64,000 nucleotides of DNA from Oculina patagonica. Its lineage: Eukaryota. The stretch covers positions 15,376,001 through 15,440,000 of the forward strand of contig NC_135769.1 of NCBI RefSeq assembly GCF_052425735.1, in the 5' to 3' direction. How positions within the stretch are numbered: the stretch's first letter is position 1; every line of letters starts with the position of its first letter. Below are positions 1 to 64,000 of the stretch, one piece after another. The notes beneath the pieces were generated by a model. That model was not told where the DNA came from, ran no database searches, and saw nothing but the letters and a program-made list of their open reading frames with translations. The position numbers were made by a program, and so were the translations under genes.

Positions 1-433
1 TTACACGAAAGTTATGATGACAAACACATTTTTTTCGTGCTTTTTTCTCTAACTGCACTCCTTTTACTCGTCCTATATTTTTTCTTCATGAAATCAAACA
101 TTTAATTGTAACCAATCAAACGAGTGCATTAAATATTGCTTCAACGCGATTGGCTACCGGTACTAATGAATGTCATGTCACAAGACCTGACATCTGAAAT
201 ACAAAACTACTTCGCTAGACAACCGAGAAAGTTATATAGACTGACTCTCAAAAAAAAAAATCCGAGCCCCTGCCGTTTCCCATCCTTAAAATACGCCAAA
301 CTCTTTGAGGCAATTTTTTTTTTGTGAGCCACGCATTTCTATGTCAAAGCCTGTCGTTTTTTTCAATAACATTTTCAATCTTCCTGTACATCATCAGATG
401 GCTGTTGCCCGGTGAATACAAGATCTAACTTGT

Positions 434-1345
434 TTAACAACACGTAATCTGTCTCACAGTGCCTATGACCGCCCGTCTCACTTCTTGAATCTTCCAACAA
501 TAAAGGATTGGGTTGAGGGTTGAGTTAATGAACACCAGCGTTAATGACAACATCCAAGCCAGCATAAGAGATGGCGTCATTTCCCATCCAAACATCAGTA
601 ACCCAGTAACAATACCAACTGGAAGGTAACACGTGACTAGTGTAAGCTGTACCCACAATGCACTGGACACTGTCTTTCTGTATCGCGCTATGTTCAATGG
701 CTCATGTCCGCTTGGTTGTCCTTGGTGAACGTGTTCTTGTATTTGAGCTTGATGATGAAGGAGCTTTAGATAGATCTCTATGTAACAGCCGATTGATACC
801 GTCACGCATAATAAAATAGATGCAAAGCAATAATATGAAATAAATGTTATTTTCCAAAACGCCGCCGTTGCACAGCAAACGTTCAGAGTCCAAAAACAAA
901 TGACAGCCACAAGAACTCGTTTAAAAGTAACCACTTGTCTGTATCTCATGCCCAGTGACAGGGCGAGAAGTCTGTCCACGCTTATTGCGGTCAGTGTAAA
1001 CAGAGATAGAAAACTAAAAAGTACATCTATAACAACAGTTATGTTAAAATACTGGAAACAAAGATTACAGTTTTCGTATTCTTTAATCAACAAAAATATG
1101 ACAAAAAGCGGCTCCAAGAGAATCCCAACGCAGAGATCAGTGAGCGCCAGTGAACGTAACAAGATCTTGGAAGGTGGACGAAGGGACGACTCCTTGTGGA
1201 GGGCAGCTAGGATCAAAGTATTACCTAGGGTTGTAGTGATGGCAAGAAAGATATTAGAGATCACAAGAAACCACAATGTATGCGGGGCTCCTGTTAAAGG
1301 TACAAAACAGATAAACCGAACAATTTCCTCATCAACGCGAGCCAT
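434..1345 (-). CDS. Intronless class A (rhodopsin-like) GPCR of the cnidarian-expanded melanocortin/adenosine-receptor-like group, 303 aa
   Basis: Seven hydrophobic segments; GN in TM1, LALTD in TM2, SVDRLL (DRY variant), CYLP in TM6, NSTLNPILY (NPxxY), C-terminal CC. ATG start, no disruptions. Confidence 0.92.
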   Translation of the reverse strand: MARVDEEIVRFICFVPLTGAPHTLWFLVISNIFLAITTTLGNTLILAALHKESSLRPPSKILLRSLALTDLCVGILLEPLFVIFLLIKEYENCNLCFQYFNITVVIDVLFSFLSLFTLTAISVDRLLALSLGMRYRQVVTFKRVLVAVICFWTLNVCCATAAFWKITFISYYCFASILLCVTVSIGCYIEIYLKLLHHQAQIQEHVHQGQPSGHEPLNIARYRKTVSSALWVQLTLVTCYLPVGIVTGLLMFGWEMTPSLMLAWMLSLTLVFINSTLNPILYCWKIQEVRRAVIGTVRQITCC

Positions 1346-2734
1346 GTTGAGTGCTTTTTATGGAAGTCAATAGTCATCCCAAGCTGTTTACAATTTTAAG
1401 ATTGTTGACGGTCAGGATAAGAAGACGTTTGTAGCATGCGGCTTAAAGCAATCGCCAAATTTAAGGGATCACCATCATCAGAGGATGACGAGAAGGATAA
1501 AGTTGTTTGTCCGCAGTCCATTTCATTTATTCTGTGTGCCTGTTACCTTATTATTTATTCATTAAACCTAAATTTAAATATAAAGTCCAACGCCTTACTT
1601 TCTTTGTTATGCAATTTCTACTATTTTTTTAAAGATGGCACGGGATGTTTTCATTGTGTGTGCTAAAGTAAATATAACTACCGAAGGAAAAACCAGCTGA
1701 AAGTTAAAGGATTTTTATCATTGAGTTTTGCCAGCTTCTGAGATCACGTAATAAGTTTCCAGGTCATGTGGACAATATAAATGAAGGCTGCTGCTGAGTG
1801 TAGTTTATTTGCTCATCAGTATGGGCAGCAGATTTTTTATTAGATATAACATCAACAAAGCAAATCCTTTTTATCCCTTTCGTTCTTTTGTCATAAGATT
1901 TTTCATATTCTAATTAAACGTTACCCCCTTGTTCTAATATATTTAATTGACATGAGAAAACGAGAAACGTTAAAATGTATTTTTGCACCTTTCATTAAAT
2001 AATAATGAGTTTAATGAATTTAGGAAACTGACAAAGTAAATTTAGAGTCAGCAGGATACAACAAAACTGGGAGCACTGACAACAGTTTTGCCGACCAAGT
2101 GACAAAAATAACAATGAAAACTGGGCTAGCGGCATATTAAAAGCCAGTCTTTTAATTTTCAATTTTTTTTACTTTTAAAACGAACGAAATAAATTAAAGA
2201 TGCTCTTTACCCATTTACATTTGAATCAAATCTCATCTAATTCTAGTAGTAAGTAAATCAAATAGGTACATTTAAATTACAATAATTTCGTTTGCTCCAG
2301 TGATAAACAAAGCAATAGAAATCGATCTTGTGACATAAAAAAAGCCAGTCTTTCAATTTCATAACTTTTGGTATGACAAAAATATGCTTCATAGCACAGG
2401 CGGATGTAATCAAAATATTTAGCGGACGCTACTGCAAGCTGCTTCACACTACTAAAGCTCTTATTTTCTTCAATACTGATTAATACCGACAGAAGTCCAT
2501 AATTCATGTACTTCTGATGCCGAGTAAGAATTGAACATTTCCAGTCACTTGGCTAGTTTTTGCCATCTTGTTCTGCAAAACCAGCTCAGTTTTTTTTTGC
2601 CTTAACATCGTGAACCGCCGGTCAAAGTGATTGCTTCAACACGTTCACAGTCACAGCTGAAGCCGAGCTGCATATTATTCAGAACGACTGCTCAGGGCCA
2701 TGTAACAGTCATGTAACCAATATACACATCAAAC

Positions 2735-3658
2735 ATGGAAGCCGATCGTGAAGAAGTGGCGGATGGATTTTGCATTTCACTTCGATTGATAGGGAGCTAT
2801 GAAATGAGATTTCTTGTGGCCGGTTTGAATATTTTTCTTGCTATCTGTGCAACTTTAGCAAATACTGTGATCCTAGCTGCCCTTCACAAGGAGTCGTCCC
2901 TTCATCCACCGTCCAAGATCTTGTTACGTTCACTGGCGCTCACTGATTTCTTTGCTGGAATTCTCGTGGAGCCACTTTTTGTCACAGTCTTAATCACGGT
3001 GGACGAAAACCAGAATCTTTGTTATCAAATTATTATCTTTACTCTGTTTACCGCACAAGTATTGTGTCTATTATCTTTGCTAACACTGACCGCAATAAGC
3101 GTGGACAGACTTCTCGCCCTGTTACTGGGCATGAGATACAGACAAGTGGTTACTTTTAAACGAGTTCTTTTGTGTGTGATCTGTTTTTGGACTCTAAGCA
3201 CTGGCTTTGCCACAGCGGTTTTTTGGGTTGATTACAGTAAGGCAAATTTATATCTTTTCTTCATAGTTGATTTGTTATGTATAACGATTTCAACTTGTTG
3301 TTATATCAAAATCTGTCAAAAGCTCCTTCATCATCAAGCTCAAATACACGTTCACCAAGGACAACCAAACGGACATGAGCCATTGAACATAGCGCGATAC
3401 AGAAAGACAGTGTCCAGTGCATTGTGGGTACAGTTTACAGTACTTGCATGCTATCTTCCAACAGGTATAGTTGCAGCATGGATGGCTGTGAGTGGAATAC
3501 TTGTAAATCAATCTCTTTTTGTCGCTTGGCTATTTTTATCAACGCTTATGTTCTTTAACTCAACACTGAACCCAATCCTATATTGTTGGAAGATCAGAGA
3601 AGTAAGACGAGCGGTTATAGACATTAGAAGACTGATATTGTGTTGTTTTATAGGTTAG
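2735..3658 (+). CDS. Intronless class A GPCR paralog, 307 aa
   Basis: Same motif set (LALTD, SVDRLL, CYLP, NSTLNPILY); intact ORF with AAACATGG start; head-to-head with 434-1345. Confidence 0.92.
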   Translation: MEADREEVADGFCISLRLIGSYEMRFLVAGLNIFLAICATLANTVILAALHKESSLHPPSKILLRSLALTDFFAGILVEPLFVTVLITVDENQNLCYQIIIFTLFTAQVLCLLSLLTLTAISVDRLLALLLGMRYRQVVTFKRVLLCVICFWTLSTGFATAVFWVDYSKANLYLFFIVDLLCITISTCCYIKICQKLLHHQAQIHVHQGQPNGHEPLNIARYRKTVSSALWVQFTVLACYLPTGIVAAWMAVSGILVNQSLFVAWLFLSTLMFFNSTLNPILYCWKIREVRRAVIDIRRLILCCFIG

Positions 3659-4278
3659 TTCTGGGACTTTCAGTTCACACACGAGTACAAAACATGGCTC
3701 GGTTTTAACATAAATAAACTAACAAGTGGACTGGGATTTGGCGGGCATTACGCGGATTGTGTCTCTTGCCGGCATCCAACTTTTTGATAGTTTTTACTGC
3801 GAAGGACTAAATTCCAGTTGAAAAATGAAATGTCAAAGTTCTGATCACTTTGGCTCAAGCTAATCTGACTGCAATGCAATGTCTCAAAAGAATTAGACCT
3901 AGTTATAGCTTTACAGGATTATGGCCATAAAATTGCATTTGCACGGCATAAACCAAAGTTGGTACTTCATCTGTAGCTAGTTGGCAGCGACGGATCTAAA
4001 AAAAATAAGTTGGTCGTTTAATGAGTTTAAATTTAAGACCACCTGATGATGTTTGTAATTTTAAATTGACGTTCACCGCAGTATCTTTAGCCTTGTATAA
4101 ACCTCTCCACCATATTTACATGAATTATTGTTTGGTCTTCCGTATCGCCGAATAAGTTTCAAAATTATGCAAATGTACAGACTGTAGTTAATGTTGCTGA
4201 ATAAATGTAAAACCAGAAGTACTTCTGGTAAAACTGAATAAACTTTGACTTAGAGTATATGAACATATTGCTTGGATG

Positions 4279-5133
4279 CATAGGCGTACGAGGCGGGGGG
4301 GGGGGGGGGGGGAGGGGGGCTGCAGCCCCCCCAGCGCCGAAATTTTTCGGGCAAAATGCTTGATATTCGGGCAACAAGCCTAGAAAATATAGAAAATAAG
4401 CTGACAAATCTCAACATTACGTTCAAAACGGATTAAATCGACAGAAAATGTATTGGAAATATAACGCGGTTCAAAAGTCTTACTGAATTTTTATTGATTT
4501 GTTTTCGTTTCCTCCGCAAATTGCTATAATCACGTTCGATTTTTCTTGCAAATTCTGTGTGACCTCTCAGTTTGATTCAGTTGCAATCATTTTGAAGTGA
4601 GAAAGAAATTGACGATGGCGACCAGAAGTTAGGATTCTTGAGCGTTTGGGCGCGGTGGTTCCAGTGTAAGACCTTGAAACATAGCTGTTACGTATTTGAT
4701 GAAGCTAGTGCTTTCGACTCAAATGATAAGGCTAGCTCAAAACTTTCAACGAAATGTTTAAACCCATTTACCCCTGACACGCTTTTACATAACTTTCAAG
4801 TAAGGAAAAAAAACAATGTAAACTGGCTCCCCAAAAATAAGTTAATTTTTGCTGAACTCAGGAGTGGATAAATAAAATATTTCCGAAGAAAAAGGATACA
4901 GTGCATTGACATCTTCGGGCAACACCACGAAATTAATTAAAGAATTAGAAATATTGTTTCCTTGAAACAAGCAGGCAAGTTAAGGTTTGTACACAACTAT
5001 TTCAAAGTATGTTTTTTTTTTTTCATTTTATATGCCTCTTTATTCGGCGTTTAATGCATGTCATTTTTTTCGGGCAATTAGGTCTCCGCCCCCTCCCCCC
5101 CCCCCCAAGTCCGAAGGTGCCCGTACGCCTATG
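4279..5133. mobile_element. Non-autonomous hAT-type DNA transposon (MITE)
   Basis: 12-bp TIR CATAGGCGTACG...CGTACGCCTATG with an exact 8-bp TSD CTTGGATG (4271-4278 and 5134-5141). 8-bp TSDs are typical of hAT. Subterminal poly-G and poly-C tracts. Confidence 0.85.
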
Positions 5134-6694
5134 CTTGGATGGGAGAAGCAAATATTTAATATTTTATCAGAAATGCTCACGCAAGTTTTAAAAGAAGAAT
5201 TCTCTGCAAGTGTGTTGAAAGGTGTACAGATCGTATAAGATGACTGTTTTGCACCATTAAGGTTCAAAACTTAACAAGGAAGCTGCTCAGTTGATTTCTC
5301 GCGTTCACTTCAGTGTAGGTAATACTGTAATCATAGCTGCCCTTTATATGAATAAGGAGCCGTCCCCTCAACCACTTTCCAATGTCTTGTTCCCAAGAGA
5401 GTAATAAAGGCCCCGACACAGTGCAACATTGCATAATTGTTCTACTTCTGAATAACGTCGCGCAACAATTTCAATGTGTGTTCGCATTACTCCACTTCTG
5501 TTTAGGGTATTTTTGTGAGTTTATGAGTACTGATGAACGTGGATATACTTCTGTGTAAATCCTTTTACCTTCGGAAAAAATGCAACAAACCGGAGTATTT
5601 TCAGTTTATATTTTATGATACTCACAAAGGCCCTCCACTTGCTGACCTGTATAGCAGTTGATCGCTTCTTGTTCTTTTGTGTCCACCGAATGCAAGTCCT
5701 TGCAAAGAAACAGAATGCATGTACAGTGAACATGCATTAAGTTTAAGGTTCTTACAAAAGCCAGCCAGTCACAAAGGATACATTAAAAAATTGCAATAAA
5801 ACAAATTCTTGGAAGATAATACATGCCTCTGTTACCAAGGGGCCGATCCGTTAGATCTCCCGGAGATTCTAAGCTTGAGATTAACTGCTCTTGTACCTTC
5901 ACAAAATAATAGCCCTCAAGGTTTGGTCAGGTTTGCTAAAAGTTGAATCTAGAGAACGGCAAAAAAAAACCCACTCCAACAAGTGGGCAAGACACATATT
6001 AACCGTGTCAACCGGGATAAGATGAATTAAATCTCTCCGCTCGGTAAGAATGTGGCAGTCAAAAACGCAAACCGAAAACGTGACGTCTCAATGAATGGCT
6101 CATCGTCATAAAAGGCTTTAGCCTTTGCGCGTGCGGCACTTTGGAAAGCGCACGCGCACTTGCAACAACGATTTTTCGCGCAACACCGCGTCAACGATTC
6201 GTGGTATGTTAAACGAATTAACTTTTCGCGCAACATCGTACAAATTGTACTTGGCAACATGCATGTTACATGAGACGATTTTCAGCGCAACGCCAACTCG
6301 CAACATTTCGCGCGCGCGTCCAGGCCGTGTTTAACAGAATTCTGGGAAGGTGTTGCGCGAAAAATCGACGGCGACCCTGGTACACGAGTCAACTTTCTAA
6401 ATATTCGACATCTTGTGTAGCGAGTTTTTGACTTGGGTTCAAAAACTCGCAACGTGTTGCCGAGTCAAAAGTTGCGCGAACAATCGTCCCCGAAACTACG
6501 TTACACGAAAAATCGTTGTTGCAAGTTGTCCCGTGTAACAAAACCTTAATGTTATGTTCGAACGACGGAAAACTTAAACTTTAGACACTTTAATACCATA
6601 ACGCTATCTCTTCAAATGCAAGTTATGTTAGCATTGTTGTCATTGACTGTGGATGACGTCAGCTTCTCTTCAAATGCAAGTCACGTTAGCAAAC

Positions 6695-7040
6695 CCCTGG
6701 CCGGGGTCATTGTGTTGTGTTCTTTGACAGGACACTCAACCCTCACCATCAGTGCTTTTGTCTATCCAGGGTATTATTGAATAGCACATTGATTGCTGAA
6801 AGGCAACCTGCAATGGACTAGCATCCTATTCAGTAGGAGTAGGCAGTGGCGGATCCAGATCTTGAACTAAGGTGGGGCCCTTTTCTGTGTGTGTACACCC
6901 AAAAAAAGGTTTTAGCGGGGGGCAGTCATTAAAAAACCCAGACCCCTCCCCTAGATGCGCCACAGATAGAAATACTCATAGTCATTTCATGCCAGATCGA
7001 GAAAGCGGCAAAAAGGAGCTGAAGTGTGAGCCACCTGGTC
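6695..7040 (+). mobile_element. Degenerate copy of the tRNA-derived SINE, interrupted by a small CAGTGGCGGATC-type MITE (about 6844-6965)
   Basis: Matches segments of the SINE at 24315-24610 (cctggccgggg; ctgcaatggactagcatcctattcag; ggagtag...aatactcatagtc). Confidence 0.6.
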
Positions 7041-7484
7041 GGTGCAAGAACGCTCACCTCCTCCGCTCAAAGAGTCGTTTACAGGAAGTCTGCATGCCAC
7101 ATCATTATCTCGCTCGCAGTGTTAAAAATTGTCGTGCTCGGAAAATAGACGGCACGGCATAACTGTTGCAAGACAGACCACCAACTTGTGTGAAGATTGA
7201 ACTTACATTTAATTTCAAGGGAAAATGAATTGGTAAATATTTGAGCACTGCAATTGTGTTTAACGCAATTAATCCAGTCTAAACTGCAGGTAACTCATAA
7301 AGCAACACCAAAGCAAGAAGGAATATTTAAAACCATGTCTTAAATTTGCAAAAAAAGGCGAAGTAATAATGTGCATGGATTTGAAAAGGTACATGATGAA
7401 ATCGTGTTCTAGTGGTGTTTTCAGTCTCCTTTTCTTTTATGTAGTTCATAATTCCCTCACATTTCGTAGCCAAAATTATCGAGC

Positions 7485-9488
7485 TCAAATAACCGTTCTT
7501 GCTCTCTCTTGGTGCCTCTCCTGTAGGCCACGGAAGTTCTTTTCCCAGTTTTTGCGGAAGGCTTTGAATTCCTCTTCCATGGCAAGGACCTCTGCGCTTT
7601 GAGCGGCCATGAGTCGCTCTGTATGCTCGCTGCAGTTTGATGGTATGCCCTTGTGATGGTCATGATCACCTTCTTCTTTGCCAATCTTAGTCGTGGACAG
7701 ATCAAGTTTGGCATTTTGTTCTTCTCCTAGTAAATTAACATAGAGCAAAAAGTCTTAATCAAATAGGTTTTAAAGCTTTTTTTTGTCTCAAGTACGGTTC
7801 CGTGATAGATCTTTTGCTTTTGTCTGATATTTATGGTACATTTTTGCCTTGTGCCCTGTTCTTAAAAGAGAATGACAAGTTGAATATGGGGTTTTAAGCA
7901 TGAAGATATAACAGCAAACTGATCCTTAAAATGAAGAAGAAGTTTTTGGTTGCTGTTCCTTACCTGGACTGGTTTGCAGATTGTGTTCCTTTTGTGTCCG
8001 TGGGTAATATTGCCAGAAAAGGCCAACAGCTAAAGCGATCATAAACAAACCAAACATGCCGTAAACAGTGTAACCAAACAGGCTGCCCTTAAAATAATCC
8101 GCACCAGAGCTGGAGTTGTCACCGCCATACTGAAATAGAACAACAACAAATTTTGTACACAAATCGAATGTAAACAAAGGTATAATTCAAAGATCGTGTG
8201 ATATTTTAATCTTGAGCAACCGTCAAAAAACGTCCAGGAAATGACTCACGAAAACAACGCAGACAAATCACCAAAACGCCATAAGTCCCCCCCCCCCAAA
8301 AAAAAAAAAAAAAAAGAATCGTAAGGAATCCTTGTCACTCTTTTCGTTTAGTACCCCTTTGATGTCTAATAGGTAGTGAAATCTTTTCGAAGTTGCTCGA
8401 AATTCTCTACAAACTTAAATCCTAAGACAGGTCTAGGTTGATTGTATTTTAATTCCAGACTGTGATACTGACTCCCAGCTTTTCCTGTTATGGCAACTAC
8501 TTAACAAACAGTGACAGCTTGGAGTGAGATCAAAAGCGCAGGCATTTATGATACCGCTTGGGGACAGATGCAGAACTGCAGAAAATCTGCAAGCATTAGA
8601 GAATGTGAAGATGGAAAGAAATGTCGTTATATAAAGGGTCCTTTTTCCCAAACAATATGACTGAATATTTACGTGCTCTCCGTAGCAGGTGCCAGGCTTT
8701 TTTAAATTTAGCCATTTAAAAAAACTTGCTAACAAATATTTTCTCATGTAAGCTGGTTATCAAACCTGTTTTGCATTGATGTACTTTTCCAAAATCGCGT
8801 GTATTTCCAGCTGATGGTTGTTATGGTAACTCAGGAAGCACTTCCTTATGGCCTCTGTGCCCATGGGTAACACCGCTCCGTAGATAACAGGCTCATTGAG
8901 GACGGTTGCCACATACAGCTTGTACTCATCATAGTATGCGCTGTGCTGTGGAGTGCTGAAGATATCCACCAGGGCTATCCGGGTTTCGCCGCTTTGAACA
9001 CTCTTGTACAATTCATCGTAACTTCGTTTTACTAAAATGCAAAAGAGATTAAATGAGCCTAATAACCTTAAAGATATGAATTCACGAGCAAACCAACTAG
9101 TAATTTGGGTTGCCACGTTGAACGAATGAGTCAGCTGTATTCTTGTACACTTATTAAAAACGTAAAAGTGTACTACAAATTAACGAGGAACACGCCTACT
9201 TTATAGTAAAACACACGTTATTTCTTAAAGGATAAAACGAAAATGTTCCAGATTATATGACGAAATCAAACGTCAAAAAAAAAACATGTTCACAGAATCA
9301 GAAAAAAAAATTGACACGGAGTCGGTAACAAGATCACAACATGTGAACTCTAAGGAACGTACCATGAACTTCAGCGTTTTGTAAAATGGCTACTTGCTGC
9401 TCAGCGGAGCCATTCATAACTGCGACCTGGAACCAGAAGAAGAGAGAAAGTTTGGAAGGCCCCACGCCACCTTTTGTGTGGGCCCCTG

Positions 9489-9542
<54 letters not shown>

Positions 9543-12292
9543 AATTCGTTCGGTGCTGAAAGGCAACAGTCACTATATTCTGTCACGTCACTCGGCCCAA
9601 ACTCAGGACACACGGTGTAATTTTGCGGCTCAACGACCGTACCGCGTGTCTTGGCCAACCCCTAAAAAAAAGGATCGCCTTCAACTGTAGGACATGTTAC
9701 ACAAGGCGATTTTCCTAGCAACTTCCAACGCAATAAACGTTGTGGTTGTTGAATAAAGAAAAGTTGAACTATCCTCTGCTTTCTGTTACGTCGCGAGGCA
9801 AGTTGGTGTGTGACATGTCAATCGCAACTTGTAACGCACATTTGTTGAAATGAGCCAATCAGAGAGCGTTCTTCAATTGCGGGAGATTTGAAGATGATGA
9901 TTTCACGCGACATCCCCTCTGTAGCTTGAAATATTTTTCAGTCGCATCGTTGCGTGTTGCAAGGAAAATTGCTTCGTATAACATTTATCTGTAATAACAT
10001 TGTACACAATGGCCTAGCACAATTATTAGCCGTTTTCTGCCTTCTGACGGCCGGGTTTGTTACATTTTCCAAATTTTCTACCCTGTGAACAAAAACGCTA
10101 ACACCTGCGGTTTACTTATTGTTTTTGACAGCTTTAGTGATCTGGCTACCGTCGCAATTTTGTTTTCGTAGCTTGTAAACTCTCGCCGCAGCTATGCGCG
10201 ACATTTTGCAGCATGTCTGATTGAAAGGGCTCGGCAAACTAGAAATGTATGTTTACCGGCATTCCGTAAATGTTGTTAACTTGCTCGAGACTGTTACTGC
10301 TGAGTGAAGCGGTGATCATACCCATATAGATAGCGAGTATAACAAGACCGACATTAATCCACACCACACCAAACAGACGACCACCAACACTGCGAGGAAC
10401 CTTGTCACCGTAGCTAAACAAATAAAATACAATGAAGTCAAACTAACGTGCGTTCTGTTTACGTAACATAATGGTAACAAGTTTGTAACGAGGCGTGGAT
10501 TTTAAATTACATTACAGAAGACTGGGTTTTCTTTATCTGTGTAAAATGGCGAAAGTGTTTCTGTAGAGTTTTATGAAGAATAGAGAGTGGAGCAAGATAC
10601 GGTATTCTATGTTACTGGCTGATTCCTTTAAAAAACACTCATCCAACATTCTTAACAAACCGGTTTACAAGGCTTCACAGCGTGCGTTTTTACAGGCTGT
10701 CGCCATATAAGGGGTTAGTGTGACGATGAGACTGTATCCATTGGATCGATACTGAGTTTAATTGATAATTTTAATTGTGAATTTATAACCGTAATCATAA
10801 TGTTTATGATAAAAAGAAGGGAAAATAAATCGAAAAAATCAGACTGGATGAGCCAGGTTATTTCGAACCTTTTACCGAGCTCATCTAAGAGCGCTTCGCG
10901 AGGAGATTAAATACAAGACCATTTACATGCATGAACCATAAAACGTCAAATGGAAGAAAAATAAATCCTCAATCAACGATCCAGGGAGATTTTGCAATCA
11001 ACTATCAATGGCGGATGTCAACGGGTCCAGTGGCTAAATTTTTAGTAATTGTCAACTGACAAAATGCTCAATATTGGATCGACAAACCACCGCCTACTGA
11101 ATATCTTACGTCATGACCGATCGCACAGAAATTCATCATAATGGTATTACCGACTGAGGTTTTCCTCAGCAAGGTACCGTATTATGATCGTCTCAAAAGC
11201 AGTTCAACAAACTCAAGGCTTGTATTATCTCTTTAGAGACACACTTACAGAATATGGACGCATACACGAAGTGATACATACCCAACCGTTGTCATAGTAA
11301 CAGCAGCCCACCAGACAGCTTCAAAGACTCCACTAGGGAAGAACTCGGGGAATTCTTCAGTGTTTGAACGATAGTCCTACGTGAAAAAAAAAATCGACTT
11401 ACTTTGTTTTTGGCAGTTGAATTGCCAGTAAATTGCATGTAAACTTCCTTCAGAAAGTGACAATTTGAAATAAAATTTCTTTGAAGAGAAAAGGCACAGA
11501 AATAAATTCCTTATAAAGTATAGTAAAACAGCGCAGAGAAAGGAAATAGTTTAATACTCTCGCAAGTTCGTGAACTCTGCGACAGCAGTTTTTGAGTCAC
11601 TAAAGGCCATTTCGTTGTGAGAGACAGTCTATTAACTTTTTTAGGTACGTAACAGAATTACAACTGAAAAACAAACAACAATTAACAGAACTCTTAAGCT
11701 ACACCACGCGATTAAATCCGCTGCACTAAACTGAATTAAACTAAAAACTAAACTAAACTTAAAACTGGCTGAAGCGAATAAATCCTCTTACCAAAGCCCA
11801 CATAACAATTCCACTGAGCGATAACGACATCCCGATGAAGATTAAAATAGGCCAAGAATCCAAAATCGCAGCCATCAGTTCTTCTCCCGGGATACTTTGT
11901 TGTGCAATGAGGGCAATCCCTGGCGAATCAATTAAACCAAGAAAAGGGTGAAGAAATATCGATTCCTCTCGGCCGACTCTCCGCCCCACTGGAATTATAA
12001 CCTCCGTTGAGTGATCGTTGATCGTTGCTCTCAGTGCTGCTGGATATTCGATGAGTTTTGCCGAGATGCTAGCGCTTGTTTTACAGCACGCTTTAAAGAC
12101 GATGCGAAGGATTTCCGGCAAAGCGCCGTCAATTTTGCTGTCTCCCGTGCCCTTGAAAATATACGGCTTTTGTTCCCAGTAAACCAGAGAAAACGCAGTC
12201 CCATTATCACATGCATTTTGGAAGCTAGATGGCAGACCTTTTGTCGGTAAACTGACAAAAACTGCAAGAGCTATAAAGGTAGAAAAACTCAT
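7485..12292 (-). CDS. Gene A: GluR0/AvGluR1-like ionotropic receptor with a K+ selectivity filter (putative ligand-gated K+ channel), about 496 aa, 7 coding exons
   Basis: Manual GT-AG splicing gives one continuous frame: exons 12292-11792, 11376-11282, 10413-10257, 9426-9363, 9031-8766, 8129-7964, 7726-7485 (1491 nt). Signal peptide MSFSTFIALAVFVSL; S1-like lobe (QKPYIF...IDGALPEIL); M1 WPILIFIGMSLSLSGIVMWAL; pore AVWWAAVTMTTVG|YGDKVPRSVGGR; M3; S2-like lobe (VAVMNGS...IALVD...YGAVL); M4 FGYTVYGMFGLFMIALAVGLFW; helical tail. Confidence 0.88.
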
Positions 12293-13553
12293 CACAGCGC
12301 TCAGGGAACACACTATTACATTCCGTAAGACTTCCAAACCGCGACGATTGTAAATCCAAGTTATTAGCGCTCAAAGGTTTAAATTATTAATAAAGACATT
12401 TTTAAATCACCCCGGTTCCCTTTATGGCCGCCAATAAATTTTCTTTCTATTTGTGTTAAACTAGATAAATAGTTTGTCGTGAATAGTTCGAATAAACATT
12501 ATTTCCACTTTTATCATGCAAGCCAAAAATAATTACTGAGAGATAATTAATCAAGTTATTTTTTTAAGAGATTTTTAGACTGCTTTGAAAAATTTGTTAT
12601 CTCAATGATCATGATTTAGCAAGTTCATTTAGTTTAGTGTTATTTTAAAATGATTAAATTTGATATGATATTTTGGTTTGTTTTTAAAAATAAACACCTT
12701 ACAAATCCTAGCGAAACAAAAGATAATCTTATTTTTAAAAGATTTAATAGAATATTCATTTCTGGAATGGTTGTGGATAGAGTATCTTCCTTTGTTTCAA
12801 TTTTTGCTTAATTATTGGCAATCTTTTTTGAATAGAGCAAATTGTTTTGTTAAATACGTTATCGAATTGAAATAATAACACAAACCAAAGTTTGTATAAA
12901 TATGTGTTGCTAGCAGCTACTAAAGTCTCCCTAATGAACATTGAATAATCAAACACTTCGTTAACTTCCTTGCTCAAAAAGAGGGAAATGATTACCCGTA
13001 ACTTTTCGTAACGTCTAGAATCACGTTTAATTAAGTACTGAACAATTTCGCGACCCAACCTCAACAACAGCTAGAGCTAAATATTATTTTCCTTTCAATT
13101 CTAGAACTTGGAAACAATTCATTAAATATTAATGCTTCAGATTAACTGCCAATTAAAAATGAGTATAATTGACCATAATGCCTTGTTGCATTGGAACAGT
13201 TATAATCATAAAGCTCATCAAACAGACTCTCTTGGGATCTGCCATCTAACAGTGGGTAAACCGACAAGATATCTCCGTTTCTCGACTTGAAGCTATGATA
13301 CAAACAAAAGAAGATATTTTAGTAACGCTGCGTTCCTTTGCAGGAACCAGGGCAGAAACTTCGCCACAATAATTGTTCAAGACGTTATCACTGCGCAAGC
13401 AGCAACTAACTACACAAACTCAATTTATAAGTGTAGAATTACGGACGTACTTTTCACTTGCTTATATTGTTCTGTACAGGATTTCTTCTTTCAAATTTTA
13501 TTATCAAGTAATTGTCTAACAGCGTCGTTATTGCACCGGTGAAACTTGTGATC
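12293..13553. promoter_or_regulatory. Probable bidirectional promoter / 5' UTR region between the two channel genes
   Basis: 1.26-kb AT-rich interval between divergent ATGs at 12292 (-) and 13554 (+). The function is inferred from the arrangement only. Confidence 0.45.
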
Positions 13554-16500
13554 ATGGTTAGAAATACGAAACTGTATTTCATGGTGATATTTTTGTTTAT
13601 AAACAATGCTCGCCTGGCGTACTCGGTGAGTGTCGACCACAAGTGCAGCAACGGAGAGCAGATGACTGTGTTATGGTGGAGCCAAGAGCCTTATATCTTC
13701 ACCCCAGAAGAACATGACCACGAGGACGAACACAATGAAGCAAAAACCGGGGGAGACTTGCCATCATTAGAAGGAATGTTTCCAGTTATCTTACGCCAAG
13801 TTATCAGGGGCTGTTGTCATAGCAACACGACTGTTAACTATACAAAGATTCCTGAGGGTCCCGCTAGCCTTGATAAACTTTTAGCCGAAAATAGCTTTGA
13901 TGCAATAATGCCCGTGGGAGCGAAGGTGGGAGCCGAGACCGTGCGTCGATTCCCCTTCGTCGGGGTGCTTGAGTCCCCAGGGGTAGCAGTTCTTATCAAG
14001 GGGAATGTGTCCGGGACTCAGCTGCTGCTGTCTGTACTTCAAGGCTGGCCTATACTCGTGTTTATTCTCATCTCAGCGACCCTAGCTGGAGTTGTTATCT
14101 GGTTGGTGGTAAGTGGAGATAATTAATGAAGCTTCTATAGAAGTGTATATAAAGGGCGCGTTTTTTACCCACAATTCTGGTTGTGGGTTAATGGTTGGTA
14201 CAGAATGCTAGGAATAATTCGGATTGCCTGCATTAAAAAACACCCATTACCGTAACCGCACACTTCTGCCAACCCTGTGTAGAACTTGCACTCTTTTATG
14301 CTCTTACGACTCTTGTTGTCGTTGTCTTCTCGACACTTCCGGAACGAAATGTAAGGCACTTCCACCTGTTCTCGGAGTTCGCTGCCGACGGAGAGCAGCC
14401 ATTTTTCTTCATCGTCGGCGGCAATCATTTGCCAAATTGCCTTTTTTGTACGAATAATCTTTGATAAAAGCCTCGTGCTTCTGAAACAATAAAATTAGTC
14501 GTCAAATTAGAAGCAATGTTTCATTGTGTCCAAAAGTGTAACCTAATTTTTTCTACGGTAGGGACGTATTTGAATCCGCAGCGCTTATCTCGCCGTCCAC
14601 CGTCTTGTATTTTCATTCACAATATTCTGTTCATTCTGCCCCTTTAAGTAGAATGGACGGAATGGCGTTCTATTCCGGAATAAGAATGCGGAATAGAAAA
14701 ACGCGCTCATTTCACATTCTGACCATTCTCGTTCCAGAATTGTGAATAAAGAAAGCGCTCCAAAACTCTTAGAAAAGCGCGGTACGTGTTACCTGAGTTC
14801 TGGGGTTGGAGCCAGACCTGGGCTATTGTCTTGTTGTTCTCATAGGCAAGATACTTTTAAGTTTAAACTCTTCATAACCTCTCTCCACCCAGCAGTATAA
14901 ATGGGTACTGCAAGGACAACCTGAAAAAATGCTGAATTACCCAGTGATAGCTCGTCTATGCCGTTCGCCATTAACAAAGCACTGGCACTCGGTTGCGAAT
15001 TCCGCCAGCTACGCAGGCTATTCAGTGATGGAATGACATTCTCAAAGCAACACAAAGCTTAAGGATGCCAACCAACGTGGTCGGCTGATCCAAACAGAAT
15101 ATGACCTAATGTTAAACAATAGTATGTTATTCAGTTGGTGGGCGCCATCCAATTGCACAGTTTAAAAACCTTATTGCTCGGTCACCAATTTTCGAGTACA
15201 AGCGGGGGAAAATCTCACTTCTTACTAATTTTGACTTCACGCTTGATTTGGGACATATCTTTTGCGTTCACACTAAATTGTAATTGACGGGGTGACTGAC
15301 AGAAGGGATACCAAAACCGTGAACACTTTTATTAGACTTTGAAAGAGAAAGCAGAGAAATAGTTACACACATTATTCGCAAAAAATAACCTATTGGCTCC
15401 ACCACTGTCCATTTGTTTATATTACTTGTAGTTTAAACTGTCATTCTGCAGGAATTTGCATGTCCAAGATAAATATTAATTGTGTTCACGGTTTCCTGGT
15501 GCACCTTGTCAAAGGGTCATGTAAGAGTGTTCTGGGAAAATCTCTAAAGCGATGAGAGATCGAGGGAAGCCTAAAGCATAATAAAAATGACAATAACACT
15601 GCAAAATGGAGACAGATTTTAAAATTCAAGACTTGGCGATAAGGCGCTCTATTTTCGATTTCTTTCGTTAAACATTGCCATGCCATTGTACAACTAGAGG
15701 ACAACTATTAACATGATACTTACAGGCCTTTGGTTATAAAAAACTCCAAGCAGCACTGAAAGTCAGAAATATTAATTTTACAGGTGTTTTAAATTTCAAC
15801 CCACAGGAGCGCAAGGAAAACACTGACCAGTTTCCCGCGTCATTTTCACATGGTGTGTTTGAGGGATTCTGGTGGGCTTTTATCACCATGACAACCGTTG
15901 GGTAAGTGCAACATTTAGATTCACAGCGGGATTCATAAGGGCTAGTGCTGTACAAGGATTGGAAAATTGAACAGCCTGGTCGATTTAAGAGGTAGCTTCC
16001 TGCGCAGGCGCTCTTTGGGCTCGTAACGCGTTGTGTGACGAGACCAAAGAGCTTCTGCGCATTGACAGTTTCAAGAGTTCAGTGGTGAGATGGGAAAATG
16101 TGAGACGCGCAGAAGTGGTGGCGGGTTTTATTGTGGCACAACTGTATTCCGTTGCAGAACATTTGGGACACTTTTTCACTGAAATAATTTAATTAATTCA
16201 CTTGAGTTCGTTTCAACCAAAGCCTTCATAAGGTACAGCATACATTTGTTTCGTACGATTCTCGTCCCCAGATATACTTTTTGAGTGTTTTTTTTTGTAC
16301 CGTTATAAGCTCTCGTTTCGTCAACCACGTAACCAAAATGAACAACAGCTCTGGCAAGGAGATTGGTCATGCGCGGTGGAGTGGTTGCACGAAACATTTT
16401 ATTTTCGTTTTTTTTCTTCGAATCAGAGAAGGATTTTCTTAGCAAACAGGTTAAGGTTTTTCCTGAGACAAATAAATAAAGCAATGTTCAAGACTCATGG

Positions 16501-19500
16501 AAAATTGCTTATATTAATTAAACATGCTGTTGTGCCACGTGAAGTCAGTTTCGCAGCAGCAGTAGCGACAATTTGATTTTTCAATAATTCGACCAAAGCT
16601 CAAAGTTTTTTTTACTGCTACTCGATATTGTCCAAAGTTCAACATGTCTGCAAAAAATAATAATTCCTGTTAATTATAAAACAAATTTAGAAGTTTGTGC
16701 TAATCCTGGTTTTAACAAACGCGCCGCATGCGTTTTTCTTAAGAAATTTGGGTATGCAATAACGGCTGTTCGATCATTGTATCGCTGAAATTAGACACCT
16801 ACGTCGCTCGTGCGTCAATAAGGTGCAGTTAATAAAAAGAATTTGTTTTTTCTTCTTATATCTCTGATATTTGTAAAGGTGATGAAATATATCACTGACT
16901 TTTTTAATTAAAGAAATGCTGTTACATACGTCCTAACTGAAAATGGACCTCGTGTGGTACCACTGATCCAGAAAATGCTACTCGCAAATTCACTGTTAAC
17001 CTCGCACTGCGCGCTTCACCGATTACGGTAACTTTCAAAATTGCTCGTCTGATTACTCTATGAATTATACTCAAACACTTCCTTTACTATGACTAGCGTA
17101 TTATTTATTCAGTAGAGAATTGCCAGCTAGACAGAGCCCTACTGAATGTTAAAGTAATACGAGAAAAACAGTCTATGGCTTAACTCAGTCGTATGACCTC
17201 ATCAATGTGAAGCCTTATCGTCCTGTAGTATTCGCTCGAAAATGTTGTTAGACAAAGAGAAACACTTGTAGATGGAGCGTTCGTTGCACACGCCACCGGG
17301 GACATGAAACAGGTGTACCACAAGTTAACATACTAATTACTGTTTTGTTTGCTTGTGTGTTTTTCTTTTGCCAATATCAGATGCATGTCCATATTTCTCC
17401 CTGTGCTTTTCCTAACTTATTCTTTAAACATAACTCGTATTAATCATATGACTTCTATTCTGGCCTCGCCATTATTAAGCCGTTCTTTTTCGTATAATAT
17501 TCAATCAATGTATCTTTCACTACGTCTAAAATATCCAAATCCCAGGCATCTTTTCAGGTTTTTACATACATATGGCTTTTTTAATAAACCTCAGTGACAT
17601 TTATGCTAGTAAAGATGACGTCTTGGTTTTTTTTAAGTTATCCTAATCATTAATTAAAAAATAGTACCCACGTAGAAGCCTGCACTGTCATCTTAATTTG
17701 ACAGCAAACATCATTGAAAAAATTCTAAGTACATTTTATGTAAACCTCACTCGCATAACATCTGAGTAGGCGAGTTCTGGGTTACTTCAGTTTACTTTCT
17801 TCGCTTACTGAGGTTTGTCACTTTGAGTAATCGGATTTTGAATTAATATCATGAAGCAATCATCTTGCGAAGCAGTGCCGCACTATTTCCCTTTAATCTC
17901 CGAAGTTGAAGACCTCTACTGGGCTTACATCGTTAACTGTATCTTGAACAACTTTCTTTCTTACACTGCCATTATGCTAAACATTGTAACTCTCCATGTG
18001 ATAAGAAAAACTTCGTCGTTGCCAAAAACTTTAAAGACATTGCTCCTGAGTCTTGCTGTTTCTGATGTTGGCGTTGGTTTATTGGCCCAACCGCTATATA
18101 CCTCACTTCTCGTCAAGTGGTTTCAACAAACCAATCCCAGCTGTAGCAACTACAAGGTTTTTCTCGTCATCATGCTTTTGTTTTCGTTAGCTTCGTTGTT
18201 TGGTGTTGTGGCTGTTAGTGTAGACAGGTTTTTGGCTATTCATTTTCATCTCAGATACCGGGAACTTGTGACTTACAAGCGTGTTGTTGCTGTGGTGATG
18301 TTAATATGGGTGCTTAGTGCATTTTTTTCTTTGACGACGTTGTGGGTTGCTCCAGGTATTCGATCCATATTTCTGTCCGTTAGTGTTGTTGTTCTTCTTC
18401 TTTTTACAACGATGGTTTACATCAGGATCTATTTAGCCGTACGACGCCACAAGAATCAGATTCAGGCTCTGCAAGTCAATGAAGCAGCGCAGACTACAGA
18501 AATGACAAATTTTGCGAGCCTCGTTAAATCTGCAGTCGGTATATTCTACGTGTATCTCGTGTTTTTTGTTTGTTATTCGCCCTTCTTCATCTGTTTGGCT
18601 GCCATCAAAGTCAATGGCCCGAGTATCCCTTTGAAAAGATTTTCTCTTTTCTCGTGGACTCTGGTATTTCTTAACTCTTCTTTAAACCCAATAATTTATT
18701 GCTGGAAGATGAGACACGTTCGACACGCTGTCATGGACATACTGCGGAACATGCCACGGAACAGAAATCGCGGCACATCACAATAATCGGAGGGCTGGCC
18801 ATTCTATTTTATGATTCTTCACATTCGGTGTTGTGGTTGTTAATAAACGCCTTTGGTATATAAAAGGATGGAGAGCAGTCTGAAACCGAGCTGCAGTAGG
18901 ATAAAGAAAAGCGCCGCGGCTAAAGAAGGAATATAGAGTCAGGCTCATTATTACATTATGGCTGGACGCCTATCAAGAAGGACGCACTCTCTCTCGCACT
19001 CGGCTCGATAACAACCTTCTAAATCAATTTTAGCCTTTTATTTGTTATGATAACTTTATACTACATAACTTAAACATACATATTTGATAGGCCTAGGCTT
19101 TCGTTTCAAAAAATTTTCTTAAATCGCACTTTAATGATGATGATAATGTTCAGCAACAGGAGGATTCATTGTGGTGTGAATATCATGCAGACACTCGAGT
19201 GTCATGTTCACTCGACACCTCTAGGAATACTTGCATTACGTAAACTGTTACAGTTTAAAAGTTTATTTCGCAATTCGTTTGATGAGTTTGGGAAGGATAA
19301 ATAGTAAAGAGTCAATGCCATGTTACCACGTTTTGCAGTGTATAAAGTTGCCCGTCTTCAAATCGGCGAAAACCATAAAATAACTGTTTACCAATTAGGT
19401 AGAAAAACACTTAAGACGTAACAATAAACGGAGAAAAAGCAAGAACGGATGGCTTCGAATGGTGAGGAAAACTGAGATGAATTTTAATTGGCAAACTTGA

Positions 19501-22500
19501 AAATCACACTGAATTTTGTCAAATTGTGCCGTACGTGACATAGTTCCTTCAATATCCCATCTGTTTCTACATCTTGTTTCTGTTGCTGTCAGAATTAAGG
19601 TGAATGACACCTTTTTGGTAGGAACAAACACTTCACGAGTTGAAAGGACTACAGGACAAGACGTCAATTCAGTTCAAAGGCAACAAGAGATATTAAACAA
19701 TAAAAGTGAAATACATATGATTCAGCTCCAATTCTGCATTGAGAAAAAGATAAAAGATAAGATTCTCCTGTCATTCTAAATTTGAGTTATATAACAAACG
19801 TGAGTACAGTAGATTCCCGATTTTTCAAACCCTCATTTTCTCGAGCCTCTCAATAACTTGAAGTCGTTTCCCGTCGATTTGCTTCATTATTAAAGTCAAA
19901 CATTGCAGTTCTACTCCCATTTCTCGGCCGAGTTTTCGAACCAATTTCCAGTTTCCTTGAAAGTTCGAGAAATCGGAATCCCACTGTAAGTTAAAACATG
20001 TATATGCATGCACTTCAGTGTCTACAAATTATTTTTAAACCCTATGAAATCAAAAGGAAATGATATTTTTTAGCATAAAAAGAGTTTAGTTAACTGAACA
20101 AAATTTGCAAATTGAGAAACGGTACGTTTTCGCGGTTTCTAAAAGCTGGTTTTCATATGATCAAAAATTAGTTAGGGAGCTCCCAGCGGCCCGGGGCGGG
20201 GGGCCCCCATAAATGGGGGGGATATAAGACACACGGACTACTTTAAGAAAAAACAAGAAATGGTCCCAAAAAATAACTGCACGGTTGATGGAAACTTAAA
20301 TAAACGCTGTTTCGGAAGGACTGGAAAAACAGCACCTTTTTTAGCAGTAATCCAAAGAGCTGTCTTTTATCGGGTAACTGCAAATAAATAACTGGTAATA
20401 CTTATTATTTATAAGCTGCAAGTTTTTGTCAACAAGTGTTTTCTCATCTTGGGAGTCCGATTGCCGAACGTTAATAGCAATGTAGAGCTGCTAAGAAAGT
20501 CCAACATGGAAACCATAGAAACATCAGTTAAGCGAAGGAAATGGCGCTGGATTGGCCACACTCTCAGAATAGAAAGTAACAATGTGGTGAGAAAAGCCTT
20601 GCACTACCACCCACAGGGGAAGAGGAAAGTTGGACGGCCATGAATAACTGTAAGCGGTCCATGCTGCAACAGTTCAAACGAATAGTCTACTCCTGGGAAA
20701 GAACCAAAACATTAGCAAAGGACCATGTGCGTTGGAGAATACTGGTGGACGCCCTGTGCTCCCACGACAGCGAAAAGGAACAATCATGACAGAAGTTCAG
20801 AACATTGAACATAACTTAAAAACAAAATAGCATAATTTCTAAATTTATTTCTCGTCTTCTTGAGTGCTGATTTTACTTCAAAGAAAGCCATTTCGGTGTT
20901 CAAAACAAGCAAAAAGTATTATGTAATGCTAACCGGGGTTTAAGTCCCTTAAACGTAGGTTAACTAACCATCCCAGTAAGAAGTTTAACCTCGAGTTTAT
21001 CTCTAACCCTCATTGGAACAACCGGGACCAGGAAACCATTTATAACTTTTAACTTATTATACTTTAATGTTATTATTTTAACCTTTACAGCGGAGAAAAT
21101 CTAGGTAGTACATTCTCGCAAGGAGATACCTGTGTAAAAACTGGTCTAACTTGAATAACTTGTTTATGATCGATAACGAATTTGCTAACAAGGAATATAA
21201 CTGTACCGTGAAGGTAAAATTCAAATTTCATACAACCCCACAATAAGTGGCTCTGATGTTTTATTCTCTATCTAAAAAGTTGAGTCAGAAGCGACCCAAG
21301 GTTGTTCCACCTGAATCAACAACTTTAAAGACACATGCATTATTTACACGATTTAGGGGCGTATAAATATACGCACATTGTTGAATCATGCTTATTGTAT
21401 CATTTATTATTGTATATACTTGTAAGAAAAAGTTAACGTATGTCGAGGCGCATTTTTATTCGATTATTACTAAACGTTTATTTCTTTTGTATCCCCTTAA
21501 GATTAAAGTAGTGACTCTCTCAGCTTGTGAAACAATTTCTGCTTCATAAACAACACCATATTTGTCTTAAGGTGTTCATCGTCGAAGATCTAACTTCTCT
21601 TATCTTCCAACAATATAAGACAGGGTTGAGTGTTGAGTTAAAGAAAACAAGTGTTGATGAAAGTGTCCATGCGAAAAAAACAGACGAAGTCAATCCTTCT
21701 ACAGCTATTGAAACTGAAGTTAAAACCATGGGAAGATAGCATGCAAGTACTGAAACCTGTATCCACAATGCACTGGACACTGTCTTTCTGTATCGCGCTA
21801 TGTTCAATGGCTCATGTCCGTTTGGTTGTCCTTGGTGAACGTGTTCTTGTATTTGAGCTTGATGATGAAGGAGCTTTAAGTAGATCTTAATGTAGCAGTA
21901 AGTTGAGACAATTATACATAAAAGAACAACTATCGCGACGTAACATGCTGTTATCTTCTTGTTCCAAAACACCACGGTGGCAAAGCCGATGCTCAGAATC
22001 CAAAACCAAATCACACTAAACAGAACTCTTTTAAAAGTAACCACTTGTCTGTATCTCATGCCCAGTAACAGGGCGAGAAGTCTGTCCACGCTTATTGCGG
22101 TCAGTGTGAACAACGACACGCAACATAAAACCTGGCCTGCAAAAAGGGTAAAGACAACGATCTCACGGCAAAGATTCAAGCTTTTGTTAACCACAGTCAT
22201 TAAAAAAATGACAAAGAGCGGCTCCAAGAGCATCCCAACGCAAAAATCAGTGAGCGCCAATGAACGTAACAAGATCTTGGAGGGTGGATGAAGGGACGAC
22301 TCCTTGTGAAGGGCGACTAAAATCACAGTATTACTTAGCATTGAAGTGATGCCCAGAAAAATATGAAAGGCTATGATGCAAAACCACAATGCATGGGATC
22401 CAATTAATAAACGTGCAGTACAAAAAGGTTCATCTTGCGCATCATGATAATCAGCTTCCATCAGTGCCTGTCAGTGTGGGTATTGAACGTGTTTGGTGCA

Positions 22501-24036
22501 AAACATTCATCCTCGGTGATTATAACTCGTAAAGCCATGACGACAAATCAGACTTAGGCAGAGTTTGCAGTGAGCGGCTGGAAATATTAGACTAACTTCA
22601 TTCAGTTAAAAGCAGTCTTGGTAGCCTTAAGTTTGTTATAAGGCAAAAGGCTCGAGAATTAAAATTGTTCCAAAGAACGTGAATCAAGCGTGTGAATTAA
22701 GCAGCTTAGAAGCAGCCTTCGCTGTTTATTTTCAATATAAATCCGTGTTAGAATGTCAGTCTATTCTTTATGACTTTAGATTTATTTTGTCAGCTTTGCA
22801 TCCATAAAACTCATCATTATTTGATGAAGGGTGAGTGTTATTTACTTACTTCTTAAAAACAGATTTAAATTATCTTTGAATGCGAAATCAGTTTGTTCGA
22901 TTTGAAATATACTTACAGAGTGATTACAAGGGATGTCTTGTGATAAAATTTTAATTCAGTTTGCTTTCTTGTTTTTAATTGCCAGCTTGGTTTAGTTATA
23001 TTCATGTTGGTAGGTTGAAATCTTTTTGAAACTCGTTAGCTGCGGCCAAAGTTCATCTAAAATGGCAAGTCAGTTTCTGTTCACACAGCAAGTTTTAATT
23101 ATAAAAACCTGATTGTTGTTTTCCATGAGCGCTGCTGGTTCATCAGTAATGAATTGTCAGGGAGCGGTTCTTGATCTGTTCAGTTGTGCTGGTAGACAAC
23201 AAATAAGTAAAAAACTTAATAAATAAGTAGCTTGATTCCTTCGCAAGATAATTCATCTTTCAAAACTTGCATGAATATCTCCTCAAATTATTTAGCTTTT
23301 TGTTCTTTTTCAGTTGCCTCGTTAACAACAAATACATCTAATTTTTCTCCATGATGTCAGACATCATTTATATTCAGGCCAGTGAGACACAAGGCAGCAC
23401 ATCTAATCAAGGTCTCAAATTTATTTCAGCTGGACTTTACAATACAATATTTATATTCTGGTAAATAAGCAGCAAGAATATTAATTGATACTTGTTTTCC
23501 GTAAGTGCTGATGTTTTGTCAGAAATGATTTTTTAGCAAGTGTTCCTCTCTTTTTATTCAGTTACGCTGGTGCAATACATTAAATACGTTGATTACACCA
23601 GTAGAAACTTCCTACGGTTTTAAAAGAAAACTGAATTGCTACACAATTGTTCGTGAAATATTAAGACCACATTCTTCAATAATCATTAGCCTTCTTCCCA
23701 AAACACATCGCCGAAACCTCTTAGACTTGTTCAGTTTTTTTATTTGGTAGTATTCTCTGCATTTAGTTAGTCAGTTAACCAGTAAATTAGATAGTTCAGT
23801 TAGACAGTTAGTTAGTCACTTAGTTAAGTTAGTTAATGAGTTAGTTTTTCATTTAAAGATTTTAATGATTCTTAGTTTTTATTTCCATTTTTACAGCTCA
23901 GCTATTTTATGTTAGTATTTCCTTTTATCACTGATGTAAATGTTTTAAGTAAATTTCACTTTTTAATAATATTTTTACTGTAAAGCGCCATGAGCCATGG
24001 ATATGGCGCTATATAAATCTTTTATTATTATTATTA

Positions 24037-24080
<44 letters not shown>

Positions 24081-27000
24081 GTTGGTACAGATTGATGCAC
24101 TTACTCAGATGACTTACTCAGAAGGTATAGGCTATAAACTAAACACGTATACTTCATAGTACTCCAATCTTCAATTTTTTTCTTCTTGTCTTTTTATCTG
24201 AGGTTCAGTAAATGATCCTTCATATTCACCCTCTCTCTGTCTTATAGTTTCCATAACCGCTCGTCTTACTCCTCTAATCTTCCAGCAATATACAATCGGG
24301 TTCAGAGTTGAGTTGGGGAGGCGAGGTGGCCTAATGGTTAGCGCGCTCGACTCCGAGTCGAACGGCCCGGGTTCGAGGCCTGGCCGGGGAGCTGCGTTGG
24401 GCAAGACACTTAACTCTCGCAGTGCCTCTCTCCACCCAGGTGTATAAATGGGTACCGGGGAATTTACTGCTGGGGGTAACCCTGCGATGGACTAGCATCC
24501 CATCCAGGGGGGAGTAGCAATACTCCTAGTCGCTTAATGCTACGGAAACCGAGATAAGCTCCGGCTGTATAAGCCTCATGGCTCGGACACAGACTTTACC
24601 TTTTTACCTTTTCAGAGTTGAGTTAAAGAACATAAGTGTTGATGAGAATGACCAAGCGACAATAAGATATGAGGTCACTCCTCTAATTGTAATTAAAATC
24701 ATAACTATACCCATAGGAAGGTAGCATGCAAGGACTAAAAACTGTACCCACAATGCACTGGAAACTGTCTTTCTGTATCGCGCTATGTTCAATGGCTCAT
24801 GTCCGTTTGGTTGTCCTTGGTGTTCTTGTATTTGAGCTTGATGATGAAGGAGCTTTAAGTAGATCTTAATGTAACAGGAAGTTGAGACAATTATACATAA
24901 TACAAGGCATATAATGATAAAATATAAGTTTGACCTCATGTTCCAGGGCGAGAAGTCTGTCCACGCTTATTGCGGTCAGTGTGAACAACGAGACCAAACT
25001 CAACACCTCACCGGTAAAAAAACTAATATCATGAATTAGGTAACAAAGATCCAACCTTTCGTATTCTATAGCTACTGTTATAAAATGTGTGGCAAAAAGC
25101 GGCTCCACGAGAATCCCAACAAAGAAATCAGTGAGCGCCAGTGAACGTAACAGGATCTTGGAAGGTGGATGAATGGACGACTTCTTGTGAAGGGCAGCTA
25201 GGATCACAGTATTACCTAACGTTGAGGTGATGGCGAGAAAAATATGAAAAGCTACAAGAAACCTCGGTACATGCCTTCCTATTAGTAGAGATGAATTGCA
25301 AATGTCTCCATGTTCGTCTCCATCTTCCATGTTTACTATTATGCTAAACAGTCGTATTGGATGATCTGCAGATATGAGCCCTTGTGAAATATAATGAGGA
25401 ATGAGGCTAAGCCAAGCTCGAGGTTTTTGTGATGCGTCTTCAAATTTGCGTGTAGCTACGAAAAGGCATTCCGTGATTATTTGGGTGCGCGACAGGCTAT
25501 TTATTCATCATACCAAATGTAATATAAAATTGAACGACCTGCCCTTAATAAATCGATCAATCAATCAATTCTTTACTTGACTAACTGTTGTACAATTTCA
25601 TTATTTTTATCATTGGAGGCCAAAAGAATATTAGCAATGGTGATGAAGTATTTTTTCTATACCCTACTGACAGCTAAAATAATCGTTTAATAACTTTAGT
25701 GAACTCTCTTACCTAAATGCACGAAGTCACTTTCTTTCCTCTTGCTCTTCTTCACCTCATTTTTATTTACTAGTAGTTTTATGGATAAGATTTGACTCAA
25801 ACTGAAATGCATATCAGTTTTGAAAGGAGTTATTGACATTTCTTGTATTGTTTTTGTCGTTTTTGAGGCTTCAGTTCAACTGAGTTGTCAGCATGATTCA
25901 AGTGCATTCAAAAACTGAACTGAATTTGAATTGACCGGATCGAACTGTAGATAAACGGACTTTATTTTTTCCTTTTTTAAAAGGTTTTTCACAACAGGTG
26001 TTACTTCTCTGGAATAAATATTAAGGCTTCTTGTTTTGTTTGTTTTATCGATGTTGTATATCAAGTTAGTATAAACACAAGGTGGTAAACTTTACAAATA
26101 TGACAAGTTTCGGGCTCTTTGAACGAAAGTGAGGTTTACTATGCTTGTGCTACTATGTCTTATAGAAAGCCCTTTTTCTTATGGAGCAAAAAAACACCCC
26201 CACTTTTAAATTCACTGACATAACGAATTCAGAGACTGCCAAATATTAATTATATAAAAGTAAATTACTGTCAATGAGTGGTATATAAAAATACTTGGGT
26301 TCCCTCTGGTGGTAATAATTTCCTTGGAACACAATGGCGTCCTACATCCAGCTGAAAACTCGATAAATTAAAAGAAATTGAACTCATATAACTCATACAA
26401 TGAACTCATATCGCTCAGCTATATATTTTATTTATATGACAGGTAAACAATCCTGCACGCACAGGGGTTTAATTAATTTTAAAACGAACTGCGGAAAAGC
26501 AACTTTGTCGTTTTCGTTCTAGTCTTTTTATGACAATCGGCTTAGCTTTAGAAGTTTCGAGAATTATTGCGGTTTTCAGTGAAATGCGAACTCTGAAATT
26601 CGAAATCCAACTTACGATTGCGTTTTCGCTGCCGTCAATCATAATTATGGCGGCAGCTAACGAACCATGAAAAACAGAAACAAACAAAATGGACCGAAAT
26701 GTACCAATCACAACTGACAGACGTGACCTTTTGACCGTCACTTCAACTGGGCCAGTTGAAGTGAACGTCTGTTTCCCGAGAGGTCCGCTACAATGATTGA
26801 CGGCAGCAAAAAGCGTAAACCGTTAGTTGAAGATTGAATTTCAGAGTTCGCATTTCACTGAAAACCGCAATAATATTTGAAGACGCATGCATCACACAAA
26901 GTTTCGCCTAAGTCTTACCGCCATTGCACACCAAGTTGAATACCGGTTGGTCAGATTCGTTAGCGCTGTATCAATCTAACACTGAACTTGGTTATTAAAG

Positions 27001-30000
27001 CTGGTAAAGAATTGGATTTCTTTGTGCGTAATCTTTAAGCCATCCCCTTTTTTCTCTGTTTGCGCGTCACCGACCAGATTTCGCGTTTAAAAAAAAAAAA
27101 AATTATACAGAAGGAAGAAGGCATGACACTAATAATGTTTCATCCTTTACGCTGTTCTGTTTGAGTAACCACGACGCGATCCTCCCCATTGCCGCCATGT
27201 GACTGTAACCATGCCCCAGGCCCACGGACATAGCGAGGACCGGGCCTCCTAGTTCCAGACTCCCCTTTTTTTTTGTTTTTTTTTTATCCGACCGACCGAC
27301 CCAAAATCAGAAAACACATACGACGATAAACGAAAAAAAAAAAGGGGATGGCCTAAGAGGAACCCACGCATTTTGGATGCTTGTGATCTTTAATATTATT
27401 CACGCCATTACCTCAACTTCCGGCAATGCTCTGATCCTAGCTGCCCTTTACAAAGAGTCGTCCCTTCATCCACCCTCTAAGATCTTGTTGCGTTCCCTGG
27501 CAGTTACTGATTTGTGCGTGGGGATTCTCTTGGAGCGGCTCTTTGTCGCAAAATTGTTACAAATGCTTAACTTAAAAATGTATACAGTCAACTCTCTCTA
27601 AGACGGACACCTTCGGGACCGGCCGCAGCTGTCCGTCTTAGAGAGGTGTCCGCTCTGTAGAAAGTCGAGGTAACATGACACCAGTAATTCTGAGATAATA
27701 AAAGCTAAACCTTTGCACAATGTAACAAACCTTTGCTAACTGCAACAAGACTAAAATAATAAAAGGACCGTATTTGCTTTTTAGAGCAAGAATTGAGAGC
27801 TTCTACTAACTGTTATACTGTAAGAAGAGAACGACCTCTTAAGTGTCCATATACGTAAGCAAAGAAGTAATCCGTTAAAGCGTCATTGATTGTGGTTAGA
27901 AAGCTTGGTACTTGATACACGTATCCTTAGGGCACTGACTAACTTTGCGAAGATGGAAAGTATTTTCACTAATACAACATGATAAAAAAACACTTCTCAA
28001 GTGTCCGTTAATGATTTCAAAGTGTCCGTTGTCCGTCTTAGAGAGGTGTCCGTTTTATAAGGAGTTTGATAACAGTATAATGGCTGAAAAACGGCAGGGA
28101 CCATCACCAAGTGTCCGTCTTATGGAGGTGTCCGTCTTATAGAGGTGTCCGTTAAGAGAGAGTTGACTGTAAATACAAAAACAGCCGGAAAGGACAGGAG
28201 ACAGAAACCAAAACCTAGCTGGTGAATCTGCTGATACTTAAATATTTAGACCAAGGCTAAAATATTTTGCCTGCTAAATCATTGTTATAGTTAATGTAAA
28301 TAGGAATTTGCGAAAACAGTATTGCTTAGCTGTTGCAATTAAGCATTGTCAGGTTGAATGGCACATTGTTATGGTTATCTGTGAAAAGAGATTGTTGTAA
28401 ACATAAATTATGTAGAACAAAACAACGAACATAGACATATAAGACTCACCAACATATGATAGTTTTATTTCGCACCTTCAGTAAGCTTTAATATTAAAAT
28501 AATTTTTTTATCAGGTAAAATTATCTGAATTATTTGACCGCACACAGTCACAACGAAACGAATGTTGAGATGAATATTGCGACAATTTATTTCGTCTAAG
28601 CCGTTAACAATGAATGAAGAGTGCAGAGCAAAAACTTACTTAAATCCCTATCGTACGTGACCTCGCATAAAGACTATACACAATAAAACTGACTGACATT
28701 CAATTTTAAATTTAGTGATGGAATTAAAAGAAAAGTATATATTTATTTATAATATAATATAAAGTCGTTGTATAAATTAAAACTGTGACGCTTTTCTGTG
28801 GTAAAAAACAACACAGTAGTAATTCAGTTACAATATAAATTTACTTATGACAACAAAGGGACAGCAGGAAATAAGAGTAAAAATCAAGCTCACACCACTT
28901 AATTAAAAATAAAAACAAAAAATCTAATAAACCTGGTTGTTCACATCAAGCAAATAATATAAATATAACTCCATTTTATCACTGACAAATATAATGCATC
29001 CGCTCTAAGCCAATAAGAGTTAAGCAATTGACCGTTTTATGATGAGCCCCATAATTATAACTTGGTTGGCATTGAATGATAACATCTGCCATGCAGTCCT
29101 TTCAAAAAATATAATACAGATTGCATCGTGACTAAAACTTTTAATTTCAGATCCTATTGGAAATTTTAAATTAATACAATTACCGACACACAAACACGTC
29201 AATATGATGACATTAAATGAATTTCAAACAAGCTGATGTTTTTAGACATGCGCAGTTTCTAGCTACCTTGCCAAGGGTATAAATATTGGAGACATTTGAA
29301 GTCGCATCTCAAATATAAACATCCCCAATCAGTGCATGAAGCTGCCACAGGATATCATCCGCGGAGACTGTTTAGCAGTGAAATAGGGTTTACAATACTG
29401 AACATGGAAGATACTGAGCAAGCTGGAAGCCGACGTACACAAAATTATTGTACGGCACCTTTAAAAGGAACCAGTGCATTATGGTTTCTTGTAGCCTCGA
29501 ATGTTTTTCTCACAATCACGTCAACGTTAGGTAATACTGTTATCCTAGCTGCCCTTCACAAGGAGTCGTCCCTTCATTCACCTTCAAAGATCTTGTTACG
29601 TTCACTGGCGCTCACTGATTTCTTGGTTGGCATTCTCACGGAGCCATTTTTTATCATATTTTTCATGACAATCGAACATGAGAACTTGAATCTTTGCTAT
29701 GACCTTATAACTGCCGGTATTTTTGTAGGTTTACTGTTGTGTTCGGTATCTTTGCTCACACTGACAGCAATAAGCGTGGACAGACTTCTCGCCCTGTTAC
29801 TGGGCATGAGATACAGAGAAGTGGTTACTTCTAAACGAGTGCTGATGATTGTGATATGTTTTTGGATTTTGAGTATTGGCCTTATTACCTCAGGTTTATG
29901 GATCGGTGATATCACTTTTTATTATATCTCCTTATCTGTTCCATTATGCCTAGTAGTCTCAACCTGCTGTTATACAAAGATTTACCTAAAGCTCCTTCAT

Positions 30001-33000
30001 CATCAAGCTCAAATACACGTTCACCAAGGACAACCAAACGGACATGAGCCATTGAACATAGCGCGATACAGAAAGACAGTGTCCAGTGCATTGTGGGTAC
30101 AGTTTTCAGTACCTGTATGCTACCTTCCAACTGGTATAGTTACAGGTTTGATGGCGACCAGAGGAATGCTTCCATCTCTTATTGTCGCTTGGATGTTTTC
30201 ATCAACGCTAACATTGTTTAACTCAACACTAAACCCGATGCTATATTGTTGGAAAATTAAGGAAGTAAGACGAGCGGCCATTAACACAATTAAACAGCTA
30301 ACTTGTTGTGGATCAAGTTAAACGAACCTAAATCCACAGAATCTAAAGTACTAGTTTGACATAAGCGGCGGAGCAGGGGGAGCAGGGTCGCTGTAGCCCC
30401 CCCCCCCCAAAAAAAAAAAAACGTTGTTAGCGAAGCATAAAATTGGTTTATCAAGATATTCAGTCTAGTGATTTTTTCACAAATCGTTTCATTATATTAG
30501 GATCGTGCTTGGCGAAATAATATGGTGAAGGACTATCAAAGAAACTCCTCTCCCAGAAACGCTACTAAGAGAGGTCCAACAGCTGGTAGAATTGTATTTG
30601 ACATTGCCTGTGGCATCGGCGATGGAGCAGAAAACAAAATTCTGTTACTAATTACGATATAAATTGTCTTTTTACGCCATAATTAAAAAAATACGTAAAA
30701 AGCAGGTAATACGAATAAAAAACAAGCTGACACAACTTATTGCGGTTTTCAGTGAAATGCGAACTTTGAATTTTAAATTCCAAAAAACGTTTGGTTTTTC
30801 CCCCCCGTCATTTATATTTTTGGGGAAAACAAAGGAACAAAAAAAAAAAAAAAAAAAAAAAATGGATAAAAATTTTACAAATCAAATGGAGAAATTTTTT
30901 TTCCCCGTAAAACTCTCCCCCGGGGGGCTCCTATAATTTTACAGCAAAAAAAAAAAAATTTTTTTTTTTTTTATTTTTTAAAAAAATAATTTAAAAAGAA
31001 AGAAACCCTAATACCTGTTTATTTTTCTTTCAAGCAAACAAAATTCATTCATTTCACATTTACAAAGAATTTCAAGCTAACAGGAAATAAATGTCAGTTA
31101 GATAAAAAGACTCGTCAAACACTCCATAAACTCATCAGTACTGAATACACTCCAAAGGGAAATATTAATTAATGACCAGTATGCCAATGTTTTTTTACGG
31201 AGTGTTACAAGCACCACAGCTTAGGTAATTGGTTTTGATTACATTGTTTAGCGCCATGGCAAAGTTGATTGGACCGTTCAGTAAACTTATTATAAACAAA
31301 TAAGAATCAAAGTCACTCGACGCTGCTTTAACAGCGTGTTTCGTTTGTGGTTCGAGGGAAGAGGGTCCTGAAGGGAGGGTACCAAATCCCATTTCCCAGC
31401 CCAAGTTTTGCCCAAATCCCATTTCCCAGCCTATTTTTTGTCTAAATCCCAGTCCCAGCAGTGAAATTCCCAGTGCGTGGAAAATCTGGTCTCAAGTGCA
31501 TTATATCTGTGTTGTTTTGATTGTCCTAAACGTAGCCTACTCTCTGAACTTTCCCTTCGGTGCCCAATATAGGGATTGAACCCAGGCGCAGGAAGAGCGA
31601 GTCCAGAATAACTTGTATGCGCATGCTTAGAAATCCGTCGCCCCCCACCCCCCCACCTTACAAAAAAGGGGGGTGACCACCCGGGGGTGACCAAACCATA
31701 TTCCACAGCACCTTTGGACACGCACGCGCGCAGACGATAAATTAAAAAAGTTGTAATTGTGGATTTAGTACCTATTTTGCATAGTTCAGTTTTTCATTTA
31801 AGCGAGCTATTTTTACCTTAGCGCACACACGCTACATGTAAGAAATGCCACACCTCTCTGTCGTTTTTCATTGGTTTGTTTTTAAAAGCATGCACATGCA
31901 AGTTATCCTGGACTTTCTTTTCGCACCTGGGTCGCAGAAGGGATAGTTTAACGACTTGACTAATACGACTATCCAAAATCATGCTCTGCTAGTTATCATC
32001 ACTAATATTGTTGAGAATATCACTTTTCATTTGTTCGTTTGTCTTGTAGAGAATAATAGAATTTTTTGAAGCTTTAACTAAAGCTATCAAGTTTTTATCC
32101 CGTACCTACCACTACCCTGACTGACAACAACTTGCTGTCACTTCTTTTAAATATTCCATTTGTGCTGATCCTCAGTCATAGCTGTTCCGTTGAGTAACTT
32201 AATCACTTACACGAAAATTGATCAAGACTTCATGGACACTCGTGCAGTGCGGTCGTTTCGTTTCAGAATTTTCAGCGTCAGTTTGAACTATTTTTTGCCG
32301 GACTTTAAGAACATAACATTATATAAGGTAGCGCAAAATATGCAGGTTTAGTCATGTACTGATGCGCTTCCCATTCCCATTTTTTGTTTCCGAATCCCAG
32401 TCCCAGTGACCTAAATCCCATTTTCCCAGTGAAAAAATAGGCAAATCCCAGTTCCCATTTTACCCCTTCAGGACCCTCAGGGAATAGAAGTGTGTTCATG
32501 GAAATGTTATAAAGAAACCTTATGAAAATATCGCTGAACAAATCATACACTGAACATGATTTCTCGGCCCTGAGCATGCTCCCGGCCCCCAATCCGGTCC
32601 CCCCCAATCCGGCCCCCAATCCGGCCCCCAATCCTAAACACAATCTAAGTCCAGTAACCTGAAATTTTTTTTAGATAATCTCATAATACAATGGAATTCC
32701 GATTTCTAGCATCCTCGTTTTCCCGAACCGACCGAAAACTCGAACCAAAAGTCTTTTCCTTGGATTTGTTTCACTCAGTCGAACACCGCAGTTTTAACTC
32801 GATTCTCGAACCAATTTTTGTCTCCAAGAAGGTTCGAGATATCGAGATTCCACTGTAGTTTCTGCCTTTTCACAACTAAAATAGCAGCGGCAATGGACTT
32901 TTAACGCAAGGAGTTCAATGAGAAAAGTTATTTAGTGAAAATTAGTATTAGTAAATTCTATCTATCGGTTCAACTTCCCACCGGGTATATCTTGGGTGGC

Positions 33001-36000
33001 TTTGGTTAAACTCCCGTCAAGGGAAGGGGTGAAAAACACATAAGTGGAGAAGGGGTTGTTTAGGTGCTGGACTAGCTAGTAGAAAGATGTTTCACTTAAC
33101 TATATATGGAATCATAAACAGAATTTTTCAATTATTATATTTTTACAGATATGGAGACAAAGCACCCAAAACAATTGCTGGTAAACTGCTGGGGCTGGTG
33201 TGGATGTTGGCAGGACTTATCATCATCACCATGTTTATCAGCATCATCACCACGTCATTAACTTCAGTCAGTCTAGAAGGACGAACTAGCCTTAGGGGGG
33301 TCATGGTAGGTAGGCACTTCAGTCAGTCTAGAAGGACGAACTAGCCTTAGGGGGGTCATGGTAGGTAGGAACTCAGTGCGGAAACACAAGCTCCAAATGT
33401 TGCAGTCTTGCCTTGTTACCTTTTTACTGAAATGAACTAGAATAATCTGTGATCAGTTCTAAGATCTGTTTCTTCGTTTCCCTAGGAATATACCATTCCC
33501 TGCCAAGAAATTAAATATGAAACACGAAACATTTTTCCTATATTTTTCCTAAACACTGAAAATAATGCAAGAAAACACGATACAAAAGAGTTCGTCAAAA
33601 GGAGAGCGGCGAAACATGAGTTGGACAATCTCCACACCAGTAAATTTGTCATTTTCGCATGCCAAGTGCCGTATAATATTATTTCAACCTCAGTGATGTA
33701 AGCATTTCATTAATAAAATCGGAGCCAGTCGTTAGTCAATTACCTTAAATGCAGAGGCGGTGGTGTGTTTTGAAACAAGGCGGAGCAACGTACTCCAAGC
33801 CAAGTGCATACCCCCCCACCCCGGGGGGGGGGAGGGACACCACCGTACTCAAATTTCCCAAAATGTCTTTAACAGTGTCCGGTGTAGCCTCCCACGCAGT
33901 CGTTCTTAGGGGCGATCGCGTTAGGAGGAGTGTAACGCGATCGCCCCTAAGAACGACTGCGTGGGAGGCTATGTCCGGTGTGTCGGTAATCGATTTGTGA
34001 CAATGCATAACTAGGCAGTTCACTGAGACAATCCTGCTTTATGGTGCTTTTTGAGTTGTTCTTTAGACGTCAGAGGGCAGAAAATGTACGCTGGTTCTTC
34101 CTGGACATAAGCGAGAGTTTCGTTGAAAGTCCCACACCATATATTATCCCGCCAAGCACGATCCTGATAAAATGATTTGTGTCTAGACAAACCAATTTTA
34201 TGCTGCGCTAGCGATACTTGCGACACTGAAATGTGTGAGGGCTAAGTCCCCCACCCCCTGCTCCGCCGCCTGTGAAATTAAATGGCAATAGTCGATAAGG
34301 AGGTAGACTAAAGCGATTTATTTGTATGACATGAATGGCAGGTGTCAGCTGTCAATCATAGTGAGGAACACAAGCTCGGGATTCGTGAAATTGCCACAGT
34401 AGAAGGTTAGTCAGATCTCAGTATTATTTTTCACATGTGTTTGCTTCCTTAGTTTGACATGAATTATCAAATAAAAGAAATTCGCGTATCTGATTGGTTC
34501 TTGTATTTTTTCTATTTGACAATTAGTCTACGAGCCGAAGTTTTCTTTGAGCGATTATTCAATAACCGAGCTACTGCGCGCGTTGTGATTGGTTGATGTC
34601 TGTCATCTATTAAAGTACAGACGCACAGATGCCGTCACTGCGTGGTGTGACTCACGCGCCAACCTCGTAGTTTTTTCAGCAAAAACTCGCAGGGCCACAA
34701 CAAAACAAAAACGTTCGGCTTAATTATAAATCAACAGTGACAAACAGGTACCGTTCACCTTTCGAAACATTTATCTGGACTAAACAAGCTTGAAGTAGAC
34801 AGTGAATGGTTCGAGAAATTATCGAAATCTGTATGAAAGTGTTTGTCCGATGTTGAACAGGAGACAAATGAATGGCGGTTGAACGCTTAGGTTAAAGCTT
34901 AAACAGCTATCCAAATGGAAGTAAGGCTAGTTTTTTCGATGATGGTTCAATTTTCCATTAATTTTCCATTTTCCATTATTCTGTTTATTTAACCGGTTTA
35001 ACAGTGGTTCAACGGAATGATTCAACGCGTCACACTTAATAAAGCTCTCCTCTTTGCATATCTTTATTCTAATACAGTCAACATTAAATATCAATTCATT
35101 CGTTTCAAAAAATGTTTGCATGAAAATTTGGTGATGCACGCATTAAACTAACATCACTGGACCAGTTAATAAGTTTTTCTATATTCCCATGACTTATCTT
35201 CAGAAAAGTTATGAATATGCTTTAGACCCTCGTCAAAAAGGTATCTTAAATTTAACAAATTTGGAATTGTAACTGAAGATTTTTATGTTACCCAGCTCTG
35301 GTCAGCAGTGAAGAAGTGTTTCAATATGTACTTGACCGTCGCGTGGAAGGCGCTTTAGTGGATGTACACGGACTTAAGCATCATATCAACGCCCTTACTC
35401 AACATAACATACAGGTGAACAAATGCCCCATTGATTCGTTTAATCGACTTTCCTTAGAGCGGTTTTCACTTGAGTGTCGAAAGTAATTCGCGTTTGCATT
35501 GGTTTTGCATTAGTACGCTCAGTGATTGGTTTAAAACTCTCACGCCACTTTCTCAGTCAATCGGAAGTAAAACCAAAACCAATCGTGACTCGCTTGCGCA
35601 CGTTTTGCCGCGCTTCTTGCCGGCTACATGTATTTGCTTCGAGTTTTGATTGGTTTAATGGATTGTCTCTGTTCTTTGTGATCGGCTAGAGTGATTACTT
35701 TGATTTTGGTTTTACGACACTCAATTGAAAACTGCTCTATATGGTCATAACTTCCAGTACACATGACCACTGCGTTCCTTGTTGATAGGTCGGCAATATT
35801 CTTAGCAGTCACGTGGCGTATGGAGCAATTCTTGCTGTCAACGCCAGCCGCTTTGTGAGATGCTTTAGAGAATACATGCAAACCGAAGAGCAATGGCTTT
35901 ATCATATTCTGGCAGAAAACACGGGAACCACAAAGGTCAGTACAAGACGCCTTGCAGCATTCTTGTTTCCAGAGTCTTCGTTTCGTTTTATGGGCATATA

Positions 36001-36904
36001 CTGTATTTTTATAAACAATAGTTTTTATTTTCATAAATTTTCATTAGTCAAAATCTTAGAAGGTAGACGCAGTAGACGCATCGGAGAGGAAGGGGGGGGG
36101 GGGGGGGGGTCACCAGAAAGCGAGGGATTTTGAAAAACATTCAGGTCGAGTGTTGAGTGTTGGATACTGAACTTGGTAAAAGTCTGTTTTGTGTAGCGAC
36201 AGAAATGTCTGTGTTTTCTGGTCCCGCAGGAGAAGATAAGCGTTGCAGAGGATTATTTTGGCAGCGGAGGAATATTCAGTATCGCAGTGTACTGCGGACT
36301 CTCGCTGTTTGTGCTGCTCATTGCTGCAGGGATCGGCTGGGAGATGTACAGAAGACGGAAACTTAAAACCAAAAAACAAAGTACCGGTGAAGGTAAGATT
36401 GAGTTCGATGCCTGACTCATCAATAATCTAAAAGATCAGCGATAACAAGAATGGACGACCTCTCCCCAAATCATTGATTTTCTGAAAGGAAACAGTTGCA
36501 TTAACATTTTTTGTCTTGGTATTTTTTGTCTTGAATGTTCCACTGACTATATGTGACATTCTACGCAAACATCAAATAATCTTTAGCTGGAGGAGAAATA
36601 TATACTTAATGTGATTATACTGTTTATTTATAATTCAGCGGCCAATGTAGAAACTGCCACCATTGTCCTGGAAGACTTAGAGACCCGCCCGACCCCGCGG
36701 CTATCGTTTGGTCAGGGCCCTTCAGAGCAGCTGGTCTCCAAACACAGCATGGAGATCATGAGCATGGACGAAGAACTCAACGATTTTCGGAAAAGTTGGC
36801 AGGATAGGCGTTCAAGAATGTTAGAGCGACATCAACGAGAACAAGCAAGTGGTGGTATTAATGGCGAACGTTCCAGCTCCTTAACTACAGTAGAAGAACC
36901 ATGA
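13554..36904 (+). CDS. Gene B: paralogous GluR0/AvGluR1-like ionotropic receptor with a K+ selectivity filter, about 521 aa, 8 coding exons
   Basis: Exons 13554-14108, 15807-15901, 33149-33305, 34342-34405, 35296-35414, 35789-35935, 36230-36392, 36639-36904 (1566 nt); all introns GT-AG and in frame. Internal exon lengths 95, 157, 64 and 119+147=266 match gene A exactly. Pore GFWWAFITMTTVG|YGDKAPKTIAGK; M4 IFSIAVYCGLSLFVLLIAAGIGW. Confidence 0.88.
17851..18786 (+). CDS. Intronless class A GPCR of a second, more distant subfamily (adenosine/melanocortin-receptor-like), 311 aa; nested in intron 2 of gene B
   Basis: LAVSD, SVDRFLAI, CYSP, NSSLNPIIYCW motifs; intact ORF; AATAAA at about 18842. 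Confidence 0.92.
   Translation: MKQSSCEAVPHYFPLISEVEDLYWAYIVNCILNNFLSYTAIMLNIVTLHVIRKTSSLPKTLKTLLLSLAVSDVGVGLLAQPLYTSLLVKWFQQTNPSCSNYKVFLVIMLLFSLASLFGVVAVSVDRFLAIHFHLRYRELVTYKRVVAVVMLIWVLSAFFSLTTLWVAPGIRSIFLSVSVVVLLLFTTMVYIRIYLAVRRHKNQIQALQVNEAAQTTEMTNFASLVKSAVGIFYVYLVFFVCYSPFFICLAAIKVNGPSIPLKRFSLFSWTLVFLNSSLNPIIYCWKMRHVRHAVMDILRNMPRNRNRGTSQ
20410..20790 (+). mobile_element. 3' fragment of an RTE-clade non-LTR retrotransposon
   Basis: Translates to LQVFVNKC...SNVELL...KRRKWRWIGHTLR...ALHYHPQGKRKVGRP...W...VDALC, the typical RTE ORF C-terminus; contains a stop. Confidence 0.8.
21544..22461 (-). CDS. Intronless class A GPCR paralog, 305 aa; nested antisense in intron 2 of gene B
   Basis: Intact ORF with LALTD, SVDRLL, CYLP, NSTLNPVLY. 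Confidence 0.92.
   Translation of the reverse strand: MEADYHDAQDEPFCTARLLIGSHALWFCIIAFHIFLGITSMLSNTVILVALHKESSLHPPSKILLRSLALTDFCVGMLLEPLFVIFLMTVVNKSLNLCREIVVFTLFAGQVLCCVSLFTLTAISVDRLLALLLGMRYRQVVTFKRVLFSVIWFWILSIGFATVVFWNKKITACYVAIVVLLCIIVSTYCYIKIYLKLLHHQAQIQEHVHQGQPNGHEPLNIARYRKTVSSALWIQVSVLACYLPMVLTSVSIAVEGLTSSVFFAWTLSSTLVFFNSTLNPVLYCWKIREVRSSTMNTLRQIWCCL
23560..24080 (+). mobile_element. Probable 3' end of a decayed LINE (L2/CR1-like) ending in a (TTA)n tail
   Basis: TGTAAAGCGCCATG...ATATGGCGCTATATAAAT stem-loop directly followed by about 19 TTA units (24022-24080). The 5' boundary is uncertain. Confidence 0.45.
24171..25330 (-). pseudogene. GPCR pseudogene with an internal deletion and a SINE insertion
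   Basis: TM1-TM3 intact (25330-24945); a frameshifting deletion removes ICL2-TM4 at about 24943; TM5-TM7 at 24939-24611; a SINE sits inside NSTLNP; the remainder NSTLNPIVYCWKIRGVRRAV lies at 24314-24171. Confidence 0.9.
24315..24610 (+). mobile_element. Full-length tRNA-derived SINE
   Basis: Pol III A box (TGGCCTAATGG) and B box (GGTTCGAGGCC); 3' tail TTTACCTTTTTACCTT; exact 14-bp TSD TTCAGAGTTGAGTT (24301-24314 and 24611-24624). Confidence 0.92.
26564..26873. mobile_element. MITE with about 38-bp terminal inverted repeats
   Basis: TTATTGCGGTTTTCAGTGAAATGCGAACTCTGAAATTC and its exact reverse complement at the other end; a second, corrupted copy starts at about 30737. Confidence 0.8.
27358..27560 (+). 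pseudogene. GPCR gene fragment (TM1-TM2 only)
   Basis: [59 protein letters not shown]; similarity ends just before the MITE at 27585. Confidence 0.85.
27585..28169. mobile_element. Tc1/mariner-pogo-type MITE
   Basis: TIR CAGTCAACTCTCTC(T)TAA...TTAAGAGAGAGTTGACTG with flanking TA on both sides; subterminal TGTCCGTCTTAGAGAGG repeats. Confidence 0.85.
29404..30321 (+). CDS. Intronless class A GPCR paralog, 305 aa; nested on the same strand in intron 2 of gene B
   Basis: The real start is probably the ATG at 29404 (AACATGG, MEDTEQ...) rather than the upstream TTG of the ORF track; all family motifs are intact (NSTLNPMLY). Confidence 0.9.
   Translation: MEDTEQAGSRRTQNYCTAPLKGTSALWFLVASNVFLTITSTLGNTVILAALHKESSLHSPSKILLRSLALTDFLVGILTEPFFIIFFMTIEHENLNLCYDLITAGIFVGLLLCSVSLLTLTAISVDRLLALLLGMRYREVVTSKRVLMIVICFWILSIGLITSGLWIGDITFYYISLSVPLCLVVSTCCYTKIYLKLLHHQAQIHVHQGQPNGHEPLNIARYRKTVSSALWVQFSVPVCYLPTGIVTGLMATRGMLPSLIVAWMFSSTLTLFNSTLNPMLYCWKIKEVRRAAINTIKQLTCCGSS
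31361..32478. mobile_element. Non-autonomous TIR element with a 6-bp TSD, containing a nested MITE-like segment (about 31532-31962)
   Basis: 15-bp TIR GAGGGTCCTGAAGGG...CCCTTCAGGACCCTC; AGGGAA duplicated at 31355-31360 and 32479-32484; subterminal AATCCCATTTCCCAG-type repeats near both ends. Confidence 0.8.
32582..32633. repeat. 12-bp tandem repeat (CCGGCCCCCAAT), about 4 units
   Basis: Directly visible in the sequence; one unit is imperfect. Confidence 0.85.
33261..33369 (+). repeat. Perfect 54-bp tandem duplication of the 3' end of gene B exon 3 including its splice donor
   Basis: ACTTCAGTCAGTCTAGAAGGACGAACTAGCCTTAGGGGGGTCATGGTAGGTAGG at 33261-33314 and 33316-33369. Confidence 0.95.
33885..33971. 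mobile_element. 87-bp hairpin MITE with a 9-bp TSD
   Basis: Perfect 39-bp inverted arms (TAGCCTCCCACGCAGTCG...) around a 9-nt loop; TGTCCGGTG duplicated at 33876-33884 and 33972-33980. Confidence 0.9.
35455..35739. mobile_element. MITE in intron 5 of gene B
   Basis: Imperfect about 28-bp TIR TAGAGCGGTTTTCACTTGAGTGTCG...CGACACTCAATTGAAAACTGCTCTA; internal GATTGG repeats. Confidence 0.8.
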
Positions 36905-37905
36905 TTTGATAACAAAGTACAAACCCTTTGGTCTGTTGAAATATACTCTCCTTAGATATCATTCTAACAAGAAAGCTTCCCAACTTAATGGACCTGCCAG
37001 TGGTATGAGATAAGGAATCGTGAATCTTATTGCTAACATGTGCTTTAACCAGCGCATGCGTACATCACAGATTTAGTAACGCGAGAAAACGAATTGTAAC
37101 GGGCCGCAGTTAGAGATAATACAGCCGTGAATATCTGAACTTAATTAGGTTTCAAAACTATTTACAACTTTGTATTTCTTCTTTCATTTTTGAAATTGTT
37201 TTCTTTCGGCTAATTACATAACAGTGCTAGAAACGAGCGACCCTAGAAAGTTTCGATTTGAAGTCCGAAAATATCGGACTTCCAGTTGAATTCCCATGCC
37301 TAGCTGTCAAAAAACAACGAACTATTTGGTGTTTAACTTTCGGCCATTTTTATTGTTTTTCAAGCCAATCAGATTCGATCCTGCAGCGGAACTTTCGAGA
37401 GTCGCTCTTTTTGTAAAGCTTGCGCAGTAAGCTAGAGGTCCTCTGGTTGCAATTGCAATAAAAATCAACGCTGAAAGTACGTGTTGTAAATTACTGCGAA
37501 TGTGGGTAAATGTACTAATCTGACCAGGCGTTACTGTTATAACGTTAAACACAACTTGAATAACCTGATCACCTGAAGCCTTCCGAACATTACCAAACAC
37601 CAAAAGAAATCATACTGAAATCATCCGATTACGTCAGAAGATTGACCGAAGACTTTCGAAGATTAACGAAGATCACCTTAAGTATTTCGTGGAAATGACT
37701 GCCCTAAAGTTAAGGTTCGGGTTAGAACACACACGGGTACCACACTACTTGGGAAGTGACGGATCGAAAAAGGAAAGCATTACAAGGATTTATTTCACTA
37801 AGAAAAAAGGTGAAGATATCGAAGACGTCAAGTGTGCTGACGAGTACCGTGAGTTACTCAAAATATAAAAAGTTGCCAAAAGTTTGCCGAGCAACTTGTG
37901 GACAG

Positions 37906-37991
37906 CCCTAACCCTAACCCTAGCTACTATCCCTAGCTACTATCCCTAGCTACTATCCCTAGCTACTATCCCTAGCTACTATCCCTAGCTG
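37906..37991. repeat. (CCCTAA)2 followed by a 13-bp minisatellite (CCCTAGCTACTAT), about 5.5 units
   Basis: Directly visible in the sequence. Confidence 0.9.
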
Positions 37992-38817
37992 CTAATCCTC
38001 ACCTTTTTTGCCATACTGCACAGATCCCGAATGTTTTGCATTTGCTTACATCATTCCAATGGGAATGGTTGATTGCTTGCTATTTAGCAAATGACTCCAA
38101 ATACATGCTAATTTCCCTTTTAACGATAGGAGTTTTAAGCATTTTCATGCAATTTCACTGCAACAGAAGTATCTAGATAACAGTTTAAGGCCAAAATTTC
38201 TTAATAACAAGGATTATTTTCTGAGAAAACTCATGAAGTTGTCGATTACCTTATGTTTGCTGACGAGTTTGTGAGGTTCTGGTGCTGAATAGGCCGAAAG
38301 CTACAACATTTCCTCGGAAATCTTCGACAAACTTCTTAAATCTTCAGAAAAGTTCGAAAAATGTTCGCCAAGAAACGATCGCATGGCCCTCGAACAGCAC
38401 TCGGACAGTCTTCAGAAATCTTTGATCTAGAAATAGGCTAGAAATTGTTCAGAATGCAAAAAGTTGCTCAAACACCCGTGGCAGCACACAGGGCACCCAT
38501 GGTGTAACGCATCAAGAGAGGCATGGGGAATCCGACAGGGAAATCAAGGAGAATGCAGGAGGGAATGCACCTGGGAGACATGGCACTACATAGGGGGGTA
38601 TGTTGTCGACCCAGGGTTTGGTGTTAGCCCATGTAAGTGTCAGCCAAGATGTGTTGTTTACCAAGGTTGCGTATTGGACTTAACTGGGTGTCGGCACAAT
38701 GTTAGCTGGGGTTAGAATTAAACAAATTGACATGTGCGATCAGCCTGTTTAGTACATCTTTTCTAATATTTTCTACATATGACATTGAATCGTGCTTTCA
38801 GTAATACTTATTTATGC

Positions 38818-38963
38818 TTAAAAATAAAACTTAAGGTAAAAGCTGTTAAAATTGATGCTAAACGTTTTCGATCTGTTCGATCATCATCATATGATGATGA
38901 TCGAACAGATCGAAAACGTTTAGCATCAATTTTAACAGCTTTTACCTTAAGTTTTATTTTTAA
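38818..38963. repeat. Perfect 146-bp spacer-less palindrome
   Basis: 73-bp arms that are exact reverse complements about the centre 38890|38891 (TCATCATCAT|ATGATGATGA). Confidence 0.95.
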
Positions 38964-39154
38964 CCTTTTATCGGCGAAATGTATATTTATTTATGCTTAT
39001 TTCACGGAAGGGAAAAGGCGATCATACGGACACATTTTTATCTCACTTACAGCTATCAATGCTATTGTACTTTATCATTACGAAATCACTGATTTGTCCG
39101 GCCTGATATAAGCTAAAGAAGTAATCTTAACCACCTAATGGAAAAGTCGCTGGT

Positions 39155-40080
39155 TTAACTTAACAAACAACAACATATTTGTTTCAGCGTGTCTTTGGCC
39201 GCTCGTCTAACTTCTCTCATCTTCCAACAATAAAGGATTGGGTTCAGAGTTGAGTTAAAGAATACAAGTGTTGATGCAAGTATCCAGGGCTCAAGGAATG
39301 AAGAAGTGGATCCTCTGAGAGCCATTGAGATTGTAACTATAACCAAAGGAAGGTAGCAAACAAGCAACGTAAAATGTACCCACAATGCACTGGACACTGT
39401 CTTTCTGTATCGCGCTATGTTCAATGGCTCATGTCCGTTTGGTTGTCCTTGGTGAACATGTTCTTGTATTTGAGCTTGATGATGAAGCAGCTTTAGATAA
39501 ATCTTAATGTAAGAGCAAGTAGAGAACATTATACATAATAGAACAGCTATAAAGATGTAACTGATGGTTATCTTCTTGCTCCAAAACACGATGGTCGCAA
39601 AGCCGACGCTCAGAATCCAACAACAGATAACGATCAGTCGAATACGCTTATCATGAAGTAACCACTTGTCTGTATCTCATGCCCAGTAACAGGGCGAGAA
39701 GTGCCTGTCTACGCTTATTGCGGTCAACGTAAACAAGGATATCAAGCATAAAACTTGTCCTGCAAAAAGCGTAAAGACTTCGACGTCCCGGCAAAGGTTC
39801 AAGCTTTTTTTAACCACAGTCATTAAAAATGTAACAAAGAGCGGCTCCAAGAAATCCCAACAAAGAAATCAGTGAGCGCCAGTGAACGTAACAAGATCTT
39901 GGAAGGTGGATGAAGGGACGACTCCTTGTTAAGGGCGACTAAGATCATAGTGTTTCCCAAGGTTGAAGTGATGGCCAGAAAAACATTTAAGCCGACTGCA
40001 ACAAAACTCAATACTTGTGTCTGCGTTAATTGAGGTGCCATGCAGATTCCATCTGCCTCTTTCGTGTGATCTGCTTCCAT
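39155..40080 (-). pseudogene. Full-length GPCR pseudogene with frameshifts
   Basis: Homologous from MEADHT... to ...ICCCLLS but frameshifted at about 39850 (end of TM2), with small indels at about 39703 (DR motif) and about 39650. Confidence 0.88.
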
Positions 40081-40860
40081 GAGTATTATTTTAACAGTTA
40101 TTGCGCTTAAAAGTCATCCTGAATGATAAATACAGCTTGACTACGCACGACTTTAAAGAAGTCATTTTGTTCGGAGGTTCACCCCATCATCCCTACACGG
40201 TGATATGACACCAATAGTGCGAGGCCGAGGCTCCCGGTAACCCAAAACCTAGGCGGTGTTCTGTTGGTCTTGAGGAACAAGATGGCAGAAAATGTGGTGG
40301 TTAGAACTGCTCTTCAACTTTCTTGGTTGAGGAAATTAGAGGGCTACAAACTTGTGTGAGGCAGCTGGCAGTAGCGTTCGCTGTTGATTTTGAGTAAGAG
40401 TTGTTTATAGTACCAAAAGTAATAAAATTGAACGACTGGCCTTTTGATGCAATTTCATGTTGATTTTTATCATTGGAGAGGCAACGAAATTATTGTTAAG
40501 GATAACCAATTATAAATCCTTCTTACAGCGGTTTACTCAGTTCCGTAAATAGATAACTTTGAATTGTGAACAGAAGTGGATTCCTCTGGCGTGAGTGTAA
40601 TTTACTTAGTGAAAAGAGATTTTTCGATATGAGACTTGATTCAAATCAAAATACGCAAGGGGCCGTAATATTTTCGTTTTAAAGGCTTTTCAGAACGGAT
40701 ATGCCATTTGTGAAATAACTTAATAAGATTTTTCTTTGTTTTCTTCTTTGTTTCTAATTCTGTGGCTTAGTTAATTAAAAATGACCGCTTAATTCTTAAA
40801 TATACAGGTGTAAGTTTGAATCAAGACGGAAAATTAATTTGTCTTTAAACAAATACATCT

Positions 40861-41310
40861 ATTTCTTGTGGTGTCTCTGCCACAAGGAGTCGCCTCTTTA
40901 TCCACCTTCTAAGATCCTGTTACGTTCACTGGCGCTCACTGACTTTTGTTACGATTTTCTAATGTACAACCGCGTTTTGTCACATTTAAAAGTACGAAAG
41001 CCGGAATCTTTGTTCATGGATTTTTATCAACGATAAGTGTAGGCAGACTTCTTGCCCTTCAGTGTTACTGAGCGTGAAATACACAGACAAGTCGTTACTT
41101 TCAAACTAGTTCAAGTGATTGTGAGCTGTTTCTAAATGGATGTTGTGCATTTGTTACCACGACGGCATTTTGGACCTACGAATAACTTTCATGTTATAGC
41201 TTCATGTATATTCTGTTATGCGTATTATTAATTTCAAATTGCAGTTTCATCAAAATCTGTCGCAAAATTCTTTGTCATAAAGCTCAAATACATGATGATG
41301 GTCATCTCGT
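40861..41310 (+). pseudogene. Strongly decayed GPCR remnant
   Basis: Recognisable [23 protein letters not shown] block, degraded DRLLAL/YRQVVTFK block (41030-41110) and FIKICRKILCHKAQIHD; multiple stops and indels. Confidence 0.8.
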
Positions 41311-42061
41311 TCAGATTTCAAAGGCTGGAACAGTAAAAAGTATAATAGTAAATCAGGACAAATTATCTATTAGACATTTCTTTGGTATCGGTGCATATTT
41401 TAAGCAATCATTTGCATGGCCATAGTCATAACCAGACCTTTGCCATAGACGAGGCGAGATCTTGCTAGTGCGTTCTGGGCGCATGCCTTCAAGAAAATTT
41501 TGAAATCTAGAAGCTACGAATCTCTTTCAGAGACATTTCGTGAGAAAAAATCAATCTTGTTCAACTGGGAATTATTTTCCCAGTTGTTTTTAATCTTGGG
41601 TACAAATTTAGACGAGGCAAGTGCCTCGTCTTGCCTCTTGCTAGCAATGGCCCTTATCATTTGTGTTCTGAAGTTTTATGCCAAATACAGCAACAACAAG
41701 TAATAGGGTTTTAGAATTAAAAAGTCTTCTAAGGTTGGCAAATTAAAGTCGGGAGAGTAACAAACAAAATGATAAAGTTATAGCCAGAACAAAAGGAACA
41801 AAGTTATAAGCGGACACTACTTTTTGTGGTGTGCCTTAAGACTGTAAAAAGATTTTCGAACATAAATAAATAAAGTGAATTCAGATTTAATTCTACATTC
41901 TTACGAATCAAGCAGATAATAGACCTTTCCCGCATCAATCCATTGTCCAATGAACAATGATTTCAAGATGAGTCTAAGGCCGGGATGGAAATAACTACAG
42001 TAAAAATATGAGAATTGCGCTTAATGCGGGAAAGGTCTCACTGTTCAGCTAAGCGTGCCTA

Positions 42062-42253
42062 ACAAAACATCATTTCAGCGAGTATTAACAGCTGTCATGA
42101 CCAAAAATATTAAAACAAAACCAATAAAGAGATAACATAACAGTGAATAATATTTGAAAAAACAGGTTTTTCACTGTAATGTTATCTCTTTATTGGTTTC
42201 GTTTGAATATTATTTTCATGACAGATGTTAATATTTTGTGAGATGGGTTTTGC
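42062..42253. repeat. Imperfect long inverted repeat (old MITE / hairpin) upstream of GPCR 42607
   Basis: TATTAACAGCTGTCATGA...AACCAATAAAGAGATAACAT..CAGTGAA is mirrored by TTCACTG..ATGTTATCTCTTTATTGGTT...TCATGACAGATGTTAATA. A small neighbouring TIR pair AGACCTTTCCCGCAT lies at about 41921-42038. Confidence 0.7.
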
Positions 42254-42606
42254 ATACGGATTAATCAACTGCGTTACTTAAAGATACCTCAATCGGCTTT
42301 CTCTAAACAGCATCAGCTGCAACGGTAACTTTACATTTTTTGCATATCTGGTTCCCTCTGGTCAACCTCCAGCCACAATAATTGCGTTTTAACGTAATAT
42401 TCGACACTGTATCCTGTAAACTACGTTTTTTAACCTAATTTTTCACTTACTGTACGTGCAAGACTTACAGGTCAGTCAGGAAGCCCGTATAGCCCCATAA
42501 CACTTTTCAATCAATCAACTTTCAATCAATCAACTTATTAAAAGAGGGAACGGCAACAGAAAAACTACTGACAAACAAGCGGCCCTCGGATTACTTTTAT
42601 GCTAAT

Positions 42607-43518
42607 ATGGAAGCTGATGGGAGCGCCAGCCTGAATATTTGCTCGCCACTCGTAATGGGCACACATGCATTTTGGTTTACCATAGTTCTTCATATTTCTC
42701 TCGCCATTACTTCAACCTTAGGTAATACTGTGATCTTGCTTGCCCTTAACAAGGAGTCGTCCCTTCATCCACCTTCCAAGATCTTGTTACGTTCACTGGC
42801 GCTCACTGATTTCTGCGTTGGGATTATTTTGGAGCCGCTTTTTGTCGCATCTTTTATGACGAAAAAATATGAAAGCTGGAATCTTTGTTACTTCTTCCAT
42901 GCTATTACTATTTTTACCGGTCAAGTGTTGTGTTTGGTTTCTTTGCTCACACTGACCGCAATAAGCGTGGACAGACTTCTCGCCCTGTTACTGGGCATGA
43001 GATACAGACAATGGGTTACTTTTAAGCGCGTACTAGTGATTGTGATCTGTTTTTGGATTCTGGGCCTCGGCTTTGCCACTGCGGTGTTTTGGAATAAGAG
43101 GATAACCTTATATTATATCTTTGTAGTTGTTTTATTATGCGTTGTGGTCTCAACTTGCTGTTACATCAAGATTTATCAAAAGCTTCTTCGTCGTCAAGCT
43201 CAAATACAAGATCACGTTCAGCAAGGACAACCAAACGGAAATGAGCCATTGAACATATCGCGATACAGAAAGACAGTGTCCAGTGCATTGTGGATTAAGT
43301 TTTCAGTACTTGCATGTTACCTCCCTTTTGGTATAGTTACAGCTTCAATGGCAATCAGAGGAATGACCCCATCTCTTCTTGTCGCTTGGACACTTTCAGC
43401 AACGCTTATGTTCTTTAACTCAACTCTTAACCCAATCCTCTATTGTTGGAAGATCAGAGAAGTAAGACGAGCGGCGATGGAAACTATTAGACAGATGTTG
43501 TGTTGCTTATCGAGCTAG
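42607..43518 (+). CDS. Intronless class A GPCR paralog, 303 aa
   Basis: Intact ORF with all family motifs. Confidence 0.92.
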   Translation: MEADGSASLNICSPLVMGTHAFWFTIVLHISLAITSTLGNTVILLALNKESSLHPPSKILLRSLALTDFCVGIILEPLFVASFMTKKYESWNLCYFFHAITIFTGQVLCLVSLLTLTAISVDRLLALLLGMRYRQWVTFKRVLVIVICFWILGLGFATAVFWNKRITLYYIFVVVLLCVVVSTCCYIKIYQKLLRRQAQIQDHVQQGQPNGNEPLNISRYRKTVSSALWIKFSVLACYLPFGIVTASMAIRGMTPSLLVAWTLSATLMFFNSTLNPILYCWKIREVRRAAMETIRQMLCCLSS

Positions 43519-44863
43519 AGCTGGCTGATATTACTTTGTACTCTGTGTTTTAGCGCTTCCAGTCTTATAAGTATTTAAAGATTAGACTAGCACAGAAAAT
43601 GTGGGATGATCATTTTTTGGTGAGCGCAATTCGCTTTAAGCCGTGAAGGTTTAATTGAGAGGGAATTTATCAAAGCAGGCGGTGGGGCAGTGAGGGAGAG
43701 GGAAAATATCACCACACTGTTTTGCTAACGAATCAAAAATAAACGGACAATAACGTTTCAGGAATAATTAATATTTGTCTGTTTTGGACTCCGTCTTGAA
43801 GCAGTTGTCAACTGATAATTCTTCCAGGGAATAAAGAAAGTAATAAAGTTGCATGCTCTTCAAATATTTATGTTTCAGTCGTCACATTTTCTTTTCGTAA
43901 TGACAAGTCGGGGGATATAAAGTATATTTGCATTCATTTATTTTTCTAAACTCTTCAAAACTGTCACAAGTCAGTAGTAAGTAAATTTTAATTTACTACT
44001 CTCTGTGGGATAGATGAAAATAGATTGAAAACACACGGATATAATAAACAGCGGACGCAACTGCAAGCTGCTTCATTCACACGAATTTCTATAAACTATA
44101 AATAATATATTAAAAAAGCTGCTGGATAAACCAATATATAACAGGATAACGTTGTTTTCCCAAGTGAGGAACAAAACAATTCTACTAGTAGCTCGGTTCC
44201 AATATAAATTGACTTTTTTAAGAAATTGTATGAAATTTCTCGTGAGACAACAGCAGTAAGAGTGCAAATCCAGCCAAACACCGCTTCACTGCTTGATCAT
44301 CTCAAGCAAACAAGGTACATTCATTTATATTTAGAAATAATTTCAAGCTGTCAAAAAATAATTATTAAGTTAATAGCTAGGCTGTCAGTGAGAAAGAGGA
44401 GCTGTCCATGAACTCCGTTATCCACAAATACTGAATACGGCTCCATTATATAACCAACAAATATAATGCATTCTCTCAGTCAATAAGAGCTGAACAATTG
44501 TTCGTTGTATGACAAACAATGTTAATAATTTCGTTGGCATCAAAATGATAACATCCGACTGCCATCCAATCCTTTTGAAAAAACTAATAATACAGATGTA
44601 TTATCACTAAAACATTACTTTCAATTCAACTTATAATAAATTAAGACACGCACAACCAAACTCGCGGATATGATAAAATCTAGACCGACAAGCAATTACG
44701 GACTACCCTGCTCACAGAGTGGTATTGATTTTTTATTTTTTTTTCTATATTTTTCAAGGCTCATCTCTTAAACTTCCCGTAAGCCTGATTTGCCCCAGTA
44801 CCTCACGTTCCTACGCCGACAGGACGGCTGTTCAATGACAGAAAAGAGTTTTAACTGTTGAAC

Positions 44864-45783
44864 ATGGAGGATGCCCGGGGAGATGGATACGGAGATCCAC
44901 TAAGGTTGCTTTGTACGCCATCTATAAGAGGATCCCAGGCATTGTGGTTTTTTATAATATAATCTTTAATATTTTCATCGCCATCACTTCAACCTTAGGT
45001 AATTCTGTGATCCTAGCTGCCCTTCACAAGGAGTCGTCCATTCATCCACCTTCCAAGATCTTGTTGCGTTCACTGGCGCTCACTGACTTCTTGGTTGGGA
45101 TACTCGTTGAACCACTTTTTGTCATGACTTTCATGACCGCAAAATACGAAAACCTGAATCTTTGTTATCACTTTTATGACGTTGGTATTTTTATCGGCCT
45201 ATTGTTGTTTTTTGTATCCTTGTTCACACTGACTGCAATAAGCGTGGACAGACTTCTCGCCCTGTTACTGGGCATAAGATACAGACAAGTGGTTACTTGT
45301 TTACGAGTTCTGTTGAGTGTGATCTGTTTTTGGACTCTAAGCTTTTGCCTTCTCCTCTCGGGGTTTCTGAGTTACAAAGTTATTTCATATTATAGCTCAA
45401 TAGCTATTCTCTTATGCTTAATAGTCTCAACTTGCTGTTATACAAAGATCTACTTTAAGCTCCTTCATCATCAAGCTCAAATACACGTTCGCCAAGGACA
45501 ACCAAACGGACATGCGCCATTGAACATAGCGCGATACAGAAAGACAGTGTACAGTGCATTGTGGATACAGTTTTCAGTTATAGCATGTTATCTTCCAACG
45601 GGTATAGTTTCAGTTTTAATGGCAGCCAAAGGATTTCATCCATCTCTCATCGTCCCTTGGGCATATTCAACAACATTTTTGTTCTCTAACTCAACTTTGA
45701 ACCCAATCCTTTACTGTTGGAAGATAAAAGAAGTGAGACGAGCGGCCATGGACATTTTTAAACAGATAATCTGTTGTTTATAA
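44864..45783 (+). pseudogene. GPCR with a single frameshift (5-bp duplication); probable young pseudogene or null allele
   Basis: The homologous N-terminus starts at ATG 44864 (MEDARGDGYGDPLRLLCTPSIRGSQALWFFII) and hits TAA at 44960-44962 because ATAAT is duplicated (44954-44958 and 44959-44963). The 44911 ORF starts at an out-of-frame TTG. Confidence 0.82.
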
Positions 45784-46671
45784 AGTGAGATGTTGTGGCT
45801 GCAATACCTAAAGGTTCATTTCAATTCTTACATTTTAGTATTTTTGTCTCTCAGTTTTCCTGGACTTTTCCTTTTTTATATTAACAGTTAAGTAGTCCAA
45901 ACGCCAAACAAATTTCTTTTCGTACATAAAATAATATAGGAAATAAGAATAGAAATCAAGCTAGCAGCACTTAATTCAAAAGTCAGGCAAACAAAAGAAA
46001 TTCTTATTGCATTTAGTAAGAATTTCAAGCTGACAGAAAATGATGGTTACATGAATAACTTGTCAGTGGGATATACACACACTTCATACACTCTATAGTC
46101 CTAATATGTCATAATGCATCCGCTCTTAGCCAATCAGAGTTCCGCAATTTTCGTCGTATAATAGCTCATACAGTACAATCTCGATTTCTCGAACCTCTAT
46201 GGGAAACGAAAATCGGTTCCAAAAACAACGATGTTAAAAATTACAGTGCTCCACTGAGTGAGCAAATCCGAGGGAAGCGACTTTTGGTTTGAGCTATTGG
46301 GAGGCTCGAGAAATCGACAATCCACTGATTTATAATTCCGTTGGCATTTAAATAATAACAACATCTTGCAATTCTTTCAAAAAATCATGTAAAAGACTGC
46401 ACTAGAGATTTCAATTTCGAATAATATTTTGCATTTTAAATTTAAACAGCACACTTACTGACAAAGATGTAATCAAATTAACTTCATACGAACAGGTGTG
46501 TTTAGACATTTGCCGTTTCGTGGCTTCAAACTTCCCGGGGTACAGTTTAGAACACAATCATTTGAAGCCACATCTCTTAAAATTCATCTGATTGCTATTT
46601 TTCACAGTATTTTATTTGCCTTTCCACGTGAGTATATTTCAGGACAGCTGCTTAGTGGCATAAATTATAAC

Positions 46672-47052
46672 ATGGAGATTGGCAAGGAGGTTATAAACTG
46701 CACGATTCAAGCGCTGCTTTGTGCGGTACCTTAAAGAGGAACCAGTGCATTATCAGAGGCGGATCCAGGGGAGGGGAAAGATCTTTCGAAAGCTCCTTCG
46801 TTCACCAAGGACAACCAAACGGACATGAGCCATTGAACATAGCGCGATATAGAAAGACAGTGTCCAGTGCATTGTGGGTACAGTTTACAGTTCTTGCTAT
46901 CTCCCTTTTGGTGTAGTTATAGCTTCATTTGCAGCCAGGGGATTTCCTCATATCTCTTATTGTCGCTTGGGCATATTCAACAACGATTATGTTCTTTAAC
47001 TCAACTTTGAACACAATCCTTTACTGTTGGAAGATGAGAGAAGTTAGACGAG
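46672..47052 (+). pseudogene. Internally deleted GPCR pseudogene
   Basis: N-terminus MEIGKEVINCTIQALLCAVP* is joined through a short insert to the ICL3-TM7 part (VHQGQPNGHEPLNIARYRKTVSSALW...NSTLNTILYCWKMREVRR); TM1-TM5 are missing. Confidence 0.88.
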
Positions 47053-47430
47053 TTTGAGAGGTACTGTCATGTGTGCTGTTTATACTGAATCACGAATGAT
47101 AAATATTAAGCTTGCATTTTTTAAAGTTAACGTTTTTTCATTTATGTCTTTATGTCCCTTAAACCCCCGCCACTTTAGTAAGAGAAATGGATTTGGATAA
47201 AAAACACCAGAAACATCAAAACATGAAAAGACTGAAAACAAATATGAATCAAAAACAGATGTCCTTCATTTGCTTCCATTTTAAGATTTGGTCAAAAACT
47301 ACGACTTTCCCTACAAAATATTTTTTAGAAAATAGATGCAGTGAGAATTTCCAGATTAAATTTTCTTTCTGTGTGTTATTCAGTTATCTAGTAGCTCTAA
47401 AATAAGTAACGAAAACATGAACACCGACTA

Positions 47431-48435
47431 CAGTATGTGGCCCTTGGTCAGGACGAAAAAGACGCGAACGTGTATTTCTCAGCTTAGAAGAAGAGTAGAG
47501 AGCTGAGATTTGTCCTATAAGTTACCGTGCCATCCAGCTAACTTGTGAAAAGACAACAGTTTCTGTGCTTACTCGATTACTCTGTAATATCGAAAACGGT
47601 GGTTCGGTTTGACGGCCCTTGGTCCGGACAGCGGGTCCTTGGTCCGGACAGCACGCGAAATTTACGCAACAATTGTTCAAAATCTAATCTAAAGAAGCTT
47701 CTTGCACATTTTTAATATGCTTTAGTGAAATTCAAAAAAAATGAAATAAAAATTTTAGGGAAGAGAGCTTTATTTCATCTCATCAAGAAGTACAGTGAAT
47801 ATAAACTATAACGCTTATCACACTGATAAGCGTGGTTTGCAAAGTTTGAATTAAAACTTCTCGTTTTAGTTTTACTGTTGTAAAATGAAGTTAATTATGC
47901 CTTAAACTCAAACGAAAGGTGTAAATTTTGTTAGACTCTTTTTCTTTCAGTATTATTTAGCTTGTCACCTTCAGAAGTTTGAAGTTTTATTTGGTTGCCG
48001 TCAGTGTCCGGACCAAGGACCTAGTCAGGAAAATTACTTAGAAATTTTAATTCGTTACTTTGGACGGAAACTCAAGCGGTCAATCAAATTTTTTCCACTA
48101 GTCGGAAAAATATTTCCTATACATCAATTCTACCAAAAACTACCTCTTTTGGTGTGCTCATTTTGGATGTACAGGAATGTAAAGAAAACCAGTTAATTTG
48201 AGGCGCCATGAACAAATAAACATCGCGAAAACAAACTTAACCTACCTTCACCTAGCCTTAAAATTCTCGACTTCACCGCCAACAGGAAAGCCTTCGAGCG
48301 AGGTTAAGACAGCAAACAGATCAAGAAATCTTTGGAAAGGTTTGGTTTTATAAAACTTTGTTTCCTATCGGAAAAATGCACGATGAACCGAAAGTGTCCG
48401 GACCAAGGGCTGTCCGGATTTAGGGCCACATACTG
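47431..48435. mobile_element. About 1-kb non-autonomous DNA transposon with TA flanks
   Basis: 14-bp TIR CAGTATGTGGCCCT...AGGGCCACATACTG, TA on both sides; subterminal CCTTGGTCCGGACA repeats in opposite orientations. Confidence 0.85.
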
Positions 48436-49726
48436 TAATTATCGCCCAGATTAGAATTATGAAAACAAGTGTATGAGACAAATGATGAATCAAGGCAAAC
48501 ATATGATAATAAGTGTGACCGAAAACATGCAATTTCAAACGAAGCGTTGAGTTTATTAAATATATTTTAGAGTAAACCTTGTCAGTAGTATATTAAAATG
48601 TTGTTGAATAAACCAATCCACAACACGGTAAAGTTTTCTTTTGGGACACATAAAAATAATTTTATTTGTAATTCAATCACAATATGATGTTCCTTTATTG
48701 CCGCCAGACAGATTCTTTCTAGAAAATAACACAGCAGAAAATAAAAGTAAAAATCAAACTAGCATCACTTAATTAAAAAGTTAGTGAAAAAAAATCTAAT
48801 AAACCTGTTAATAAGAATTTCAAGCGGTTTCATTAATAACTTGTCAGTGGGATAGACAAACATTTCATATACTCCATAGTCCTGTCAATATAGAAAACAA
48901 CATCCGCTCCTAGCCAATCCGAGTTCGGCAATTCTGGTCGTACAATAGCTCATACAGCCCATACAGTATAGAATGGTGATATTCGAACTTCCAAGAGAAA
49001 TGAAACTTTGTTCGAAAAAAACTCGAGGTTCGAGAAATCGGGACAAAACTACAGTGCTCCACTGAGCGAGCAAATCCAAGTAAAACGACTTTTGGTTTGA
49101 GCTATTGGGAGGCTCGAGAAATCGAGATTCCACTGATTTATAATTTCACTTAATTAAAAAAAATTTGTGAAAGAAATCCAATAAACCAGTTCGTTCTTAT
49201 CAAGCAAAAAAATCAATTCATCTCGCATTTATTAGCAAACTCAAGCTGAAAGAAAATAACGGATACATCAATATCAATAACCTATCAGTGGGCTAGACAA
49301 ACACCAGCTTTCCAATACAGAATATATGTGTAACAAGCAAATATTAAAATATAATGCATCAGTTCTGAGCCAATCAGTGTTCTGCAATTATTCGTCGTAT
49401 AATAACTTATACTAATAATTTCGTTGGCAGCAAATGATAAGAACTTCTGCTGTGTTATCCTGTCCCAAAAAAGCAAAATACAAACTACACTAAAAACTCT
49501 CAATCTCGAAATATATTTTGCATTTTTAATTAAAACAACACTTACAGTACACAAAGATGTAATAACGAGCAGGTGTGTTTAGACGTACGCCGTAGTGTGG
49601 CTTCAATCTCGCCGGAAAAGATTCAAATAAGCCACATCTCGTAAACTTCATCTGATCCCCATTTCTCACAGTATAATATTTGTCTTTCCATTTTAGTATA
49701 TTTCAGGACAACTAACTGAGCTCAAA

Positions 49727-50656
49727 ATGCTTAACATTGAGACCGATATGGTGGAGGCTGGAAACCGAAGTGCGCAAGCGCTGCTTTGTGCGGTACCTTT
49801 TCAAGGAACCCTTTCATTGTGGTTTCTTGTAGTATCAAATATTGTTCTTGCCATCACTTCAACGTTGAGTAATACTGTGATCCTAGCTGCCCTTCACAAG
49901 GAGTCGTCCCTTCATCCACCTTCCAAGATCTTATTACGTTCACTGGCGCTTACTGATTTGTGCGTTGGTCTTGTCTTGGGGCCACTTTTTGTCATATTTT
50001 TAATGACGATAGAATTCGAAACTTGGAATCTTTGTACCAACATTATTGCTGTCACTGTTGTAACGGGTGACCTGTTGTCTTCGTTATCCTTATTCACACT
50101 GACTACAATAAGCGTGGACAGACTTCTCGCCTTGTTACTGGGCATGAGATACAGACAAGTGGTCACTTTTAAACGCGTTCTAGGGATTGTGCTCTGTTTT
50201 TGGACTCTGAGCATTTGTTTCACTACGACAGGCTTTTGGGACTACAGGATAAAATTACATTATAGCTCCGTGGCTGTTCTATTTTGCTTAGTAGTGTCAA
50301 CCTGCTGCTATACAAAGATCTACTTAAAACTCCTTCATCATCAAGCTCAAATACACGTTCACCAAGGACAACCAAACGGACATGAGCCATTGAACATAGC
50401 GCGATACAGAAAGACAGTGTCCAGTGCATTGTGGGTACAGTTTTCAGTTATAGCATGCTATCTTCCAGTCGGTATAGTAGTAACGCTAATGTCCATCAAG
50501 GGAATGACTCCAACTCTTCTTTTAGCTTGGGCATTTCTTGTTACTGTTGTACATTTTAACTCGACTCTGAACCCGATTCTGTATTGCTGGAAGATTAGGA
50601 AAGTGAGACGAGCGGTTACAGAGTTGGTGCAGCAGATATTTTGTTTAGCTACATAG
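49727..50656 (+). CDS. Intronless class A GPCR paralog, 309 aa (alternative start at 49748)
   Basis: Intact ORF with all family motifs (NSTLNPILY). Confidence 0.92.
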   Translation: MLNIETDMVEAGNRSAQALLCAVPFQGTLSLWFLVVSNIVLAITSTLSNTVILAALHKESSLHPPSKILLRSLALTDLCVGLVLGPLFVIFLMTIEFETWNLCTNIIAVTVVTGDLLSSLSLFTLTTISVDRLLALLLGMRYRQVVTFKRVLGIVLCFWTLSICFTTTGFWDYRIKLHYSSVAVLFCLVVSTCCYTKIYLKLLHHQAQIHVHQGQPNGHEPLNIARYRKTVSSALWVQFSVIACYLPVGIVVTLMSIKGMTPTLLLAWAFLVTVVHFNSTLNPILYCWKIRKVRRAVTELVQQIFCLAT

Positions 50657-50967
50657 AAACAAACTAACGGTACAAGGTGCATCACATCATATAATAATGA
50701 TAATGCACCCATTTCCTTTTTTATCAGGATTTGTGTTTGTCACGGATATGATATCTGTAGTTTTCGCAGTTTGGCTACTGAGAGTTAACCTCATGATATT
50801 TTAATTTTTTGCTTTCAAAATAAACACAATAAAAGTAACGTGCTTTATAGATCATATTGTGGTTCAACGTGTGTACTGCTAAGAAATATATGTTCCTTTT
50901 GATTTCAAACCAATGGGAAGATGATTCTGAACTTAAAACATGAAACGAGACTTAATCTGATCTGTCC

Positions 50968-51177
50968 TAGTCCGGTCCCTGAACTCTCCTTTCCGCGCGC
51001 CCCTTGTAGGGGAATTCGTCATTTGAGCGAGCATTTTTAACCCTAGCGCGCGTCCCAAGCAAATGACGCCACACCCTTCGCCTCTGATTGGTTCGTTCTG
51101 AGCATGCGCATGCAAGTTATCCCGGACTCTCTTTTCTCGCGCCTGCGCGCAGAAGAGAGATATCTGGGACTTGACTA
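50968..51177. mobile_element. Small MITE with TAGTC...GACTA ends
   Basis: Imperfect TIR TAGTCCGGTCCCTGAACTCTC / GAGATATCTGGGACTTGACTA; shares GCATGCGCATGCAAGTTATCC with the element nested at about 31532-31962. Confidence 0.6.
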
Positions 51178-51458
51178 GACCTGTCCACGGTATATAATTG
51201 TCTTTACTCTCTCCTTAAAGTAACCGCCAGAAAGAGGTACCTTTTTCACGTTGGAGCGATTTCACAAGTGAAGTAAAGGAAAGGCTAGGCAGAGATGTCA
51301 TTTAGGTATTCAAAAGGGCCTATCAAATTATCTCGAACAGATATACCCAACGGCCGATTCTAAGGAATATTTCACGAGTCATTTGTATTTTCTCGGTATA
51401 CACACGAGCTTAGGCTTAAGTTTTTTTTTTTTTAAAAAAAAAAAGAAAGAAAAAAAAG

Positions 51459-51491
<33 letters not shown>

Positions 51492-52605
51492 AGTATGTAT
51501 ACCAAGTTAGCGTGGTCAATAATATGGTCAATAAACGAGACAATGGAACACGTATTCTCTTGTTTCTATCTCAGCGGATGCGGAATAGACAATTAATTAA
51601 ACTAAAAGAGACAAACCAATTCGCTAAACATTATTTTACTGAGATGACAGAAAGTTCCCATAAGAAAACCACAAAGGAAAACTTATTTTGGGGGAACTGA
51701 GGTGTAGGTACTGTTATTTAACCTGGGGGGTGGGTCGTAGTTGTTGTTGTTTATCGGATTTACGTCTGTTTTATATGTGGGAGTGTATTGTTCACTTCGT
51801 TCAACACTCGCCATAAACTGCAGGCCAAGTTATTACCTTGTTAAAAGCTATTTTCTACTTTATGCAACAAAAGACAAACTTATCATTTGACTAAAGTACA
51901 GCAGAGGCAACCCTAGACAAAGGTAATCTTCCTTTAAAAGTCTGGGTAATATTCTACAAAATGCATTCAGTATTAAAACAGCAAGCAAGGACAACAAAGG
52001 TGCGAGACGTCGGTTAAAGAAGACGCCATTAAATAGGAATTGACTTACTACAAATTTACAAAATGTCTGCTTAAAATCCATTTTGCGATAGGAAATGTTT
52101 TCTGTAATCTGATATTCTGTTTGAAAATTAAACTAAATTATATTTCATTTCAAAAAATTGACTTCTTAAATTTGGCCTTTGCCTCTTTCGTTCGTTGTAT
52201 TATCTTGTCACACATAAAAGTGATAAATAAATTAAAGATGTTAGCGTGTTCTTTATTGTACTCAGGAATTTATTTCAGCAGTCGCAGATAGGTAATGGAT
52301 CATTTTAATTAAGTATTTCTGAAAAAAAAAGGTGCGAGACAGAAAATTGATACCATTTACACGTAAAGTACAATAGCTTTTAAAGCAAATTACATCTCCA
52401 TGAAGCTACAAGTCATCCCGAAATTAATCTAAAAATTGCTGCACAAAATAAGGCTTTACATCTGTACAATTTGTCTAGTCAGCACGGAAACTCAGCAACT
52501 GACTTTTTTCCTTGATAATTAACTTATTTCTGCGAGTTCTCTTTACAAAAACTCCTCCTCACACTAAAAATACTCGTTGCATTTTAAAAGACGGCCACGC
52601 GTCGT

Positions 52606-63438
<10,833 letters not shown>

Positions 63439-64000
63439 CTGCAATTAATCACAGATGCATCAAACAAAAGCACTTGACTTTTCACTGGAGTTTAACTATC
63501 CTGTAGGGATGCAGGATGATAAAATAACAGGGTCACTGTAGTACTACTTAATTCACCAACTGTGGAATAGGCTTGAATTTTGTCGCTGCCCAACCCACTT
63601 TCTTCTACTGCCACGCCTACTTTCGTCTGTAAATTCTAACCATCGCCTTGTTGCAGATAATCCACAACTCACTAATTACATCACGATCCTCATTAAATAA
63701 AGCGTCAAATAACTGACAGTGGGTAGAAGAGAAACTCAATAAAAGCTCAGTTAAAAGAAGTGCTTGCCATTTTCTTTAAGTGGTTGTGTCGAGATTTGGC
63801 GCTAATTTTATGTTTTGGTGTTAAAAAATTACCTCTGTAATTGTAATTATTTCTGTAATTAATGCAGCAGCACACAGGGGCAGCGAGTGTGCCAGCCACC
63901 ATTTGTACGGAACCTTAATAGGACAGCCCTAAATCACTTATAAATAATCCATTTAAAATTATCATGATCAGAAATTTAAAAAATCTTTTCTCTACTCACT

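What the first reader, a model, noticed from the sequence alone, without database searches (positions are those of the whole stretch)
434..50656. GPCR paralogs are mosaics: intracellular-loop DNA nearly invariant, ligand-facing halves highly divergent
Seen, comparing gene 434(-) with gene 21544(-): the ICL3 block (651-768 vs 21761-21878) differs at 2 of 118 nt, the TM3-end/ICL2 block (921-1002 vs 22031-22112) at 2 of 82, and the ICL1 block at about 4 of 68. This identity includes third-codon positions, whereas the N-terminus, extracellular loops and outer TM halves differ extensively even as protein. The same blocks recur almost unchanged in all paralogs of this subfamily and in the pseudogenes at 24.8, 39.4 and 46.8 kb. 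Protein-level purifying selection alone does not explain synonymous identity. Inference: segmental gene conversion homogenises the G-protein-coupling face while the binding pocket diversifies, giving a constant/variable receptor repertoire (chemosensory or non-self recognition); the identical blocks could also act as recombination anchors that swap variable segments.
Basis: partly seen in the sequence, partly recalled or inferred. Interest (0 to 1): 0.78.

Follow-up and report, generated by a model that had tools for sequence, protein, structure and literature searches.

The report
Coral receptor genes share frozen blocks
In a row of old, diverged orphan receptor genes of a stony coral, three short stretches coding for the inner (signalling) loops stay almost letter-identical, partly because neighbouring copies overwrite each other there and partly because silent letters too are conserved across coral genera, which hints at an unknown role for the DNA or RNA itself.

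Summary
It holds for all copies of the array. The array has 9 genes and 5 pseudogene pieces on G000:C12, in the window plus 8 kb upstream.

Among paralogs, synonymous divergence (pS) is about 0.00-0.13 in three blocks: ICL1, TM3-end/ICL2 and ICL3. Elsewhere it is 0.5-0.7. That includes the NPxxY/helix-8 region, which is equally conserved as protein.

Gene conversion is supported. A syntenic array in another coral supplies five ortholog pairs. Informative sites outside the blocks follow orthology (577 against 39). Inside the blocks they follow species (18 against 4), and AU tests agree. One identical 6-bp deletion sits in four non-sister genes.

Conversion alone is not enough. About 40% of block codons keep the same synonymous codon between Oculina or Orbicella and Porites or Pocillopora (0.61-0.70, against 0.30-0.43 in the rest of the same genes). 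This points to a constraint on the nucleotides themselves, of unknown cause.

Swapping of variable segments is not supported. An assembly artefact is excluded.

Regional conversion that spares ligand-binding parts is a known kind (TLR1/6, protocadherins). The cross-genus silent-site constraint is the unexpected part. Another window of this scan noted the protein-level pattern in a different array.

The parts
434..1345 (-). Intact GPCR gene (303 aa), array member
   Evidence: ORF. PF00001 95 bits. Blocks: ICL3 647-768, ICL2 915-1002, ICL1 1145-1204. Groups with an Orbicella gene outside the blocks (96/91).
2735..3658 (+). Intact GPCR gene (307 aa), array member; ICL3 block with the 6-bp deletion
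   Evidence: Blocks: ICL1 2861-2938, ICL2 3083-3165, ICL3 3319-3433. Deletion type.
21544..22461 (-). Intact GPCR gene (305 aa), reference copy
22255..22335 (-). ICL1 block of gene 21544 (TM1 inner end, ICL1, TM2 up to D2.50)
   Evidence: pS 0.13 among 7 paralogs. Species-specific shared changes.
22025..22120 (-). TM3-end/DRL/ICL2 block of gene 21544
   Evidence: pS 0.02-0.05. More than 321 candidate copies genome-wide at 85-100%. Strongest cross-genus codon identity: 0.81 vs 0.28 expected.
21755..21885 (-). TM5-end/ICL3/TM6-start block of gene 21544
   Evidence: pS 0.000-0.003. Copies at 92% or more only inside this array.
24237..25330 (-). Pseudogene; internal deletion starts inside the ICL2 block at 24944
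   Evidence: tblastn pieces. Blocks: ICL3 24742-24864, ICL2 24944-24991 (cut), ICL1 25136-25215.
27365..27559 (+). Gene fragment (TM1-ICL1-TM2) carrying the ICL1 block
   Evidence: 27443-27495, 92%.
29404..30321 (+). Intact GPCR gene (305 aa from the first ATG); ICL3 with the 6-bp deletion
   Evidence: Blocks: 29551-29610, 29756-29840, 29987-30102.
39158..40080 (-). Pseudogene; its syntenic ortholog in the other coral is intact
   Evidence: Blocks: 39375-39495, 39656-39726, 39877-39947. End branch 0.021 in the blocks against 0.14 outside. Its ICL3 type differs from its ortholog's.
42607..43518 (+). Intact GPCR gene (303 aa); most divergent ICL3 block of the window
   Evidence: Blocks: 42722-42801, 42947-43025, 43179-43295. 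Reproduced by contigs of 4 runs.
44861..45783 (+). GPCR gene, frameshifted near 44953 in this assembly; ICL3 with the 6-bp deletion
   Evidence: two DNA runs lack 5 letters there, and without them a 305-aa ORF opens. The start (44861) is counted back from the stop for that 305-aa ORF and was not read off a tool output. Blocks: 45019-45078, 45220-45298, 45448-45570.
46799..47054 (+). Gene fragment that begins in the middle of the ICL3 block
   Evidence: 46799-46883, 98%. Syntenic with an intact gene of the other coral.
49727..50656 (+). Intact GPCR gene (309 aa); ICL3 with the 6-bp deletion, which its ortholog lacks
   Evidence: Blocks: 49868-49948, 50093-50173, 50318-50440.

Best explanation
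The window holds most of a 58-kb tandem array of single-exon, orphan class-A GPCR genes of a stony coral. The window's own proteins sit on a 33.5-Mb contig, and the best named relatives are Oculina patagonica proteins.

The paralogs are old. They predate the split from another coral that keeps the array in synteny, and at least one gene pairs with an Orbicella gene.

Three short coding blocks lie on the cytoplasmic side: TM1 end-ICL1-inner TM2, TM3 end-DRL-ICL2, and TM5 end-ICL3-TM6 start. Each is 60-130 bp. Two processes keep them nearly identical.

(1) Shown: short-tract gene conversion between neighbouring copies, pseudogenes included, repeatedly overwrites the blocks. There, copies resemble their neighbours more than their orthologs. 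Tracts probably stop at the block edges because the flanks are too diverged for heteroduplex, or because converted pockets are selected against (inferred).

(2) Shown as a pattern, cause inferred: about 36 of 84 block codons keep the same synonymous codon across the family and across coral genera. Conversion cannot produce this. The nucleotides themselves seem to be under purifying selection, most plausibly as an mRNA- or DNA-level cis element shared by the family.

The outward-facing parts diverge freely, locally with pN at or above pS.
For: pS profile and the NPxxY control.

Locality: ICL3 copies at 92% or more occur only in this array, and other clusters are at 78-85%.

Synteny with L040: intergenic identity is 67-92% and five ortholog pairs are found. 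The tree of non-block columns recovers the ortholog pairs with 99-100 support.

Quartet sites (species / orthology / other): blocks 18 / 4 / 5, rest 39 / 577 / 31.

AU tests: block data reject 3 of 5 ortholog pairs (p 0.004-0.037). Rest data reject species clades (p 2.6e-44, 7e-6, 0.026).

GAG>GTG occurs in all 5 copies of the other coral, against GAG in all 12 Oculina and 2 Orbicella copies.

The 6-bp deletion is in 4 genes that are not a clade (AU p 5e-5, 4 changes). All four are on the + strand (Fisher p 0.01).

At block codons that are free in deep comparisons, same-codon fractions are 0.90 for paralogs within Oculina, 0.80 for orthologs in the blocks and 0.74 for orthologs outside. Paralogs outside the blocks give 0.65.

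Pseudogene 39.4 kb: end branch 0.021 in the blocks against 0.14 outside.

Deep constraint, observed / expected at saturation, Oculina vs Porites: ICL2 0.81/0.28, ICL3 0.66/0.33, ICL1 0.62/0.34, TM7-H8 0.37/0.38, rest 0.41/0.36. Five single-pair Fisher tests between the Oculina/Orbicella group and Porites/Pocillopora give p 2e-5 to 1.3e-3.

O-B orthologs: dS 0.15 in the blocks against 0.42-0.54 outside.

An independent array on C6 shows the same dips at ICL1 and the TM3 end.
Against: - GC3 is raised in ICL1 (0.58) and ICL2 (0.50) but not in ICL3 (0.37, rest 0.35). The usual mark of biased conversion is therefore missing from the most uniform block.
- Block informative sites are few: 11 species-supporting columns, several of which belong to one event. 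One ortholog pair is not rejected (p 0.22) and one is borderline (0.055).
- Cross-subfamily pairs within the genome show only a weak codon excess (p 0.02-0.14), so the deep constraint is uneven.
- No carrier of the constraint was found: no RNA structure, no Rfam hit, no hairpin source.
- Convergent amino-acid change could mimic part of the species-wise grouping, for example E>V.
Confidence: 0.7

Rival explanations
1. Gene conversion alone: the blocks are homogenised by conversion and silent sites in them are otherwise neutral.
For: All the conversion evidence. Near-identical ICL3 copies are confined to the array.
Against: Conversion does not lower the long-term neutral rate (population-genetic theory, my knowledge). 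Yet block codons are shared between genera of both major coral clades at 0.61-0.81, where the rest of the same genes is saturated at 0.30-0.43. Ortholog dS is 3 times lower in the blocks.
Confidence: 0.15
2. Nucleotide-level purifying selection alone: every copy simply retains the ancestral block, with no exchange between copies.
For: The main ICL3 type is almost the same in Oculina and in two genes of the other coral, with mostly private differences. Deep codon conservation.
Against: - Derived states are shared by non-sister paralogs of one species: GTG in 5 of 5 copies of the other coral, and the identical 6-bp deletion in 4 Oculina genes whose orthologs lack it.
- Block data reject orthology.
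- Pseudogenes keep fresh blocks.
- Inter-chromosomal pairs with the same outside divergence (0.62) have much lower block identity (0.55-0.74) than array neighbours (0.91-0.97).
Confidence: 0.1
3. Cassette system: the identical blocks are anchors for recombination that reshuffles the variable segments between genes and pseudogene donors.
For: Two pseudogene breakpoints lie inside blocks (46799 in ICL3, 24944 in ICL2). Pseudogene pieces are interspersed in the array.
Against: Variable segments V2, V3 and V4 give compatible trees. The one apparent switch (gene 16503 of the other coral) is not significant (AU p 0.51). In every variable window each gene is closest to its ortholog. Somatic events cannot be seen in assemblies.
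Confidence: 0.05
4. Artefact: the blocks were made uniform by assembly collapse or polishing.
For: Nothing was found in its favour. The blocks are repeats longer than a short read's k-mer.
Against: Independent contigs of 4 runs from different studies match gene 42607 across ICL2-ICL3 with 0-1 differences. The same pattern appears in assemblies of four other corals.
Confidence: 0.01

Closest known systems
Regional gene conversion between TLR1 and TLR6 (Kruithof et al. 2007, PMC2077338)
   Same: Tandem receptor paralogs in which orthologs are closer in the ligand-binding part. Paralogs are closer in a defined region that includes the signalling domain, and this recurs independently in each species.
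   Different: There it is one 900-bp tract in two genes. Here it is three separate 60-130-bp tracts in 9 or more genes plus pseudogenes, with an added cross-genus constraint on silent sites.
Regional homogenisation of clustered protocadherin variable exons (fugu: PMC1852091; Noonan et al. 2004, cited there)
   Same: A large tandem array whose constant-like parts are homogenised at synonymous sites, while the recognition domains escape and diversify.
   Different: Pcdh tracts show raised GC3 and are lineage-specific. Here GC3 is raised in two of three blocks, and the block sequence is largely shared between genera.
Chicken FFAR2 (GPR43) expansion with gene conversion (Meslin et al. 2015, PMC4453067)
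   Same: A tandem GPCR expansion with extensive conversion and positive selection near the binding groove limiting it.
   Different: The chicken copies are young (87-99% identical overall). The coral paralogs are old (pS about 0.5 outside the blocks), and conversion is confined to the cytoplasmic blocks.
Cnidarian miRNA target sites inside coding sequence (Praher et al. 2021, PMC7935066; Moran et al. 2014, PMC3975064)
   Same: A documented cnidarian cause of frozen third codon positions over about 20 nt. The family-wide invariant runs here are 9-27 nt.
   Different: No small RNA matching the blocks was found or could be searched for properly. This is a lead only.
Coral tandemly duplicated GPCR arrays (Noel et al. 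2023, PMC10236652)
   Same: The same kind of ancient, still-clustered tandem GPCR expansion. GPCRs are the most amplified family in corals.
   Different: That paper judged gene conversion 'very rare' in coral tandem duplicates from whole-gene comparisons. Here it is frequent but confined to short tracts.

Membership tests
Class A (rhodopsin-like) GPCR, Pfam PF00001 | Match to the 7tm_1 profile above the gathering score | tested here: met
   79-104 bits against a cut-off of 30.5 for all intact genes.
Class A (rhodopsin-like) GPCR, Pfam PF00001 | Signature motifs: N1.50, D2.50, D/ERY at the TM3 end, CWxP in TM6, NPxxY in TM7 | tested here: met
   Read from the alignments: GN in TM1, LALTD, DRL (a variant of DRY), CYLP (a variant of CWxP), NPILY. 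The variants are shared family-wide.
Adenosine A3 / melanocortin receptors (database names of relatives) | Close, full-length sequence relationship to the named receptors | tested here: not met
   Best solved chains are adenosine A2a at E 7e-14, mostly covering residues 14-163 only. Amine and melanocortin receptors score alike. The names are automatic, so the family is treated as orphan.
Concerted evolution by interlocus gene conversion | Within the tract, paralogs of one species are closer than orthologs; outside it the reverse holds | tested here: met
Concerted evolution by interlocus gene conversion | Derived states shared by non-sister copies | tested here: met
   The 6-bp deletion in 4 non-sister genes. 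GTG in 5 of 5 copies of the other coral.
Concerted evolution by interlocus gene conversion | Raised GC at third positions in converted tracts | tested here: inconclusive
   ICL1 0.58 and ICL2 0.50 against rest 0.35, but ICL3 0.37.
Concerted evolution by interlocus gene conversion | Conversion events seen directly (haplotypes, pedigrees, sperm typing) | not testable with these tools
   Only contigs of public runs were available.
Synonymous constraint element (overlapping nucleotide-level function in a CDS) | Synonymous rate locally below the gene's own baseline across species | tested here: met
Synonymous constraint element (overlapping nucleotide-level function in a CDS) | An identified overlapping function (RNA structure, small-RNA site, second frame, binding site) | tested here: not met
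   Fold z-scores 0.1, -0.2 and 1.1. Inter-block duplex z -0.15 to -1.3. No Rfam hit. No hairpin source. No consistent antisense ORF.
Cassette-shuffling diversity systems (var, VSG, VLR-like) | Variable segments with discordant histories between conserved anchors | tested here: not met
   Segment trees are compatible; AU p 0.51 for the only candidate.

The most novel reading that the evidence does not exclude
The three blocks are shared cis-acting nucleic-acid elements. One possibility is near-perfect target sites for small RNAs. Another is DNA elements read by a choice or silencing machinery. Through such elements, hundreds of receptor genes could be regulated together or made mutually exclusive, and gene conversion would be the means that keeps the elements intact in each array.
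Probability: 0.15. Interest if true: 0.85.

Novelty: new variant of a known kind. Interest (0 to 1): 0.58.

Why it matters
GPCRs are the most expanded gene family in reef corals, and their function is unknown. This array shows how such a repertoire can keep one signalling interface while its outer face diversifies.

It also qualifies the published view that gene conversion is very rare in coral tandem duplicates: it is common here but restricted to tracts of about 100 bp that whole-gene comparisons miss.

Trees of this family built from whole genes will be distorted by the blocks.

The conservation of silent sites across coral genera cannot be explained by protein function or by conversion. 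It gives a concrete, testable handle (three elements of about 20-27 nt) on possible family-wide regulation of coral receptors.

Tried and rejected
- **Local RNA structure in the blocks:** energies equal those of shuffles.
- **Pairing between blocks:** not better than shuffles.
- **Rfam:** no hit in the window.
- **Small-RNA hairpin source:** no perfect inverted pairs of the ICL2 or ICL3 cores within 10-40 nt anywhere in the genome. The power of this test is low, because real hairpins have mismatches.
- **Block antisense strings in the literature:** only unrelated hits. miRNA supplements of two coral papers are not held.
- **Overlapping antisense ORF:** one antisense frame is often open over ICL2, but for 63-170 codons, with varying limits and no consistent start. 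I took this as chance. The 157-aa ORF at 900-1373 is unique to one gene.
- **Segment shuffling:** not supported. My V1 partition was mostly gaps and gave no information.
- **Recent duplication with fast divergence:** rejected, because silent sites outside the blocks are near saturation even where the protein is conserved.
- **RNA evidence:** the runs labelled 'RNA?' are contigs and show only that gene 42607 and its 3' flank are present. No strand, level or splice information could be drawn, and the joints seen were paralog chimeras in DNA runs.
- **Other ORFs of the window:** Pfam gave nothing for 11.8, 13.5 and 59-61 kb.
Full report
**What is there.** The window is stony-coral DNA. Its own proteins lie on a 33.5-Mb contig, and the nearest named relatives are 'adenosine receptor A3-like [Oculina patagonica]'. 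More than 6,700 further relatives are almost all from corals. It holds a tandem array of single-exon class-A GPCR genes of about 300 aa (PF00001, 79-104 bits).

A search of the whole genome shows that the array runs from G000:C12:15,368,506 to 15,426,656, that is the window up to 50.7 kb plus three copies upstream in L033. I count nine genes: eight are intact, and one is frameshifted in this assembly. There are also five pseudogenes or fragments of the same subfamily. One 35%-identical GPCR of another subfamily sits at 17851-18786. The closest solved proteins are adenosine A2a/A3, amine and melanocortin receptors at E about 1e-13, often over TM1-TM4 only, so the family is an orphan.

**The observation.** Every copy in the window, pseudogenes included, carries the blocks at 89-100% identity.

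In a codon alignment of seven genes, sliding windows (Nei-Gojobori) give pS 0.000-0.003 over ICL3, 0.02-0.05 over the TM3 end and ICL2, and 0.13 over ICL1. Elsewhere pS is 0.4-0.7. The decisive internal control is the NPxxY/helix-8 region: it is as conserved as protein (pN 0.05) but saturated at silent sites (pS 0.69). The genes are therefore old, and the blocks are either young or constrained.

By the usual class-A landmarks, read from the alignment, the blocks cover three cytoplasmic stretches:
- the TM1 end, ICL1 and TM2 up to D2.50;
- TM3 from about 3.41 through DRL and ICL2;
- TM5 after Y5.58 through ICL3 to the TM6 start.

Helix 8 is also cytoplasmic but is not part of the pattern.

**Not an artefact.** Contigs from four independent public runs reproduce gene 42607 from ICL2 to ICL3 with 0-1 differences and end at the blocks, as expected for true repeats. 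Summed depth rises about 100-fold over ICL2. The same pattern is present in four other coral assemblies.

**Evidence for gene conversion.** Copies of the ICL3 block at 92% identity or more occur only in this array; other clusters are at 78-85%.

A 1.5-Mb contig of another, unnamed coral (ENA ERZ25067872, locus L040) is collinear with window 33-51 kb. Intergenic identity is 67-92%, which gives five ortholog pairs. Ortholog dS outside the blocks is 0.42-0.54. A tree of the non-block columns recovers the ortholog pairs with 99-100 support and pairs gene 434 with an Orbicella gene (96/91). The block tree instead groups the two Orbicella genes and most copies of the other coral by species.

Several tests agree:
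- **Quartets of two ortholog pairs.** Informative sites outside the blocks support orthology 577 times, species 39 and the third pattern 31. Inside the blocks they support species 18, orthology 4 and other 5.
- **AU tests.** Block data reject three of five ortholog pairs (p 0.004, 0.029, 0.037; the other two 0.055 and 0.22). Non-block data reject species groupings (p 2.6e-44, 7e-6, 0.026).
- **GAG>GTG in ICL1.** GTG is in all five copies of the other coral. All twelve Oculina copies and both Orbicella copies have GAG.
- **A 6-bp deletion in ICL3.** It is identical in four Oculina genes. Both deletion-bearing genes that have an ortholog in L040 find it without the deletion. The four genes are not a clade (AU p 5e-5; four changes on the tree). 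All four lie on the + strand, while none of seven minus-strand copies has the deletion (Fisher p 0.01), which suggests exchange mainly between copies of the same orientation.
- **The pseudogene at 39.4 kb.** Its ortholog is intact. It has an end branch of 0.14 outside the blocks but 0.021 inside, and an ICL3 type different from its ortholog's.
- **Comparison at equal outside divergence.** Array neighbours have block codon identity 0.91-0.97 where inter-chromosomal pairs have 0.55-0.74.

**Why conversion is not enough.** Conversion homogenises copies but does not slow the long-term neutral rate (theory, my knowledge). I compared the fraction of identical codons at identical degenerate amino acids with the value expected at saturation from the family's codon usage:

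| Oculina vs Porites | observed | expected |
|---|---|---|
| ICL2 | 0.81 | 0.28 |
| ICL3 | 0.66 | 0.33 |
| ICL1 | 0.62 | 0.34 |
| NPxxY/helix 8 | 0.37 | 0.38 |
| rest | 0.41 | 0.36 |

Five single gene pairs between the Oculina/Orbicella group and Porites or Pocillopora give 0.61-0.70 in the blocks against 0.30-0.43 in the rest (Fisher p 2e-5 to 1.3e-3). These genera span the complex/robust split, the deepest in stony corals (my knowledge).

Among pairs below 55% protein identity, 36 of 84 block codons are nearly invariant. They include six-fold Leu and Arg codons and form runs of 9-27 nt:
- around DRLLA and the first RYR in ICL2;
- around RYRKTV in ICL3;
- a shorter run in ICL1.

Neighbouring, equally conserved residues vary freely or carry subfamily-specific codons.

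At the block codons that are free in deep comparisons, the order is the one conversion predicts. Same-codon fractions are 0.90 for paralogs within Oculina, 0.80 for orthologs in the blocks and 0.74 for orthologs outside, against 0.65 for paralogs outside the blocks. Two layers therefore fit the data: a family-wide constraint on part of the block, and local conversion over the whole block. The constraint is uneven, and cross-subfamily pairs within the genome show only p 0.02-0.14.

**Generality.** The ICL2 block has more than 321 candidate copies in the genome at 85-100%. An independent, younger array on C6 shows the same dips at ICL1 and the TM3 end (pS 0.00-0.03 against 0.22 overall). It shows no dip over the first half of ICL3, and it has windows with pN above pS at the top of TM3 and around ECL3.

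**What the constraint might be.** I found no support for:
- local or inter-block RNA structure;
- a known RNA family;
- a second reading frame;
- a perfect hairpin source of small RNAs.

GC3 is raised in ICL1 and ICL2 but not in ICL3. Cnidarian miRNA sites lie in coding sequence, need near-full complementarity and are known to freeze third positions (PMC7935066). This makes shared small-RNA or protein-binding sites the most plausible lead, but it is untested.

**What is not supported.** Variable segments do not look shuffled. Segment trees agree within resolution, and the single candidate switch is not significant. In every variable window each gene is closest to its ortholog.

**Comparison with what is known.** Regional conversion that preserves the signalling part while recognition parts diverge is established for TLR1/TLR6 (PMC2077338), clustered protocadherins (PMC1852091) and a chicken GPCR expansion (PMC4453067).

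New here are the cnidarian setting, the three separate micro-tracts in old paralogs, and the silent-site conservation across genera. The finding also qualifies the statement that conversion is very rare in coral tandem duplicates (PMC10236652).

Another window of this scan described an array whose signalling side is nearly identical in all copies (s1-286789). A further one found conversion in a lectin-like array of this genome (s1-291640).

Noticed in passing
window 44861-45783, at about 44953: Gene 44911 lacks a start codon in this assembly. Contigs of two independent DNA runs have 5 fewer letters near 44953, and without them an intact 305-aa ORF opens. This is either an assembly error in a T-run or a null allele. 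Its ortholog in the other coral is a pseudogene.
   Followed up: partly
window 17851-18786 (+): An intact GPCR of another subfamily (35% identity, 311 aa) sits inside the array and lacks the three blocks.
   Followed up: no
window 46799 and 24944: Two pseudogene breakpoints fall inside blocks. The 46.8-kb fragment starts in mid-ICL3, and the 24.8-kb pseudogene has a deletion starting in mid-ICL2. This hints that rearrangements use the shared blocks.
   Followed up: partly
window 40881-41320 (+), next to pseudogene 39158-40080 (-): A weak GPCR fragment (about 40% aa identity, ICL1 block 87%) lies head-to-head with the pseudogene about 0.8 kb away. It is an inverted pair that could give double-stranded RNA if transcribed.
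   Followed up: no
P0036, P0039, P0029 (Pocillopora and Porites gene models); L042, L043: Public gene models of 425-496 aa join two neighbouring single-exon receptors. These are probably annotation fusions across tandem paralogs.
   Followed up: partly
G000:C6:36.34-36.39 Mb (L044-L047): In this independent array, windows at the top of TM3 and around TM6-ECL3 have pN above pS (0.37 vs 0.25; 0.47 vs 0.31). This is a candidate for diversifying selection on the pocket.
   Followed up: partly
window 58000-62000: A stretch with higher G+C (0.43-0.48) and strong GC and AT skew, with minus-strand ORFs of 163-185 aa that match no Pfam family. Its nature is unknown.
   Followed up: partly
window 43320, 43428, 43741: Single-letter differences from the assembly are shared by several independent runs; 43320 C>T is seen in all four. 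All lie outside the blocks, and they are too few for a test.
   Followed up: no

Follow-up and report, generated by a model that had tools for sequence, protein, structure and literature searches.

In the coral Oculina patagonica, two neighbouring genes arranged head to head, here called A and B, quite likely encode subunits of GluR0-type receptor channels, which we propose to be ligand-gated and K+-selective. Both belong to a metazoan family of such receptor channels that is greatly expanded in cnidarians. The genes lie in a 64,000-nucleotide stretch of DNA (the window) that was the subject of an earlier note, made from the sequence alone, which read them as a pair of animal receptors combining the ionotropic glutamate receptor (iGluR) architecture with an intact K+ selectivity filter. 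That observation is confirmed almost to the base, the motifs of both genes lying where it had placed them, and all parts of its interpretation that can be tested in silico are supported.

Gene A is encoded on the minus strand in seven exons separated by six GT..AG introns, and all of its junctions are present in RNA contigs, in up to four runs:

11792-12292, minus strand: exon 1, coding part, with start codon, signal peptide, S1 lobe and M1 (from translation)
11282-11376, minus strand: exon 2, with turret, pore helix (WW) and the filter's first half as far as TVG, whose Gly codon is split by the intron
10257-10413, minus strand: exon 3, with YGDKVP, M3 and gate region IYMGMITASLS (RNA joints in four runs)
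9363-9426, minus strand: exon 4 (64 nt), start of S2 with an NGS-A-E motif
8766-9031, minus strand: exon 5, most of the S2 lobe, including the conserved Asp (ALVD), YG and Cys (RNA, translation and alignment)
7964-8129, minus strand: exon 6, pre-M4 motif (ADYF) and M4 (RNA, translation and alignment)
7457-7726, minus strand: exon 7, cytosolic tail with a conserved helix

The 5' untranslated region of gene A extends past 12400, RNA contigs spanning 11784-12400 and splicing 11791/11792 to 11375/11376. The joints on either side of exon 2 (11375/11791 and 10413/11282) are present in RNA contigs, and exon 4 was located solely through its RNA joints, 9031/9363 and 9424/10255. Two contigs of 1311 and 835 nt jointly connect S1, pore, M3, S2, M4 and the C-terminus; both genes are spliced and expressed, S1, pore, S2 and M4 being joined in RNA contigs. 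Exon 1 shows DNA conservation with Pocillopora at 11781-12188, and exon 3 alone is recognised by the Pfam models Ion_trans_2 (E 5e-6) and Lig_chan (E 1.4e-5). The motif TMTTVG lies at 11298-11281 (-) and is continued by YGDK in exon 3, at 10409 (-), where IYMGMI also lies, at 10331-10314 (-). On the assembly, the joined exons yield a product of 496 amino acids with a stop codon ending at 7485, but base 7511 is absent from RNA contigs of two runs (X5, X6). Without this base the frame continues to a stop at 7457-7459, giving a 505-amino acid product whose C-terminus, in the shifted frame, resembles those of the orthologues. The lengths of about 496 and 521 residues given in the earlier note hold for the assembly but, for gene A, not for transcripts lacking base 7511.

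Gene B is encoded on the plus strand in eight exons that join to give 521 amino acids, with a stop codon ending at 36904:

12293-13553, no strand assigned: divergent intergenic region between the two start codons, containing both 5' untranslated regions
13554-14108, plus strand: exon 1, with start codon, signal peptide, S1 lobe and M1
15807-15901, plus strand: exon 2 (95 nt, AG/GT sites present), with turret, pore helix and TVG
15902-33148, plus strand: intron 2 (17.2 kb), separating TVG from YGD in the filter
33149-33305, plus strand: exon 3, with YGDKAP, M3 and gate region MFISIITTSLT
34342-34405, plus strand: exon 4, start of S2 with an NHSEE motif (RNA joints 33304/34341 and 34403/35294)
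35296-35414, plus strand: exon 5, first part of S2 (RNA and translation)
35789-35935, plus strand: exon 6, second part of S2 (RNA and translation)
36230-36392, plus strand: exon 7, pre-M4 motif (AEDYFGSGGIF) and M4 (RNA, translation and alignment)
36639-36904, plus strand: exon 8, cytosolic tail with conserved long helix and stop codon (RNA and translation)

Residues 10-521 of the gene B product are 100% identical to P0095, a hypothetical protein of Oculina patagonica, in agreement with the cnidarian host that had been proposed; the start codon is at 13554 and the public model begins at 13581. The suggestion that annotation misses the pair thus fails for gene B, which is publicly annotated with the same exon structure, and stands for gene A, which was not found in the protein collection. 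TMTTVG lies at 15885-15902 (+), YGDK in the next exon at 33153 (+) and MFISII at 33231-33248 (+), so that in both genes, as anticipated, an intron divides the filter. Pocillopora DNA conservation covers 13584-14114 in exon 1 and 15804-15907 at exon 2, whose phase is identical to that of its gene A counterpart. Exons 5 and 6 correspond to the single 266-nt exon 5 of gene A, and the intron between them is common to Pocillopora and absent in Nematostella.

The joints of gene B from exon 3 to exon 8 are present in one 1575-nt RNA contig. We infer the joint across intron 2 from indirect lines: the public gene model includes this intron, RNA contigs align from exactly 33148 with 287 and 217 additional bases upstream, the exon order is the same in Pocillopora and Nematostella, and no other family exon was found anywhere in the window, the intron included. 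The RNA check of junctions thus covers all of gene A and exons 3 to 8 of gene B, the exon 2-exon 3 joint being drawn from the public model and orthologues. Five intronless rhodopsin-type GPCR loci (7tm_1 matches) lie inside intron 2; the orthologous intron measures 6.3 kb and contains one nested GPCR in Pocillopora, and measures 0.4 kb in Nematostella.

The interval between the start codons presumably contains a shared, putatively bidirectional promoter. The head-to-head arrangement is kept in Pocillopora, Nematostella (orthologues P0319 and P0036) and Dendronephthya, and the pair is conserved throughout Anthozoa; DNA conserved with Pocillopora comprises coding exons only. A and B share 33% identity and are old paralogues, anciently diverged subunits of one large family, which bears out the claim of a duplicated family.

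The products of both genes follow the order signal peptide, S1, M1, pore (WW...MTTVGYGD), M3, S2, M4 and cytosolic helix. As the earlier note had it, there is no large amino-terminal (LIVBP-like) domain in either gene, S1 starting about 20 residues past the signal peptide; some family relatives carry CUB and Ig or EGF domains where iGluRs have theirs. In the AlphaFold model of P0095 (pLDDT 85.4), a helix at 384-423 after S2 corresponds to M4 and a tail helix spans 452-495 (pLDDT ~90-96). By structural comparison the whole chain aligns to the ligand-binding and transmembrane domains of AMPA and NMDA receptor chains over ~440 columns (E 1e-13 to 1e-15), and alignments to GluA2 and GluN1 extend through M4. 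Among 48,161 chains, the clamshell is matched best by 2pyy, the ligand-binding core of GluR0 (Z 21.8; rmsd 2.5 A over 206 of 212 residues), with 1iiw at Z 21.3 and the AvGluR1 ligand-binding domain (LBD) at Z 18.7. As modelled, S1 and S2 together form a class-F type II periplasmic binding protein fold, the fold that had been expected of the extracellular halves, nearest to the GluR0 core. Profile-profile comparison (hhalign) with bacterial GluR0-like proteins matched S1 through S2 (probability 100, E 1.3e-51, 295 columns). Of the Pfam models suggested earlier, Ion_trans_2 matched 63 of 63 family members and Lig_chan 62 of 63, the latter at profile positions ~6-100 of 146 with its M4 part unmatched, but SBP_bac_3 matched none of the 63, nor did Lig_chan-Glu_bd.

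The TTVGYGD filter is intact in both genes, and the K+ signature on which the first reading was built is general to the family: V-G-Y-G-D shows no variation across 65 animal and 31 bacterial relatives, and all 95 aligned sequences have W198, W199, V207, G208, Y209, G210, D211, P214 and W226. Compared with bacterial GluR0-like pores, the pore module has 58-61% identity and scores 100-107 bits, versus 52 for Kv1.2. In the M3 gate the family consensus is F-T-A-x-x-T-x-x-L-T, in sequence a recognisable counterpart of YTANLAAFLT. The gates of A (IYMGMITASLS) and B (MFISIITTSLT) are derived and have lost the F-T-A motif, the replacement of SYTANLAAF reported earlier.

The ligand site differs from that of amino-acid receptors. 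The arginine of the S1 T-x-x-R-E motif of bacterial relatives aligns with a gap or a different residue in the animal sequences, with no conserved counterpart, and the family does not conserve the canonical Arg that binds the alpha-carboxylate in amino-acid receptors. Conservation does extend to the Asp that binds the alpha-amino group and to the lobe-2 Ser/Thr (D/E in 60 of 65 animal members in the S2 Asp column; Ser/Thr in 53 of 65), lobe 2 is often acidic (G-S-E-E), and the clamshell alignment contains family-specific Cys-Cys and Cys residues. Since the Arg is lost, Asp and Ser/Thr are kept and lobe 2 is acidic, the ligand of the family may be other than a standard amino acid; judged by the missing Arg, the clamshell may bind something unusual, or nothing.

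The last of these possibilities leads to a reading that we consider unlikely, in which A and B are K+ channels but the clamshell has lost the ability to bind a small agonist and serves instead for assembly, for a protein partner (as in delta receptors) or for constitutive regulation, the channel being a leak or otherwise gated. The lost Arg, the S1 loop, which varies across the family, the failure of any amino-acid-binding Pfam model to match and the family-specific cysteines would fit such a change, but the high-confidence clamshell model can be overlaid at 2.5-3 A on GluR0 with its ligand and on amino-acid-binding proteins, the conserved lobe-2 Asp and Ser/Thr are ligand contacts in relatives, and the many paralogue clades resemble those of chemoreceptor families. 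A GYG filter alone does not guarantee K+ selectivity, and HCN channels have a GYG-like filter yet are weakly selective, so the channels might be ligand-gated but non-selective for cations, hence excitatory. We hold this to be quite improbable given that neither the full T-T-V-G-Y-G-D nor the aromatic cuff (WW) nor the Asp that follows varies, that the pore is ~60% identical to those of bacterial GluR0-like channels, and that the founding member, GluR0, is reported to be K+-selective (Chen et al. 1999, as cited in PMC12332018).

Some public records give relatives automatic names such as 'Potassium voltage-gated channel subfamily B member 1, partial', and the best solved-structure sequence matches are pores of Shaker-type Kv channels (E 3e-13), whose pore helix and filter (FWWA..TMTTVGYGD) are near-identical. 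Unlike these channels, the coral proteins have neither voltage sensor nor T1, the likeness is limited to ~95 residues, and the pore is predicted to be inverted in the membrane, as in iGluRs. That the genes are fragments of voltage-gated K+ channels, or that gene B consists of two unrelated half-genes, the exon 2-exon 3 joint lying outside the direct RNA alignment, is scarcely credible: the regions before M1 and after M3 have the binding-protein fold, bacterial GluR0-like pores score twice as high as Kv, and both halves of gene B are united in the public model and in orthologues P0094 and P0036, as well as by the Gly codon split between them. A Kv identity was rejected, as one membrane helix precedes the pore and the 130 residues before it form the S1 lobe.

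GluR0 of Synechocystis (LBD 1ii5/1iiw; Nostoc, 2pyy) and its bacterial relatives share with the coral genes the order S1-M1-P-M3-S2; GluR0 likewise has no amino-terminal domain and a TTVGYGD filter, and the bacterial gate, F-T-A-x-I-T-x-S-L-T, is shared with the animal family consensus. What sets the animal family apart from GluR0 is a eukaryotic signal peptide, introns, M4 and a helical tail in the cytosol, together with a clamshell beyond the reach of SBP_bac_3 and Lig_chan-Glu_bd, without the conserved Arg and with its own cysteines. AvGluR1 (LBD 4io2) resembles the coral genes as an animal receptor with TXVGYG and M4, and is reported to be K+-selective (PMC11479355). It is described with the full eukaryotic iGluR architecture including an amino-terminal domain (PMC12332018) and is gated by amino acids, whereas the coral proteins have no such domain and a ligand site that departs from the canonical amino-acid type. 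Eukaryotic iGluRs (AMPA, kainate, delta, NMDA, epsilon, lambda and plant GLRs) share the Lig_chan model and align through M4 at ~15% identity in structural alignments, but the coral genes carry a K+ filter in place of the Q/R/N pore loop and have not kept SYTANLAAF; with fewer than four of its nine residues, A and B fall outside the iGluR inclusion rule of at least 4/9 (Ramos-Vicente et al. 2018).

Annelid and hemichordate members of the family have intron positions in common with the coral genes, and the positions shared by corals and hemichordate indicate that the cnidarian-bilaterian ancestor had a version of the gene that already contained introns. In the family tree, which contains many paralogue clades, the animal sequences group together, and the branch between them and the 31 bacterial sequences sampled has 100% support. 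All 31 bacterial relatives end after S2, whereas animal relatives with complete C-termini possess the M4 and cytosolic tail noted at the outset. The proposed position between GluR0 and animal iGluRs thus stands for architecture only, the phylogeny having compared the animal family with bacterial sequences. It is possible, though we lean against it, that the family is a separate GluR0-type side branch and no intermediate toward animal iGluRs; an origin by inheritance or ancient bacterial transfer, with signal peptide, M4 and tail gained independently, is equally tentative. Pore and clamshell are far nearer in sequence to bacterial GluR0-like proteins than to iGluRs, no iGluR is among the PDB sequence matches, and the M4 part of Lig_chan is unmatched; set against this are the fully supported separation of the animal group, the ancestral introns and an M4 that occupies the place of the iGluR M4 in structural alignments.

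As receptor channels of the GluR0 type, A and B would function as follows. Each subunit would be routed to secretion by its signal peptide and display an extracellular two-lobed clamshell of S1 and S2, into whose chain a K+-channel pore module in inverted orientation (M1, pore helix, TTVGYGD and M3) is inserted; at its end would come M4, as third membrane helix, and a long helix in the cytosol. If A and B work like GluR0 and iGluRs, the pore would be made by four subunits, possibly as A/B heteromers; a small extracellular ligand would shut the clamshell, the S1-M1 and M3-S2 linkers would pull the M3 bundle crossing open, and K+ efflux would hyperpolarise the cell. That the subunits form ligand-gated, K+-selective tetramers with a hyperpolarising effect we infer in part from GluR0 and AvGluR1, the two receptors with this filter that have been characterised, both reported to be K+-selective (PMC11479355 and PMC12332018). 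That a clamshell of the same fold can gate a K+-selective pore is illustrated by GluATCV, a synthetic glutamate-gated K+ channel in which the GluA1 LBD is combined with the K+ pore of a viral channel (Schonrock et al. 2019; PMC12332018), which is engineered whereas the coral family is natural. A literature search found no paper describing the family, and an animal family joining a bacterial-type clamshell to an intact K+ pore is apparently undescribed. With this combination, A and B probably form relatives of glutamate receptors that act as ligand-gated K+ channels and inhibit the cell by hyperpolarising it.

A six-frame motif scan of the window placed the gene A pore helix, ending WWA..TMTTVG, at 11298-11281 and IYMGMI at 10331-10314 on the minus strand, and the equivalent gene B motifs at 15885-15902 (WWA..TMTTVG) and 33231-33248 (MFISII) on the plus strand. 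After each TMTTVG, YGDK.P lies in a separate downstream open frame, bearing out in both genes the earlier note's proposal that an intron splits the filter. Gene A splicing was determined from RNA contigs of four public runs mapped on 7400-12400. These contigs define six minus-strand joints with GT..AG ends throughout: exons 1 to 4 are linked in a contig of 835 nt, and exons 2 to 7 in one of 1311 nt. Ambiguous cuts were shifted to the splice dinucleotides before the exons were listed. The 64-nt exon 4 would be difficult to detect without RNA evidence.

Exons of gene A, from RNA joints and splice sites.
11792-12292, minus strand, exon 1
11282-11376, minus strand, exon 2
10257-10413, minus strand, exon 3
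9363-9426, minus strand, exon 4 (64 nt)
8766-9031, minus strand, exon 5
7964-8129, minus strand, exon 6
7485-7726, minus strand, exon 7 (assembly reading)

Translation of the joined exons yields 496 aa with a stop ending at 7485, exactly the figures of the earlier note. Gene A is thus confirmed as observed, but the C-terminus of this reading has to be corrected. Base 7511 of the assembly is absent from the RNA contigs of two runs; without it, the frame becomes the one used by orthologues and extends to a stop at 7457-7459, giving 505 aa ending in ...ELDNFGYEM, as the Stylophora gene A orthologue also does. Relative to these transcripts the assembly thus differs by one base, whether through an error or an allele, and the seven residues that close the 496-aa reading are probably spurious. 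Searches of the protein collection returned no full-length gene A protein, so gene A was analyzed at the level of sequence and the structure model was made for the gene B protein.

The joints of gene B from exon 3 to exon 8 are contained in a 1575-nt RNA contig. Exons 1 and 2 were deduced from paralogy with gene A, with which gene B shares a 95-nt exon 2 and equal phases; AG/GT sites are present.

Exons of gene B.
13554-14108, plus strand, exon 1 (paralogy with gene A)
15807-15901, plus strand, exon 2, 95 nt (paralogy with gene A, AG/GT sites)
33149-33305, plus strand, exon 3 (RNA contig)
34342-34405, plus strand, exon 4 (RNA contig)
35296-35414, plus strand, exon 5 (RNA contig)
35789-35935, plus strand, exon 6 (RNA contig)
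36230-36392, plus strand, exon 7 (RNA contig)
36639-36904, plus strand, exon 8 (RNA contig)

The joined exons translate to 521 aa, and residues 10-521 are 100% identical to P0095, the public entry 'hypothetical protein ACROYT_G037640 [Oculina patagonica]', so the 17.2-kb intron of gene B is already spanned by a public gene model. Evidence for the joint 15901|33149 is indirect, and four observations support it: the mapped part of RNA contigs begins exactly at 33148, with 287 and 217 further bases upstream; a Gly codon is split GG|A between exons 2 and 3; the exon order is the same in the Pocillopora and Nematostella orthologues; and no further family exon was found in the 64-kb window. Genes A and B are 33% identical across ~500 residues.

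Several repeats and neighboring genes lie in and around the pair. The intron at 35415-35788, which splits the gene B S2 exon, consists mostly of a very high-copy element (repeat core ~35454-35740). In each of the four RNA runs its contig depth sums to 1e4-1e5, and contigs with loose ends at 35454 and 35740 number in the hundreds. Since this intron is also found in Pocillopora, and the S2 exon is undivided in gene A and in Nematostella, it was gained in the scleractinian lineage. Within gene B intron 3, numerous RNA contigs with unusual short joints cover the segment 33792-34197 to a summed depth of 30-360; this segment looks like another transcribed repeat, not an exon. An array of ~11 intronless rhodopsin-type GPCR loci (~300 aa; Pfam 7tm_1, E 1e-10 to 1e-29) surrounds the channel pair at 434-50656. 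Five of them, on both strands, lie inside the 17.2-kb intron, which holds one GPCR in Pocillopora and zero in Nematostella; at least three of the array look truncated or broken. The region 58000-62000 is compositionally deviant (G+C up to 0.48, GC skew +0.30, AT skew +0.29), and a Pfam search with the ORFs 59378-59899 and 60289-60846, both on the minus strand, returned zero matches.

GPCR loci of the window (Pfam 7tm_1).
434-1345, minus strand, GPCR locus
2735-3658, plus strand, GPCR locus
17851-18786, plus strand, GPCR locus
21544-22461, minus strand, GPCR locus
24607-25504, minus strand, GPCR locus, looks truncated or broken
27209-27598, plus strand, GPCR locus, looks truncated or broken
29296-30321, plus strand, GPCR locus
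39155-39589, minus strand, GPCR locus, looks truncated or broken
42607-43518, plus strand, GPCR locus
44911-45783, plus strand, GPCR locus
49727-50656, plus strand, GPCR locus

Among family members, Pfam recognizes Ion_trans_2 in 63 of 63 and Lig_chan in 62 of 63, and detects neither SBP_bac_3 nor Lig_chan-Glu_bd in any of the 63. Because Pfam also found nothing in the single S1 and S2 exons, the fold was demonstrated through an AlphaFold2 model of P0095, built from a 95-sequence alignment (mean pLDDT 85.4).

Elements of the P0095 model, in residues.
N-terminal, signal helix
28-140, S1 strands and helices
156-177, M1
189-204, pore helix
217-250, M3
260-366, S2
384-423, M4
452-495, long helix

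Foldseek comparison of this model with the PDB and Swiss-Prot models retrieved iGluR chains only (AMPA, NMDA, kainate, delta and plant GLR), in alignments of ~440 columns that include M4; TM-scores were low because the two domains of the model are set at a different angle. A second, independent aligner, run against 48,161 chains, ranked the Nostoc GluR0 ligand-binding core 2pyy first (Z 21.8, rmsd 2.5 A, 206 of 212 residues). Synechocystis GluR0 1iiw came third (Z 21.3), amid class-F amino-acid-binding proteins, followed by the ligand-binding domains of ctenophore receptors, AvGluR1, NMDA and kainate receptors at Z 18-19. In the predicted model, then, the extracellular parts adopt the type II binding-protein fold, and the objection anticipated in the earlier note, that they might not, does not apply.

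The best sequence matches of the pore among solved structures are Kv1-Kv4 pores, as would be expected if it had been acquired from a Shaker-type channel. At equal database size, however, the pore of Kv1.2, the best of these matches, scores 52 bits and bacterial GluR0-like pores score 100-107 bits, about twice as much, at 58-61% identity. Homology also runs through both lobes: a profile comparison of the animal family with 31 bacterial GluR0-like proteins gave a probability of 100 and E 1.3e-51 over 295 columns, spanning S1, the membrane part and S2. The Kv-like look of the pore thus points to common ancestry of K+ pores rather than insertion of a Kv pore. After the animal family, the next-best matches are bacterial proteins of ~360 aa with SBP_bac_3, Lig_chan and Ion_trans_2, that is, of GluR0 type. 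The genes have GT..AG introns and spliced transcripts, the animal sequences are monophyletic, and intron positions are shared with a hemichordate, which together rule out bacterial contamination or recent transfer. The hemichordate member, from Glandiceps, is an 18-kb gene on a 29-Mb scaffold whose first two introns, one following M1 and the other separating TVG from YGD, match those of the coral genes in position; the gene was thus intron-bearing by the cnidarian-bilaterian ancestor.

In a maximum-likelihood tree of 335 columns (S1 to S2), the 65 animal sequences are divided from the 31 bacterial ones by a branch whose SH-aLRT support is 100%. Gene B orthologues come out in species order, the A clade is sister to a group made up of the B clade and octocoral sequences (98), annelid and hemichordate sequences cluster together, and there are many additional cnidarian paralogue clades. 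Being unrooted and built without iGluRs, the tree is silent on whether the family sits on the eukaryotic iGluR stem. When the window is compared with the Pocillopora damicornis locus, only coding exons are similar at the DNA level, and the similarity ends sharply at splice sites. Head-to-head A-type and B-type genes recur in three more anthozoans, Pocillopora, Nematostella (P0319 and P0036, on a single contig) and the octocoral Dendronephthya, so the pair predates the anthozoan radiation.

A full HMMER scan with gene A exon 1, combined with word-indexed searches, found hundreds of relatives. Full-length members (430-600 aa) occur in scleractinians, sea anemones, octocorals, hydrozoans and one scyphozoan, and others in the annelid Dimorphilus and the hemichordate Glandiceps, while many more come from transcriptome assemblies; additional Oculina paralogues are ACROYT_G010108, ACROYT_G010109 and LOC144643119. 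In public records family members are named 'uncharacterized', 'Potassium channel domain-containing protein' or, erroneously, as Kv channels. Several clusters in the ESM Atlas, each of 50-150 members and mostly from Cnidaria, show the same Pfam set. In some hydrozoan, scyphozoan and octocoral proteins S1 is preceded by CUB and immunoglobulin domains (P0102, P0103, P0106, P0224, P0229, P0239); other members carry EGF repeats (P0220) or fibronectin-III domains (P0110, P0196), so that in such members unrelated modules occupy the place of the iGluR amino-terminal domain.

The family shares with GluR0 the WW cuff, V-G-Y-G-D, the following Pro and a Trp in M3, invariant in 95 of 95 aligned sequences. 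After M3, its consensus F-T-A-x-x-T-x-x-L-T equals the bacterial F-T-A-x-I-T-x-S-L-T and is a visible counterpart of the iGluR Y-T-A-N-L-A-A-F-L-T; the A clade (Y/F-M-G) and B clade (F-I-S) have departed from it. The bacterial proteins end after S2; the animal ones continue with a conserved pre-M4 motif (..DYF..G.IF), M4 and a tail whose helix is conserved (L..QS.E...M..E...F...W......ERHQ). Particular to the animal clamshell are a Cys-Cys in lobe 1 and a Cys in lobe 2, each of which occurs in no fewer than 57 of 65 sequences, and the clamshell lacks a conserved counterpart of the bacterial S1 motif T-x-x-R-E...D-F. The Arg of T-x-x-R-E binds the ligand alpha-carboxylate in GluR0, iGluRs and amino-acid-binding proteins. 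At its position, gene A has G-R-E-E, its orthologues L-E-K, R-E-E, K-I-K or H-G-G, and gene B G-A-E-T. Lobe 2 keeps its Ser/Thr in 53 of 65 animal sequences and, in 60 of 65, the Asp to which the alpha-amino group binds in relatives; the residues following the Ser are frequently acidic (N-G-S-E-E, N-H-S-E-E). Judged from these alignments, the ligand may not be a standard amino acid. With M4 and a tail and without the canonical Arg site, the family is not a GluR0; without an amino-terminal domain and with the K+ filter retained, it is neither a canonical iGluR nor an AvGluR1-type receptor. We class it as a new variant within the GluR0/iGluR superfamily.

In the accepted picture, K+-selective, M4-less GluR0 belongs to bacteria and the rotifer receptor AvGluR1 is the sole animal link to non-selective iGluRs. 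Both are reported to be K+-selective (PMC12332018; PMC11479355), and a 2025 review (PMC12332018) still shows AvGluR1 as the presumed intermediate. A 2021 preprint gives NTD-LBD-TMD-CTD as the architecture common to all eukaryotic iGluRs; the plan found here differs, in that the NTD is missing, pore and clamshell resemble those of GluR0, and M4 is of the eukaryotic type. To enter the 2018 metazoan iGluR phylogeny a sequence needed at least four SYTANLAAF residues (Ramos-Vicente et al. 2018), a rule that probably filtered this family out. Surveys of cnidarian iGluRs from 2025 and 2026 make no mention of K+-filter receptors, and we found no description of the family in the literature on GluR0, AvGluR1, TVGYG and cnidarian or metazoan relatives; most subscription journals lay outside this search, and a prior description is possible.

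The proposed mechanism takes GluR0, a K+ channel that glutamate gates, and the structures of iGluRs as its models: family subunits would form a tetramer in which closure of the clamshell cleft opens the M3 gate and K+ exits the cell. Such coupling is physically plausible, since glutamate gates a synthetic K+ channel in which an iGluR clamshell is fused to a viral K+ pore (PMC12332018). The shared divergent putative promoter region kept between A and B across Anthozoa, together with their identity of only 33%, fits co-expressed heteromer partners but is only suggestive. As far as sequence, RNA and predicted structure reach, the earlier note's interpretation of ligand-gated K+ channels is supported, with channel function as a prediction. 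Tentatively, and with appreciably less than even confidence, we propose an overlooked ancient animal ionotropic class, GluR0-type, K+-selective, M4-bearing and without an amino-terminal domain, with many cnidarian paralogues and retained in few bilaterians, that would mediate fast inhibitory (hyperpolarizing) responses to extracellular ligands other than standard amino acids, A and B being obligate heteromer partners that have stayed head-to-head, with one promoter in common, from before the anthozoan radiation onward.

What is described here is a whole family rather than one receptor, present in corals, anemones, octocorals, hydrozoans and jellyfish and in one annelid and one hemichordate. 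If the channels work as predicted, they would represent a rare type of fast inhibitory receptor, the natural ligand-gated K+ channel, and could serve as natural scaffolds for chemogenetic silencing tools. It would then become directly testable how iGluRs gained M4 and lost K+ selectivity, and which inhibitory ionotropic signaling cnidarians have.
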